Source of the DNA: Spironucleus salmonicida
Taxonomy: Eukaryota
Length of the DNA: 64,000 nt
Direction of reading: 5' to 3'
Assembly (NCBI RefSeq): GCF_000497125.1
Contig: NC_090600.1
Location: 744,001 to 808,000 of the forward strand
Part shown: piece after piece, positions 1 to 64,000 of the stretch
Layout of the letters: each line of letters starts with the position of its first letter
Position numbering within the stretch: the stretch's first letter is position 1
Notes under the pieces: generated by a model
Told to the model about the DNA's origin: nothing
What the model saw: only the letters and a program-made list of their open reading frames with translations
The model's database searches: none
Position numbers and translations under genes: made by a program

Positions 1-2
1 CA

Positions 3-680
3 TGCACTGCTAAGAAAAACGAAGCAGCAAGAAAAGAGCTCACTACTGATGGATCCCCAGATTGTGATATCTCTATAACTACAAGAGAGTTAATGGCTTA
101 TCTCAAAGAGAAAAAAGTTACTTTTTCGGCTGCACGCGAGATAGAATTAAAAGACAACGTGTAGGCATAATATGATGCTCCATTTAATACATTTTCAGGA
201 TCTGCTTATATTTATGGCAAAACTGCTGGTGTTACTGAAGCTGTTGTGCGCTATGTGTGTGCAATAAAGAAAGTTCCCTTTTCAGTGGGCATGATAACTA
301 AAGAGTTAATTTGGGAAAATAAACTCCATTCATCATCGCTCACCTTGTTAACCTTCAGTGCAGCAGGCGAAGACTATAGAATTTGCGTATCATACGGTGG
401 TTTAGCAGCTCATAAAGCAGTTGAATTATACAAGAGTGGTGAATTAAAAGTGGATGCCGTAGAAGTAATGGTTTGCCCTGGCGGTTGCGTAGGAGGAGGT
501 GGCCAACCAAAATAACCTAAGAAAGATATGATACTTAAGAGACACGAAGGTCTTGACAAGCATGACAAAGAGGCTCCTTACTCAAATTGTACTGAGAACC
601 CTACACTCAATGAGTTTTATGAAAGAATTGGCACTGATGTACACCATGTTATGCACACCACTTATTCTGCATATAAATGA
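3..680 (+). CDS. [FeFe]-hydrogenase, C-terminal part (5' end outside window)
   Basis: Frame 3 reads CTAKKNE (H-cluster motif 2) and EVMVCPGGCVGGGGQP (motif 3); continues through TAA/TAG as Gln to TGA 678-680. Confidence 0.92.
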
Positions 681-712
681 TATTTAACATTTTCATTTTA
701 ATTAATATCTAA

Positions 713-713
<1 letters not shown>

Positions 714-753
<40 letters not shown>
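714..753. repeat. (TA)n microsatellite
   Basis: About 20 TA units directly visible. Confidence 0.9.
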
Positions 754-759
<6 letters not shown>

Positions 760-781
760 TACTTTATTCACTTTCCATTAA

Positions 782-3187
782 ATGCACCTACTAAAATTAT
801 CATCCGTTAACAATCACCTGCTCGTTTTCACGTCCTAAACAATATATGAAATCTTGCTACCCACATTCGAGCTAGTGCAGCAACGCGACATTCCGGTTAC
901 CATCAAATCGGTTTTTGAGTTCTAGAACAATTTCTTCTTAAAATCACATATAGCTTCGTTTATCTTCAATCCTTCCACATTCGAACTCGAACCCGTTCAA
1001 GTACCCTCAAATTGCGTCCTGATGGGCTGCGTAAAACTGTCAAATTACAACGTGGTCACCCACTTAAGCGAGAAGCATTATTTCGACAAAACGGCCAAAT
1101 TTTTGCACAGCGCCGAAAACGTAATAGTGAATTTACCTTCAAAATCCGTGCTTTTCACTCCGCAACTCGTAAAAAAATTCCCCTTCACAATCGACCTCCT
1201 CGCCGACGCGTTTTTCGTTGTGGGATGCAAAAAATTCGACCTAGACGGCAAGCTCATTAGCGAATACGACTTTCCGCCCCTTTCCGCCTCAAAAGGAGCG
1301 GAAATTTTCTGGCAGAACGGCGCGATTTCGTGCCAATCTTAAAGATACGAAATCGACGACCCCCTTGACTCCCCCCTTGACTCCCCCCCTCCGCTCTTCG
1401 CGCAGCTCGCTGGCAACCATATTATTACAATTTTCGCTCCCTCCGAGATGTACTTGAACGGCGAACTTGTCAACAACTTCCTTCCAACGCGACCGCCAAT
1501 TCTGACCTACGAAACGGCCAAAATAACGCTAATTCACAGCGATAACCAGCTCGCGATTTTGCAGAATTCGCCGTTTTTCAGCTACGAACTGATCCAACAG
1601 TCCGAAAAAGTTCTCTAAAATTACGTGAATCCGCTAACGCGCGACGTGCTAGCGAAACTGTCGGGCGGGGAGGTCGTTTTCAACGGGCGGCGGCTGAGCC
1701 GGAGCTCGCGCCTGCAGCGGCGCGATCTGATGCGGAAAACGCTCCTGACGTGGCAGGACGCGAATTTCGTCATGTCCGAAGGGACCGAAATCTTCGTTTG
1801 CGAGCTCGCGCCGGAGCCGGAAAACGAGTTTTCGATCGCCGTCGCGCGCACTTTCCAGCTGCCGCACGCGTTCGTCCTGAGCCGAAACTGCGATTTCGCG
1901 TCGAAAATCTGCATTTTCACGCGCGAAAACAAGGCGTTTTGCGGCGCGATAACGCGTTTGGAGGAGGTCGAAAACGCGGCCCAATTCGTCGTTTTCGGCG
2001 GCTTCCTCGAGGGCGATCAGATCCTGCAGGTCGCCGAGGACGCGTTTTGCCTCGTTCCGGCCGACTGCTTCGCTAGCAATATCCGCGTTTTCAGGCTCGC
2101 CGGGAGCAGCATTGTGACGCTCGCGGCGGATCTAGAGGGCCGCAGCGCGCTTTTTATCGCCGAAAACGTCGTTTTGGTGCTGCGCGAAAACGAGGTTTTC
2201 GGGGTCGAAATCGCTGAAAATCGCGTCGTCTGCGCGCGGCAGCAGTTCGGCGCGCTGGACGTCTACCGCGACACGCTAAACCGCGCCGTTATCGAGCTGG
2301 AGCCGCTGCTCGCGTTCAGCGTCAAAGTGGCCGTTTCGCGCGCAGCGCGCGACAGCGTTTTCACGCAGGGCCAGGCCCCGATCCTCTCGCTGCCGCTGCA
2401 GCCCGGCGCGCGCGTCCAGTTCGCCTAAAATTTTTTCCTGTACCGCAGCGGCGCGAAATGCGCGCTGGCCGCAATCGGCGATTTCCGCGTCCAGCTCGCC
2501 TATTTCGCGCCGCGCGTGACCTCCGCAGACGTCGAAAAGCTGCTGGAGCAGAAAGCGCTCGTCCGGCCGATTCTGGAAATCGAGAATTTTGAGATAGCTG
2601 CTTTCGTGTCGCTACCCGTCCAGGACGCGCTGAGGCGCCTGCTGCGCGTTTCGCTCGATTTCGCGCAGTGCCGCGCGGTGGTCGTTTTCGGATTTTCTGG
2701 CGGCGTTCTGGCGATTTCGCACGCGTTCCTGCACGCGATTTCGAGCCTCGAAAACGCGGATTTGAACGGCGCGATTCTGCAGGCGCTGCGCGCGAAAACC
2801 GGCGGTTTCGGCAGCAACTTCATCGGCGAGATTTTCCAGGTCGGCGATAGCGCGCTGCGGCTGCCCGCGCGGGCGCTGGAAATGACGAATTTGGGCGATA
2901 AACTTGTTGTGCTTTTGGCGAATTTCGAGGTTCGCGCGTACGGCGTTTCGATGCGGGTGGAAGGGGGCAAAATCGTGCCGCAAATCGCGCTTTCGCTGGT
3001 GCGGGAAATCGCGGTATTGCGGGATTAGGACGCGTCGATTAGCGGGTTTTACGCGTTAAATGAGCGATTTTTAGCGATCGATTTCGAGGTTCGCGGAAAT
3101 GCTTTTTAGCTCGTTACGGATTTGGGGGAGGTGTTGAGGGTTGGTGAGAAAGGGGGGGTGGGGGCTATTATGTATTATAATATGTGA
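782..3187 (+). CDS. ~800 aa hypothetical protein, possibly a DDB1/CPSF160/SF3B3-type beta-propeller
   Basis: One frame from ATG 782 to TGA 3185-3187 joins track ORFs 1022, 1625 and 2516; beta-rich; ITRLEEVENAAQFVVFGGFLEGDQIL loosely resembles the DDB1 [20 protein letters not shown] segment (family call weak). Confidence 0.7.
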
Positions 3188-3189
3188 TT

Positions 3190-3239
3190 ATTATAATATA
3201 TTATTAGGTTTATTAGGTTTATAATTATTAGGTTTATTA

Positions 3240-3273
<34 letters not shown>

Positions 3274-3457
3274 ATTATTATTATTATTATTATTATAATT
3301 ATAATTATTATTATATTATTATATTATTATAATTATAATTATTATTATATTATTATATTATTATAATTATAATTATAATTATTATTATATTATTATATTA
3401 TTATATTATTATATTATTATATTATTATATTATAATTATATTATTATATTATTATAA
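3190..3457. repeat. ATT/TAT low-complexity tandem tract
   Basis: Almost pure A/T array of ATT, TATAAT and ATATT units. Confidence 0.9.
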
Positions 3458-3469
3458 GGTAGTGTGAAA

Positions 3470-3934
3470 ATGCAGCAAAGGCCCACATTTATTATCAATA
3501 ACAAATAGCTAGTTCGTGCAGCTGGGGTAGTATTTTACAATATTAAAGATGGTTAAGTGGAAGTTTTCTTTAGAAATAAGGGTGATTTCGGTGGAAAATG
3601 TAATGCAGAAGACTCAAATCCAAAATAAACGGCCATCCGAGAAGTATGTGAAGAAAGTAATGGCTATTTTGTGTCTAAATGGTTACACTAGTAAATAGAT
3701 ATTAGAAAATATTTGTATTTGTATAAAGCTAAATATGTTTTATACTTTGTCAAAATTGGAAATATTAACGAAAAAGACATTAATGACTACTTCGGTACCG
3801 TTGAAAAGTTCTCCGGTAAGGAGCATCTTTGCGAGTGGATTACTTTAGGATAAAAAACTACTGGATTGCATAAACGCCTGCCGTCCAGCAAAGTTTTACT
3901 AAATAAAATACTCGAATTTAATAATTTGAAATGA
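3470..3934 (+). CDS. Nudix hydrolase
   Basis: VRAAGVVFY...DFGGKCNAEDSNPKQTAIREVCEESNG = Nudix box; absent from the ORF track because of TAR codons. Confidence 0.85.
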
Positions 3935-3992
3935 TTTTTAAATCATTATTATATACTTATATTGTATTTATTATTTCAAAGTTATCCTCTAA

Positions 3993-4610
3993 ATGTCATA
4001 TGATCGCTCCAAAACAACGTTTTCTCCAGAAGGCCACCTGCTCTAAGTACAATACGCACACCGTGCTGCACAGAACGGATCGCTGGTGATAGCACTCAGC
4101 GGCGCATCTTCCACAATCGTTATTGTGGAGCAGAAGCTTGCAGCGCGCCTCCAACAGAAGCAGGACAAAATTGTACAGGTTTCCGACCTCGTTTACGCCG
4201 TATTTTCAGGTCTCACAGCAGACTCGCGCATCCTAGTCCAGCAGTGCCGAATCTTTGCAGCGTCCCACGCACTGCGCCTTGCGAAGGCCGCCACCGCCGC
4301 GGACGTGGCCCAGAAGCTCGGGGAGCTGGCGCAGTCGCACACCCAAATTGGCGGGAAACGGCCTTTCGGCGCGTGCGGAATCGTGTTCGACGCGCAGCAA
4401 ATCTTCACAGTCGACCCAAGCGGCGTGGTCCAGGGCTGGAAAGCGGTCGCAATCGGCGGCAACGCGAGCAAAATTTAGGACATTTTGGCCGAAAAGTGGA
4501 AGGCGGGAATGGACAAGAAAGAGGCCGAAAAGATAGGCAGAGAGGTCATCTGCGAGGTCGTAGAGGGCGAAGATATGGAGGTCAAGGTGCTGGAAGCGCG
4601 CGGGTAGTGA
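3993..4610 (+). CDS. 20S proteasome alpha subunit (alpha4/PSMA7-like)
   Basis: MSYDRSKTTFSPEGHLLQVQYA alpha signature; GGKRPFG; DPSG...WKAVAIG. Confidence 0.92.
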
Positions 4611-4911
4611 TTGGGGGAATTATTGATTTTTAGGGATCATTTTTAGGTGTAATTATTAAGTGTTTAGGAGTAATTTTAAGCAATTTTTAGTAGTCTAAAA
4701 AGCTAATCTGTTAGTTTTACAGCAAAATGTGGGCGTTGAATTCGATATGAAAAAGTTGTTTTTCGTAAAATTGACAATAAATTTGCGATAATTTTAACGT
4801 TTTCAGAGCGCAAAAAAGCAAAAAATAGCGCTGAAATTTAGTTTTTATCGTTTTTGCGTCGCGAAATATAATTAGTATTATTATATCATATATAAAACAA
4901 TAAATTCTACG

Positions 4912-5304
4912 TCACTAATCGAGATTTTCTGAGCATCTGTTCTTGATTATGTTCACAACAAACCAGTCGTACGGGCACGATTTTATGAGGCAGATGTTAT
5001 TTGAGCTTTATTTTGTTGTTTTCGCTGATTGCGAGTCTTCGTCGCATTCTGCAAGTAATTTCAGGTCCTACAAAGAAATTAGCGGTAGGAACTTGCACAT
5101 GAAAAAATACAGAGCTATTGGATCAAACTTGCCTTAAGTCGAATGGAAGGTGATGTCGATATAAATATCATATGAGCAAAAACAAAGGTGATAAATTGGA
5201 TTGAGCTTTGATTTCAGTAACGCACAAATTTCCAATTATTTGTCCAATTCTATTTGATAAATAGAACAAATGTGTGATGTGATAAATTTAACAACAGCAT
5301 CCAT
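4912..5304 (-). CDS. hypothetical protein (130 aa)
   Basis: ATG..TAG-TGA open frame MDAVVKFITSHICS...; ends in AGTGA. Confidence 0.55.
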
Positions 5305-5419
5305 TTATATTAATGTATAATAATAACATATATTATTACTATTTAATCTATTACTTTTTTGGCTTACAACAATTATATAGTTATTATACAATATAATAGT
5401 CGATTTTAAATCACTTTAA

Positions 5420-7846
5420 ATGTAAATCCAATAATTTACCTAAGAAGCACTGGAATCTAATTTATAACAAGTTCTACCAGATAGTCCTTTGTCAACTGAT
5501 TTTTACCATATAGAACATTAAGTAATTATTTCTTTTACATCAGGCCAAGTTCTGATTTCAAAAAATGCTTACCCACTTTTTTTAACATCAATTAGACTAT
5601 TCAATTCAATTTTAATTAGAATTTTCGTATCTAATGATACTCTTACAGCTATTGGTGCGGATTTTACTGACGATAAAATCTAATATTCTATGAAGTAGTA
5701 TTCGATTAAAGAAAATACTCTGCATTTGAAATCGTCGGAGAAGTTCTAATTTATGGTCAACTACGCTGAGATGACTGAAAATGGCCAATTTATAGCCCTT
5801 TCTAGCCAAACCTAAATTCATGTCTACAACGTGAAATAGCTCCTCAAAATAAAGAATAAGACAACGCTAACCTTTGACAATCCGGTGAAAAAGTTCAAAT
5901 TTGTGACGCTTAAACTGCTATTTGTCCAAACTACAAGCGAGCAGTACCTCTCAGTTTACTCATTGTCCTAGGACGCCTGTTCCTCTCTTAAGCTCTCAAC
6001 GCTATTCGACATTACGCTATACAAGCAAATTTACAGCGACGGCGGCAAAGTTTACGGCTTCAAGTACGACTAAATCCAGCAAATCCTCTTGAAAGACGAC
6101 ATTTCGAGCTTTTCAACCCCGCAAGAAGTCCAAAAGCTCTCAAAAATCGCCAAAATCAACATATTAAATTTCCCAGGCCTCCAAACGCTGGAAATCGCTC
6201 AGGGGCTCTTCGTGGCCTCCGCCGGCGCCACAGCGATATTCGACAGCGCGCTTTTGCAGATTTTCGGCCAGAATTTCGCGTTTTCGAGGGCCTCCGTCGC
6301 TTCTCACCGCATTTTGCTTCTAACAGCCGAATTTGCGCTCATTTCGCTTCAAAAAGTCGCGCCTAAAACGCTTTCGGCCCAGTACCTCAAAAACGGCCTT
6401 TTCGACGCCGCGCTGCGCCTCGGCGCCGACGCGGAAATCGTTTTCCGGGGCATCGGGGACCAGTGCCTCGCGCGTTCGGACTGCCAGGGCGCGCACAGAA
6501 ACTACCTGCTGGCCGTCGAGCACAACGCGCGCCCGGGGCCCATAATCCGCAGGATCGCGCGGACTGGCAATTTCGAGCTTCTGCAGAAGTTCCTGCAGAA
6601 CGCGCTGCAGTTCAGCAGCTCGCAGGAAATTGTTAATCTGCTGCTGACCGTCCAGATCAAAAATTGCGATTTTGAGGCTTTTAAGCATTTTACGACAAAT
6701 TTGGAAAAAACGAAAAATTTGAAAAAGGAGTGGAAAATCAAATTTGATTTGGATTTCGCGATTTCGCTTATTGAGCAAATTGAATAATAATGCGTTTTTG
6801 ATATTTGCATCTCGCGAAATGAACATTTGCGGGCAGTTGAGTTTCTGCTGGGCCGAAACAAGATTCCTGAGGCGCTGGCGCTCGCTGTGAGCTGCAAAGA
6901 GTAGATCTAGTGCACGCGGTTGATTGCACGAAAATGCTTGAATACGCCATTTGAGGATCAAGTTTCTGCATATATATGTGATAATTATAATATAATAGGT
7001 AAAAACTTTTTCGCTTTAACTGACGTTTTGAGCGAGCGATAATTTGTTAAAATATTTGAAAACGTCGCGTTTGACGCTAAAAATTCGATTTCTGAGGAGC
7101 TTGTTTCTTTATACTTCAAAATGTTGTGCGAGAGCGCTGCGGACGCTGAAATTTACTCGAAAATTCGAAATTTAACTGATATAAGGAAAATTAATTTCTC
7201 GGAAATAATACTCGTTTTTAGAGAGTTTGAAATGCGTAAATCCGAACTTTTCTGCTGTGAGAAGTTGCAGGACAAGGAGGAAGTCATTGCGGCGTTTTTG
7301 GGCCAAAATGACGTGGAAGCTGCGATCGAAATCTGCAGATCTGAGAAATTAGAGCGAAAATTCCTTTCCTCTATTATATCAATATCTGCTTAAAATGGAA
7401 AATTAAAATAGTCGTTATATCAGATATAATTAAAAAAATACGACATAATCGATTTAGTAAATACAGTAAAATCTGCTAATCGGGCGAGTAAAATTTCTGA
7501 TGTACTTGAAGTGCTATCATAAGAATATTCTTATCAAAATGAAGAAACTCAAAAATACAGAAAACAGCTGAAACAACACGAAAAGCAGCTTTTGGAACTC
7601 AAACTGGCGAGGCAGAAAATGGAGAATTTGGTTCCCCGGGATGAAAGTACGTGCCAGCAGTGCGGTTGCGCGCTGGTTCAGCCGATTGTAATGTTCTTAT
7701 GCGGGCACAGCTACCACCAAAACTGCGCAGATAGGACCTGCAGCTGCTTCGCGGAGGAGAAACTGAGGGGCCCGGCTCCCGATTTGTCGAGTATCGACAC
7801 TTTAGATCAGCTTATTAGTTAAGTTGGTTAAGGAGATTTAGAGTGA
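5420..7846 (+). CDS. VPS11: Vps11-like HOPS/CORVET subunit
   Basis: One frame joins ORFs 6089, 7121 and 7592; coiled coil followed by C-terminal RING CQQCGCALVQPIVMFLCGHSYHQNC typical of Vps11. Confidence 0.8.
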
Positions 7847-7899
7847 AATAAATTTAGTATTATTATATAATATAAATAATATAATATTTCCCTTCCTTT

Positions 7900-9159
7900 A
7901 TGGAATGCACGCATGAGGAAAAGATAGTTTCCCGCTACTCTATCACCTGTGCCACCTGCGGGGTCGTACTGGAGGAGAACGACATCGTGATAGAGCTGAA
8001 CTTCCAAAAAACCAACGCTGGCGGTTTCGTAGGCGGCGAATTCGTCCAAATCACCAAATTCTCGCAACGAGCCCGCGAGAACTCGCTCTACCAGTTCAAA
8101 ACGCGCACAGACCGCATGTCCTCCGATCTGGCCATCTCCTAGCAGGCAGTCAACACCGCACGCCAGTTCTACATCCAGCTGCTAGATCTCGGCCAGACGC
8201 GCTCGCGCAGCAGCGAAATCACCGCCAGTGCGCTTCTATACCTCGCCTGCATCGATTCAGAGCTCACGATCAACGACTTCGCAGTCGTCTCGAACTGCTC
8301 CGTCAGCGACCTCAAGAAGGCCAGCCAGCGCTACAAATCAATTCTGAAGATCCAGAAACAGCGCAACTACGACATCCTGCTCAGGCGCTTCCTGCAGCAG
8401 CTGGCAGGCCTCTACGGGACCGAAATCGTCGACAAACTCTTCGCGAAGGCCTGCGAAAACTACCAGTTTCTCGCGCAGATCAAGTTTGCGTAAAATCTGT
8501 CAATTTACAAATCGATCGCAATTTCCATTTATTTGGCCGGAAAGCAATTACAAATCGATTTTCCACTCCAAGCAATTTCGCACTTCTGTATGGTCAGTTT
8601 GCAGAGTCTGGAAAGTGGTTTAAAGCGCCTAAAAGACGTCCAGGAGCTCCAAAATGCACCTTTTGAGGCCGTTTGCGCGCAGGAAAACGTTAAATTTGTG
8701 CTCAAAAAACGCGCAAAACCCGTGAAACCGCGCGAGGAACTTTTCGCGAAGCAGGAATTCGAGTTTTAGGACGTTTACGAGCTCGACATTCAAGTTTAAG
8801 ACGAGATTGAAGCGGAAAAATCGCTCCAAAAGTTGCTCTGCGACGAAGAAACTATCTCGTTCAGGCGGAAGTAATACGCGGATTTGTTCTCCGAAAACGT
8901 CAATTATATCATTTCGCGGAAGGAAATTAAGGCCAAAATCACGAAAAACAACGCCGCGCGGATCGACTCGCAGCGTGAAAATAGCCAAATTCTGAGCATG
9001 GCCGAGCTCGGAAAGGAGCAGAAAATCGGATTGTTGCAGATATTGGAGCAAAGCGATAGTGGAATGGGGCTGATTGAAAGGAGCGGAAAAGGAAAGGAAA
9101 ATGGAGTGGTAGTTAACGAGGAATTGGAGCTGGAGGAGGAGGGTAGGCTATATTGGTGA
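7900..9159 (+). CDS. BRF1: TFIIB-related factor BRF1 (TFIIIB subunit)
   Basis: Zn ribbon CATCGVVLEENDIVIELNF; cyclin repeat with RSRSSEITASALLYLAC; joins ORFs 7900, 8533 and 8884. Confidence 0.75.
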
Positions 9160-9636
9160 GAAGTTCGAAATTTTGGGCCTGGAATGTTGATTAAGTGGCT
9201 GGATTCGCAATTTGCTGGAGGGTGATATTTTGAAAATTGGAGTGGAAAATTGAATTGAAAGTGAAATTTTTCTCACTAAAATCATGTCATGTTCAAAGCG
9301 TTTTAGTGCAAATGGCGGTAGATTGCACTGGAAACCAGGCCTATATCCAACGTTATATCAGCATAAAATCTTGTGTAGGGCTACTAAATCAACAAGTGAT
9401 ATAACGAATAGCAAGTTTTCCGCAATGTAAAATTATCACTTTGGGCGTATTTCGCCTTTAAAATTAAAATCCTGACGTCCGCGCTGGCCGCAAATCGCAG
9501 TGATTTTTCGCGCTCGTTTATGCAAAATGCGGGTTTGACCATTTAGCTATTTCTGGCGCATTTGGCGTTCCGCTGAAATTTTTTGTTATATCACTAAAGA
9601 AAATTCAGACATCTGATTTGCAAAAGTTACATTCCA

Positions 9637-9684
9637 AATTAGGAGTGGAAAATCAAATTCAAATTCACTTTTCCACTCCTAATT
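9637..9684. repeat. perfect 16-bp inverted repeat made of two back-to-back TTTTCCACTCC motifs
   Basis: AATTAGGAGTGGAAAA (9637-9652), 16-nt spacer, TTTTCCACTCCTAATT (9669-9684). Confidence 0.85.
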
Positions 9685-9807
9685 ACTGTTTTTAAGCGAT
9701 TACTTCACAGTTTCTATTCTTAACTGAATACGTTCATTATAACGTTAAATTCGTTATTGCGTTGATGTCCATGTGATCCAACGCATGCGGTGGGAATTTG
9801 ATTTTGG

Positions 9808-10500
9808 TCACTCGAATTTCGTAATCAGAGCAGCGAATTGGGCGTAAGAGAGCTCGCCAGTAACGCCGGATACCGCCTCCTCGTAGACTTTCCTGCTGAC
9901 GTTGGGCTTGTAAAGCTTCTCAGCCAATTTCTTGAATTCCTTCTCAGAAATCGTGCCAGAAAGATCGGCGTCGGCGGAAATGAATTCTGCCAAGGCATCG
10001 AATGTGTGCTAGCCTCCAACTATGACAACCAGCATGAATCTCACGTATTCACGTTGAGAGAGCATTGAGTCGAAATTGGTGTCGATAATTCTCAATAAGC
10101 GGATTACGTCATCTTTATCCATGTTGATGTTAAATTCTTGCATTCCAGCGTCTAATTCCTTAACGGAAAGCGTACCGGTGCCGTTGTCATCTACTTTTTT
10201 GAAAGACTCTTTAATCTTATTGAAAGTCTCATCATCTACATAAGGGCAAATAGTATTCTTAGGATTTTCACAAGTAGGTTCCATAGGTTTGGACTCAGTA
10301 GGCTTTTAGTCGCATGGCTTGTCTTCACAAGGTTTATCTGTGCAAGGCTTATCTTCACATTTCTTATCTGTGCAAGGTACATTAGTACAAGGTTTATCAC
10401 CACACGGTTTCTTTTCGCAGGTAGAGTCTGTCTTTCCATTTAAGAGAGCATTTGTATTCTTCTTCTCTGTAACTTACTTATTTGATGCACCGCAACCCAT
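9808..10500 (-). CDS. EF-hand calcium-binding protein with N-terminal MGCGAS acylation signal and Cys-pentapeptide repeats
   Basis: MGCGAS start; EF loops DDNGTGTLSVKE, DTNFDSMLSQRE, DADLSGTISEKE. Confidence 0.88.
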
Positions 10501-10665
10501 TTAATAATTGCGGATTTCCAAAATATAATGCAAAATAATATAATAACTTTAATTATTTGAAACTATTTTTAGAATTAGAGTAGAGTATAAAATAAAATAT
10601 AAATTGTATACTTAAATAAATAATTTAGTCTAAGTTAGAATTGAATTTCAGTATCTAAAATTACC

Positions 10666-11841
10666 TCACTTCCATTTGGTCATTACCTGCTTAAAACCAT
10701 TTTCACGCATTACTGCCAGTCCTCCATTCAGAATATCCCACCGTAGCCCTTCAATCTTCTTATCACTACAATCTCGCCATTCTTAAACAGTTTTTGGTTT
10801 AAAAATTTCGCCTATTTAACGCTTTTCCTCTAATTTCTTTTTAATTTACTACCTAACTTCGAGTCCAATTTCAAACTTTTAGTCGATACAAATCTGCATT
10901 AAATCATCAATCAAAAATGGCAATATAGACCAACTTACAGGACTTTAAAGTTTCATATCTGGATTCATATTTGCTTCAATAAAAATAGGCTTAAGTGTAT
11001 CATCCAACATGAAATCAAGTCCTAATAGTTCCCAACAATTAATAAGGCTTCCACTGATATCTGAAATAGTCTTCAAAATAGTAGTCATAATTGTTTTTAT
11101 TTTAGGCCAAACTTCGCTTTAAAATCGTCCATCACAAATTTCCTCAATTTATTCAAAATCAATCATATTGCCCTCTTCAAATTTATTGTAATTGTCGGAT
11201 TTCTTCTAAAGCGCATTATTTGTTAAATGTGACGCCAAATCTTCACCTAAAATATCATATTCTGAACTAGTTGTTCTCCCATATCCAACATCGTATATAT
11301 AGCCCGACCCATCGCTAGTAATAAGGGCAAAAACGCGCAAATCAAACTTTCGTTTCTAATATAGTAAAGGCCTTTCAATATACTCTTAAATAATAAACTT
11401 ACAAGGTAATGATTTTGCATGAATCTCTGCCTCTTCTAAAGATTTTACAACAGCGATTCCACGACCACGATTATAAGCCACAGGTTTCATAATCCATAAA
11501 ATTGGTACTTTTTATGCATAAATATACGCGATAAATTTACGTTTTTCAAATGAATCAAATAAATAAGTAGGCTACGTGAAATCAAATATTTTTGGTCCCA
11601 GTTTTTAATAAAGAGCACTATAAATTTACCATTTTGAATGATATTTAATATTATGCTTCAAATGATTATAAACCGCGAATTTCGAATTTTCAAACGATTT
11701 GGGGGTTGTTTCTTGGTAGTGTAAATTGAATGGCTTAGATGGGTCAATTTGAAAGAATGGTCTAGAAAGTATGATTTACTTGATCATCTCATCATTGTTT
11801 CCAGGATTAATCGATAATATGTATTTTTTAATTTTAGACAT
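10666..11841 (-). CDS. tubulin-tyrosine ligase-like protein (possibly glycylase-type TTLL)
   Basis: WIMKPVAYNRGRGI, IIQEYIERPLL, RKFDLRVF, HLTNNA, ELLGLDFMLD, FIEANMNP. Confidence 0.9.
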
Positions 11842-12207
11842 TTATATTATAATATAAAAAGTGTAGTTAAATTAAATATAATAAAAGCAATGTATTGAAA
11901 GCTAAACTCTATCACTGAAAATAATAGTAATAATAACTATAACTTAAACCTAATAGGAAATATTACTAACATAATCGAATCATTATCCTTGAGAAAACAG
12001 TTTAAAATGCTCTAATTTGTATTTTTATCTAATAGAAAGGTCATTCTTTTTTTATGACCTTTGACAGCTTGAATTTTTAAGATAATACTGTTTAGTTAGT
12101 GATAATTTACTCATAACTAAGCAGTGCAAATAATACAAAACAATATTTAAGACTGATAAGGCTGCTCTATTTTCAATAAATAAGTACACCAAATAAAAAT
12201 TTACGAC

Positions 12208-12708
12208 TCATTTCTTCTCTGGTACTTTACCATACAATTAACCTAGCATTTGTCTAATCTGTGCAACATCCTCAAAAAGCTAATTCATAGCCTCTTAATT
12301 ATAAACAGATTCTACAACTTTTAATCTTTATTCTAAATCCTCCGGCTTAATTTACACCTAAGATATCTTATCTTTACCTTCTTCTAATAATGATTCTGCC
12401 TGCGTTTGAACCTCAGTTATTTATTTATCAATCACATTTTATTAATAGTGAAAAAGATACTTTTCTACTTTCTATTAAAGCTTAGCTGGAAGATCTGTGG
12501 TTATTGTCTCTATCATTTTCATTAATTCCTATTAATTTCGCTCTAGGACAGTAATATAACCCAATAATTATTAAACTGTTGTAGCGTAGTCTTAATCTAG
12601 CTCAACTTCTGCTATTTTAGGCAATGATAATGTTTTCTATTCAGGAATGCGAACTGATGTCGTCAGAGCAGAATCTGGACGATTTGCAAAAGGATTGGCT
12701 TTTGACAT
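12208..12708 (-). CDS. hypothetical protein (166 aa)
   Basis: Open frame MSKANPFANRPDS...; TTTCCACT motif just upstream. Confidence 0.65.
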
Positions 12709-12764
12709 TCAAATAGTGGAAAGAACATAAATGTACCTTATAAAATAATAATATTGAATTTAAA

Positions 12765-13826
12765 TCATTACATTACAGTTTTCAAAATATCACATACAGA
12801 CCTAACATTCTCTGCGTTAATGCCGCAAAGATTGACTCTCCCTCTTGGCGCGAGCTTAAGACCCAAAGTTTAACATTCTTCCATTTGCTGTTCGTTAAAA
12901 TCTAAAAACGCATAAATTCCATTTTGCTACATTATGCTACTTGTTAAGCATACTTTGTCCATATTTGACGATAATAGCTCACGCTTACCTCTTACAAGAG
13001 CTCTTACCTCATCCATTTCAGCTAAATACATGTCTCTGAATTTGGACCATACAGTGCTAACCAGATACTGCCCGTGGACTGGAACGATGCCGAATTTTCG
13101 TTCTACCATTCCTTCAAGCTCCAGCTGCGCCAGCTTATCGCTAAAATGAACAGCACTGGCACCCTCTGCATAGATGCCGAAATTCTTGTCGAAAAACTGC
13201 ATCACCACTATATTCGCACCATACAGGCTCGTGAACGCGTTGTCCTCTAGAATACTGCACTTGACACCCTAGTACGCAATGTCTAGTAGCACAAACCCGC
13301 GCTTTGCCTTAACTATCTCCGCGATTGCAGCGAACTCTGCGCGTGTCAAATCAGCGCCGTCTGGGTTGTAGCAGCCGGCTTGCAGCAGCAGTGCCTCGCC
13401 TGGCTGCAGCTGCTTGGCTAGCTCCAGCAGTCCAAGCTCACTCTCGACTAATATGACACCATTCTCCGCACAGAAAGCAGCATACATGAACCAGGTAGGG
13501 GACCGTGTGACCACGGTGTTGATTTTCGCGTTTTTGAGGACCTGCAAGGCAACCTGAAAAGCGCCACAGGACGGTGTTGCTACTGATGCAAAGTCTTCAA
13601 TTTGGGCAATTTCCCTTGCAGTCTCCAAGAATTTGCAAATGCCGGCTGCTGGTGGGTAAGACTTGTCGTAAAGGTTCGCGGCGAGGTACAATTCTGCCTG
13701 TCTTACTGATTGCAATAGAAGCGGATTTGAATCTGCGTCTAGTATCGTTCCTTTTGCAAGGTCGTATTTGATAGGCTGCGGTGTTTAACCGGTACTTTGA
13801 TGGGCTTATGATGATTTTTAGGACAT
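12765..13826 (-). CDS. aspartate aminotransferase-like (divergent)
   Basis: LLQSVRQAE, YNPDGAD, DIAYQG, KNFGIY (PLP Lys), GRVNLCG. Confidence 0.85.
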
Positions 13827-13920
13827 TTAGTTATGGCGGTGATTAGATATATTAAAATTTTATGTATAATAACAAAATATGTTCAAATACTTTGGTAGAT
13901 TTACTAACTATTAATATATT

Positions 13921-13993
13921 TACACCCTACGGGACTTGAACCCGCAATCTTCCACTCCGGACGCGGACGCATTATCCATTCTGCTAAGGGTGC
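13921..13993 (-). tRNA. tRNA-Arg(CCG)
   Basis: GCACCCT/AGGGTGT acceptor stem, anticodon stem TCCGC/GTGGA with loop GTCCGGA, T-arm GCGGG-TTCAAGT-CCCGT. Confidence 0.9.
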
Positions 13994-14084
13994 TTAAGAT
14001 AAATTTAAAGTTCAAACCATTAATACAAGATAAATTTAACTACTATCATTAATATATTATTAAGAACGTAGTGTAAAGTTGTAA

Positions 14085-14753
14085 ATGAACTATCCTTTAT
14101 ACGTCATTTTTATTTTAGCCTTTGTTTAATCTTTTGCAATTCAGTTTTGTCCTTCAATAAATAAGTTTCTTTTGAAGGTAATTAAATAAGTTCTACCATC
14201 TTAAAAAGCTTAATAATTTTATTCTGAATTTTAAAGAAAATCATTCCATCTACTTGGCTTAGCCTTTGTAATAGTTATAGGTGAGTATCCTTCTTAGCAT
14301 ATACAAATAGCATATTACCTTTGTGGTGGATCAATTGTTATTCTGCTTTTAGATATACTCCGTGTACATTTTAACATTAGAATAAACTCACCTTTCTTTC
14401 GATCTTACGAGATTGATCATGTTACTGGCGTTGCACCATTATTATTAGGTATCTCTGTTGCTATCTATTTAAATTCATCGACGGCTCTTATATGTCTTTT
14501 TGTTGGAGATTCTGCTGCTGCTATTTTTGGAATACTATTTGGAAAGCATAAAATATATTAGAAGAAGAGTATTGAAGGATGTATTGGCTTTATAGGTGCA
14601 GTTTTCATTGTTATTTATCAATAAAGTGGAGCAACAAATGCGATAATTTCTGGAACTGTTGGATGTATTTTAGAATTGTTTGGTGGCAAATTTGATAACT
14701 TCTTAATTCCAGTTGGAGTAAGTTTATTCATGAAATCTATAGGTTTAGAATGA
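14085..14753 (+). CDS. CTP-dependent kinase / cytidylyltransferase-family membrane protein (DGK1/dolichol/phytol kinase-like)
   Basis: RKSFH and VGDSAAAIFGILFGKHKIYQKKSIEG motifs; multiple hydrophobic helices. Confidence 0.82.
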
Positions 14754-16870
14754 TATATCAACTATTTTATTTCTCACTATCTATATTCAAGTCTCGGTTT
14801 AAGAACTCTACGATAACGTTAAGATACTTAAGGTCCAGTACGCATAGGAAATCCTTATGCATATAACTTAAGCGCTATGGTGCACCATTATAATTTTTAA
14901 CTTACAAGCTAAATCAAAAGTGCATCCTCATCTTTATTCCATTTTGTATTAGTTTACTTAGTATTAGAATCCTAATCTAGTAATTGATTAATACTATCTA
15001 TGATTTGCTGATCAGTTAAGGATAACCTTCTCATTTATTATGAAAACAACAAAGTAGGAGATATATTATAATTAATTTTTAATACTATTATAGATATTAT
15101 CTAATTCCTTTCACCAAAAATAACATAGGAAATATTTTCCAGTAAAATATTTTTCGGAGAAATTCATATTATGTTAAATAATATAGACTGTTTAAATAGA
15201 ATCCTGATAAGTTCAAGTATACTTTATTATTAACTTGTATAATTACTAATTATTAATTGTTATAATTACTCATTGAAAATCTCTGTATAAAATAATAAAT
15301 AATTTGTTTATATAAATAACTAACTTGTATTATAATAGATAATATCCAGTTTTAATCTATAAAGTGAATAGTGTAATCGAATTTAAAATACTTTAATTAA
15401 TATACCTAATAATATTATTATTAACGAAAAAAACTAATGTATACAAATATTATATAGTAATATATATAATTATTGATAGATTCAAGTTTTCAGAATGAAA
15501 CATTATGTTTTTAGTTTCAATTAATTGAAGGAGGTAAAACTACCTAAAATTTATGTAAACTTATCATCAAAATGATAAGTATTGCTATCTTTTTTATCAT
15601 CCACTACCTGTAAATAAATAAAAGACTTAAAGATTTCTATTTAATTTTCATAGATTACTTCATTAAATACTAAATTTATTATCAATGCATTGTTATAGAT
15701 GCTTAATACATTATATAATAATCTAGAAAGTTTAATTTTCATTATGAAGGTAATGCGATAACAATGCATAATGTTTAATGAATATTTAATAGAAATATAC
15801 GTGACTTATTTCATATGATGTGAAGCTAATGAAGATAAATTTAGTAGAGTTGCATTGAATACTTAAATATTTATATTTTATTTAAAACAGTCATCAATAA
15901 GCTAAAAATCATATCAAGAAAATTAAACTATTGCGAGCTTTGTCATCTAATTCCATTATAAAGATTCTTAGAACATATATATTATCATGTGATAAATTTG
16001 TAACTTCATTTAATGATACAAACATTCTGACTTTATTTATGTGTATAAATTATAAAAATTAGTAGAATTGCTCAATTATATCAATATTGGTTTATTTATA
16101 TATAATAAATATTATGTTTTAGAATGTAATAAAAATTAATCATTTTTTAACTAAAAATATGTGGATATGAATCTTTGATTAATGTATTTGCATTATAAAT
16201 TATAATAATTTAACTAAATTCCAATATTGAGGTTGGGTTTAGTATTTCTTTAATTAAAATATATTAAATCATACGCTTCATAAAGGTATAACATTACAAC
16301 TTAACATCATACAATCTATATATGATACTATCTACTAAAATTAATATTTTAACATAGTTGTATACAACTAATGTTATTTTTGATAATTTTTATTAATTTA
16401 TTTTGTAAAATAAGTTTACAGGTTTTAAATAATGCCATTTAATATTACATACAATATACTAAATGGCAACGTCATATATTTTCAATATCAAACAACAGAT
16501 GAGAGTATCTATTTTAAATGTTATCTTCAAAATATAATTAATTCTTTATAAACTCACGAAAAATTATAGAAAATAAACGTGGCTTTAATTAGGTTATATA
16601 AAAATATTATATTTTAAAGAATGGCATAAGGTAATTAGTTTGACACTTATAGCTACCTACTCAGGTTGCTATTTATTTATTTATTTAAAGTTAACATAAT
16701 CGATAATAGGTATAATTTATTATATTAAATTGATGTACTGTAGACCTAAATAAATATGTTAATGAAAAATATATGAATAATAAAAATAATAGTTTTCTAA
16801 CAAATTCAATCAGAAAAATATCTACTTTTTATTCATATTAATAAACTATAAACAAACATTAGTAAATTTA

Positions 16871-17626
16871 TCAGTAACCAACATCGTGGACTTATCCTGC
16901 AACAATTTTAACTCCGCCACTAGTACCAATTCTATCTGCGCCAGCTTCAACCATCTGCTTTACACTTTGTAAATCTCTTACACCACCAGCTGCTTTTACA
17001 CCACAACGTCCACCTACTGTATCTCTCATTAACTTAACGTCTTCAACATTAGCTCCACCATTTTTATGCATTCCAGTCGAGGTTTTAACAAAATCTGCTC
17101 CTGCAGCAGCTGATAAAAGGCAAGCATCAATAATCAGCTCACGCTCAATAAGACATGTAGCCTCAATAATAACCTTTAAAATTGCCTTATTAGAATGGCA
17201 GGCACTGGCAATTTACTAAATTTCGGCAAAAACTTCCTTATACCTCCCATCTTTCATAAAGCTGCAATTTATTACCATATCAATTTCTTATACGCCTAAT
17301 TTAGTTAAAATTTAAGCTTCATGCACTTTTTAAGCAGTAATAGGGGCGCCTAAAGGGAAACCTATAACACAGCAAGTAAGAACCGATGAACTCTTCAGTT
17401 GTGATAATGCCATCTCACCATAACACGGATTCACACATACTGCACGAAAATCATTACTAATTGCTTCCTACGTAAGCTACAATATTTACGCTGATGTTGC
17501 ATCTTATCCTAACTGAGTATGGTCAATTAATTTATTTATTGGTATCTTTTTATCTACAAATTCAGTTGGTTCTGGGCATTTAATTCCGTGAGTTTTCTCA
17601 ATAAATTCAATACGCGATTATATCAT
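16871..17626 (-). CDS. deoC: deoxyribose-phosphate aldolase
   Basis: [44 protein letters not shown]. Confidence 0.93.
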
Positions 17627-18122
17627 TTTTAAGAGCAAATTACCGTAATTATTAAACGGTATATATTGGATTTTAATTATTTGTGATTTACACCAAAAGG
17701 AATGTAATATTATCTCATTTTTATACACATAAACTAAATTTCAATGCCAAATTTATTATTCGCATATTATTAATAAGAAAATACTTAGTATCAAACCAGG
17801 TAACTAAGAGAAATATTAATAATTTATAAGTAGATTAAACGATAATATAGAATAAAACGCTTAATAAATTTAAGAATATCAAGTATAATATATTTGATAA
17901 GTATTCACATAAGATACCGGTTGGAAATCTCGTCAAATCTTATAATAGTGATGTATATTTTAAGAAAAAATAATAGTTAATCTAATTCTGCTATAGTCTA
18001 AATATCTTACGCTGCCTTTAGTATTTTTAATAAATATTTTGTTTCAATGACAATAATTCTTATTTCACTCAAGTTTTATGCAAAATAAATATTAATAATA
18101 AACAATAACCATGGAAAATCAC

Positions 18123-20039
18123 TCACTACGCAGCACTACCTATTTCGTACTCTGCGTCAAGTAAATCTGCGCTAGTCGCCATTCTATTTAATAATTAAGG
18201 TTTTCTTACTCTATTCTTTATGAGTAAAACTACCAGACCGATTATTAAACATGCTAATAAAAACCCGAAAATTCCAATTAGAATAACACCAGTTTATCCA
18301 CTTTATACTATTACAGCACCCTCTTTTTCACAACTGGAAATTCCCTCCTTAATAATCTGTAAATATCCTTCTTTGCAAAATTAACAATCTGCACCAAAAG
18401 AAGAACTTTCGCATTTGCATTTATTGTCAATACATTAACCATTATTATTGCACTATACTTATAAACTGCATGATTCAGACTAACATTTCGAGTTAACTAA
18501 AATATAACCAGTAAGACATCTCTCGCAATTAGGTCCATCATGCCCATCGTGGCATATACATACTTTATCTTAGCATTTTCCATTATCCGTACACTATAAC
18601 CCTTTGAAACAACTTTCTGCTAAACAACTCTTATTAACTGTCAAAGAACCTGCGATACAGGTCTTACAGTTTGTTTAAGGGTCAAAATTTTTTGTACATC
18701 TACAAACTGTTGAATCCGGTTAACAAAAACCATTAAAATTACAAAATTTGCCACTCCTACAATCAGGAGAGCATTTGCCATTCTAGTAAGCATAATTTTC
18801 AGCCTTGCAAACACAGAAAAATCCTGTCTTTAATTCAACACAACGGCCATCGCAGTTTGAACAGTGATCTGGTTCACATTTCCCTTCAAAAGAAAGCTTC
18901 GTTCCGACTGGACACTTGCAGATGAACTGCTGCGAAAAATTTTCAGACGAAAACTAGCACGTGAAAATTGGATTAATTAATGAACAATCACCACAATTAT
19001 TATTGTAGCATCTATTTTCATATGTAAGTTGATTTGGTGGACAATTTTTGCAAACAAATTGATTATTTTCTCGAACACAAGTTTGTGATTCCGTGCACTA
19101 ATTACAGACCGAAGGCTCGCAAATTTTATTATAGTATGTGGTACTAGGATGACAGTCTTAACAAACCATTTCTGACTGTTTTTCAACGCACACCTGGCTA
19201 TTACGGTTGCATTCTGAGCAAATTTTAGCAGAAATGCATTGGGTTTTATTTGCCGAAAAAATATATTCGCTCTAGCATTCGCAGGAAAACCCATCAGTTC
19301 CTTTCATGCAGGTAGCGTTTCCGTACTTTTCCCTGCACTGCTTATCGGTCTTGCATGCAGCAGGTACACAATTATCACGATTGTCCAGCTTGTGCCCAGC
19401 GTCACAAATCAGACACTTCCCGCCGTAGCAGAAGGCACAATTCTTGTCCGTGCAGACCTACCGGCAGCTAAAGATATCGAGCGGTGCAGTACCTTTATCG
19501 CAGCTCGTGCATTCGTGCACTCCCGAGGGGTTGCAGATCTGGCCCTTTTCGTAGCACTAGCGGCAGAACTCAACGTCTAGGCAGCTCGTTTTGTCGGTAA
19601 TTGCAGGCTATCCCGCATCGCAATTAACGCAAGACATCGTTGCAGCGTTGGGAATGCACTTCTGGTCTCTGGTGCACCTATCACAAATGGTGGTGGAGAT
19701 ACAGGTGGTGCGGTCTGGTGATGGGTTCTATCCCTGTGAGCAGTCATTGCACGAGTAGATGCTGGTGTAGGTATTGAATGTGCATATCTATGTGTTGCTA
19801 CAATTTGCACAGATCACGTTTGATGCGCATTTGGTTCCCCTCTCAAAAGAGGTTCCAGTGCACTGGACGCAGCTTTAGGTTCCGTCGGATTTGCAGGTAG
19901 CGTTTGCAGTCTGACAGATGGAGCAAAAGCTATCGGTCAGGCATACGGTTTTATTCTCGTTCAGAGTATACTAGTAGTTGCACCGATCGCACTTTGTAGC
20001 ATCGGTGGCGTTCGGTGTCTAGCAGTTTTCAATACTCAT
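18123..20039 (-). CDS. cysteine-rich membrane protein (CxxC/CxC, EGF-like) with C-terminal TM helix
   Basis: 638 aa with dense CxxC/CxC motifs; TM GVILIGIFGFLLACLIIGLVVLL; short tail. Confidence 0.88.
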
Positions 20040-20382
20040 TTTTGTGGAGTTGAAGATATCAGTATAACAATATTTATGTATGATAATAGGTTAAATTATA
20101 AATTATACAATTGTATAAATTTAGAAGTAGTAAAGTTTTCATTAATGTGGAGACATGTAGATATAATGATCTTTCGTGAGTGAGTTATGAAGGCAATAAT
20201 GTATATTATTCTATAAAATTAATTATAAAATTGTATACTTATATTTATTATCTTTAAATAGATAATAATATAATGTTACAATCAGCTTTTACTTTTTTCT
20301 GGTCAAACTCTGTCAAAACATCCTTTTTCTACAGTTGAAACAGCCAGGACCCATTCCCCATAAATCCAAATCCGCAGTAATC

Positions 20383-21120
20383 TCACTCCTTAGTATCCTC
20401 TCCCATTATCTTCCCCCCGCACCATGCGCAGCCCGCCCTCGGCTGGACCGCCACAACGCGCTGCGAGTTGTCCAAAACGCTCCCCAGTAGCAGCCCCTGC
20501 AGGCACAACTCGCTGTTCCCAGCGAATTTTATGAGTTCGCATGCTGCGAGGCTGGAAGCGACTCCAGTGGCAGGCCCCAGGACGCCGTGCGAAGCAGCGC
20601 GCATTTGCAGCGCTGCTGGCGGTGTGTTAGCCGTGAAAACGCAGCAAAAACAAGGCGCGGCGGGGCATATGTTGAACCAGACGATCTGGTATTGGAAGCG
20701 TGCGCACGCAGCATAGAGATGCGGAATGCTATGCTAAAACGCGAACTCTGCCACTAAAATACGTGTCTCTGGATTATCTGATGTATCGATAATCGCGTCA
20801 GCTGTGCCGATCATACTGATATTTTCTGACGTTAGGCGGACGTTGAAGGGCGTGACTCTGGCCTCCGGGTTCAGCCTCATGGCGTGCATAGCTGCAGATT
20901 ATGCCTTCTGGACCCCTGGTTCAGTGTGTATTATTTGACGGTGCAGATTTGTTACGTCTACAACGTCAAAATCATAGATGTCCAACGACGCACCAGCACC
21001 AGCCAAATATAAAATGAGTGGTGATCCAACACCTCCAGCTCCAATTACAGCAATTTTGGTTTTAAGCGGACCGTCTAGGTTTAAATGGGGTAAAATATCG
21101 TGTCTATTGTATCTGGACAT
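20383..21120 (-). CDS. MoeB/ThiF/Uba4-family E1-like adenylyltransferase
   Basis: RYNRH, IGAGGVG, DFDVVDVTNLHRQ, DTSDN, Zn motifs CFCC and CAWC. Confidence 0.88.
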
Positions 21121-21175
21121 TAAAGTTGAAAGAAATAATTAGATTATTATACGTTTATACTATATTAAAAATTTA

Positions 21176-21511
21176 ATGGGTAAAATAGGAGTAGTTTCGA
21201 CGTATATATGCCCCACTTGTGGAAACGCGTAGCAATAAGTGTTTGACGGGGCCTAAGTTAGATGCAATTCCAAGGAATGCTCATCTGAGCTGTTCGAAGC
21301 TATGGTTTCGGTTATTCAAAGATGGGATGCGTAGATTCGGAAGACCCTCAAAATGTCAGCAGTCGAAGACATCGATTTGGATGATTTAAAAAAATTTTGC
21401 AGCCTAATTTTTGACACAGAAATATGGGTTTATCAAGACTATCGAACTATTCTCGCCACGCTGACCATACTTAAAACAATAGATTTGGAAAAAATAAATT
21501 ACAAATTTTGA
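21176..21511 (+). CDS. small Zn-ribbon-like hypothetical protein
   Basis: MGKIGVVSTYICPTCGN...RCNSKEC; TGA 21509-21511. Confidence 0.6.
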
Positions 21512-21588
21512 AAAAGTGATATTCGTGTTTTTATAATATATATTATTATATATGGAATACTATATCTCGCTCCATTTTCCACTTTAAG

Positions 21589-23577
21589 ATGTAGCGCGAA
21601 ACGCAATTTGTTATTCCCGACGCCCTCATTTCTGCATTTTCGCAGGGCGACGAAATATTCAAAAATTATAAATCTACTCCAGCGGAGTTGCTGCAGACCG
21701 CCACAACACTGGTTCAGTAGGAGATCCCAACAACGAAAGCATTCCACCACCCCCTGGTATCGCGTCTGCTTGAGGATGCGCACTAGCTCTACTTCATCGA
21801 AACACGCGACGTTGGCCCGATCGAACAGAAACTGGCGCTCTTCGACGTCGATTTCCTGCTCGAGTCTAACTCATCGAACCTTTTCCAGACGCTGCTTGTC
21901 ATCTACGCAACAGAGCACCGGGCGTCCCAGATCTATAAAGACATTGTGCAACAGCTTTTCCAGAGCTTCACACTGATAATGGAGTCGCCTTACGCCGCGA
22001 AAACGCTCAAGGCCGTCTTTTCGTGCGAGCTTGGTGTGCCCCCAGAAAGCGAGCATCGCCGCAAGCATGTCAGCCCCAAAGTAGCTGAGTACCTCGCAGG
22101 CGTGTAGCCTGGTGACCTGGCACTCAACTTTGCTAAAAAACTCATTAAATTCATCGACGAAATAGGTTTCTCGAACGCAGTTCAAGTACAGGAAACTTCG
22201 TAAATATTATAATTATATATTAACTAATACAAATATTTGAAAACTTTGGACGAAAAGCTGCTGAACCCGATCGAAATTTTCGTTAAAGCAGCGAGCTTCA
22301 CGCGCCGCACCAGCGAGCGTGTCCTTGCCAACTACACCAGCCGCAACTACGACGAAGAGCTCGTGGTGGACCTGATTTGTCAATTCCAGGAGCTCCAAAA
22401 ATAGAATTTGACGCCAGAAATGAGCTACTTCCTGGAGGTTGCCATCGGGGCGCCCATGAACTGCTACTTCGCTGGCGCGTTTTTGCTCTCAGTGCCCTCG
22501 TTCTACGACTGCAGCAGCACACAGTTCCAACGGGTCGTGGAGGCCTCCGCAGCGAACATTTATCAGTTCCCATTCTTCGTACAGATCCTCCAGAAGCTGA
22601 TGGCTGAAATTCCGCAGATTTTCGACCTCGACAAGTCGAATTTGATCAAAAACGCCGTCAAAAGCATCTATAAGGGCGTGAAAACGTACCCTGAGGTCTG
22701 CCAGTAGTTTCTAGACACAATCATCAAAATCGTAGGGAGCGAAAAATCGTTTTTGAATCGGATTCTTCATCCCGATAATCAGCAAAATGAGATCATTTTG
22801 ACCCAAAATTTCAAGCAAAATCAGCGCTTCGACTACTCAATTTTGGGCGTAAAATTGGACCAAAACGACAGAAAAATCGACGAAATTCGGGGCGAAAAGC
22901 GAAAAACGTGGCAGAAAATCGAAGAAAACCTCAAAAAGGAGCGTTTTGGGGCCAGATTGGAGCGGAAGAGCCAGGAGGGCGGGACCGGCGGCTACTGGCA
23001 AATCGGTGCCGGTGTCGTCCTGGAGTGGCTCAAAATCTACGACAAAGCGTGCATCGACATGCTCCAGGTGCATTTGAGGACCTATTTCGCCGTTGGTAAA
23101 GGCACGCTAGTTTCCATAATAAACCACCCTACGGGTGTCGATTTCATTATCGCCGTTTTTAACAACAATTTCGTCGATTTCCAGCTGAAACTGCAAGTTT
23201 TGGACACTTTGCGCGGCGAGTACCGCGAGCTGTGCTTTTCGAAGCTCGGAATGCTGTTTCTGAACCAGGCCATTACGACCTTAAAAAGCTCCTATTCACC
23301 AGAGCACCCGCTGGAAGTGAACGTGGAGACCTTAAAAATCATAATGAAGGAGATTTCGCCCAGACCGGTGGTGTACAAAATGCAGCAACGGAAGGAGGGC
23401 GAGGACATCCTCAAAAATTCGGACTTGGAGGGCTATTTGCGGAGCCAGGTCGACTGGAGCAAGGCGGTTTTTAAGGGGCTCAAGTGGTACGAGAAAAGCT
23501 ACAAAAACCAGCAGAAACGCGAGGCAAAACGCGAGTCTAAGGGCGCGCAAGAGGAGGCGAAAGCAGACGAGAAGTGA
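21589..23577 (+). CDS. Nop9-like PUF-repeat nucleolar protein
   Basis: 662 aa in one frame; C-terminal LRGEYRELCFSKLGMLFL...ILKNSDLEGYLRSQVDW resembles the NOP9 terminal repeats (recalled similarity). Confidence 0.6.
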
Positions 23578-23695
23578 GGGTTTTAGATCAGCTCAGCGGT
23601 CAGTTTCTGCTAAATATTTTCATATTCTTAAATTTCATATTCTTAATATTATATCATAATATTGTGAATTCGCTATATACGTAAAAAACATTTAA

Positions 23696-24796
23696 TCAGT
23701 CGACAACCTTTATTCTTTCGCCTTCAAATTCGCTTAAAATAGTGTTTATAACGGTCTCAGAATTCGACTCAAAACTGTCCGGGAGCGCCTCAGAGCGTAC
23801 CGTAGCGGCCAGCGAATTGTTGAGCATAAAGTTTTCGTTCTGCCTTAAAAACTCATTAAAGTCATTTATGTGATTTGCAGCTTTTTCGAAAGTCGAAATT
23901 GTCGCATTTTGAGGCTCCAAATTTCCAGATTCGCCGAATTTTTTATTTGGAAAATTCTCCGAAACTGGAATTTGAATATTCCGCTAAATTTCGGGTTTCT
24001 GGGTAATAAAAATTTCAGAGCTTTCGGGCTCCGTAGGAACGTCCACCTGAACTTGATAATTTGCGTAACACGGGGACTGCGGTGACTCTCTGACGGCGAT
24101 AAACGGGATTTTTGGCGCATCCGCTGGCTGTATTTCCAGCATCGAAATATTATAGTCATTATTATGTGTTAAAGAAGCGTGATGTTGCGGAAATTATTTT
24201 TGGCTTTCTTCAAAATTTTGGTCGTCTGCGCCTATTACTTTGGCAGCCCAGGCGCCGTAGACGGCCTCATGGCGCCGCATCACATGTTCGCTCAAAAATA
24301 AGCTATTTTGGAAGCGTTTATTACAAAATTCACACTAGTTCTGATTTTCCACGTCAAATATTTACTTTTAAAATTTACCTCTTTCTTATTACATTTCGTT
24401 TTTTAACATGAAATTTTCTTCTTTTAACTTCTCAACCTATAGCTCAAATTCCATTTATCGCGGTTTAGTATCAGTTAAATCTTTCATTTCATTCAATAAA
24501 ATCGTTATTCTCTACTCGGCTGCTACTAATTAATTTGTCTGAAATGTAACTTTTCGCTCTAACTATTCGATAGTTTGAGCATAATAATCTTAAGAATTTA
24601 AGAGATATTATCCAGCATATTAATTAAGTAAAATTACATGTTTAAGAGCATTTTAGTTGTCAAGATCTGAAAAATCTCCAAAAAGTAATGTTGAAAGATG
24701 TGGCATAAGAAGATCCGGTGACTTAGCATTTAAAAGATCGCTTGGTTAAAGTTATAACAAGTGAGATAAATTAGGTGGTACATAAGGCGCTCTCAT
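23696..24796 (-). CDS. DZIP1/Iguana-like basal-body protein
   Basis: Dzip-like N-terminal LLNQYAGQYLLNSQDY, coiled coil, C2H2 finger CEFCNKRFQNSLFLSEHVMRRH. Confidence 0.75.
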
Positions 24797-24844
24797 AATT
24801 TTATAAAAATAAAATAAGATTATATTTATATATAATTATGAATT

Positions 24845-26599
24845 TCACCCAAGAACATCAATTGCTGCTTGTAATTGCTCTATTTACTCAATAAGCTCTA
24901 TTTTCTCATTTCTTAGTTCATCATTTTATAATTTTAAGGACATTAATTCATTGGAATTATTATCCACTTATGGTTAAACTTTGACGCTAGCTATTTATTC
25001 TTAAGAATATTGTAATTTACTTTCTAACTAAATATTGTTTTATTGCAATTCTTCAATTTTATTTTTAAATTACAAGATCTCATCTGTTGTTTAGCTTTAT
25101 GTCTATAAATTTTGTGCTTTCAGCTACTTTTCTGTATTATCTTATTAATCTTTCAAAAGATCAATGTCAATTTAATTCTACTAAATTGTTGATTTCAACG
25201 TTGATATATGCATATTAAGCTATTTTAATTCCGATTCGGCTTATTTCTTAGTCTACTCAACTTCCGATACTTTTGATTCTAATAACTCGTTCATTTATAT
25301 CTAAACCTACGAAATCTCCCTTTAAAGTTCAGCTATTTTCACCTAGTCATCAGATTTTTGTTTTATAGTTTGTTAAAAATTTTACTATTATGCATCAATA
25401 TCTCTATTAGTTTTTGTGTTTAGTTCTTATAAATCAACCAACTATTCTTTTACAATATCCATCTCTCTATGTAACTGATTGTTTTATCTTTATAACACTT
25501 CTACTGCTTATTAAGAGTTTTGTAGCAGTTCAGTCTTTTCTTAGTTCTCTTACTTTATTTTTAATAATATTTAAGTCTTTTCTGAAATTTCCTTTTCCAA
25601 ATCGATAACTTTTTCATTCTTCGAATCTAACTCCTTTTAGGCAACTTTTGCTTACTTTGAGAAATTTTCAGCTTATGTTCTCAGACTTTGACAGCCATTT
25701 TATACTTTTAAAAGATCTTATTCTAACTTTTATATTTTTGATTGGCTTTAAGTTTAATTTAATTCTACTTATTGCTCTTTAGTGTAATTTCCAGATATTT
25801 ATGCTTCTAGTTCGAAAATACGTTAATTATCAATCTCAATTTGTTTTACCGAAACTTATTTTGTCTTAGTTAATTGTTAAACCTAAAAGGATAGTTTTTA
25901 CACTTCTTCTGATTTTAAAGTGAGCTGTTAATTTTAAGTCTAAATATCATCTTAGTACTTTTATTATTGTTTACTACTTTATTATTAAACTTCCTGCAAT
26001 TATTTTTATAGAATTTGACATTCATTTTCTAAACTTTATGAAGCTGTCTACGATAACAATTATTTTTATAGAATATCAATCTCTTTTGCAAAATTTGCAT
26101 GCTATGTTTTTAATTAAATATCTTTTTAGGCTAATGATTATTCAAAAGTTTTTATTTGATCTAGTTATGGTAAATTTTACAATGTGTTTCCTTCAGCTTT
26201 GGCTAAAGCTAATAAAGTTATTTTAAGCTCATTTTTAAGATTTTATACTTCTGTACTTTATATATTATCATCATCTGAAAGCAGATCTATCGTCATATTT
26301 TAACTTCTGTTTGCCTAATTTTTTTATAATCTGGTTAGTTCAAATTAAATTGCACTATCACCTACATTACTATAATTATTGTTGCTCATTTCTGTATAAA
26401 TATATTTTCTATAAATTTCTACACAATGTGGACAGCAATCATTAACTTGATGATATATATCTTTAAGGGCCTTAACAGCATCTTATGGTAGGTTTCTACC
26501 TTAGATAGACTCAATATAGCATTTGGTGGCTACTTTGCAATGAAGATTAAGTATAGGTTCAATATCAGATAATTAAGGAATACTTAATGCCCGCTGCAT
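24845..26599 (-). CDS. long coiled-coil protein (~580 aa)
   Basis: ATG 26599 in frame with TGA 24845; Q/E/K/L-rich with many TAR=Gln codons. Confidence 0.7.
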
Positions 26600-26712
26600 T
26601 TTAAATTTGCAAATTATTAATAATAATAATTATTATATTATAAAATGTATAAAGTAGTAAACGTGGATATATATTATTATATATAATTATAAATAATTAT
26701 TTATAGAATTTT

Positions 26713-27417
26713 ATGCTGTATTATTTTATAAATGAGACTGCTAACTTGATTATCACTAGTAATAACTCTTATCAACTACCTTACGATTTTTAAAATTGTA
26801 AAATTATAGATACCCCTTTACTTTTTATTTGTGATAGCAAAGTTTTCTCACCAGATTTGGTATTAATATCAGACACTGGGACATTTACTTATTAAAAAGC
26901 AAAATTTGAATAATACAAACTTGTACATAACTGTTTTAATTTATACAATAAAACAGCTTTTAATGAGTCCCATTTTATTCTAAAACTTGGTAGGAAAATC
27001 TGTTTATTAACGCTTAGCTGTGATCTAAAATGCAGAGAATATTTCTCTATAGCTGAGCCAGAGAGTACTAATTATGATCTTTAAAAAGATATTGAACTTT
27101 AGACCCTCAAATTTAATGAACTCAGTATCCAGCTTCAGGATAAAATATAGCTAATTGATTGGTAAAGTAAAGAACTATAAAAAGAGTAAACAGTCGTTGA
27201 AAAATTTGTTGAAAAGATCGTTTATGTGGATAAAATAGTTTACTAGGATAAAATAATTGAAATATAAAATTGTGATACATAGGAAATCATCGAAACTGAT
27301 AAAAAATAATAATTATATGTTAGATATAATTCATATTTGGTGTTAACCAGTGTAATTATCATTGTATTTTATTATATGTTTGTCTTAGCAATTTCAATAT
27401 ATAGATTTGGTGTCTGA
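26713..27417 (+). CDS. hypothetical protein with C-terminal TM helix and VEKIVYVDK-like repeats
   Basis: Open frame; EKFVEKIVYVDKIVYQDKII; hydrophobic C-terminus. Confidence 0.65.
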
Positions 27418-27992
27418 TGTGTGTTATTTCGTATATCTTTCAGTTGTTAATTTTATTATATATCATATATTTTAGTAGCAATATTATTATAATTTTAGAT
27501 TTGTTTCTTTAATAATAGTTATATGTGACTAAAGCTAAGACTAAGATAAATAGTTCTCTAATTATCGTATAAATTAGAAAATATTACAAGAAAAAGAGTA
27601 TATTTTAAACTATCTATTTTGATATATTGACACAAATTACTATTATAAATATTGAGATACATATTGAATGTACAAGGTTCAGCCTATAATTTAATTTAAG
27701 AAGAATTTTTATTTGTACTAATTTAATTAAATTTTAGAAACTTAAAAATTATAAAATATATCAGTTTGGAGTTTAATATTTTTAAACATATAATAATTCT
27801 TATCAAATGAAGTTTTAATCTTTTTAATAAATAATTATAAAAATAGCAATAATTTCACACTACTTATTATATTAATTAGCTAGATCTGGAATCAAAATAA
27901 TGTATTGATTTATTAATTAAATATCTATATTTATTATACCCTCATTAATAATATTTATATATAAATTACTAATAAAAGATTTGGTGCCAGAA

Positions 27993-28646
27993 ATGGGATG
28001 TGGCGCTGATACTGTACCGCTTGCTGATGCATAATTTATCCCGGAATAAGAGAAGGACCATCGCGATGATATGCTTATAAACAGTTTAAGACATTACATC
28101 GATCCAAAATAATTTGACGATTGCGCCTAAACTTTTACAGCATTCATAAGAAACCTTAAAAATGAAGCTACCAAGCACGATGTTTCAGAGTATCTTAACT
28201 AACTTCCTCTTATTATATATGACCAGCATCAGGTTGAAAAAGACAAACTTATTCTCAAGTAGATTTTTGCTCCCTCATCCCTTGAGGATTTTACATTCAT
28301 TCCTGACCAAATTTCGTTTAATACCTTCCTCCATCTAATGGTAACATATAACAACCAGTAAGAACAATATGAGAGTGCTGATCTTTATAAAATCCCAATG
28401 CAAATTAAATTCAAGCTGAGCCTTCTGTTTTTAGAGCGTGACACATCTAACTCTGGCTCCATCAGAAGAAAGGAGCTGGGGGATATTTGTAGGATTCTCA
28501 AGTTTGAACAGTAAGCTTTTGAGATGATTGATTAAACGATGGAGATCGAGGACGAGTTTAAGTATTTACCAACAATGCTGCTGTTGTAAACTGCATATGT
28601 GGTGAATAAATTTGCAAAGGATGACTTTTAGGAGATCGAAGAGTGA
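27993..28646 (+). CDS. N-acylated (MGCG) protein with degenerate EF-hand
   Basis: MGCGAD start; DTSNSGSIRRKE loop. Confidence 0.72.
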
Positions 28647-28893
28647 AATAAGGGATGAGTGTATAATGTATATTTGAGGCAAAGTTTTCGGCTAATAAGT
28701 GTAATATTGTTATATAACTATCTTATTTTATGATGAATACTGATTCAAATACGTTGAATTCTGTCAAATTTATGCTTTAATATATAATACTAATGAATAA
28801 TGTAAGTAAAAAGTTTACTTAGTAATGCTATAATTCTAGATTATTATATATAAATATATAAAATTGTATTTTTTTCATATTTCAAAATTACAG

Positions 28894-29121
28894 ATGGACA
28901 TGTTTCAGAATTTCAGCTAACTACCATCACTAGAAATCTATCAGAATAGTTCATTTTCAGAGTTTATATGTAGTGATAAAGCATAAGGAATTCTTTCATT
29001 TGAAGAATCATTTAGATCAATCGAGTGTGATACCCCGAATATAAATACGTTTAAAAATGATTTAGATGATTTAGATGGATATCCAATAGTTGATAGGATT
29101 TAAATAATGAGAATGATGTGA
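28894..29121 (+). CDS. small hypothetical protein
   Basis: 75-aa acidic open frame MDMFQNFSQ... Confidence 0.4.
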
Positions 29122-29340
29122 GGCGCGAGTGAGATACATAGATTGTCTAACATAATATTATCAAAGTTAAATTTATTGATAAATTGTGAGAAACCTGATG
29201 AAATAGTGATTCTACTAAACTATGTTTAAACTATCCTACAAACTGATTAACTAATTGATAGAAATATTATTTAAATACTTAATTCGTATTTTTTCGTGAA
29301 TATAATATAATTGTATAAGATTGTTATATAAAATAAAATA

Positions 29341-29763
29341 TCATCTCCGACCACCTACTAATAAATGAATAATTAATATAATGTTCAAGTATAAAAAACC
29401 ACTTGAATAAATAATTTAAAAATATGAGAATTAAGATTTCCTAATAATTCCTAAAAAACACTACATATACAAACTTACTAATAATGATATAAAGTATAAG
29501 TAGTTATCTCGAACGACACATGTTCCCAACCACCAGCAGTGATGATCAAACCCTTTTGTGCACATGTCGCAGTGGCGGCAGTGCACACCTAAGGGCTGGC
29601 TCAGGCATTGGGCTGAGCATGGGACTCTGTTGTCTTTAGCAATTTGCAAGATCTTCCAGATGGCGTAGGTAGCAGCCATAACTAACGGTATGGTGAACGG
29701 CTGGTTGTGCACGGATAGAATCTGTGCGAACAGAAGAGGACCAATGAGGTTGAACTGACGCAT
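29341..29763 (-). CDS. short DHHC palmitoyltransferase
   Basis: HCRHCDMCTKGFDHHCWWLGTCV DHHC-CRD motif. Confidence 0.85.
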
Positions 29764-31383
29764 TCTGGAGGAGTGTAGACTGTAGGGAGAATATACTTAT
29801 ATCTGACAGACACAGGTATAGTAACTACTCATTCACGGGAAATACTCCGCCCCAAACTCCTGCATCACCAGGAAGTTCTTCCGCAGCCCCTTTAGGCGGC
29901 TGACGATCTGGTTGTCCGTGCGCCCCTCCAGTAAGTCGGATATCTTTTTCCACGCACGGGGCTGGCAGCAGCGCATCGCGGCGACCAACTTCAGGTCCTC
30001 CTGGGCAGTCCACTTGCGGTTCGTCTTTTTCGGGTCTAGCACGCGCACCCAGTGCTGCACGATAGAGGGCATCTTGCGCTGCGCTCCCACAGTCTCGGCG
30101 TTGAATATCTGGGCAAGTTGTTTCCAGTTCTGGGGGCCGTACATTTGGATGAGTCTGACGAGCAGGTCGTCCTCGACCCTGGTCCATATGTTAGTAGAGC
30201 TCCTGCCCGCGCGCTTGGCTGGCTACGCCTCCAAGGCCGCTGGTTCGGGCTGAACGTCCACGCGGATGCTAGACCACTCTAGCGTATCATCGAGAAAGCT
30301 CTTGTACTGGGAAAGCGGAATCTCCAAAGTCGCATCAGGTAGCGCGCCGAGGCAGATTATATCGCTGTCTGAAACCAGGCTGAACATTGGGTGGAAAGGA
30401 TAATCGCAGAGATCACAATAAAGAGTGAGTTAGAGTAGATTATGTTTGTGGGTTTGTGGTTTAGTAAAAATAAAAGAAATGTAGTCGATAATGGGGTGCC
30501 TAATATACATGAATACTGCCTACCCTGGGGGCGAAATGGATAATATCGAACGTAAAAGCGATACGTCTCCGGATATGGTAACATTATTATATACTGATAT
30601 GCCGGTTTAACTTTGGGAATAGGAGTGGAAACAGTAAAATATACCAACGTACTTTTTGACGAATTATACTGAGTTTGATGAAGTTTCTAAAAGTTATTTA
30701 CAATCCGCTTAAGAATGTTTTGCGGTAACCTAATTATTATACTCCTACTTGCCCGTATTCGGCTTGCAGATTGACCAATTGGTCTACGGTTGCCCGATCC
30801 TCACGATTCTTAGTTCACCCTGAGACACGAAATCTCGAGTATTTACGTTCTACGCGCCCTAGTGAGACTGCCAGCGGGCTGCATCCGCCTTTGAGGTACG
30901 GGGCAGCATGACTCAGGATTCGCTGGTCGCATGCCTAGCTCTGTGCGGACGCCGAAATCATCCCAGCAGGGACAGGGTGTAATCCGACACAGCAACGCCA
31001 GGTGATTGTCGCAGGGTAAGCGCATCCTATGAATAGTCTCACTATCGCAGAGCGAAAGCACAGATACCCTGCTGCTGGTTGTTACGCATAAGTATGGAGG
31101 CAATACGACCTGGTGCCAGCTATCACCGAATAGATTGCCAGGCTCGCAGTGATCAAAGTTCCTTCAGAAGCTCAGTGTAGTCGTCCACGAGAAAATCGCA
31201 AATCTCCCTCTTCTAGTCCATCTGGTTCCTCTCGCTGAGGATCCCGATTACTCTGCCCCCGCTAGCTCTGGCCCCCTGCATGCCTGCCACGGTGTCCTCG
31301 AATACCACTGTCTCCTAGGGGTTCCCGCCGATCTGTCTCATACACTCCAAAAATACCTTGGGGCTAGGCTTGCTAGCACCTAC
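29543..31383 (+). repeat. direct segmental repeat D (copy 1; copy 2 at 52505-54345)
   Basis: Offset 22962; about 5 substitutions seen in ~1.84 kb. Confidence 0.95.
29833..30387 (-). CDS. R2R3 Myb-like DNA-binding protein (copy 1)
   Basis: WTRVEDDLL..YGPQNW; WTAQEDLKL..AWKKI..GRTDNQI. Confidence 0.9.
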
Positions 31384-31800
31384 TTCATCGCAAGTAACTA
31401 TTGTGACTTTTTCTTTAATGCTAGGAAATTGAGATATTATAGTATCTATAACAATTCTAGTAGTCGCAGTTGCAATTCCAAACTTTATATTCTTAGCTAT
31501 CAACTTTTCTATAAATTTATCTGCATTATGAATAAACTTAACATTCTTTAAATATGAAATGCTAATTTCAGCAAATTATTTAAAAACTTATTCTTTGGTT
31601 AGCGACAATTTATACTTTGAAATCAACAAATCACAAGCATCTAAAGCAGATAATCCTGGCATTCCAATAAAATGGAACTCTTTGTTATATTAAACGTTAA
31701 AAGATTTTACAAGTTCTTCATGAATAATATCCCAAGTGGCTAAAGAGTCGATCAAAGTTCCATCAAAATCAAAAACGTAATATTTTATATCTTCGAGCAT
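31153..31800 (-). CDS. HAD-superfamily phosphatase (paralogue 1)
   Basis: VFDFDGTLIDS, SKPSP, VFEDT..G motifs. Confidence 0.9.
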
Positions 31801-33214
31801 TTTTAAATTATTTATATAGAATTAGTTTAAATTATATAATATTTCTAAATATCGTAATTTTATATCAGAAATATTAAGCAACTAATTAAAAATTGAATTA
31901 TTTTAATATAATATACAAATATTTTTAACATATAATCCAAAAATGAAAAACTTTGTTAAATATATTATTTATTCTAAAAATGAAGTTCATATCCTAAAGA
32001 ATCAAGTGATAAATAAATATCGTCTGGTGATTAATTTTTTACGATTATTTGAAATTAAAAATAAATCATAATTTTTACTTGAATTTATTCCATTTTTTAG
32101 TTGGACATATTAAAAATTTCAAACGTATTTCTTAAATGTAGTAAAACCATAATATTTGTTACTATACTGTAAATTATTATAAATAATATTACCTGAGTAA
32201 TATCTATGCCATAAGATCTTAATGTTAGTTATCTCCAAAACAAGTTAATATATATGATTGCCAGATTAACATTTCATAATATTTAGAAACAAGAAATAGT
32301 AATCATTAATCTACTTCATGTTTAATATTGAAAATATTTTTTTGATTATAAAAATACCACAGCTATAAATTTTATGATTTATTAAATATAAATTTGTTTG
32401 ACGCATATGTGAATATACTATACTATATCCTTTTCCAATATTACTATTTTTATTCTTTAATAATGAATATTTATAAATCTTGCTTAAAATACGTTATTAA
32501 AATTTAAAATACCTTTTTTAATTAATGCTTAAATTAGTAATACACACAGTATATTTGTCCTACGGCTATTATGAATTCCATCTTTAGAAATAATAGACAT
32601 AGAAATAGCAAAATTAATAACCTGCACAGTTTGTTATTCAGCAACTCTACAAATTTATTTTTTAATAAATTCTTTAATGTACATAAAGTAATACAAATAC
32701 TTATTATTTTTAAATAATTTCAAATAACAACAAAACATTATATATAAATATGAATTAAAGTATAAAATTTAAAAGAAAATAAGTTCAGTCTATCAAACTT
32801 AACTAAAATATCTAAAATATACCAAATACTGTATTGAATGTCTTGTAAATATATAATAGTAATGTTAGCTTGTTTATAAATAGGTTATTATACTAAAAAT
32901 ATTAGTTATATTGAAGAACATCTAAATATATCATAAATTATTAATTTTTTACCATAAGTTTACGTATTTCTATATTAAATTATTATAAATAATTGATATA
33001 ATAATCTGTTAAAACACAATATTTATATTATATTCAATAAAAAACATAGATTTACTTTATAATCATATAAATCGTTAAAATGGTCGATATTGGTATATAA
33101 ACAATTTTTATTACAAGTATTTGATATAAAATTTTAAAGATTACATTCAAAAAAAAGAATTTATAATAGTATGCATGCTTATTATTATAGAGAAATTTTT
33201 ATTTACACAGCAAA

Positions 33215-34734
33215 ATGTTCGTTTTACGTTTTTCTTCTACATCTACTAACTGCTTTTCAACTAGTTCATATCTTGAAGGGGATGTTTAATAACGTATATT
33301 AACAGTATATTTGATACCATAAAGCGCAATTGATCCACTATATCTTGCTCTTAATACCTCAAATACCACTCTTGATCTAATTTATAAAAATTCTGAAACC
33401 CATGGATTACCAGTTTTTACATCGTAGCCATTTATATATATATATACCTAGAGTGGTTAATTATACTAATATTTCTATTTCTGAAGCATAAATAATCTAA
33501 TTATAGATATTATTGCTGCTGATTATATTGTCAGAATTGAAAAAGCTGCTGATTATTATCGAACTTTTAATATAATTAAATATCTAAAATCTGATGTGTT
33601 ATCTTGTTGGTCGAACCTAATTTTTCTTAATCTGTTATTCTTATGAAAGTGTAAATCACTTTTGAATTACAGCCAAATGATTGTTCTATTCCGGCAAATG
33701 CTTAACTTTTCCCCACGATTTTGTTTAATGATAATGGAACGATAATTATTTTATAAGAATTTTAATAAAGGAATGGTTTAGAAGATTATAAGTATCCTTA
33801 TGTCCATAATATGGTAAAATTCACTTGTTTGGTTTGTAGGGAAATAGAAGATTTGGGAAAAAGGGAAGAATGTTTATAGGTCATTGGTATCATGGTTAAT
33901 AGTTTAGAATATGTATTAGGTTTATATCTAATCTATTATTCTGGTTAAATGTGAACCGAAGTAATTTAAGATGCCGTCGTATATTAGGGAGAAGGGTCTA
34001 TTATGCGTGGGGATACCACAGGTATCTTATTCTATATTAATCCTCATTTATATATTTTATATCATGCGCTTTTTAATCATTATCCAAGCTGATAGATAGA
34101 AAAAATACAGTTAATATCAAATTATACATAATGATGAAAAGTGGAGATTTATCTTTGATATATTATGATAATTATTCCTTATATACATCCAGTAATATTT
34201 AATTCTTATAAAGTGCTGCAGGTATGAAACCTTACTGAAAGTATTCTTTGATTATCTATACATAATATATTCAGTATAATGAGACTAATGAAATTACAGG
34301 ATAGTTATTTACTACAATTAATACTGTTAAATAATGTATTTATCTTACTATATTAGATATAAGAGGTAGAAATGATATAACATTCTAATTACGAAGTGAT
34401 TTTAATGAAATTTGGTTGGACATAGATGAAGACATTTAATTATAGATAGTTAACGAAAAACTAGAAATTTTATTAAAGCAAGCATTCAAATTAAAAATTA
34501 TATATATAATAGGACAATTACTAAACTAAATAAGATATAAGAAGCATAATTAAAAATAATCATGGAGTTAAATTTACAGTTAGAGGGCCAAGTTTATACA
34601 TGGTTAGTATACAAATAAGTTTTGAAAATATTGGTGCATTCTGGATTATTTATCTAAGTTATGTAGTTGTTTATGCAATAGGTGGTATATTGACTATAAC
34701 AATTATTATACGGAAAGAAAACAAAACAGATTGA
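33215..34734 (+). pseudogene. frameshifted remnant of a signal-peptide/C-terminal-TM surface-protein gene
   Basis: MFVLRFSSTSTNCFS start; reading frame breaks at the (TA)n tract 33434-33446 and again downstream; terminal TM FWIIYLSYVVVYAIGGILTITIII. Confidence 0.4.
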
Positions 34735-35352
34735 TTTTTAATTATAATTTGTTTAAATTCATAGTTAATTGTTTAAAACTCCAATCTACTAAACAAATAT
34801 CGTTTTGTAATGTTGATATTTATAATGTATTCGTTTTTACAAATTAATGTTAATTGAAATAAATAGAACTGAGACTTTATAATATAAATGGCAATCAAAA
34901 TCTTAATATTAATCATTAAATTATACTTCTTTAATAATGCTATAAATAGGATTTAATAAATGATTCATAGTTAGCGTAATATAAGAACGAGTCAGTTTTT
35001 CATTCGAAGTTATAGTTAAATAACCTTATAAAATATAAAATAATTATATTAATAAATTTGAATTCTATACTTGCTGTCTAATTTAGTATTTTGTATGATA
35101 TAATTTTATTAATATATTACTTAATATTATTTATTATTATAAAAATTTACTAAATATTTTCATCGATTTCCTAATGGAATTAATATTAATAGTAGAAATT
35201 GAGATACATAGTCGTAAGAACATCAGGAAATATCATAGAAACCCAATAATATTAAATAATTTAAAATACTTAAATTCTATATGATATAAATGAGTTTTTA
35301 ACCAGTTATTATAAATTATGTGTCAAAAATTAATACTTGTTACAAATTAATA

Positions 35353-35904
35353 TCACTGGGTGCCCCTGTGGGAGACGTAGATACCGTCGAGGAACTTCCT
35401 GAGATCCTTGTGGCGGATCTTTACGGACTCGTGGATCTGGGCACAGAACATGGAGACGAGCTCCACGTCGTTACCGGTGATGATGAGCTCGTCCTTGATA
35501 TCCTTGGAGATTTCGATCTTGACACCAGGCTGGGCGGTGATCTTGCGGACCTCGGACTCACGAAGGAAGTTACGGATCTCGATGGTGGACGCGTTGTCGA
35601 CGATGTTGACGGAGATGGGGAAGTGGGCATAGGCAAGTCTCATCTTGTAGAGGTAGCCCTTGGTGACGCCGGTGATCAGGTTCTGGATGTGGGCAGTGAT
35701 GGTCCTGGGGAGGGACTTCTGCTGGCCCTTCGGGAACCAGACGGTGACGATGACTTCGGCGCCTACCATCTCAAGTTCGCAGGGGGTGTGGACGAAATCG
35801 CGGAAGAGGGTGCCGCGGGGACCGGTGATGGTCACCTTCTTGCCTACAAGCTCGCACTTGATGCCCTCGGGGATAGTGATAGTACAGACGTTCTTTAGTA
35901 CCAT
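35353..35904 (-). CDS. RPL9: 60S ribosomal protein L9 (uL6), copy 1
   Basis: YKMRLAYAHFPI, KDLRKFLDGIYVS; true start ATG GTA CTA. Confidence 0.95.
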   Translation of the reverse strand: MVLKNVCTITIPEGIKCELVGKKVTITGPRGTLFRDFVHTPCELEMVGAEVIVTVWFPKGQQKSLPRTITAHIQNLITGVTKGYLYKMRLAYAHFPISVNIVDNASTIEIRNFLRESEVRKITAQPGVKIEISKDIKDELIITGNDVELVSMFCAQIHESVKIRHKDLRKFLDGIYVSHRGTQ

Positions 35905-35997
35905 GACGAAGGAGTGGAAAATAAAAAGCAAAATAGGTGCGGTACTAAACAGCCAAGTTCGGAATTGAATTACCGGCCCCGCGCCTCCTGCCTGGGC

Positions 35998-36219
35998 TCA
36001 GGGCGGACGCTTTAGCAGGAGCGCTGCGAACTCCAAGCCGACGAGGTCCCCACCCCAGAGCAGCTCACCGTCGGCCGTTAGGTAGAACAGGGTGTTGTAC
36101 GGCAGGTAACCCACGTCGAACGTGAGGTCGCCGTACTCGTTGAGTGTGGACGGGGTGAGGTCGTGCGGGGTATGGATCTGGTACCGCTTGCCGAGCTGCT
36201 CGAACTGGATGGCGGCCAT
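35998..36219 (-). CDS. in-frame chimeric ORF: N-terminus of the 51276 gene fused to the C-terminus of the 36902 thioredoxin-like gene
   Basis: MAAIQFEQ...LTADGE|LLWGGDLVGLEFAALLLKRPP; junction at TGAG 36064-36067. Confidence 0.75.
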   Translation of the reverse strand: MAAIQFEQLGKRYQIHTPHDLTPSTLNEYGDLTFDVGYLPYNTLFYLTADGELLWGGDLVGLEFAALLLKRPP

Positions 36220-36271
36220 TCTGAAAATGCGGAGGAAAGTGACAGTCGCAAAAATGCGCAATCGTAAAACA

Positions 36272-36787
36272 TCACTGCATGAGCGTCCCCTTGCGCACAG
36301 CCTCGCCGTCGGCTCCGAGCTTGGTCGCGATCGCAACACCGAACTCGAGCGCGACGCCGGGGCCCTTGGCGCACACGTGCTTGTCGCCCACCACGACTCT
36401 GTCGTCCACGAAGGTGTTACCGGGGGCCTCACAACCGGGGTAGCCGCATACCTTGAGGCCCTTCCACACGCCCCACTTGGTGAGGACCTAGGGTGCCGCG
36501 CACATCGCGCAGACGAGCTTGCCCTTCTGGACGTAGGATTCCACGAGGGCCTTGACCTTCATATCGGCCTCGAGGTTGGCGAAGCCCATTCCGCCTGGAA
36601 TGATGATGGCGTCGGCGTCCACAACGGTGGTGCTGTCGGCGGTCATGATCATGCCCTGGTTACCGGTTACAGTCTTGGTGGTCGCGAAGAGGGTGACCTT
36701 CACGCCCGCGCGTCTGAGGATGTCGGCTGTACCGTAGGTCTCTATCTCCTCGCATCCCTCAAACATGTACAATAAGGCTGATGGCAT
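36272..36787 (-). CDS. DJ-1/PfpI/ThiJ family protein, copy 1
   Basis: EGCEEIE, DILRRAG, IIPGG, AMCAAPQ (TAG=Gln), GPG.A.EFG. Confidence 0.93.
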
Positions 36788-36901
36788 TTGTGGAGTGGCA
36801 GATTTATATCGTAGTAGTGGGGGCTAGAGCGGGGCCTCGGAAATCAAATCGTCGTACACCTCTGGGTATACGATGCGACTATATTCTACGCACCACTCCG
36901 A

Positions 36902-37297
36902 ATGGCAGTTCTCGAGGGGACATCCCTAGAATACCTCGGTCCGCCCCCGGAGGCCTTCGCGCCGCTGCTGGTCGTGCTCAGCTGCACCTTCGTGGCCGAC
37001 ACCCGCCTCCTTCCGCAGCGCCTGGCGGCCTTCCGCGCCCAGCACCCCGGCGTTGGCGTGCTATACCTGTTCCGGGAGCCCCGTTCGGCTGTGGAAACCG
37101 CCTTCCCCCGCCTCGACCTCTTTGGTGGTTCCTGCGTGGCCGTGGACCCGAGCAACACCGCCTTTGACGTCCTGCTCGGGCACACTGGGCAGCGACTGGT
37201 GCCGGCGTTTTGCCTCTTCGGCCGCACTGAGCTGCTCTGGGGTGGGGACCTCGTCGGCTTGGAGTTCGCAGCGCTCCTGCTAAAGCGTCCGCCCTGA
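36902..37297 (+). CDS. thioredoxin-fold (TlpA-like) protein lacking CxxC, copy 1
   Basis: Aligns by eye with the 43057 protein (VAVDPS, P.F.F, LLWGG/LIYSG); FVADT at the WCPPC position. Confidence 0.65.
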   Translation: MAVLEGTSLEYLGPPPEAFAPLLVVLSCTFVADTRLLPQRLAAFRAQHPGVGVLYLFREPRSAVETAFPRLDLFGGSCVAVDPSNTAFDVLLGHTGQRLVPAFCLFGRTELLWGGDLVGLEFAALLLKRPP

Positions 37298-37390
37298 GCC
37301 CAGGCAGGAGGCGCGGGGCCGGTAATTCAATTCCGAACTTGGCTGTTTAGTACCGCACCTATTTTGCTTTTTATTTTCCACTCCTTCGTC

Positions 37391-37942
37391 ATGGTACTAA
37401 AGAACGTCTGTACTATCACTATCCCCGAGGGCATCAAGTGCGAGCTTGTAGGCAAGAAGGTGACCATCACCGGTCCCCGCGGCACCCTCTTCCGCGATTT
37501 CGTCCACACCCCCTGCGAACTTGAGATGGTAGGCGCCGAAGTCATCGTCACCGTCTGGTTCCCGAAGGGCCAGCAGAAGTCCCTCCCCAGGACCATCACT
37601 GCCCACATCCAGAACCTGATCACCGGCGTCACCAAGGGCTACCTCTACAAGATGAGACTTGCCTATGCCCACTTCCCCATCTCCGTCAACATCGTCGACA
37701 ACGCGTCCACCATCGAGATCCGTAACTTCCTTCGTGAGTCCGAGGTCCGCAAGATCACCGCCCAGCCTGGTGTCAAGATCGAAATCTCCAAGGATATCAA
37801 GGACGAGCTCATCATCACCGGTAACGACGTGGAGCTCGTCTCCATGTTCTGTGCCCAGATCCACGAGTCCGTAAAGATCCGCCACAAGGATCTCAGGAAG
37901 TTCCTCGACGGTATCTACGTCTCCCACAGGGGCACCCAGTGA
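37391..37942 (+). CDS. RPL9: 60S ribosomal protein L9 (uL6), copy 2
   Basis: Identical to copy 1; TTTTCCACTCC at 37374-37384 upstream. Confidence 0.95.
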   Translation: MVLKNVCTITIPEGIKCELVGKKVTITGPRGTLFRDFVHTPCELEMVGAEVIVTVWFPKGQQKSLPRTITAHIQNLITGVTKGYLYKMRLAYAHFPISVNIVDNASTIEIRNFLRESEVRKITAQPGVKIEISKDIKDELIITGNDVELVSMFCAQIHESVKIRHKDLRKFLDGIYVSHRGTQ

Positions 37943-37962
37943 GTTTTATTTAACCGCTCCGC

Positions 37963-38463
37963 TCACTTGAAGATCCAATCTATGTTCTCGTCCGGAATGA
38001 AGTCCTCTTTGTCGTCGTTGAACTGGAACTGCGGGTCGTCCCTACCCTGCCTCGTGCTCCGCCTTCCCTTCAGCGAGTCCTGCCGGATCTGGTCCCAGTT
38101 CTTCATCTCGCATTTCGCCGACTCCGTGTGGCGCAGCGGCTTCTGCGACTTCTTCGTCGGCACCGACGCCATGCCGTCCAGCTCCCTCTGGAAGACGATT
38201 TGGTCATGGATGTTCTGGGAAAACTTTTGGATGTCGCTCTGGCTCTCGACAGTGTCATTCCCGGTATCGAAACTCTGAACGGTCATCTTCGGGGTCCGCG
38301 CTGACTGGTGATTCTGCGGCCTGAGCCGGTTTTTCATGCGCGTCGTATCCCGCGATACCAGGGACACGGACTCGGGTGCCACCACCGGAACTGGCCCCAC
38401 GGCGCGGAGCACTAGCGACTTAAACTAGTAAGTTTCATTTTGTAAGGCTTGTTATATGAACAT
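37963..38463 (-). CDS. hypothetical protein Z, variant with diverged N-terminus
   Basis: MFIQQALQNETYQF|KSLVLRAVG..., identical to the 49020 gene from KSLV onward. Confidence 0.6.
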
Positions 38464-38603
38464 TGTATATAATTATACTTCATTTGTCTCGTTTCCTAAA
38501 CAAATGATATTTTGTTAATTAATTTATTAAATAATATAATAATTTATTTAATTTTGATTATTAATAATAGATATTATAACTATTTGAAATAAATATAAAA
38601 TAA

Positions 38604-38876
38604 ATGAAAAAGATTAAGATAGACCGAAAGGTATTATCCTCAAAGAAAGCAAGTAAATACAGTCATCAAATCTCAATACCACATAAGATACCTATTAAAA
38701 AATTAAGTTAGTTAGTAGCTCCTTCTTTTTTAGGTAGACTATACAATCCATTGTTTAAAGTTAACGATAAATCATTAGAGTTTAGTCTTAGTGACAATAG
38801 AGATCTGGATTATGATGAATTATTAGCTTTAGAATTACATGGGATAGAAAGCTGTAATAGTATCAGTATGGATTGA
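38604..38876 (+). CDS. small hypothetical protein
   Basis: 90-aa open frame MKKIKIDRK... Confidence 0.45.
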
Positions 38877-39920
38877 ACGGCTGCATATTTGGTTGATCAA
38901 ATTTTATATGCTGCTAAAAACGACATATAATTAATAATTATAACATATTATAGAAGTGAGTTTTAGTTAATGGTTGGTTTTAGTTATTTAATTAACAATT
39001 ATACAAAAATAATATATGATAAAAAGTGGAAAACTATCAATTTCTATTAAAAATATCTCTTTAACTAATATTCGGATTGTTATTATAAAATTAATACTTT
39101 GGCTAAATATGATTTAAATTAGAATTGTCAAATAATTGATAGAAACTGACTCTAACTTCAAGTAGTATACCTAATATAATATGAATATACAATTATTATA
39201 TCAGTTTTTTAGATATTGTAAAATAATACTTATTTATAATTTTATTTGACATTATAAAATAGTACTAAAAATATTTATGCGTTGAATAATAGGATATATA
39301 CACTCCACAGTAAAAGTAAAAGGATTTACTGCAAAACATTTGATTTACGGTAATTTAAATTATTCTAAAGTTAAAATTTTGGGAATAGAGGTTGAATATA
39401 GTGATTTAATATGAAATTATTATAATAATTTACTCTTATTTCAATAATATAATAGAAACCCCTTTTACATATCAACTATAAAATATTGTATATTCATATA
39501 ATAGTATGTGTTTAAAAATAATATTATATATTAGTTGAAATATTTACTAATTTTGTTCGATATTTTTAATAATTAGGAGTTAACAATAATATGGAATGTT
39601 GTATAAATTAAGTAATAAAATATATTAATTATAAATAAATAACATCTAAGACTATGTTCTAATGTTATTCTAGTTTTCAAAGTATTTATTAATGTGATAT
39701 TGGAATGACAAGTATTGAATTCTTGTTTCTTGTTAGTTCAAATAATTTTATATAAGTGAAAATTTGTAACCTAATAAAATGATATTGAGGATTAATTTTG
39801 AATAAGATCAGTCTAAATTACAAATAACTATATGAATTCAGTCATATAAATAGGACTATAGCAGAGATTCGTTAAAATTTTCATATATTTGTTATTGTAT
39901 AGTTGATTCTTTCGATAATA

Positions 39921-40397
39921 TCATGGAAATTTATTCTAGTCCAGTGCATCTGTTGAATATTTTAATTATTTTAGCCTTTTAATTACCTCATTAGAGGTTC
40001 GGTTGATTTTAAGTCCTATTTTACGCCATTATCTTGCGGGGGTAGAGTTAACAGCATTTATAAGTTGAGCATCATCTTCTTTAAGCCAAACTTTACAATG
40101 TTATACGTTTAGCACTCTTTAATAATGTTAATATAAAGATACTTTTTACCTTTGTCTTTTACTAACACTATTAAACTTATTAGTTATCTTAACCCAGTTT
40201 AGAAGCTACTAATTAATGTTTGATGAATTAATAATTGATTTCAACAATAATGACTCTTATTAACTGAATATATTATATTATGATTTACCCGGTGTCTTAG
40301 GATTATGATAGTCATTTATCTAAGAAGACTAAGATAACTCCTCCGAATGAGCTTAAGGTTGAGCTAGTTATTCTGAATCTGAACAATGAGAAAACAT
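39921..40397 (-). CDS. Myb-like DNA-binding protein (divergent)
   Basis: NWVKI..QHYQRVL..WLKEDDAQL..QWRKIG..RTSNEV; ends KFP. Confidence 0.8.
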
Positions 40398-40452
40398 AAT
40401 TGGTTTTTATTGTAGATAGTACTATATATAATAATATATATATAACTTAAAA

Positions 40453-40614
40453 ATGTTAAATGAATCATTAATGCTAATACTGCTGATATCATTTATCGTT
40501 ATATCTAATATAATAGCTTTCACATATTACGCTATAAAACTAAGTTGGTTTAAAAGAAACAGAGTTGATAATAATTAGCTCACCTCCAGTACAGAATCAA
40601 GTTTACTTTATTGA
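40453..40614 (+). CDS. small single-TM peptide
   Basis: 53 aa with LMLILLISFIVISNIIAFTYYAI; AGTGA just after the stop. Confidence 0.4.
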
Positions 40615-40651
40615 GTGAAGGCTCTAAATTACCTTTTTCTAGATAAATTAA

Positions 40652-41107
40652 TCAGGGGAAATAATCTCTATCAATATTAATCCATTTTTTGTTATTTTTC
40701 AAGACCTTAAGTCTGTTTATAATTTAATTATCTGTTCTACCCTCTAACTGTTTAGCCATATATTTCCACTATCTCCTAGGACTTTTTAATAATACGTTAA
40801 TTAACAAATTATCCTCATCACCTGACCATTTTCTCTGAGTTTTTTCTGGAGTTAAAACTCGGACCCAATGCTAAACAATGCTCGCCTGACCTCTTTACCG
40901 ATAATTTAATTGATTGAATTTTTATGAGATAAAACTCCAATTTTTGGCTCCATACTCTAAGATAAGAGTACTTAGTAAACTGTTCTCTTATTCGCACCAA
41001 ATATTTGATTTCGTTCTACCTTAAGGTGGTTGATTTATCTATAATTAAACTTAATAAATCAATGCTAAGATTTACTATTGTTGTATCAAGAAATCGTCCA
41101 ACAACAT
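40652..41107 (-). CDS. R2R3 Myb-like DNA-binding protein
   Basis: YGAKNW, SIVQHWVRVL, RKWSGDED, EGRTDNQI; ends YFP like the 29833 gene. Confidence 0.88.
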
Positions 41108-41830
41108 TTTTTTCCCAAAAAAGATAAAATAAATATTGTGATATTTATATACTTCAGTGAGTTAGCCGTTGATATATTGTATTTAAAAATAATACAACAG
41201 AACTTACATTTATTATAATAATTTTAGAATTATCAAAAAATTTAAAAATTTAAGATTTATGGCATTAATTATGCTGAAATATAGAATAAATCGACCTATG
41301 GAAATTTTCAATTTCCTTTGTTTTAGAGTACTATTATTATCGTATAGAATTATAAGTTTGTATTAAATTTCCTTGATAGCGATATCATGTTAAAATAATT
41401 ATAAACATATTTCAGATCAATAATTGATCAGATAATTTTATAATAGCTACTAATGTAAAAACAATAGAACTAATATGAAAATTGTAGTATCTTATGATAT
41501 AGTATAATATAAAAATCAGAATATATTTAACAGAATAATATATACTCTAATATGTTAATACGTAACTAAGCCGATGTATGAAACGAATTCCCCATAAATT
41601 GTAACTATTATACACACTATAAGCCTTTATATAATTTTGCTAACTAAATTTTAAATACTGCTATCTCGGTAAAAAATTTATTAAATTTGATTAGAAGCAT
41701 TATTTCCCGGTGACTGTTATTCAATAGTATTTTTCTATATATTAATTATATATATCAAAATATATGTTTCTAATATGATTATAAAATATATAATAATATA
41801 TTTTTAACTTTCCACTCTAAAAAAGCATAA

Positions 41831-42193
41831 ATGAATTGTAAATTCTAAAGGTTCAAACTACTCAGTATTGATGATAATCTCACCTGGATGGAGATAGAAG
41901 ACTTTATTTAGTACTGCAAGCTGACTATTTTCTCAACTGATACCGAAATTTCTAAGGCCGCAAATCTTTACAACTCCTTATTTTCAGATATCAGCTGCTA
42001 CTACTACGATGCGGTAGCCCTGTCGCTGTATTTCGTGTAGGATACACACGACAAACTATCCCTGCAGCAGTTCTCATGCTCGCTTGATATTCCTTGTGAG
42101 CGGTTGATTTAGCTTTGGCAAAATCGAATAGAACACATAAAGCTGAACTTCACTACATCTCCAGGTTTCTTAGAGCAGTTCTAAGTCCAATGA
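41831..42193 (+). CDS. hypothetical protein (120 aa)
   Basis: Open frame after the TTTCCACTCT motif. Confidence 0.55.
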
Positions 42194-42369
42194 TCGTTGG
42201 TAACCTCTCTGCATGCCATTTCTGTATATAACTGTTCGATTGATTTTCTAGTGATTTTTTGCAAAGTTTCGCCTATTATATAATAATATATGATTATGTT
42301 ATACTCCTATTTTTATTATAAATTATTATACATAATATAATATTAAATTTTTCACTCCACAAATCAATC

Positions 42370-42711
42370 ATGATCCCATACATTTACCGCAAAATTTACA
42401 CCGAGGAGGACAAAAAGGCCTCGCTTGAAAAAGCTGCGCTGCACGCTATTTTCTCACCGGAGAAACTAATTTTCTCCTTCCAAACCGATCAAATCAACTT
42501 CAAAATCGCAAATTTAGAGGTTTTTTCAGGTCAAAAGGCACCGTTTTCTGGAGTTTTTGATGTATCTTTCAAGGATTTCGACATCTGTGCGATCGCTTTA
42601 AACGACCAGGTCATCGGCGAAATAAAGTTCGAGGTTGGTGGGAACTTCGCCATTGGATTCAGCGGTAATGGGGTTGATTCTGTTGGCGTAGACTTTGTGG
42701 TTAGGAAGTGA
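42370..42711 (+). CDS. hypothetical protein (113 aa)
   Basis: CACTCCAC upstream; AAGTGA end. Confidence 0.7.
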   Translation: MIPYIYRKIYTEEDKKASLEKAALHAIFSPEKLIFSFQTDQINFKIANLEVFSGQKAPFSGVFDVSFKDFDICAIALNDQVIGEIKFEVGGNFAIGFSGNGVDSVGVDFVVRK

Positions 42712-43056
42712 AAAATTGAATATTATTTATATATAATTATGGGTAATAATAATTACGTATATTTGGAATGTAGAAGTAAGATTAGTAGAAATTTAATTAT
42801 TATATTATAATAATTGAATAAAATACATGTAGAAAATATCCTTGTGACATATAATTAAATTATATAATAAACTGAATAAATTAGATTATTTGTTTTTATA
42901 TATTATATTAAATAGGTATACTTGATGTAACAGATTAAGAGTTGTATACTAATAACTTTATACGTTTAAAGTATACAATTTCCAATTACTAATATATAAT
43001 ATTATATGATATTTATGAAATAAATCTTTTTACTTTCATTCACTGATTTATTAAGA

Positions 43057-43449
43057 ATGGACGCTATCATTGCCAAACTCGATTTCGTCACTGTAGTATC
43101 TGAAAAAGAATCCAAGCCTGTTATGCTTGAATGTTTTGCCACCTGGTGCCCACCCTGCAGAGCTCAGATCCCACATTTGGCTGAGCTTACTAAGAAGTTC
43201 CCTAATGTTTATATTGTCTCAGTTTCTCAGGAAGACAAAGCTAAGGTTGAATCCATGGCATCTAAGATGAAGCCTATGAAGGAATATAACCTGGCTGTTG
43301 ATCCCTCTGGCTAAGTTCAGACCTTTATGGAAAGCAATGGTGTTTAGGGTATTCCTCATGCCTTTGTTTTTGACAAAGCCGGCACTTTGATTTATAGCGG
43401 TCACCCCGGAGGCCCTGAGTGCGAAGAAGCTTTAGCTAAAATCAACTGA
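43057..43449 (+). CDS. thioredoxin/TlpA-like redoxin
   Basis: FATWCPPCRAQIPHL...GIPHAFVFDKAG. Confidence 0.9.
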
Positions 43450-43581
43450 TTGGATTTTATCATTTTTATTTTTAACTTAAGAATCTTTGTTTCATTTATA
43501 ATGGCAGAAATTTCAAAGTCTCATCTTCACAAAATAAACTATATAATTTTAATCGTATAAATAAAAATTTAGAAATTATAA

Positions 43582-43932
43582 TCACTATTACACCGACTAA
43601 AGGATAAATTTAGCAATACTAAAATTTACAGTATAAATAAGCAAATAAGATATAATTTCAACCTATTATAATCTATTTACTAGAAAACCTTGCTTCTGAT
43701 AATCTGAATTTTTGAGTTCACACCATTACACTAATACTTTATATGCACTAATACTACCTAAGCATAATCTATGTTGAATTTATTATATTTCCTCCATTGA
43801 ATCAACCGACTGAATATACATAGCGCATATTTACCTAATTGGTTGCACCTGTTCCGACAACCTCTATCGCTCATTTGACAAAACATTATAATTAAAAATA
43901 TAATTATTTTCTATTAATAATATTGAACTCAT
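43582..43932 (-). CDS. hypothetical protein
   Basis: Open frame ending TAG-TGA. Confidence 0.35.
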
Positions 43933-43951
43933 TTATTTTCTTATTCCAAAT

Positions 43952-45541
43952 TCAGCCCTGTAGCCGCGCCTCATCCACCATAGCGCCACGCCGTCCTGGA
44001 CCAGATTTTAGCGCCAACACATATCCACCATATCCTAAAAATAAACTTATAGCCATAAAACAAATCCCCTCGATCTATACAATGTTTGTACGCTCGACAC
44101 TAAAATTAACTATCGGAATCTGCGTCCCTGCGAAGTTCAGCATACCCCACGAATCGCTATTGAACGTTACTTTGAAAGCATCCACTGGGTAGCAGAAAGA
44201 TGACGGGAAGACGACCTCCATTGACGTGTAGAAGAAGGACCCAGTATACAGAGAAACATTGTACTGCTCTGTCGCGTCATTGGAGACATATAGTATGATC
44301 GGAAGCTGCTATCCGGGACCTGGATCACAACCGGTGAGGTAGTTGATTGTTATGCAGAACTGATTGTCACGCCGCAGCAGGTTCGCCGAGTTAACACAAG
44401 TCGGTACGTATACAGCGCGGTCAAAATATATCTCCATAAGGGAGAAGTTATAGTGCATAAAAGCGACTTACATATTGTAGATGAAGCTCTGGCCGTACAA
44501 CTGCAACAATATGAGGTCCTTCTTGCATTCTGTAACATTCGAAGCATTTGTGCAATCAATCCAGAATTCTGGCTAATAAAAATCAAACAGTAGCATCTAT
44601 TGCTCAAAAACCCAGGTCCTGCCTTCTGTAAAATTTTTGGATTCTTAAACACATAATGTTACAAAGGCTTGCTCTGTAGTGTTGAAGGCTGACGCATTTA
44701 GGAGAGTTGTAGTAAAGTGGATTTTGTCCCCTTAAAAATTAACAATGAGCTCTTTGTAAAAATTTTTATATGATATCGCCCGGATGCCTTGAATTTCCTG
44801 CTAAATAATAGTTTCATACGGTTTCAGGTTTGGGTTGGTATTATCAGGATCAACTTCGTTGTAGGTCACTAGTCTGATAAAACCTGTAAAGAAAGCCTCG
44901 AAATAAACGCTATAAACATCAGCAATGCATTTTTCATAGGAATATGATTAGTCAATGCACTCAACAGCTAATCCTTAATATTATACAAGAGACTGATTGT
45001 AATTTTTGATCCTATGAGTCCAGACGAGATCTGGATAAATATGCATCTAAATATCTACGTCTACTTATTCGAATCTGCATAAATACGCTTTTGGAAATGT
45101 AATAGTGTAAACTCCTTAAACTAGATCCGGAACAATGTAGACTTCTGAAAAACACTACTCATGATTATAAAATTCCATGCTTAGAGTGGAAACAGTTGAA
45201 GAAAACTCAGAGCTGATCTAATTAAACACGAATGAGTATTTAAGGTTTGTTAATGTTTTCATTTCTGCAATACATAAATCTGTCGATTCTATACATTGTA
45301 GTTGAATTATTTTGTTATCATGAAAATCAAAAAAGATACTACCTGATTCTAATGTATTAGTACCAAGACTTATTACTATTTATGTAGATAGTTGTTGATA
45401 CTCTTCGCAGATTCTTTCACTCTCCTTATCTAAGTCAAAGTTTCTCAAAAATAGTGATATATAAGCATATCCAGAGACTTCAGAGAAGTTTAATGTAGAA
45501 TTATAGGCAAAGCAACTAAGGGATAAAACTCCTATTAGCAT
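43952..45541 (-). CDS. type-I membrane/surface protein, paralogue 1
   Basis: Signal-like MLIGVLSLSCF, scattered Cys, C-terminal TM; paralogous to the 58872 gene. Confidence 0.8.
44526..45296. repeat. identical 771-bp inverted core shared by the surface-protein paralogues (partner 59117-59887)
   Basis: Coordinate sum 104413; flanks homologous but diverged. Confidence 0.93.
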
Positions 45542-46401
45542 TTTTTTCTGTATTGGTCAAGTCAATAATATATTACAAGTTCTAAATATATTTTTATTTG
45601 TTAATAATTGTATTGGTTTTGCTTAATGGCGATTAATTGGTAAAAACTCAAGTACTAGAATAATCGGTTCATCATTTTTATATTATTATTACAAAATATA
45701 CGTTCAAATTTTAAAATACTAATTATAGTACTTTAATAAAATATTAATATTTACACTTAGGATAATAAGCAAATAATTATTATAAATATAGGATAATATT
45801 ATTACTTTATCAACTATTTATTCTGTAATATCAAATGTTTCTGCTTATTATGCGATTATTATTATAATTTCCATTTTTTATAATCCCGACTATCACTGAG
45901 AGCAGGCATACCGCCAGGTGGCTCGCAATCCCCCATCCACCTGCATGGACTCCAGTATTAGTTTATAATATAATTTGAAAAATTAATACTGGAACGTAAA
46001 ATGTCACCTCCCTGAACTTCTGGCCCTGCCCACGACTGGTACATTGTGCTACCCACGATAAAATACCGATATCTTGAAAGAGAGTATGCCGCTCACCCTC
46101 GAGCATTGCACCAACCGCCGTATTGGTTTCCCGTCTCCTGGCTTTCGAACGCCCATTCTGCACACCGGCAGCCATGCTTTGTCTTATTCGCATAATTGTC
46201 AAGTTAATACCGGCGCGATTCTAGGGGTTCAATTGGACTGACCGCACAGCTCCCACCTTCTGCGGCTGGAGATGCTGGCCGAGCAACTACGATGGCGGTC
46301 GCCATCAGCCCCTCCGAGGTTGGGTTAACCAGCATCCTCTGCTGCGACCTTCTGTGCGGCACAGCTTCCCGCCGTGTGAACCGAAAAAAATATGAGCTAG
46401 C

Positions 46402-46860
46402 TCACTTAACCACATCTAGCTTCGTCAGCCTATACCTAATCTGGGTGTCGGTCCTTCCACCGACCTCGTTGGCGATCAGCTTCCACTTCTGACCGTACTT
46501 TTCGTACGCCTGGATCAACTTCTTGTCCTCGTCCTTGGTCCACCTCCCCTTCTTGAGCCCTTACTTGAGCACACGGAAATACCGCTGGTAGTACTGGCTC
46601 GTGCGGATGCTGAGTGCGAACGTTTGGTTGAGGACCGCCGTGATCTCAACCCAGCTCTGCTTCTCGTGGACCTGCGCGAGCTCCAGGAGCATGGAGTCGA
46701 TCTTGGAGTTGAACACGTACTGCCTGACGGACTTCGCCGAGTGCTACTTGTGCATCGACAGGATAGAGATGTCCGAGAGCCGGGACAGGTGGTCGTCGTT
46801 GAACTGCTCGTTGGGGTCCACCGAAATGAACGAGGTCACGATGTTGAACGAGTACTCCAT
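46402..46860 (-). CDS. Myb-like DNA-binding protein (second subtype, copy 1)
   Basis: KKGRWTKDEDKKLIQAYEKYGQKWKLIANEVGGRTDTQIRYR. Confidence 0.9.
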
Positions 46861-47186
46861 TTTCTACGAATTGGAAACTCGGACCCTAATAGAACCAGTA
46901 TTCTGGCTATATTCCACGTTTCACTTTGTAGATATCATTATTATGCATATTACAATACAGTGTATACTTTGACTGGTATTTTTTAAACCGGATTATTTCG
47001 TATACCTGGTGGTTTATATTCGCTCTCAATTGTATATTTCCAGTCCCGCCCCTTGGGTATTGTTTCGGGTATCACGTCGTTTAATTGTATACCTTCGCTC
47101 GGCCACGATACACTCGTGCAGCGGCGTCTGACGTGTGGACCTGGCCGCAAGGTTTCCGGGCCCATTTGCTTTCCGCTCCGCTCCGA

Positions 47187-48107
47187 ATGGCAACCTGCGC
47201 CCTCTGCGACCAGTTCGACTCCTTCTCGGAGTTCCCGGTCCTGAACCAACTGTACCAGGGCCTGGTGGACCAGCTAGAGCAGAAGAGCTTTGTGCCCTAC
47301 GACTTCGCGGGGGTGTACCTGCAGTTCTTCGCGCAGGCGCTCGGCCAGTACCAGTGCGCGCAGCCCCTGTGCCTCTACAGCTTCCTGCTCGAGGCGGCGT
47401 GCATGCTCCAGCAGATCCTCCCGACCAACCGGCTGATCTCCAACATCACCCGCCGCGTCAACGCCTCGCTGTACGACGCCGTGCAGAACCCGGACAGCTT
47501 CAAGTGCGACTTCCTGCTCCAGACGAGTTTGAGCCAGCAGAAGCCCCGGCAGCTATCCAGGCCCATCGTGGACCAGGCGGTGTCCCACGCGCGGTACCAG
47601 CTGCAGGCCTCCGCGATAGACGCCCAGCAAGCGGGGCAGGCGCTGGTACAGCTGCTCACCGGTGTGAGGTGCACCATGGTGGTGGGCAATAGCCCCGCGG
47701 TGCTGCAGGCCGCCAGTCAGTGCGACCTCGTGTTCGTCCTCCGCTGCAACGAGGACATTACGGCGTCGGCGGTCACATACCTGGGCCAGCTGGGGGCGAA
47801 GGCAGTGCCCGTCGAGCTCGATATGATACCCCACCTGGCCGGGCGTTGCTTTGGGCTGATCTCGGCCCCGCGCTTCGTGTTCCGGAACGGCAGCTGCGTG
47901 ACCGACGCCGGTACCGGGGCGGCCTGCGAACTCTTTCGGACCATGGCGAGGAAGGTCATCTTCGTGATCGAGGCGGGTCAGGTCAGTGAGGAGGAGGGCA
48001 GCCGCGACACGTTCGGCCCGGACTGGGTGGACGCGGCCAACATCGACTACTACGTGTGCGCGAAGGGACTGGTGGCGCCCAGACAGGTATTCTCGGCGTG
48101 CGAGTGA
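47187..48107 (+). CDS. eIF2B beta-like subunit (IF-2B family), copy 1
   Basis: ISNITRRV, VFRNGS...GT, DWVDAANIDYYV..G.VAP resemble eIF2B-beta; ATG 47187. Confidence 0.65.
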   Translation: MATCALCDQFDSFSEFPVLNQLYQGLVDQLEQKSFVPYDFAGVYLQFFAQALGQYQCAQPLCLYSFLLEAACMLQQILPTNRLISNITRRVNASLYDAVQNPDSFKCDFLLQTSLSQQKPRQLSRPIVDQAVSHARYQLQASAIDAQQAGQALVQLLTGVRCTMVVGNSPAVLQAASQCDLVFVLRCNEDITASAVTYLGQLGAKAVPVELDMIPHLAGRCFGLISAPRFVFRNGSCVTDAGTGAACELFRTMARKVIFVIEAGQVSEEEGSRDTFGPDWVDAANIDYYVCAKGLVAPRQVFSACE

Positions 48108-48618
48108 GGACGTTTGCCAAGATTCTAGCGTGCTCGACCGGATGCTCTGCCCAAGCTTCCCAAGAGCAGATCGAGCCCGAAGTTGCTTCTAGAGGGAAAC
48201 CGCGCAATAGGAGAGCTTGTCTCCCCTGGGCAAGGCCTTGACCGGCAGTCTAAGCAGTATATTCCGCACGCCAGCTTCCAAACCCTGGGCGCACGCGATC
48301 ACCGCAGCCATGGCTAATACCATAGACCAATTGAGAAATCCACCTAAATTAATAGAAAAACCACAATTTCCATTTAAAACAACCCAAGCAATATCTATCC
48401 ATACTCCCTGCCGATCGCCATTTCTCAAAACTCTCACTAACGTGATATTCATAAAATTTGTAAAATAAAAACTAAATAATTTTTTAATAAAAAGTTATTA
48501 TTATATATTATTAATATATAATTTATTTTTATTCATTATTATACATATTCCATATAATAAACCAATTTGGCTAAAACGCGTATTTTTACATTTTCACCAC
48601 AGCAAACCCAAACTCAAG

Positions 48619-48903
48619 TCACTTTTTTGCTTGCCTGCCCAAATTCTCCCAGTTTATATCGATCCTCTAGATGTTCCTTTCATGTTTCGCGAGCTGGAAC
48701 CTCAGCGACTTCTCTGTGGACCTCAAATTATGCAGAATCCTTCCAGTTTCGATCAAAACCGCTGCCAATGCCATGAGCTGCTCAGTCTCCACCGATCCTG
48801 CTAGTTTGTTGTAGAAGTTGGATTCAATTGAGTCGTTCACTACTATCGCTCCTAGCTCACCCATCTGCCTCAAATACTTCGCCTGTGTGTCAGAGGAAGA
48901 CAT
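48619..48903 (-). CDS. hypothetical protein (94 aa)
   Basis: Track ORF extended through TAG to AAGTGA. Confidence 0.6.
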
Positions 48904-49019
48904 TTTTGGTTTTATTGTAAGAAGTTAGATACTATATAATATTCATTAAAATTTGAAATGGAATAAACTGAATACAAACAATAATTTGATATTATAATAT
49001 AATATATATTTCATATCAA

Positions 49020-49532
49020 ATGAAGCTCAATCCTACAATTTATCGAGGCACCTACCACGAGACATACGGCCCGAAGTCGCTAGTGCTCCGCGCCGTGGGG
49101 CCAGTTCCGGTGGTGGCACCCGAGTCCGTGTCCCTGGTATCGCGGGATACGACGCGCATGAAAAACCGGCTCAGGCCGCAGAATCACCAGTCAGCGCGGA
49201 CCCCGAAGATGACCGTTCAGAGTTTCGATACCGGGAATGACACTGTCGAGAGCCAGAGCGACATCCAAAAGTTTTCCCAGAACATCCATGACCAAATCGT
49301 CTTCCAGAGGGAGCTGGACGGCATGGCGTCGGTGCCGACGAAGAAGTCGCAGAAGCCGCTGCGCCACACGGAGTCGGCGAAATGCGAGATGAAGAACTGG
49401 GACCAGATCCGGCAGGACTCGCTGAAGGGAAGGCGGAGCACGAGGCAGGGTAGGGACGACCCGCAGTTCCAGTTCAACGACGACAAAGAGGACTTCATTC
49501 CGGACGAGAACATAGATTGGATCTTCAAGTGA
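49020..49532 (+). CDS. hypothetical protein Z (170 aa)
   Basis: ATG..AAGTGA; GC3-rich coding pattern. Confidence 0.75.
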   Translation: MKLNPTIYRGTYHETYGPKSLVLRAVGPVPVVAPESVSLVSRDTTRMKNRLRPQNHQSARTPKMTVQSFDTGNDTVESQSDIQKFSQNIHDQIVFQRELDGMASVPTKKSQKPLRHTESAKCEMKNWDQIRQDSLKGRRSTRQGRDDPQFQFNDDKEDFIPDENIDWIFK

Positions 49533-49552
49533 GCGGAGCGGTTAAATAAAAC

Positions 49553-50104
49553 TCACTGGGTGCCCCTGTGGGAGACGTAGATACCGTCGAGGAACTTCCT
49601 GAGATCCTTGTGGCGGATCTTTACGGACTCGTGGATCTGGGCACAGAACATGGAGACGAGCTCCACGTCGTTACCGGTGATGATGAGCTCGTCCTTGATA
49701 TCCTTGGAGATTTCGATCTTGACACCAGGCTGGGCGGTGATCTTGCGGACCTCGGACTCACGAAGGAAGTTACGGATCTCGATGGTGGACGCGTTGTCGA
49801 CGATGTTGACGGAGATGGGGAAGTGGGCATAGGCAAGTCTCATCTTGTAGAGGTAGCCCTTGGTGACGCCGGTGATCAGGTTCTGGATGTGGGCAGTGAT
49901 GGTCCTGGGGAGGGACTTCTGCTGGCCCTTCGGGAACCAGACGGTGACGATGACTTCGGCGCCTACCATCTCAAGTTCGCAGGGGGTGTGGACGAAATCG
50001 CGGAAGAGGGTGCCGCGGGGACCGGTGATGGTCACCTTCTTGCCTACAAGCTCGCACTTGATGCCCTCGGGGATAGTGATAGTACAGACGTTCTTTAGTA
50101 CCAT
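49553..50104 (-). CDS. RPL9: 60S ribosomal protein L9 (uL6), copy 3
   Basis: Identical to copies 1 and 2. Confidence 0.95.
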   Translation of the reverse strand: MVLKNVCTITIPEGIKCELVGKKVTITGPRGTLFRDFVHTPCELEMVGAEVIVTVWFPKGQQKSLPRTITAHIQNLITGVTKGYLYKMRLAYAHFPISVNIVDNASTIEIRNFLRESEVRKITAQPGVKIEISKDIKDELIITGNDVELVSMFCAQIHESVKIRHKDLRKFLDGIYVSHRGTQ

Positions 50105-50197
50105 GACGAAGGAGTGGAAAATAAAAAGCAAAATAGGTGCGGTACTAAACAGCCAAGTTCGGAATTGAATTACCGGCCCCGCGCCTCCTGCCTGGGC

Positions 50198-50593
50198 TCA
50201 GGGCGGACGCTTTAGCAGGAGCGCTGCGAACTCCAAGCCGACGAGGTCCCCACCCCAGAGCAGCTCAGTGCGGCCGAAGAGGCAAAACGCCGGCACCAGT
50301 CGCTGCCCAGTGTGCCCGAGCAGGACGTCAAAGGCGGTGTTGCTCGGGTCCACGGCCACGCAGGAACCACCAAAGAGGTCGAGGCGGGGGAAGGCGGTTT
50401 CCACAGCCGAACGGGGCTCCCGGAACAGGTATAGCACGCCAACGCCGGGGTGCTGGGCGCGGAAGGCCGCCAGGCGCTGCGGAAGGAGGCGGGTGTCGGC
50501 CACGAAGGTGCAGCTGAGCACGACCAGCAGCGGCGCGAAGGCCTCCGGGGGCGGACCGAGGTATTCTAGGGATGTCCCCTCGAGAACTGCCAT
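50198..50593 (-). CDS. thioredoxin-fold protein lacking CxxC, copy 2
   Basis: Identical to the 36902 gene. Confidence 0.65.
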   Translation of the reverse strand: MAVLEGTSLEYLGPPPEAFAPLLVVLSCTFVADTRLLPQRLAAFRAQHPGVGVLYLFREPRSAVETAFPRLDLFGGSCVAVDPSNTAFDVLLGHTGQRLVPAFCLFGRTELLWGGDLVGLEFAALLLKRPP

Positions 50594-50707
50594 TCGGAGT
50601 GGTGCGTAGAATATAGTCGCATCGTATACCCAGAGGTGTACGACGATTTGATTTCCGAGGCCCCGCTCTAGCCCCCACTACTACGATATAAATCTGCCAC
50701 TCCACAA

Positions 50708-51223
50708 ATGCCATCAGCCTTATTGTACATGTTTGAGGGATGCGAGGAGATAGAGACCTACGGTACAGCCGACATCCTCAGACGCGCGGGCGTGAAGGTC
50801 ACCCTCTTCGCGACCACCAAGACTGTAACCGGTAACCAGGGCATGATCATGACCGCCGACAGCACCACCGTTGTGGACGCCGACGCCATCATCATTCCAG
50901 GCGGAATGGGCTTCGCCAACCTCGAGGCCGATATGAAGGCCAAGGCCCTCGTGGAATCCTACGTCCAGAAGGGCAAGCTCGTCTGCGCGATGTGCGCGGC
51001 ACCCTAGGTCCTCACCAAGTGGGGCGTGTGGAAGGGCCTCAAGGTATGCGGCTACCCCGGTTGTGAGGCCCCCGGTAACACCTTCGTGGACGACAGAGTC
51101 GTGGTGGGCGACAAGCACGTGTGCGCCAAGGGCCCCGGCGTCGCGCTCGAGTTCGGTGTTGCGATCGCGACCAAGCTCGGAGCCGACGGCGAGGCTGTGC
51201 GCAAGGGGACGCTCATGCAGTGA
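50708..51223 (+). CDS. DJ-1/PfpI/ThiJ family protein, copy 2
   Basis: As copy 1, with one V/A difference. Confidence 0.93.
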
Positions 51224-51275
51224 TGTTTTACGATTGCGCATTTTTGCGACTGTCACTTTCCTCCGCATTTTCAGA

Positions 51276-51812
51276 ATGGCCGCCATCCAGTTCGAGCAGC
51301 TCGGCAAGCGGTACCAGATCCATACCCCGCACGACCTCACCCCGTCCACACTCAACGAGTACGGCGACCTCACGTTCGACGTGGGTTACCTGCCGTACAA
51401 CACCCTGTTCTACCTAACGGCCGACGGTGAGAGGCTGCAGGCCTTCAAAACCATAACCAACGCGTACTTCAGCGTGCGCTTCGAACTTTCCAATGGGGAC
51501 TACCACATAGACGACCACCGTGTCGTGCAGCTCGAGCCGTTCCACATGCGCCTGGAGGTCGAGCTGAGCGGCCAACGGCACCTGATCACTGACAGCACAT
51601 CTTTCCCGGTAACTCTGAACCAGATGTTCGAGGTATGCGAGGGCGATACTATCGACGTCTTTGTCAACAGCCACAAGGCCTGCAGCGTTCCCAGCCGTAT
51701 CTCTACCCTCACGGAGCTTACCTTCAGTGTCTTCGCACAGGACGGGCGTATCCATATCTCGGTTGACAAGGACGGCATTCCGCAGGCGGGAGGTGCCGTG
51801 CCTGTTGAGTGA
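51276..51812 (+). CDS. hypothetical protein Y (178 aa), intact parent of the chimera
   Basis: MAAIQFEQLGKRY...PVE; GAGTGA end. Confidence 0.75.
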   Translation: MAAIQFEQLGKRYQIHTPHDLTPSTLNEYGDLTFDVGYLPYNTLFYLTADGERLQAFKTITNAYFSVRFELSNGDYHIDDHRVVQLEPFHMRLEVELSGQRHLITDSTSFPVTLNQMFEVCEGDTIDVFVNSHKACSVPSRISTLTELTFSVFAQDGRIHISVDKDGIPQAGGAVPVE

Positions 51813-51951
51813 CGGCTAGGCATGCATCTATGTATTTCACTATAAAAACAGAAACCAAACTATTTATTAATTTATCTTATTAATGATATTATGAATTTAT
51901 TATAAATTATATTTATTAAATTATAATATAAATTGATTTATTTTTAATATA

Positions 51952-52368
51952 ATGCAGATAATAGCGCCAACAAAATTGTTCATTAAAACGTTAAAGAATC
52001 TTAACAATTTGTTAAACACTAAGTAATCCTCAATTATGTTATCAAGAACGTAACAAAATAGTTTTAAATAAGAAATATAAAAAGCAATTTTTGATTCATA
52101 ATCTCCTAAAATTATTATTACAACATGTTTGCAACTAGATATTGAATAAATTTATAGTATAATAGGTCCAATCAATGTGATTTAGGCAGAGGAATTAGTC
52201 CTAACGATAGATTAAATTTTATATAATTTACTTCCAAAATCTGATAATAAACTAGATCATGATAATCAAATTTCTGCAATTGAAAAAGAAATTATGGGAA
52301 AATAATAACAAATTGCAGTATTGAAAGCTGAGAAACTACGTTTGCAGATTACCAATAGTAATCAGTGA
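51952..52368 (+). CDS. hypothetical protein with C-terminal coiled coil
   Basis: 138-aa open frame; CAGTGA end. Confidence 0.6.
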
Positions 52369-52399
52369 AAGTAATTTCCTTTTTATATTATCTAAATTA

Positions 52400-52725
52400 T
52401 TAATTAAAAATAACTACATATAACATAAATAGATATATAAAATAATTCTTGATAAATTGTTAAAAAAAATTATGAGTGAAAAATTTTCTAGATGCAGACA
52501 TTGGTGATCAAACCCTTTTGTGCACATGTCGCAGTGGCGGCAGTGCACACCTAAGGGCTGGCTCAGGCATTGGGCTGAGCATGGGACTCTGTTGTCTTTA
52601 GCAATTTGCAAGATCTTCCAGATGGCGTAGGTAGCAGCCATAACTAACGGTATGGTGAACGGCTGGTTGTGCACGGATAGAATCTGTGCGAACAGAAGAG
52701 GACCAATGAGGTTGAACTGACGCAT
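52400..52725 (-). pseudogene. degenerate DHHC paralogue (DHQC, decayed 3' half)
   Basis: Identical 5' half; DHHCWWLG becomes DHQCLHLE; remnant YMQ.FL; no TGA until inside the opposite-strand 51952 gene. Confidence 0.65.
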
Positions 52726-54345
52726 TCTGGAGGAGTGTAGACTGTAGGGAGAATATACTTATATCTGACAGACACAGGTATAGTAACTACTCATTCACGG
52801 GAAATACTCCGCCCCAAACTCCTGCATCACCAGGAAGTTCTTCCGCAGCCCCTTTAGGCGGCTGACGATCTGGTTGTCCGTGCGCCCCTCCAGTAAGTCG
52901 GATATCTTTTTCCACGCACGGGGCTGGCAGCAGCGCATCGCGGCGACCAACTTCAGGTCCTCCTGGGCAGTCCACTTGCGGTTCGTCTTTTTCGGGTCTA
53001 GCACGCGCACCCAGTGCTGCACGATAGAGGGCATCTTGCGCTGCGCTCCCACAGTCTCGGCGTTGAATATCTGGGCAAGTTGTTTCCAGTTCTGGGGGCC
53101 GTACATTTGGATGAGTCTGACGAGCAGGTCGTCCTCGACCCTGGTCCATATGTTAGTAGAGCTCCTGCCCGCGCGCTTGGCTGGCTACGCCTCCAAGGCC
53201 GCTGGTTCGGGCTGAACGTCCACGCGGATGCTAGACCACTCTAGCGTATCATCGAGAAAGCTCTTGTACTGGGAAAGCGGAATCTCCAAAGTCGCATCAG
53301 GTAGCGCGCCGAGGCAGATTATATCGCTGTCTGAAACCAGGCTGAACATTGGGTGGAAAGGCTAATCGCAGAGATTACAATAAAGAGTGAGTTAGAGTAG
53401 ATTATGTTTGTTGGTTTGTGGTTTAGTAAAAATAAAAGAAATGTAGTCGATAATGGGGTGCCTAATATACATGAATACTGCCTACCCTGGGGGCGAAATG
53501 GATAATATCGAACGTAAAAGCGATACGTCTCCGGATATGGTAACATTATTATATACTGATATGCCGGTTTAACTTTGGGAATAGGAGTGGAAACAGTAAA
53601 ATATACCAACGTACTTTTTGACGAATTATACTGAGTTTGATGAAGTTTCTAAAAGTTATTTACAATCCGCTTAAGAATGTTTTGCGGTAACCTAATTATT
53701 ATACTCCTACTTGCCCGTATTCGGCTTGCAGATTGACCAATTGGTCTACGGTTGCCCGATCCTCACGATTCTTAGTTCACCCTGAGACACGAAATCTCGA
53801 GTATTTAAGTTCTACGCGCCCTAGTGAGACTGCCAGCGGGCTGCATCCGCCTTTGAGGTACGGGGCAGCATGACTCAGGATTCGCTGGTCGCATGCCTAG
53901 CTCTGTGCGGACGCCGAAATCATCCCAGCAGGGACAGGGTGTAATCCGACACAGCAACGCCAGGTGATTGTCGCAGGGTAAGCGCATCCTATGAATAGTC
54001 TCACTATCGCAGAGCGAAAGCACAGATACCCTGCTGCTGGTTGTTACGCATAAGTATGGAGGCAATACGACCTGGTGCCAGCTATCACCGAATAGATTGC
54101 CAGGCTCGCAGTGATCAAAGTTCCTTCAGAAGCTCAGTGTAGTCGTCCACGAGAAAATCGCAAATCTCCCTCTTCTAGTCCATCTGGTTCCTCTCGCTGA
54201 GGATCCCGATTACTCTGCCCCCGCTAGCTCTGGCCCCCTGCATGCCTGCCACGGTGTCCTCGAATACCACTGTCTCCTAGGGGTTCCCACCGATCTGTCT
54301 CATACACTCCAAAAATACCTTGGGGCTAGGCTTGCTAGCACCTAC
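52505..54345 (+). repeat. direct segmental repeat D' (copy 2)
   Basis: Matches 29543-31383. Confidence 0.95.
52795..53349 (-). CDS. R2R3 Myb-like DNA-binding protein (copy 2)
   Basis: Identical to 29833-30387. Confidence 0.9.
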
Positions 54346-54762
54346 ATCTTCGCAAGTAACTATAGTGATATTCTAGCGTATATCAGGATAGCGGCTTAAA
54401 AATGACTCTATTACTGCATGAGGACAAGCTGTGGCTAACCCAACTGGAATTTTCTTTTCTATTAACATTCTAAGAAAATTATCACCATTATTTATAAACT
54501 CTACCTATTAAAACAACTTAATACAATTTGAAATAAATATATCTTTGACTTCTTCCACGCTAGCTGTAAGATTATACTTTGTAATAATAAATTTAGAACA
54601 ATCTGGTGTTGACAATCCCTAAATATTATCTAAATGTTGTTTTTCAAGGTAAGGTATATTATAATTTTCAAATACCATACCGTGTACTTTTTCCCAAACT
54701 GGTATTGAGTTGATAAGTGTGCCATCAAAATCAAAAACAAAATATTTCATATCTTCAAGCAT
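54115..54762 (-). CDS. HAD-superfamily phosphatase (paralogue 2)
   Basis: MLEDMKYFVFDFDGTLINS; C-terminal third identical to paralogue 1. Confidence 0.9.
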
Positions 54763-55536
54763 TTTAAATTATATATTCATTTTATTATATATTATTATAA
54801 ATATTATAATTTACAGATTTTTCTAATACAAGGTATTCAGATATATAAATCTATATATGAATTAAGTAGCAGTTATCATCTTATGACGAGATAACATCTA
54901 AAAAGTAATAATATCCTATATATTGATAATTTTAATGGCATAAATCTTAATTTTTTAATAAATACCGTAAAATTATACTACAATTTTGTAAAAATTTTGA
55001 TATTAAAACAAATGCAATAAATTATTTAAAAATAAAAACATTCCACTTTAAAATAATTTTATCATTAAATTTAACTATGTATTTAGAGATTTAGTATGCT
55101 TTATAACCTATTTGTAGGGCAAATAAGTTCATATTTAAAATAAATAACATTTAATTAAACTAGAGTGGACTTATAATTTTCCCTAAATTTTAGTGACGAA
55201 ATAATAATATTTTAATAATTAGGTTTTTATTAGCAGGTAAAGTGATAATCAACTAATAAAAATCATAAAACAGTATTGAAACACGTTAATTATTTTATAT
55301 ATTCTATTCATTTATATTTATGTTCTATTATAATTTTGATATATATTATTTTATAGACGAAGATTCATTAAAACCTAATTTTATTGCATATTATTCTTCT
55401 TAAAGAAATAAGTGTTTTATTATAAAATGAATATTTCTGGATTTTTGAATATTCTGCATTTATTTTAAATAATACACATATTATATAAATAATATATATT
55501 GTTTAATGTAAAAAAATTACTTTCCTATTCCGCAAA

Positions 55537-55794
55537 ATGTCAGATACTGATCTTAAGCGTGCTGAATTCCGTCGTTACCTTTAGCGTACTGGGGTTGCAG
55601 ACTCCATAACAAAGGCATTTGTAGCTCTCTATGAAGAATCAGAAAAACCAGCAAATGCCCTTGAATTTGTTGCTAGTTTCCTCGGATGCTCTGGCGAAGA
55701 TAAAATTGCAGCTCTTACAGCTCAAATCGAAGAGATTTAAAAGGAAAATGAAGAATTAAAGAGATAACTTGAGAGCAGAAATAGAGATGAGTGA
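55537..55794 (+). CDS. MYCBP: MYCBP/AMY-1 (c-Myc-binding protein; flagellar FAP174-like)
   Basis: KRAEFRRYLQRTGVADSITKAFVALYEESEKPANALEF. Confidence 0.9.
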
Positions 55795-56258
55795 TGTTGG
55801 CTCATTTATAAATATTATCTATATTTTTGAGATTAAACAGTAGACTAGATTTAAGATTCCGCTAATTTATGTACATACAGTTAATAATTATTATTAAAGG
55901 AATTACTATGGTATTAATTTACTTTAAATATAATGGGTGTGCATATATATTAATTTTTTATATTCATGAATTGTTTAATAATAATTTTCTAAAGTTGAAT
56001 TACAGTCATAGAATTTTACAGAATATCCTTGTAATTGATATAGGCCATATAACCATGGCTGCGGTGATCGCGTGCGCCCAGGGTTTGGAAGCTGGCGTGC
56101 GGAATATACTGCTTAGACTGCCGGTCAAGGCCTTGCCCAGGGGAGACAAGCTCTCCTATTGCGCGGTTTCCCTCTAGAAGCAACTTCGGGCTCGATCTGC
56201 TCTTGGGAAGCTTGGGCAGAGCATCCGGTCGAGCACGCTAGAATCTTGGCAAACGTCC

Positions 56259-57179
56259 TCACTCGCACGCCGAGAATACCTGTCTGGGCGCCACCAGTCC
56301 CTTCGCGCACACGTAGTAGTCGATGTTGGCCGCGTCCACCCAGTCCGGGCCGAACGTGTCGCGGCTGCCCTCCTCCTCACTGACCTGACCCGCCTCGATC
56401 ACGAAGATGACCTTCCTCGCCATGGTCCGAAAGAGTTCGCAGGCCGCCCCGGTACCGGCGTCGGTCACGCAGCTGCCGTTCCGGAACACGAAGCGCGGGG
56501 CCGAGATCAGCCCAAAGCAACGCCCGGCCAGGTGGGGTATCATATCGAGCTCGACGGGCACTGCCTTCGCCCCCAGCTGGCCCAGGTATGTGACCGCCGA
56601 CGCCGTAATGTCCTCGTTGCAGCGGAGGACGAACACGAGGTCGCACTGACTGGCGGCCTGCAGCACCGCGGGGCTATTGCCCACCACCATGGTGCACCTC
56701 ACACCGGTGAGCAGCTGTACCAGCGCCTGCCCCGCTTGCTGGGCGTCTATCGCGGAGGCCTGCAGCTGGTACCGCGCGTGGGACACCGCCTGGTCCACGA
56801 TGGGCCTGGATAGCTGCCGGGGCTTCTGCTGGCTCAAACTCGTCTGGAGCAGGAAGTCGCACTTGAAGCTGTCCGGGTTCTGCACGGCGTCGTACAGCGA
56901 GGCGTTGACGCGGCGGGTGATGTTGGAGATCAGCCGGTTGGTCGGGAGGATCTGCTGGAGCATGCACGCCGCCTCGAGCAGGAAGCTGTAGAGGCACAGG
57001 GGCTGCGCGCACTGGTACTGGCCGAGCGCCTGCGCGAAGAACTGCAGGTACACCCCCGCGAAGTCGTAGGGCACAAAGCTCTTCTGCTCTAGCTGGTCCA
57101 CCAGGCCCTGGTACAGTTGGTTCAGGACCGGGAACTCCGAGAAGGAGTCGAACTGGTCGCAGAGGGCGCAGGTTGCCAT
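56259..57179 (-). CDS. eIF2B beta-like subunit, copy 2
   Basis: Identical to the 47187 gene. Confidence 0.65.
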   Translation of the reverse strand: MATCALCDQFDSFSEFPVLNQLYQGLVDQLEQKSFVPYDFAGVYLQFFAQALGQYQCAQPLCLYSFLLEAACMLQQILPTNRLISNITRRVNASLYDAVQNPDSFKCDFLLQTSLSQQKPRQLSRPIVDQAVSHARYQLQASAIDAQQAGQALVQLLTGVRCTMVVGNSPAVLQAASQCDLVFVLRCNEDITASAVTYLGQLGAKAVPVELDMIPHLAGRCFGLISAPRFVFRNGSCVTDAGTGAACELFRTMARKVIFVIEAGQVSEEEGSRDTFGPDWVDAANIDYYVCAKGLVAPRQVFSACE

Positions 57180-57505
57180 TCGGAGCGGAGCGGAAAGCAA
57201 ATGGGCCCGGAAACCTTGCGGCCAGGTCCACACGTCAGACGCCGCTGCACGAGTGTATCGTGGCCGAGCGAAGGTATACAATTAAACGACGTGATACCCG
57301 AAACAATACCCAAGGGGCGGGACTGGAAATATACAATTGAGAGCGAATATAAACCACCAGGTATACGAAATAATCCGGTTTAAAAAATACCAGTCAAAGT
57401 ATACACTGTATTGTAATATGCATAATAATGATATCTACAAAGTGAAACGTGGAATATAGCCAGAATACTGGTTCTATTAGGGTCCGAGTTTCCAATTCGT
57501 AGAAA

Positions 57506-57964
57506 ATGGAGTACTCGTTCAACATCGTGACCTCGTTCATTTCGGTGGACCCCAACGAGCAGTTCAACGACGACCACCTGTCCCGGCTCTCGGACATCTC
57601 TATCCTGTCGATGCACAAGTAGCACTCGGCGAAGTCCGTCAGGCAGTACGTGTTCAACTCCAAGATCGACTCCATGCTCCTGGAGCTCGCGCAGGTCCAC
57701 GAGAAGCAGAGCTGGGTTGAGATCACGGCGGTCCTCAACCAAACGTTCGCACTCAGCATCCGCACGAGCCAGTACTACCAGCGGTATTTCCGTGTGCTCA
57801 AGTAAGGGCTCAAGAAGGGGAGGTGGACCAAGGACGAGGACAAGAAGTTGATCCAGGCGTACGAAAAGTACGGTCAGAAGTGGAAGCTGATCGCCAACGA
57901 GGTCGGTGGAAGGACCGACACCCAGATTAGGTATAGGCTGACGAAGCTAGATGTGGTTAAGTGA
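57506..57964 (+). CDS. Myb-like DNA-binding protein (second subtype, copy 2)
   Basis: Identical to the 46402 gene. Confidence 0.9.
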
Positions 57965-58871
57965 GCTAGCTCATATTTTTTTCGGTTCACACGGCGGGAA
58001 GCTGTGCCGCACAGAAGGTCGCAGCAGAGGATGCTGGTTAACCCAACCTCGGAGGGGCTGATGGCGACCGCCATCGTAGTTGCTCGGCCAGCATCTCCAG
58101 CCGCAGAAGGTGGGAGCTGTGCGGTCAGTCCAATTGAACCCCTAGAATCGCGCCGGTATTAACTTGACAATTATGCGAATAAGACAAAGCATGGCTGCCG
58201 GTGTGCAGAATGGGCGTTCGAAAGCCAGGAGACGGGAAACCAATACGGCGGTTGGTGCAATGCTCGAGGGTGAGCGGCATACTCTCTTTCAAGATATCGG
58301 TATTTTATCGTGGGTAGCACAATGTACCAGTCGTGGGCAGGGCCAGAAGTTCAGGGAGGTGACATTTTACGTTCCAGTATTAATTTTTCAAATTATATTA
58401 TAAACTAATACTGGAGTCCATGCAGGTGGATGGGGGATTGCGAGCCACCTGGCGGTATGCCTGCTCTCAGTGATAGTCGGGATTATAAAACATAAAATAA
58501 TATTTATATATTAAAATAGTTATTTAGTAATTGTTCAACTCTATTTCATAAGCCATACTGGATAATAGTATTTAAAAATAACACATAAAAATAAATCTAC
58601 AATTTGGTAGAATTATTTAATTTAATAATAAAACTATATACGAAAAAGATAGTTTTATATTTTTGAAAACTTCCTTTATTATGCTATATGATACTTATAT
58701 AACCATTTAAAATGGTTATACTATTGTATTTATTTAACTTTTAATCATTTATTTATAGTATTCTCGTAAAATAAATAGAACATGTAAATTTAGTATAAAC
58801 TGTATAAAAATCTATTTAATAAAAGTTTCATATACACGTAACAATTTACATTTATATAATTATCTGTAAAA

Positions 58872-60452
58872 ATGTTACTATTAAGTTTATCTTTGAATTG
58901 TTTTTCCTACAATTCAACTCTTACTTTCTCTGAAGTATCAGGTTATGCATTTGTGTCGTTATTTACTAGAAATTTTGATCTCGATTAAGAGACATAAAGC
59001 ATCTGTAATAAATATCAATAATTATAAACTCAAATGGTTATTAGTTTAGGTACTAACACACTACAGTCAACCAATATTTTCTTTGATTTCACTCATAATT
59101 AGACTATTAAACTAACATGTATAGAATCGACAGATTTATGTATTGCAGAAATGAAAACATTAACAAACCTTAAATACTCATTCGTGTTTAATTAGATCAG
59201 CTCTGAGTTTTCTTCAACTGTTTCCACTCTAAGCATGGAATTTTATAATCATGAGTAGTGTTTTTCAGAAGTCTACATTGTTCCGGATCTAGTTTAAGGA
59301 GTTTACACTATTACATTTCCAAAAGCGTATTTATGCAGATTCGAATAAGTAGACGTAGATATTTAGATGCATATTTATCCAGATCTCGTCTGGACTCATA
59401 GGATCAAAAATTACAATCAGTCTCTTGTATAATATTAAGGATTAGCTGTTGAGTGCATTGACTAATCATATTCCTATGAAAAATGCATTGCTGATGTTTA
59501 TAGCGTTTATTTCGAGGCTTTCTTTACAGGTTTTATCAGACTAGTGACCTACAACGAAGTTGATCCTGATAATACCAACCCAAACCTGAAACCGTATGAA
59601 ACTATTATTTAGCAGGAAATTCAAGGCATCCGGGCGATATCATATAAAAATTTTTACAAAGAGCTCATTGTTAATTTTTAAGGGGACAAAATCCACTTTA
59701 CTACAACTCTCCTAAATGCGTCAGCCTTCAACACTACAGAGCAAGCCTTTGTAACATTATGTGTTTAAGAATCCAAAAATTTTACAGAAGGCAGGACCTG
59801 GGTTTTTGAGCAATAGATGCTACTGTTTGATTTTTATTAGCCAGAATTCTGGATTGATTGCACAAATGCTTCGAATGTTACAGAATGTAAAGAAGATATT
59901 GTTTATTTAGAGTATTATGGTTAAGAATTTACCTACAATCTGCAAGTTGCCTTTATGTATTATAACTTCTCCCTTATGGAAATTTATTTTGACCGTGCAG
60001 TATATGTAGCAGCATGTATAAACTCAGCAAACATTTTAAGAAAAGATAATTAATTTTGTGTTACAGTAAATTACTTAAATGGTTGTGATCCAGGACCGGT
60101 TATTTAGATTCCTATAAGCCTTTTCATATCGAACGATGCAGCGGAATAATATAATATCACATTATAAACAGGTTAGTTTTTCTAAAACTCGTTGGAAATT
60201 ATGTTTCCAAAGCCATTTTGTTACCCACCAGATATACTTAAAGTCTCATTTAATAATGCAACCTGGGGAATGCTGAATTTTGCTGGTACTCAGATTCCTA
60301 TAATTAGATTTAGTGTAGAGAGAACAAACGTGGTATAAATAGAAGGAATTTCCTGCATCCTTATTACCGTATTCCTTGCATTTGGAGGTTATTTCATATC
60401 ATTGAACGCAGGGCCAGGCCGCCATGTTAAGCCAGTTCTAATTGAAGAGTGA
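58872..60452 (+). CDS. type-I membrane/surface protein, paralogue 2
   Basis: MLLLSLSLNCFSYNSTL...; TM ISCILITVFLAFGGYFI. Confidence 0.8.
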
Positions 60453-60712
60453 GATATTATTTGTTATATCTTTCATATAATAAAATATATAATATGCAAT
60501 ATTTTTGTTATTAATTATTTATATATTATTGTAATATATTAATAATAATCTAAAATAACATATTAATATTATTTTATATAATAATGCATTAAATTACAAC
60601 TAGTAAACTTGCAATATTTACTTATTATATAAGAATATTACTTATTATGATTTAAATATTTTTCAATATATATTATTATACATTCATATACAAATAGCTC
60701 CCCACTCTAAAA

Positions 60713-61276
60713 ATGGAACATTCTGCCCTGCTAGCCGAAAATGAGAGGCTGAAGCGCTAGGTGCAGATCTTGTCGCAGAAGCCTTCAAAGCAAGAAATCC
60801 AGATCCTTTCGCGCAGCAATTTGCTGCTCTAGAAGTCGCATTTTGCGTCGACTTGCGAGTTGTAAAACCAGGAAATGCAGGAAATCGCGGAGCACTAGAC
60901 GATGATAATTTAGCGCCTCCAGGACCAGCTCAGATTCTGCGATTAGTAAAATGAGAACTAAGCTGATTTGATCGAATTGGAGTGTGAAAATTCAGTGCTA
61001 AAAAAGTAATTATAAGAAATGATATAAAAAGATATATTTATGGAGCGGAAAATAAGAAACTTGAATTATTAGTTATTATAATATAATAATGATAATAATA
61101 CGAAAAAAATAAATATAGAAATTTAGTGCGATGTCAGCGAGGAAGTGATCCAGCGCGAGTGCTACGTGCGTATCCTGGAGCGGAAGGTATAGTAGATGCA
61201 ACAGGTGATTGAGGGGATGCAGCGGAACCAAATTTTTGGGCAGATCGAGCTTGCCGAAAGCAGGGCGAATGAGTGA
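60713..61276 (+). CDS. coiled-coil hypothetical protein
   Basis: CCCACTC upstream; GAGTGA end. Confidence 0.7.
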
Positions 61277-61287
61277 AATATTTATAG

Positions 61288-61743
61288 TCACGCTGGACGT
61301 GGGTTGGCATTGAAGGCTGCTAGTGCGGTGTTGTAATTCATCACTTTCTGCAGAGTGCATTGGTTCGCTTTCTACAGGCTTAATATATTTTCTCGCAGCA
61401 CGATGGTAGTATCTTTCTATTAAAGCAGGTGGTTTTTCAACTCTTTTTCGCTTTTTAAGAGCTAGTGTACTTAAGATCTGAGTTTTGCACTCTCAATAAG
61501 TGATTCTTGATAATTACCTTCAGTGATTTTCAGCTGCTTTTTTAGGGCTGTAAACTCGCTATGAAGCTAAATACCTTCTAATTCTATTTGTTTGATGTTT
61601 TTTGTTAATTTGTTGGTAATCATTTTTTGGTCTGGTTCTGCTTACTCGGTGTTGGGGGATTTGGAATTTGGATGGAGTTTATTTATATTTTAGCAGGCTA
61701 GTTGTAACTGTTATTCGAGTACTTTCGAAGGAGCCATCTGCAT
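61288..61743 (-). CDS. coiled-coil hypothetical protein (151 aa)
   Basis: Open frame MQMAPSKVLE... Confidence 0.6.
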
Positions 61744-61809
61744 TTCTGTGGAGAAAATGTTAGGATGGTAAGAATAATGATATTTTGCATCAAAATTAAA
61801 AATGTTTTT

Positions 61810-63108
61810 TCACTTATAACTTCTTTAAACACCTGCTCTTCTAGTTTGTTATAGCCCACCAGGTTTTTGACCAACAGGAATTTACCTAGATGGAATGGGC
61901 TACTTGGATTGCTATGGTCTATTTGGTACTGTACTACTTCTTTGACTTGTGACATTTTTAAGCTAAGAAACTGGTTTATTATTTTCTATCTAAACCTACT
62001 GAGATGATGATTTTTTCTCAACATGATCTAAATTGAGGCCAGCCAGCTTATTCCACTAATCACGTTTATCATATTAATTTTATGGCAAAAACTTACCTAA
62101 ATCTGATTTTTATGTTGGTGTTCTACCATATTGTTAACCTCCCATAGGTCCTTACATTAATTTTGCTATACCTGGGTTCATTTTTATAGTATTAAGCATT
62201 TATGGTTCTTCAACAAATTCCATATCATTTTAACCATTTGCAATAAGTGTAGCTTGACCAGGAAGGACATCAACATCAATTTTAGTAGGACAAAGTTATT
62301 TACGTTGTTAAACAGCATCTGAAGATAAAAGTCTAACGACACCCGGTCGCCTATTTTGCTAACTTAACATCATAGCTCCTATCACGTCCCTGAGATCTTG
62401 CGAATAAAACTCATTTACTTTAGCATATGTTCCTCGTAAAACATTTTTCTGAAGGTCTTTCATATCTCTTCCGCTGAATGGGTGTTTCAACATACATAGT
62501 TCATAAATCAAACATCCTAACGAATAAATGTCTGTTTTTTCATTATATTTTTCACATCTCCATATTTCAGGAGATAAATAATATGGTGTACCAATAGCTG
62601 TTTTCGTAAGATCTTCATGAAGAACCTTAGATACACCAAAATCTGCTATTTTATAAATTGGTTGACCCTTATCAGTTTAGTTTTAAACCACTAAAATATT
62701 TTATGATTTGATATCTCTATGTAGTATTTTCTTAGCATGAAGAAGCTTAAGTGCGTTTAAAGACTAAATTAGAACTGACCAAATAATATTTTCTGGCATT
62801 TTTGTTTTAGATTACTAGTGTTTTTTAATTAGGCCTTCTAGATCACCAGAATCTGCAAATTCTGTTACAATGTAGAGTTTTCCATTTTCTATGAATGCAT
62901 CATAGTATCCAATGATATTTGGATGATATAGAGAAGCAAGAATACGAATTTCATTGAGCTAATCCTAACGATCGCGCGTTGCCATTTTTTAAACATTAAT
63001 TTCCTTTAAAGCATAAATCTTTGAGTCAGCAGATCGTTCGACCAAAGAGACTGAACCATATGAACCTTTACCTAAGTGCTTAAGCGTTCTAAAGTCTGAT
63101 TTTGGCAT
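61810..63108 (-). CDS. NEK (NIMA-related) Ser/Thr kinase
   Basis: LGKGSYG, YALKEI, HPNIIGYYDAF, HRDIKSQN, DFG, GTPYYLSPE. Confidence 0.95.
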
Positions 63109-63169
63109 TTTGCAGATTAAGGAAAGAATACCATAAATCGATTATTATATATATTAAATCACTATTGTA

Positions 63170-63685
63170 TCAAAATAATTCTAATTCCACAAAATCTTCG
63201 TCAAGAAACTGATTCGCTATTTGGTCATAAATCTCTACTATCTCTTAATCCTACTTAACCCTACTTTACTTTTTATGAGACTACTTGAACTTTCTGATTT
63301 AAAAGACCTATTTTTATATTTTAAATTCTTAGTATTTAACGAACTGATATAATTACTCTGTATTTAAACCTAGATCCGAAAAAGCTTTCATGGTATCCCC
63401 AATTATATTTTCAGGCGATTTTTATCTTAATTCTTTGATTGTTTCAGATATAGATTTTTTATAGTCGTTCAAGTTTACACAAAACTATCTTGAAAATTGG
63501 CCTATAAACCATTTGCGGACAGCATTTTTTGTAGAAGAAGCAAATTATGCAGTTAAAGAGAATATATTTTTCTTCTATTTAGGTGTTAAGGTTATTAAAA
63601 ATCTATAAAGCATGGCATCATCTGTAAATTTTTATAGGAATAGCTGCTCTGCAGCTTGATTAAGATATTATCTATAGTCGTACAT
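63170..63685 (-). CDS. hypothetical protein (171 aa)
   Basis: Open frame MYDYRQYLNQAAEQL... Confidence 0.6.
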
Positions 63686-64000
63686 TTAAATAAAAGTATA
63701 AATACAATTGTTATTATATCAAAATTCCCATAATATAAAAAACAATGGATACTAAATGATTTATATATAACTATATTTAATATGAAGCAATGTTTACAAT
63801 AATAATTTATTATACTTTATAATTTCAGTAGTTGCTTTCGTCGCTAAAACTTAAAATATTTTCACTAAAAACTATATTAATTGCTAACTAGTTTGTTGCT
63901 TACGGTTCTGGCTGATCTGAACACAATAAGTGGTAAATGTTATGGTTCTCTTATTTAAATTGTTTTGTTTACAGGTCTAGTCTAAAGTTTTTTAATCTAA

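Follow-up and report, generated by a model that had tools for sequence, protein, structure and literature searches.

Within a 64-kb stretch of the Spironucleus salmonicida genome, hereafter the window, GC content shifts abruptly several times. We asked whether these shifts fall on the boundaries of sequence shared between duplicated copies, and which process may have made the shared DNA GC-rich. The original prediction held that GC jumps at conversion-tract boundaries, non-coding DNA included, and attributed this to GC-biased gene conversion driven by repeated recombination between copies.

Near-identical pairs were called by self-BLAST and repeat finding within the window, and three repeat pairs, each 1.9-3.1 kb with an identity of 99.4-100%, account for 14,082 bp. 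They are listed here together with the more diverged R3 pair; GC steps are differences between the 200-bp stretches on the inner and outer side of each repeat end.

About 29534-31406, R1 copy a: N-terminal 97 codons of a DHHC gene, a Myb gene, about 765 bp without coding sign, C-terminal 84 codons of a HAD gene; GC steps 0.25 and 0.30 at its two ends
About 52495-54368, R1 copy b: direct repeat of copy a (99.4% identity by self-BLAST), DHHC part truncated; GC steps 0.32 and 0.24
35344-38421, R2 copy A: rearranged; 36064-38421 matches 51431-49074 in inverted orientation (99.96%, a single mismatch in 2,358 bp), and 35344-36077 is a third copy of the uL6 segment; GC steps 0.33 and 0.45
About 49074-51436, R2 copy B: GC step 0.31 at the left end, 0.02 at the right
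45863-48316, R4 copy a: matches 58502-56050 at 99.8%; GC steps 0.27 and 0.33
56050-58502, R4 copy b: inverted; GC steps 0.38 and 0.26
44405-45545 and 60008-58868, R3 pair: 90% identity

The two R4 copies show no mismatch across the interior (45876-48313 in copy a), and only about six interior mismatches separate copies, too few for a substitution spectrum.

GC content was 56.1% in the repeats and 33.1% in the remaining 49,918 bp of the window. A two-state GC HMM defined GC-rich blocks at 29508-31391, 35354-38419, 45885-48314, 49044-51825, 52494-54447 and 56043-58481, and assigned 92% of repeat bases to the GC state compared with 27.6% of other bases. As predicted, GC jumped at the tract boundaries: 11 of the 12 repeat ends had a GC step of 0.24-0.45, all ranking in the top 5% of window positions, with the step maximum 3-32 bp from the identity breakpoint. 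The sole repeat end without a joint switch of GC and identity is the right end of R2 copy B (51436), where a step of 0.02 amounts to none. The genes in and beside R2 are as follows.

35353-35904, minus strand: uL6, R2 copy A
35998-36219, minus strand: truncated 73-aa ORF, R2 copy A
36272-36787, minus strand: DJ-1/PfpI, R2 copy A
36902-37297, plus strand: 131-aa ORF, R2 copy A
37391-37942, plus strand: second uL6, R2 copy A
49020-49532, plus strand: 170-aa ORF, R2 copy B; counterpart at 37963-38463, its 3' part within copy A
49553-50104, minus strand: uL6, R2 copy B
51437-51825, plus strand: remainder of a 178-aa ORF (51276-51812) beyond R2 copy B; 389 bp, 57.6% GC, single-copy in the window

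R2 copy B further contains the 131-aa ORF, DJ-1 and the start of the 178-aa ORF, and is likely the source copy. Flank comparison found no older homology beside R2 in either flank. It is possible that R2 arose recently, by duplication of a block that was GC-rich beforehand; if so, the agreement of its GC steps with its identity breakpoints is largely trivial. In R1, both ends of copy a, which carry intact DHHC and HAD genes, show a step, so there the coincidence is more than GC-rich DNA pasted into AT-rich DNA.

29341-29832, minus strand: intact DHHC palmitoyltransferase (Pfam DHHC, E 1.5e-13)
31153-31800, minus strand: HAD hydrolase 1 (Pfam HAD_2, E 1.8e-26)
54115-54762, minus strand: HAD hydrolase 2, an old paralogue of HAD hydrolase 1

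Switches of GC within single ORFs at the identity breakpoint had been proposed, and GC3 revealed them in the intact HAD and DHHC genes. In HAD hydrolase 1, GC and identity both switch after codon 131. The first 131 codons of the HAD pair share 40% amino-acid and 56% nucleotide identity, and of 50 residues that are identical only 27 agree in the third base, close to saturation, whereas the last 84 codons are 98% identical in nucleotides. Across the same point GC3 rises from 0.21 to 0.65-0.67, and the GARP residue fraction from 0.11-0.14 to 0.24. The DHHC gene switches at its DHHC motif, the exact end of R1, with a GC3 of 0.58 over the 97 shared codons versus 0.27 in the unshared remainder; in R1 copy b, where the motif is DHQC, the frame continues from there into AT-rich DNA. 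In the 170-aa ORF the switch lies about 54 bp inside the 5' end.

We also analyzed DNA without coding sign inside the repeats. R4 copy a opens with about 517 bp of such DNA and closes with 209 bp, and its divergent promoter region is AT-richer.

30750-31152: stretch without coding sign, R1; 54.3% GC
45885-46401: stretch without coding sign, R4; 52.4% GC
46402-46860, minus strand: Myb, R4 copy a
47187-48107, plus strand: 306-aa ORF, R4 copy a
48108-48316: stretch without coding sign at the R4 end, downstream of the 306-aa ORF; 58.9% GC
20341-21079, minus strand: ThiF-family gene (Pfam ThiF, E 1.4e-45), GC-rich, without a repeat in the window

The four repeat intervals originally singled out as GC-rich intergenic DNA have 49.3, 51.8, 43.9 and 59.2% GC, bearing out that part of the claim; "nearly pure A/T" went too far for single-copy DNA, which is AT-rich where presumed non-coding, with a mean of 21.9% and a maximum of 39.5% GC (98 windows of 200 bp). 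Segments without coding sign have 44.5-58.9% GC inside repeats versus 17-29% outside, and AT-richer dips of 30-35% GC persist inside repeats upstream of gene starts. Hidden genes or structured RNA in the GC-rich intergenic parts had been named as something that would count against the claim, and we found no Pfam match, Rfam match or fold excess. The R1 stretch yielded no Pfam or Rfam match and no 3-base periodicity, though lack of periodicity says little about whether DNA is coding, given that the ThiF gene is coding with only weak periodicity of its own; stops occur in all six frames across 30388-31152, and folding showed no excess (z-scores +0.29 and +0.50). Likewise, the R4 stretch at 45885-46401 had no Pfam or Rfam match and no fold excess (z-scores -0.07 and -0.25).

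Glutamine codons (TAR/CAR) numbered 285/113 in AT-state codons and 49/257 in GC-state codons; this proposed comparison thus shows usage moving from TAR to CAR in the GC state. All three codon positions, amino acids (GARP up, FYMINK down), glutamine codons and apparently non-coding DNA move together, which argues against codon selection and agrees with the original view that it leaves the non-coding part unexplained. GC3 is 0.77-0.91 in genes duplicated within the window, 0.66-0.67 in three wholly GC-rich single-copy genes (proteasome alpha, TFIIB-like and PUF-like) and 0.49 in genes with an internal island only (Vps-like and aminotransferase). Since tract GC3 (0.8-0.9) exceeds tract non-coding GC (0.5-0.6), one class or the other is subject to additional forces. 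A Myb comparison had also been put forward.

40652-41209, minus strand: single-copy Myb, AT-rich; 29% GC, GC3 0.31

Its contrast with the duplicated Myb at 29833 in R1 (58% GC) is real, and at identical residues third-position GC is 51/64 versus 19/64. "Close paralogue" was an overstatement, as the two share 39% amino-acid identity (70 of 180 aligned).

Two further genes bear on the age of the duplications.

43952-45541, minus strand: surface-protein-like gene copy 1
58868-60452, plus strand: surface-protein-like gene copy 2, adjoining R4 copy b

Their 771-bp core (about 44530-45295 in copy 1) is 100% identical between copies, while identity outside it is 65-70% in the 5' part and 55-82% in the 3' part. 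The core has 33.9% GC, so that the effect is not uniform, as had been noted, and "modestly GC-enriched" becomes essentially no enrichment. In the 3' part copy 1 is GC-enriched over copy 2, with 124 sites where copy 1 has S and copy 2 has W, against 43 in reverse. The order from gene to R4 is equal at both copies, which shows that about 4.5 kb were duplicated at an earlier time and that, inside this unit, R4 and the core were each homogenised on their own. Old paralogy flanks the identical tracts; as it is saturated at the HAD and surface-protein genes, the tracts there appear to be maintained by conversion.

GC-rich DNA is not confined to repeats: 13,783 of 26,738 GC-state bases (HMM) lie outside any repeat detected in the window, mostly at 1-24.3 kb.

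971-3165, plus strand: largest GC-rich block unpartnered in the window, 57% GC, within an 836-aa ORF (677-3187)
5937-6655, plus strand: GC-rich island in a Vps-like gene, 54.7% GC

A protein search with the 836-aa ORF returned no match, the ORF itself also being absent from the results. In the protein collection searched, no Vps-like paralogue was found, the single return being the window's own protein. The GC-rich single-copy genes in the window (proteasome alpha, TFIIB-like, ThiF, PUF-like and, by its internal island, Vps-like) imply that exchange between window copies is not the sole driver. The idea of GC-biased conversion through inter-copy recombination therefore stands in part: the tracts are co-extensive with identity and conversion has acted on old duplicates, but about half of the GC-rich DNA is unpartnered in the window and the 771-bp core has 34% GC.

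We weighed the possibility that GC richness came first. Islands with sharp edges, some of them within genes, would then owe nothing to paralogous exchange and would stem from hotspots of allelic recombination between genome copies or from some regional bias; repeats would copy the islands, or islands would be most prone to ectopic exchange, making inter-copy recombination a consequence and not a cause. The unpartnered half of the GC-state DNA, with its whole single-copy housekeeping genes and intragenic islands, favors such an order of events, as do the 389 GC-rich bp beyond R2 copy B, the 0-0.3% divergence between copies, the fresh 771-bp conversion tract that is not GC-rich, and the random-level identity flanking R2, the R1 left end and the R4 right end, which resembles duplication junctions. 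Yet tract ends coincide with island ends (within 32 bp) even in donor-like copies, including the intact DHHC gene and all four R4 ends, so that exchange tracts would additionally have to stop at island edges. Duplicated genes also exceed the GC-rich or island-bearing single-copy genes in GC3 (0.77-0.91 versus 0.49-0.67), and S. salmonicida duplicated regions are GC-richer genome-wide (PMC9509377). We hold this order to be possible but somewhat doubtful.

The remaining explanations fare worse. Selection on codon usage, mRNA stability or expression level (e.g. of uL6 or DJ-1) would fit the probably high expression of several tract genes, such as uL6 with its three copies, and a tract GC3 above tract non-coding GC; it is very unlikely and mostly refuted by what is seen within genes and in non-coding DNA, as HAD and DHHC switch mid-gene, DNA without coding sign reaches 44-59% GC and amino-acid content moves too. 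Lateral or transposable cassettes retaining donor composition would explain why edges are sharp, why there are multiple copies and why they are inserted in AT-rich DNA with few genes. However, blocks begin and end within host genes that run on in frame into AT-rich DNA (HAD, DHHC), none of 70 scanned ORFs has a transposase, integrase or reverse-transcriptase domain, uL6 scores best among solved structures with a eukaryotic cytoplasmic uL6 chain, and a 2007 survey reports most high-GC3 genes not to be lateral transfers (PMC1805757); a foreign origin is thus highly improbable. Mis-assembly or over-polishing of near-identical repeats, to which the near absence of mismatches in R4 and R2 (0-1 over 2.4 kb) might point, seems hardly credible: GC-rich composition is independent of copy number, each copy sits in its own specific context with diverged paralogous flanks, and S. 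salmonicida read coverage over the two largest duplicated regions, which are other than this locus, equals that of their neighbours (PMC9509377).

We give about even credence to the reading that homologous recombinational repair favoring G/C over A/T, i.e. GC-biased gene conversion in the broad sense, has left the GC-rich tracts behind, acting against the strongly AT-biased mutational background of this Hexamitinae diplomonad. Identity breakpoints and GC steps coincide, and non-coding sites, every codon position and amino-acid content are all affected. The repair would carry a GC bias, and conversion was probably repeated, not a single event. Between 29.5 and 58.5 kb the exchange partners would mainly be paralogous copies within the window, while allelic copies may be the partners for GC-rich islands of single-copy genes. 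The flanks of old duplications (HAD-Myb-DHHC; surface protein plus the Myb/306-aa ORF block) would have diverged to saturation while their cores were homogenised again and again, every round of heteroduplex repair fixing S over W at mismatches. Diverged flanks would block outward spread of exchange and sharpen tract edges, so that composition would flip within a few bp, even mid-ORF; promoter-proximal DNA would stay AT-richer, presumably by selection. Fixation bias and GC-biased mutagenic repair would both be compatible with the window data, which do not tell them apart.

GC-biased gene conversion in multigene families and rDNA was reportedly treated by Escobar, Glemin and Galtier in 2011, and mammalian histone and Hsp70 genes are examples in multigene families. 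As there, concerted sequences here are GC-richer than single-copy relatives, and non-coding sites, synonymous sites and amino acids are affected; in contrast, GC here climbs from about 20% to 55-65%, an unusually strong and base-pair sharp change, although just two or three copies are involved, the organism's meiosis is undocumented and the GC bias itself is putative. Vertebrates and yeast have recombination-associated isochores and GC enrichment at hotspots. The window shares with them regional heterogeneity in GC3 and flanking DNA, and a GC3 above non-coding GC in GC-rich regions; isochores extend over tens to hundreds of kb, whereas the blocks here span 0.6-3 kb with step-like edges, and partners include ectopic copies. 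In fungi, RIP makes AT-rich isochores as repeats turn AT-rich through C-to-T mutation; a bimodal GC landscape linked to repeated DNA and sharp edges are common to both, but the polarity is opposite, the repeats here being the GC-rich part.

The closest match is S. salmonicida itself. Its AT-rich genome with TAR as glutamine shows a GC mosaic like that described here, sharp shifts from about 30% to 60-70% (30 to 70%) affecting GC3 and non-coding DNA alike, with the cause left unexplained (PMC1805757, 2007); genes with a high GC3 have a lower one in S. barkhanus (PMC2874811, 2010); and duplicated regions have 44.7% GC versus 30.7% elsewhere genome-wide (PMC9509377, 2022), comparable in direction to 56.1% versus 33.1% in this window. 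The 2022 paper also hints at gene conversion, and GC-biased gene conversion was not found named as the cause for S. salmonicida in the accessible text of the literature searched. Relative to that same text, the coincidence of GC steps with identity breakpoints at base-pair scale or inside ORFs goes beyond these papers. Taken together, we judge this locus to be an incremental example of a known process, largely matching the pattern already described in S. salmonicida.

Self-BLAST and a repeat search returned three near-identical repeat pairs in the window (R1, R2 and R4). These are listed below together with an older surface-protein pair (R3) and the GC-rich blocks called by a hidden Markov model (HMM) with a GC state and an AT state.

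29534-31406 and 52495-54368: R1, direct, 99.4% identical
36064-38421 and 49074-51431: R2, inverted, 99.96% identical
35344-36077: extra copy of the uL6 segment of R2, inverted
45863-48316 and 56050-58502: R4, inverted, 99.8% identical
44405-45545 and 58868-60008: R3, older pair, 90% identical
29508-31391, 35354-38419, 45885-48314, 49044-51825, 52494-54447 and 56043-58481: GC-rich blocks of the two-state HMM

Mismatches within the repeat interiors numbered 5 in R1, 1 in R2 and 0 in R4, and the remaining inter-copy differences were concentrated at the outermost edges. All of the interior mismatches (6/6) were differences between A/T (W) and G/C (S), which are unpolarised and too few for a spectrum. 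GC content in the window swings between ~20-30% and ~55-70% within a few kb, in gene-dense and gene-poor DNA alike. The repeats (14,082 bp) have 56.1% GC, and the other 49,918 bp of the window 33.1%.

We then compared the 200 bp inside with the 200 bp outside each repeat end (n = 12). A GC step of 0.24-0.45 was observed at 11 of the 12 ends, each equalled or surpassed at less than 5% of window positions, with step maxima 3-32 bp away from the identity breakpoint. The sole exception was the end at 51436, which has no GC step. Across the breakpoints of the alignments, a few bases suffice for identity to fall from 100% to ~30% and for GC to fall from ~60% to 15-30%. The original prediction of GC jumps, including in non-coding DNA, was thus borne out at these 11 ends of near-identical tracts, with apparently non-coding DNA inside the repeats at 44-59% GC.

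When TAR, the stop-derived codons, are read as Gln, the window contains 169 ORFs with a length of 120 aa or more, vs 21 under the standard code. Among the products of long uninterrupted Pfam-supported ORFs are an EF-hand protein, a protein kinase, TTL, aminotransferase, HAD, DHHC, Myb, DJ-1, uL6, a proteasome alpha subunit, ThiF and DeoC. A tRNA-Arg (CCG) at 13921-13993(-) was the sole RNA gene to be detected; it makes up a separate GC-rich HMM block of 71 bp, directly upstream of the aminotransferase gene, and the longest reading of the aminotransferase ORF includes it. Two long stretches of ~21% GC without a Pfam-supported gene (31801-35343 and 38464-39920) border GC-rich repeat blocks, and are unusually poor in genes given a reported coding share of ~70% for the genome (2014 assembly).

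Composition also switches inside single genes, as had been proposed, at the identity breakpoints of the HAD and DHHC genes. Over the first 131 codons of the two HAD genes, nucleotide identity is 56% and amino-acid identity 40%, third bases match at only 27 of the 50 residues that are identical, and each copy has a GC3 of 0.21. Over the final 84 codons, identity reaches 98% and GC3 0.65-0.67. From the unshared to the shared part, GC1/2/3 rises from 0.34-0.40/0.25-0.26/0.21 to 0.54-0.55/0.38/0.65-0.67, and the fraction of GARP residues from 0.11-0.14 to 0.24. The two HAD genes are old paralogues, saturated beyond R1. A protein search showed the R1 tract to be common only to the two HADs of the window and found no wider network of HAD copies carrying it; the nearest named HAD homologues belong to Hexamita inflata, at 39%, and to S. 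salmonicida, at 34%, the latter lying on a separate contig.

In the intact DHHC gene (29341-29832), GC3 is 0.58 in the 97 shared codons and 0.27 elsewhere, and the GC break is located at the DHHC motif. The partial copy (52502-52794(-)) has DHQC as its catalytic motif and its frame runs on into AT-rich DNA; it is therefore a truncated copy, probably a pseudogene fragment made at the R1 breakpoint. Since the GC step is also present in the copy with the intact gene, the coincidence of GC step and identity breakpoint goes beyond a simple insertion of GC-rich DNA into AT-rich surroundings. A 170-aa ORF likewise shows a composition switch, ~54 bp inside its 5' end.

To the non-coding DNA the same pattern applies. 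The four intergenic intervals within the repeats that had been singled out as GC-rich have 49.3, 51.8, 43.9 and 59.2% GC, and presumed non-coding single-copy DNA has a mean of 21.9% and a maximum of 39.5% (98 windows of 200 bp). Apparently non-coding DNA has 44-59% GC inside the repeats vs 17-29% outside. No 3-base periodicity was found in the GC-rich in-repeat stretches. However, the ThiF-family gene at 20383-21120(-) (Pfam E 1.4e-45, 54% GC) is coding yet barely periodic, with a phase range of only 0.04-0.22, so periodicity is unreliable as a coding test in the S. salmonicida genome, and we therefore added stop counts, Pfam searches at E<=1, Rfam searches and fold z-scores. Stops occur in all six frames at 30388-31152 and 45885-46401. 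No Pfam family above chance was found among the 3 + 10 ORFs of the in-repeat stretches (the second set at E<=1). The sole Pfam line among the 10 ORFs, Minor_capsid_1 (E 0.079), fell under its own cut-off and was attributed to chance. No Rfam family matched these stretches, the single match in the window being the tRNA, and there was no RNA folding excess over shuffled sequences (z -0.25 to +0.50). The stretches thus show no sign of coding or of structured RNA, two cases that would have spoken against the original prediction; being negative, this evidence leaves room for small lineage-specific genes. GC enrichment in the repeats is not uniform: ahead of gene starts, GC stays at 30-35% (30388-30749 and 46887-47039), in agreement with the AT-rich stretches close to the start codon described as diplomonad promoters in the 2007 survey (PMC1805757).

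Codon and amino-acid usage follow the two states. Gln is encoded by 285 TAR and 113 CAR codons in the AT state and by 49 TAR and 257 CAR codons in the GC state, a comparison that is partly circular because GC itself defines the states. Extreme AT-state usage was observed in a 584-aa coiled-coil-like ORF (24845-26599(-)), with 84 TAA/TAG vs 21 CAA/CAG Gln codons. The single-copy Myb gene at 40652 and the duplicated one at 29833 differ in GC as described (29% vs 58%), but at 39% amino-acid identity they are not the close paralogues they had been taken for. At identical residues, GC3 is 51/64 in the gene at 29833 vs 19/64 in that at 40652; at differing residues, GARP counts are 28 vs 12, and FYMINK counts 22 vs 45. 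Apparently non-coding DNA, every codon position and the amino-acid make-up therefore change in concert, as expected under GC-biased gene conversion (gBGC). A fixation or mutation bias acts in this way and translational selection does not; codon-usage selection is accordingly a very improbable source of the pattern.

What evidence is there for conversion between copies? Two of the three repeat pairs lie inside older duplications, R1 by its HAD paralogue and R4 by the surface-protein genes. Older homology in the repeat flanks was found only past the HAD end of R1; the R2 flanks, the left flank of R1 and the right flank of R4 gave only low-complexity or chance-level matches. The surface-protein genes (43952..45541(-) and 58868..60452(+)) adjoin R4 in equal relative order in both copies, and their ends are 55-70% identical around a 771-bp core of 100% identity. 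Identical tracts split by diverged DNA cannot come from one recent duplication, and therefore at least two homogenisation events must have acted on an old duplicate. GC enrichment thus co-localises with conversion tracts; for R1 and R4, old paralogous flanks demonstrate the conversion, and R2 has no flanks of this kind.

The core itself has 33.9% GC, essentially the level of ordinary coding DNA. It had been described as modestly GC-enriched, which we did not see, but the accompanying statement that the GC effect is not uniform holds. A perfect 771-bp tract of this composition means that conversion alone is insufficient; if the gBGC model is right, many rounds would be required. The 3' third of surface-protein copy 1 (43953-44422) has 40-50% GC vs 20-38% in copy 2, with 124 sites S in copy 1 and W in copy 2 vs 43 of the reverse kind. 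This third has no partner within the window; its exchange partner may be a member of the family at another genomic locus.

Neither flank of R2 shows older homology. Copy A, a rearranged derivative, cuts short a 178-aa ORF that in copy B is GC-rich for 389 bp past the repeat end. R2 may therefore have arisen recently, by duplication of DNA that was GC-rich beforehand. A ribosomal protein uL6 (L9) segment is present in three near-identical copies (35344-36077, 37219-37951 and 49544-50276), the first of which is inverted and abuts the 178-aa ORF, leaving a 73-aa stub at 35998-36219. Among solved structures, uL6 best matched PDB 7pwg, which we take to be a Giardia ribosome, a label for which the text of PMC10123126 yielded no entry code; a 306-aa ORF (P0013) gave 0 matches at E<=1.

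GC-rich DNA is not confined to repeats: of the 26,738 bases in the GC state, 13,783 belong to no repeat found in the window. For 1-29 kb, relaxed blastn and tblastx within the window returned no partner, only one 36-bp low-complexity match and tblastx rows that were noise. GC islands that are single-copy in the window span 971-3165, 4005-4617, 5937-6655, 7890-9224, 12977-13805, 19268-20025, 20341-21079 and 21594-23610. The GC-rich features concerned are as follows.

3993-4610: proteasome alpha gene, whole gene GC-rich, AT-rich spacers
5937-6655: GC-rich island of a Vps-like gene
7900-9159: TFIIB-like gene, whole gene GC-rich, AT-rich spacers
Aminotransferase gene: internal GC-rich island
18123-20039(-): cysteine-rich EGF-like membrane protein gene, only the N-terminal third GC-rich (19268-20025)
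20383-21120(-): ThiF-family gene, whole gene GC-rich, AT-rich spacers
21589-23577: PUF-like gene, whole gene GC-rich, AT-rich spacers

No paralogue of the Vps-like protein was found in the protein collection, a search that fragments and unannotated copies would escape. At its C-terminus, the EGF-like protein carries a transmembrane segment followed by a short tail. An 836-aa ORF at 677-3187(+) is coding-like in composition (GC1/2/3 0.57/0.36/0.67) and has no Pfam domain; it had no match in the protein collection, itself included, which makes that search uninformative on paralogues. This ORF starts with an (IY)n low-complexity run, and the spacer past it contains, at 3166-3457, an AT-rich, degenerate tandem and self-complementary array with units 75-86% identical. 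GC3 is 0.77-0.91 in the genes duplicated in the window, 0.66-0.67 in three of the single-copy genes that are GC-rich throughout (proteasome alpha, TFIIB-like and PUF-like) and 0.49 in those with internal islands (Vps-like and aminotransferase). If more or longer-lived exchange raised GC, duplicated genes should exceed single-copy ones, as they do here; the fully identical surface-protein core at 33.9% GC and the GC-rich DNA beyond the R2 end speak against such a dose-response or are neutral.

GC enrichment of sequences evolving in concert is a known kind of process, and Escobar et al. 2011 reportedly described it for rDNA under concerted evolution. The original prediction ascribed the tracts to gBGC through recombination between repeat copies. 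This reading is supported in part: the old flanks of R1 and R4 and the shift in all site classes argue for it, and the 13,783 GC-state bases without a partner in the window argue against it as a full account. The mechanism we favour, at about even odds, is that GC-favouring recombinational repair, working against strong AT mutation pressure, makes the GC-rich tracts. In 29.5-58.5 kb, such repair would exchange DNA mainly between paralogous copies, R1 and R4 being the clearest cases. Exchange would be confined by flanks that have diverged, and the tract edges would therefore sharpen with time. To account for islands of single-copy genes as well, it would have to draw on allelic partners or on copies at other genomic sites.

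The main rival reverses the order of events: islands would have arisen first, from allelic hotspots or an unidentified regional bias, and would then have been preferentially duplicated or converted. The islands without a partner in the window and the GC-rich DNA beyond R2 copy B speak for this rival, which we judge less likely than the repair reading, though a serious competitor. A foreign or mobile origin and an assembly artefact are each highly improbable. Conceivably, though with less than even odds, every GC-rich island of the genome, those of single-copy genes included, might be a homologous-repair tract, either ectopic or allelic, the latter among the genome copies that the two nuclei carry.

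Our observations agree with published work on the S. salmonicida genome, as far as the accessible portions of those papers go. The 2007 survey reported sharp shifts from ~30% to almost 70% GC, in GC3 and non-coding DNA alike, for which lateral transfer, mutation and selection offered no explanation and which were called a 'peculiar phenomenon' (PMC1805757); sharp shifts of this type are present in the window too. In 2010, S. salmonicida genes with GC3s >75% were found to have S. barkhanus orthologues lower in GC3s (PMC2874811), which would be an indirect hint of a W-to-S excess in the tracts. The 2022 assembly comprises nine chromosomes in 14.7 Mb (PMC9509377), with 33.5% GC and four annotated introns (PMC9509377; 2014 assembly), and the composition of the window agrees with the published genome. 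Duplicated regions (>=2 kb, >=95% identity) make up 19.2% of that genome and are GC-richer than the rest, 44.7% vs 30.7% on average, as in the window (56.1 vs 33.1%); higher GC was also noted close to genes for cysteine-rich proteins and towards chromosome ends, with gene conversion suggested to be involved (PMC9509377). Because of these 2007, 2010 and 2022 papers, the GC mosaic and its link to duplication are already in print, and our advance is modest. What the window adds is a match of GC steps with identity breakpoints to the base pair within ORFs, a setting of old paralogues, and an interpretation that names gBGC. In openly accessible main texts, we found no work tying biased gene conversion to Spironucleus; within the same scope, the one diplomonad paper found invokes gBGC solely for Giardia rRNA genes.

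If the tracts are gBGC footprints, they would account for a compositional oddity of S. salmonicida that was hard to explain in the first surveys. Repair, rather than selection or lateral transfer, would then shape codon, Gln-codon and amino-acid usage in some genes, and GC3-based codon-usage and lateral-transfer screens in diplomonads would be confounded. It would also bear on the homogenisation of surface-protein and other gene families, and on recombination in binucleate, apparently asexual parasites. Should every island prove to be a repair tract, the GC heterogeneity for which the 2007 and 2010 papers had no explanation would be resolved, and repair bias would have lifted DNA from ~20% to ~60% GC, rewriting protein composition and reverting stop-derived Gln codons from TAR to CAR. 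The GC landscape would then be a recombination history at base-pair resolution in a protist without observed sex.

Follow-up and report, generated by a model that had tools for sequence, protein, structure and literature searches.

Near-Identical Tracts within Diverged Paralogous Genes of Spironucleus salmonicida: Probable Ectopic Gene Conversion in an Old, Rearranged Duplication

Results

The 64,000-nucleotide stretch of Spironucleus salmonicida contig NC_090600.1 analyzed here (the window) contains four pairs of near-identical blocks. In the genes of a HAD-family hydrolase and of a surface-type membrane protein this identity ends inside the coding sequence while homology continues with saturated divergence. 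For these two genes homology-directed copying is the only account of an in-frame, gap-free tract within saturated paralogues. The region as a whole is probably best read as an old, rearranged duplication in which ectopic gene conversion has acted. The assembled sequence was taken as correct throughout. Intact domains require TAA and TAG to be read as glutamine; a kinase open reading frame contains 33 such codons.

Four Near-Identical Blocks

The blocks were delimited by self-BLAST and gapped alignment (Table 1). Tract A is a direct repeat with 5 mismatches in 1841 positions. Tracts B, C and D are inverted repeats with one mismatch in 2358 positions (at 36555), none in 771 and none in 2438, respectively. 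Identity across the four tracts thus amounts to 99.73–100%. An earlier note on this DNA had reported the same four blocks; its coordinates proved exact to the base and every peptide string cited in it was found in the translations. At the tract edges the drop from 100% to approximately 60% identity, or to unalignable sequence, takes few bases: just past the edge 24 of 45 positions differ for tract C and 17 of 29 for tract B. The order of the blocks is scrambled between the loci (A-B-C-D versus B'-A-D'-C', by self-BLAST), and the arms of tracts B and D lie 10.7 kb and 7.7 kb apart, interleaved with other blocks. Including a third copy of RPL9, which shows no mismatch over 715 positions to each of the other two copies, five separate tracts with a divergence of at most 0.3% are found beside saturated flanks.

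Table 1: Tracts and genes of the two loci (positions in the window).
Feature	Position	Strand or orientation	Remarks
DHHC palmitoyltransferase copy 1	29344..29832	-	163 aa, intact domain
Tract A copy 1	29543..31383	direct repeat of 52505-54345	DHHC 5' part, Myb gene, HAD 3' part; GC 0.51, steps at both edges
Myb-domain gene, tract A copy 1	29836..30909	-	ORF of 358 aa
HAD-family hydrolase copy 1	31156..31800	-	215 aa; codons 140-215 in tract A, 1-139 outside
Third RPL9 copy with 163 bp of upstream DNA	35353..36067	inverted	
Tract B copy 1	36064..38421	inverted repeat of 49074-51431	GC 0.60
ORF178, first 52 codons, tract B copy 1	36064..36219	-	
DJ-1/PfpI, tract B copy 1	36275..36787	-	
ORF131, tract B copy 1	36902..37297	+	
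RPL9, tract B copy 1	37391..37939	+	
Gene Z, tract B copy 1	37966..38463	-	
Surface-type membrane protein copy 1	43955..45541	-	529 aa; tract C = codons 83-339 (approximate)
Tract C copy 1	44526..45296	inverted repeat of 59117-59887	GC 0.34, without GC step
Tract D copy 1	45876..48313	inverted repeat of 56053-58490	GC 0.57
Myb gene, tract D copy 1	46405..46860	-	
306-aa gene, tract D copy 1	47187..48104	+	resembles eIF2B alpha
Gene Z, tract B copy 2	49020..49529	+	
Tract B copy 2	49074..51431		
RPL9, tract B copy 2	49556..50104	-	
ORF131, tract B copy 2	50201..50593	-	
DJ-1, tract B copy 2	50708..51220	+	
ORF178, tract B copy 2	51276..51809	+	intact, extends beyond tract
DHHC copy 2	52099..52794	-	first 96 codons as in copy 1, then DHQC and unrelated AT-rich tail
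Tract A copy 2	52505..54345		5 mismatches in 1841 versus copy 1
Myb-domain gene, tract A copy 2	52798..53871		
HAD-family hydrolase copy 2	54118..54762	-	215 aa; in/out pattern as in copy 1
Tract D copy 2	56053..58490		
306-aa gene, tract D copy 2	56262..57179	-	
Myb gene, tract D copy 2	57506..57961	+	
Surface-type membrane protein copy 2	58872..60449	+	AT-rich over whole length
Tract C copy 2	59117..59887		

Homology beyond the Tract Edges

Significant diverged homology beyond the identical sequence was detected at three of the eight tract ends, namely the HAD end of tract A and both ends of tract C. At these ends the alignments are free of gaps, synonymous sites are saturated and the proteins are 41–69% identical. 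In both genes identity falls from 100% in the tract to 58–68% in the flanks, and dS, as the earlier note had advised checking, rises from 0–0.02 to 1.48 or to values that are not computable. The two HAD proteins have equal length, and the 139 codons outside the tract align with 57.8% nucleotide and 41% protein identity (dS 1.48, dN 0.50). None of the shuffled controls reached this similarity (nucleotide z = 23.8, 0/300; protein z = 51, 0/1000). The longest identical run measures 171 nt; the maximum among 10000 permutations was 46 nt and none reached 171. The nearest named HAD proteins are from Hexamita inflata (39% identity) and S. salmonicida (34%), which, like the reading of TAA and TAG as glutamine, agrees with a hexamitid diplomonad.

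The surface protein, whose copy 1 combines a signal-like N-terminus with a C-terminal hydrophobic segment, behaved in the same manner. Its flanks on both sides gave z values of 48 to 118 in shuffle tests, with pS of 0.77 and 0.97 and a dN of 0.22, and the longest identical run of 771 nt compares with a permutation maximum of 74 nt (0/10000 reach 771). A protein database search with this protein found no relative except the window's own protein. Tracts C and D are neighbours in both loci, with unchanged relative order and orientation, and since this synteny is kept, tract D also lies within the old duplication. The spacer between them measures 579 versus 626 bp and is unalignable; neither in this spacer nor in the right flank of tract D, where the sequence is unrelated, did shuffle tests reveal significant homology.

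The remaining ends were different. At the DHHC end of tract A flank similarity stayed at the level of chance (nucleotide z = 0.4, 100/300 shuffles; protein z = 0.4, 339/1000), and the resemblance of YMQCFL to YMQLFL was rejected as a sign of flank homology. The edge lies at codon 97, within the DHHC motif. The Pfam DHHC domain of copy 1 (E = 1.5e-13, residues 69–151) extends across it. A Pfam search with DHHC copy 2 gave no match, and this copy is probably truncated. In the Myb gene of tract A the Myb repeats occupy residues 242–340; four of the five mismatches of the tract fall in the N-terminal part of the open reading frame, which may be non-coding. The flank of gene Z gave a marginal signal, present for nucleotides (z = 3.7, 0/300) and absent for protein (z = 1.1, 149/1000), that depends on about 12 codons beside the start codon. 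The left flank of tract B showed no significant homology in shuffle tests. This end is a rearrangement junction with the inverted third RPL9 copy, which meets tract B copy 1 with a 4-base overlap (36064–36067) and truncates ORF178 there. Only at this junction do few shared bases between unrelated flanks indicate a microhomology-type join. Conversion is demonstrated at neither end of tract B.

Colinear homology hence surrounds tract C on both sides, tract A on one side and tract B marginally on one side, and tract D through its synteny with C only. The earlier note had stated that identity stops while homology carries on, which holds for HAD and both ends of C, is marginal for gene Z and fails for DHHC, where the tail of copy 2 is unrelated, and for three other ends. 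Flanks without significant alignment, named there as evidence against ancient duplicates, occur at DHHC, left of B, right of D and in the C/D spacer, but not at HAD and C. Within the tracts synonymous sites are homogenised (dS 0–0.02). Because synonymous as well as non-coding sites are affected, selection at the protein level is not the cause of the identity.

GC Composition at the Tract Edges

Tracts A, B and D have GC contents of 0.51, 0.60 and 0.57 in flanks of 0.2–0.3, and GC rises at the edges of A, at the right edge of B and at those of D. At 11 of 17 boundary positions examined the GC step belonged to the top 5% of window positions. In the HAD gene GC3 is 0.71 in the tract versus 0.22 outside (Fisher p = 4e-12), with the step at the identity edge in both copies; in DHHC copy 1 the values are 0.58 and 0.27. 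Eight gene parts within tracts exhibited a GC3 of 0.58–0.91 compared to 0.21–0.67 for 14 genes that are single in the window (Mann-Whitney p = 3.6e-4). Since the tracts are nearly all coding, the GC content of in-tract non-coding DNA is poorly sampled. Tract C showed neither GC enrichment nor an edge step. Its composition is like that of copy 2 and unlike that of the C-terminal flank in copy 1, which is richer in GC (GC3 0.53–0.67).

GC-rich genes or intragenic GC3 steps also occur without a visible duplicate in the window (ThiF, ORF836, ORF662, ORF858 and a cysteine-rich protein). Consequently, GC richness is not bound to visible duplicates and could derive partly from gene content or expression. 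New here is that the edges of the GC islands of A, B and D coincide with identity edges in both copies, even within single genes. This coincidence would not be expected from a single recent event and therefore lends indirect support to recurrence.

Alternative Explanations

Instead of long-term concerted evolution, one or a few very recent conversions could have produced the tracts, the GC content reflecting the genes held (ribosomal protein, DJ-1, eIF2B-like gene) or an older regional composition. The razor-sharp edges, the near-zero divergence in all tracts, the missing GC signal in tract C and the GC-rich genes without visible duplicate are all compatible with this view. Nevertheless, we regard it as rather unlikely: the GC3 step coincides exactly with the identity edge, both in the two HAD copies and in DHHC copy 1, and nothing would make a one-off event stop where the composition of the donor shifts. 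Moreover, five tracts would have to be recent by coincidence, and a steady, frequent process fits their uniformly low divergence better than independent rare events. Homologous recombination is not expected between sequences of approximately 60% identity, which counts against recent conversion. The favoured reading does not account for conversion starting between cores presumably only about 65% identical.

The unrelated flanks at the left ends of A, B and the third RPL9 copy and at the right end of D, one further end being marginal, the mere 4 bases common at the third RPL9/B1 junction and the scrambled block order would suit GC-rich cassettes recently copied by replicative template switching or end joining into AT-rich DNA, with incidental likeness of the flanks. 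Such pasting leaves unexplained the in-frame, gap-free flanks at HAD and both ends of C and the position of D next to a surface-protein paralogue in both loci; for the right end of A and for C the flank tests already refute it, and as a general explanation it appears quite improbable. Even less probable is an artefact in which truly different copies were made identical by consensus building. Short-read polishing could erase small differences between near-identical copies, but reads cannot cross-map where flanks are about 60% identical or unalignable, so that polishing could have removed a few single-base differences at most. In addition, the tracts (0.7–2.4 kb) are much shorter than typical long reads, and differences were retained in tracts A and B.

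Discussion

Proposed History

According to the conversion model, the two loci (approximately 29.3–48.3 kb and 48.7–60.5 kb) would have arisen when several gene groups were duplicated long ago, namely DHHC-Myb-HAD, ORF178-DJ-1-ORF131-RPL9-gene Z, and surface protein-Myb-eIF2B-alpha-like gene. The loci would then have been reshuffled, and the bulk of the duplicated DNA would have diverged to saturation or past recognition. In four stretches ectopic (non-allelic) homologous recombination, in other words gene conversion, would have overwritten one copy with the other. Exchange in A, B and D was probably repeated and GC-biased, keeping the copies identical and raising GC3 to 0.6–0.9. Sequence leaving the exchange would decay to the AT-rich background and become too different to re-enter, resulting in sharp edges. 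Tract C looks like one recent event from copy 2 to copy 1. Two tract ends are breakpoints of rearrangements, probably later ones, instead of end points of conversion: the inverted RPL9 copy cutting off ORF178, and the break in DHHC copy 2. Ectopic conversion between ancient duplicates, as proposed in the earlier note, is thus upheld for HAD and the surface protein, and by synteny D also belongs to the old duplication. The recurrence proposed there gains indirect support from the GC islands of A, B and D and probably does not extend to tract C.

Comparison with Known Systems

Interlocus (ectopic) gene conversion leads to concerted evolution of small families, the classic case being the human gamma-globin pair. 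The tracts described here resemble such conversion in their length (0.8–2.4 kb), their intragenic edges, their much older flanks and the homogenised synonymous and non-coding sites. Unlike the gamma-globin genes, they are interleaved in scrambled loci, some ends are breakpoints and the flanks are saturated instead of moderately diverged. In mammals, GC-biased gene conversion between paralogues has been described for the histone and Hsp70 families. Here, too, the in-tract parts of HAD and DHHC copy 1 exceed the remainder of the same gene in GC3 (0.6–0.9 within tracts A, B and D), which would fit such a bias, although tract C lacks enrichment and GC-rich genes without a visible duplicate also exist. 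Among titles and abstract openings of the papers retrieved on GC-biased gene conversion and Giardia, nothing on diplomonad paralogues was found. The palindromes of the human Y chromosome undergo arm-to-arm conversion. Tracts B and D and the RPL9 pair are likewise inverted repeats with 99.96–100% identity, but tract A is direct, and the separated, interleaved arms of B and D do not form one palindrome with a short spacer, so that arm-to-arm conversion was rejected for them. The shape fits the RPL9 pair only (715-bp arms, spacer of approximately 1.16 kb). Trypanosome VSG mosaics arise by segmental conversion among surface-antigen genes, and tract C similarly is a segmental copy between diverged surface-type genes. 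In this respect it also resembles the Giardia VSPs as presented in the part of PMC7641422 considered here. Both of these systems differ from tract C, for which two copies only and no silent archive are evident.

The process itself is of a known kind, and GC-rich duplicated regions of S. salmonicida have already been published. In the part of that report considered here (PMC9509377), self-matches (≥2 kb, ≥95% identity) cover 19.2% of the genome; most of them extend over a single gene, and their GC content averages 44.7% versus 30.7% elsewhere. Its authors bring up gene conversion in connection with cysteine-rich surface proteins, and the assembly received short-read polishing (Quiver, then Pilon; PMC9509377). 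The tracts agree with these regions in being short, near-identical and, except for tract C, GC-raised. They depart from that account, within the same part of the source, in that identity ends inside genes with diverged paralogous flanks and intragenic GC3 steps.

Significance

In this region partial gene conversion between old diplomonad paralogues can be read in compact form, with edges known to the base. That identity edges and GC3 steps coincide within genes provides a possible mechanism for the published, unexplained GC-rich duplicated regions, an idea that can be checked genome-wide from the assembly alone. Paralogue trees and divergence dates are misleading unless such tracts are masked, and codon-usage measures in such genomes may mirror recombination history instead of expression. 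We suggest only tentatively, and consider it somewhat doubtful, that GC content directly records non-allelic recombination still in progress, each sharp GC3 step being the edge of an exchanged stretch. This would include steps within genes that look single in the window, and ORF858, the cysteine-rich protein and the C-terminal portion of copy 1 of the surface protein would then be candidates for exchange with an identical copy lying elsewhere. Ectopic conversion can be mitotic and is hence silent on sex; the bearing on diplomonad sex is only indirect because mitotic repair gives the same result. If the footprint interpretation is true, base composition would constitute a map of concerted evolution and would indicate that homologous recombination is highly active in a lineage generally regarded as asexual.

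Duplicated Blocks and Their Genes

The window was compared with itself by means of a repeat finder, BLAST, gapped alignments and a mismatch list. This comparison reproduced to the base the four near-identical blocks described in the earlier note (tracts A to D) and revealed a third RPL9 copy that is absent from it. All features are listed in the table. Copy-specific bases lie at 30400, 30414, 30450, 30846, 31327 and 36555. Along the first locus (approximately 29.3–48.3 kb) the blocks run A, third RPL9 copy, B, C, D; along the second (approximately 48.7–60.5 kb) they run B', A, D', C'. Order, orientation and spacing of C and D (579 versus 626 bp) are common to both loci. Thus, D is also placed within an old duplicated segment. 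The spacer between C and D and the sequence to the right of D could not be aligned between the loci. An all-against-all comparison of translated ORFs, searched for further old paralogous segments between the loci, gave only links within the Myb family.

Duplicated tracts and other features of the window
Feature	Position (first copy)	Position (second copy)	Orientation	Identity	Content
Tract A	29543–31383	52505–54345	direct	5 mismatches/1841	DHHC palmitoyltransferase, Myb protein, HAD hydrolase (Pfam)
Tract B	36064–38421	49074–51431 (reverse complement)	inverted	1 mismatch/2358	DJ-1/PfpI, RPL9 (Pfam); gene Z, ORF131, start of ORF178 (without Pfam family)
Tract C	44526–45296	59117–59887 (reverse complement)	inverted	0 mismatches/771	middle of 529-aa surface-type membrane protein
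Tract D	45876–48313	56053–58490 (reverse complement)	inverted	0 mismatches/2438	Myb protein (Pfam), 306-aa gene
Third RPL9 copy	35353–36067		inverted	715 bases identical to both other RPL9 copies	RPL9 and upstream DNA
RPL9 copies in tract B	37228–37942	~49553–50267		identical	RPL9 and upstream DNA
Overlap at left end of B	36064–36067				4 bases
306-aa gene	47187–48104	56262–57179		identical	
Myb-domain genes	29836–30909, 39924–40397, 40655–41209, 46405–46860	52798–53871, 57506–57961			six genes in ~30 kb
Surface protein, C-terminal part of copy 1	43955–44525				
Tail of DHHC copy 2		52099–52504			AT-rich
ORF858	5270–7843				
Cysteine-rich membrane protein	18126–20039				
tRNA-Arg	13921–13993				sole RNA family match (Rfam and tRNA scans)
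Iron-only hydrogenase, C-terminal fragment	93–677				large-subunit C-terminal domain and small-subunit domain
TAT microsatellite	3166–3455				long, imperfect; ~100 units, 74% matches; weak match to 26612–26729

The standard genetic code was ruled out for this region; conserved domains are intact only when TAA and TAG are read as Gln. Between 27 and 64 kb, table 6 yields 131 ORFs of at least 100 amino acids versus 28 under the standard code, and the kinase ORF alone contains 33 TAA/TAG codons. The window starts with a fragment of an iron-only hydrogenase, followed further downstream by a TAT microsatellite.

The tracts are nearly all coding, and truly non-coding DNA inside them is scarce. No Pfam family was found for ORF178 and ORF131, and no credible match among solved structures for ORF178; the codon-position GC of ORF131 is coding-like. 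The 306-aa gene gave neither a Pfam match nor a sequence match to solved structures. Its predicted structure resembles eIF2B alpha in the Atlas (TM 0.79–0.80, feature score 0.89), which makes an eIF2B-alpha-like protein of the IF-2B family a candidate assignment, to be taken as a lead only. Among 2828 candidates from the protein database the surface protein obtained a single match, its own record. RPL9 retrieved 299 proteins at E ≤ 1e-30, its own cluster first and then a 70% match, and there were no diplomonad names among the best 120 of these 299 matches. The best solved-structure match of RPL9 was 7pwg chain H, which we take to be part of the Giardia ribosome. The six Myb genes look like an old local family; the Myb protein of tract A shares 49.6% protein identity with the Myb at 40691–41020. 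The closest named relatives of HAD, from Hexamita inflata (39% identity) and Spironucleus salmonicida (34%), are too distant for dating the duplication against other species. Together with the RPL9 structure match and the iron-only hydrogenase fragment, they indicate a hexamitid diplomonad.

Homology and Age of the Flanks

Every flank pair was scored against shuffled sequences. According to the earlier note homology continues beyond the edges of identity, and this held for HAD and the surface protein, was marginal for gene Z and failed for DHHC. At the HAD end of tract A, 139 codons outside the tract align gap-free with 57.8% nucleotide and 41% protein identity (z = 23.8 and 51). Both ends of tract C possess homologous flanks (z = 48 to 118). 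At the gene Z end of tract B the scores were z = 3.7 for nucleotides and z = 1.1 for protein, and the resemblance consists of about 12 codons by the start codon. The DHHC flank (YMQCFL versus YMQLFL) is at chance level (z = 0.4; 339 of 1000 shuffles equal it). In DHHC copy 1 the domain is intact across the tract edge, while copy 2 carries the motif DHQC and then runs into unrelated AT-rich sequence. This tail is open only because it is AT-rich DNA without TGA under this code. Judged by its motif, DHHC copy 2 is probably non-functional.

Outside the tract the HAD pair showed a dS of 1.48 and a dN of 0.50. For the N-terminal and C-terminal flanks of the surface protein dS was not computable; pS was 0.77 and 0.97, respectively, with a dN of 0.22 in both. 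Inside the tracts dS was 0–0.02 and dN about 0. Since silent sites are identical too, protein-level selection is excluded as the cause. In a run test the observed mismatches were placed at random (10000 permutations per pair). The longest identical run was 771 nt in the surface-protein pair versus a permutation maximum of 74, and 171 nt in the HAD pair versus a maximum of 46. To replace part of an old paralogue in frame and without gaps requires homology-guided copying, by gene conversion or by a double exchange of equivalent effect.

Some tract ends, in turn, are rearrangement breakpoints. RPL9 and its upstream DNA form a perfect inverted repeat with 715-bp arms and a spacer of ~1.16 kb, which encloses DJ-1 and ORF131; a further identical RPL9 copy lies in the second locus. 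In the first locus, tract B gives way at its left end to the inverted RPL9 copy, and the two share 4 bases. This junction cuts ORF178 after 52 codons, whereas the ORF is whole in the second locus.

GC Content of the Tracts

Islands of high GC at the edges of identity are a feature absent from the earlier note. GC content is 0.51–0.60 in tracts A, B and D and in the third RPL9 copy, versus 0.17–0.30 in the AT-rich background, and both copies switch between the two levels no more than one 60-base bin away from where identity ends. At 11 of 17 boundary positions the GC step was in the top 5% of all window positions. Of the other six, four are the ends of C and two form the pair B1-left/B2-right, which is GC-rich on both sides. 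In both copies of HAD, third-position GC (GC3) is 0.71 in the tract and 0.22 beyond it (Fisher p = 4e-12); in DHHC copy 1 the values are 0.58 and 0.27. In-tract gene parts (0.58–0.91, n = 8) exceeded 14 genes without a duplicate in the window (0.21–0.67; Mann-Whitney p = 3.6e-4). An rRNA or other RNA gene behind the GC-rich blocks was ruled out by Rfam and tRNA scans, which detected one tRNA-Arg only.

GC richness is not exclusive to the tracts, since ORF858, the cysteine-rich protein, ThiF, ORF836 and ORF662, which have no visible duplicate in the window, are GC-rich or show GC3 shifts within the gene. Along ORF858 GC3 changes from 0.1 to 0.8 and to 0.2, and in the cysteine-rich membrane protein from 0.6–0.7 to 0.2–0.3.

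Tract C showed no GC enrichment (GC3 0.33). Its composition agrees with that of copy 2, AT-rich over its whole length, rather than with that of the C-terminal flank of copy 1, where GC3 is 0.53–0.67 versus 0.20–0.33 in copy 2. Third-position differences between this flank and copy 2 are mostly C for T and G for A. The likeness of tract C to copy 2 suggests that C is probably the product of one recent event in which copy 2 was the donor. Against this reading, the event would have had to start between cores presumably ~65% identical. A third partner outside the window may account for the elevated GC3 of the copy-1 flank.

Origin of the Identical Tracts

In tracts A, B and D, a GC change at the copy edge is what would follow if one and the same stretch had been exchanged repeatedly with a bias towards GC. 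Sequence leaving the exchange would decay to the AT-rich background and become too different for re-entry. Had the copy been made in a single recent event, the composition of the donor would not be expected to shift exactly where the copy stops, which favours repeated exchange; we infer that exchange was recurrent in these three tracts. Short-read polishing is able to remove small numbers of differences from near-identical copies. However, ~60% identity could not, we argue, become 100% in this way across an edge of only a few bases, and the tracts are shorter than typical long reads, which argues against an assembly artefact as well. Ectopic conversion between old duplicates, as proposed in the earlier note, is the best explanation: the HAD and surface-protein flanks are old and the tracts identical. 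The proposal does not extend to the ends formed by rearrangement, nor, as recurrent exchange, to the probably one-off tract C.

Both concerted evolution and partial conversion between paralogous genes are textbook material, and GC enrichment has been described for converting paralogues in mammals. In the S. salmonicida assembly, 19.2% of the sequence matches another part of it over at least 2 kb with 95% identity or more; these matches are mostly one gene long, with a GC content of 44.7% versus 30.7%, and the authors raised gene conversion for cysteine-rich surface proteins (PMC9509377). GC contents of 36.2% for coding and 25.4% for intergenic DNA were reported for S. salmonicida (PMC3916229), and segmental conversion among members for the Giardia VSPs (PMC7641422). 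Titles and abstract openings of the papers retrieved on S. salmonicida gene conversion and Giardia GC-biased gene conversion contained no description of in-gene identity edges with GC3 steps in diplomonads. The region adds a new case to a known process, and its connection with GC-biased conversion can be tested.
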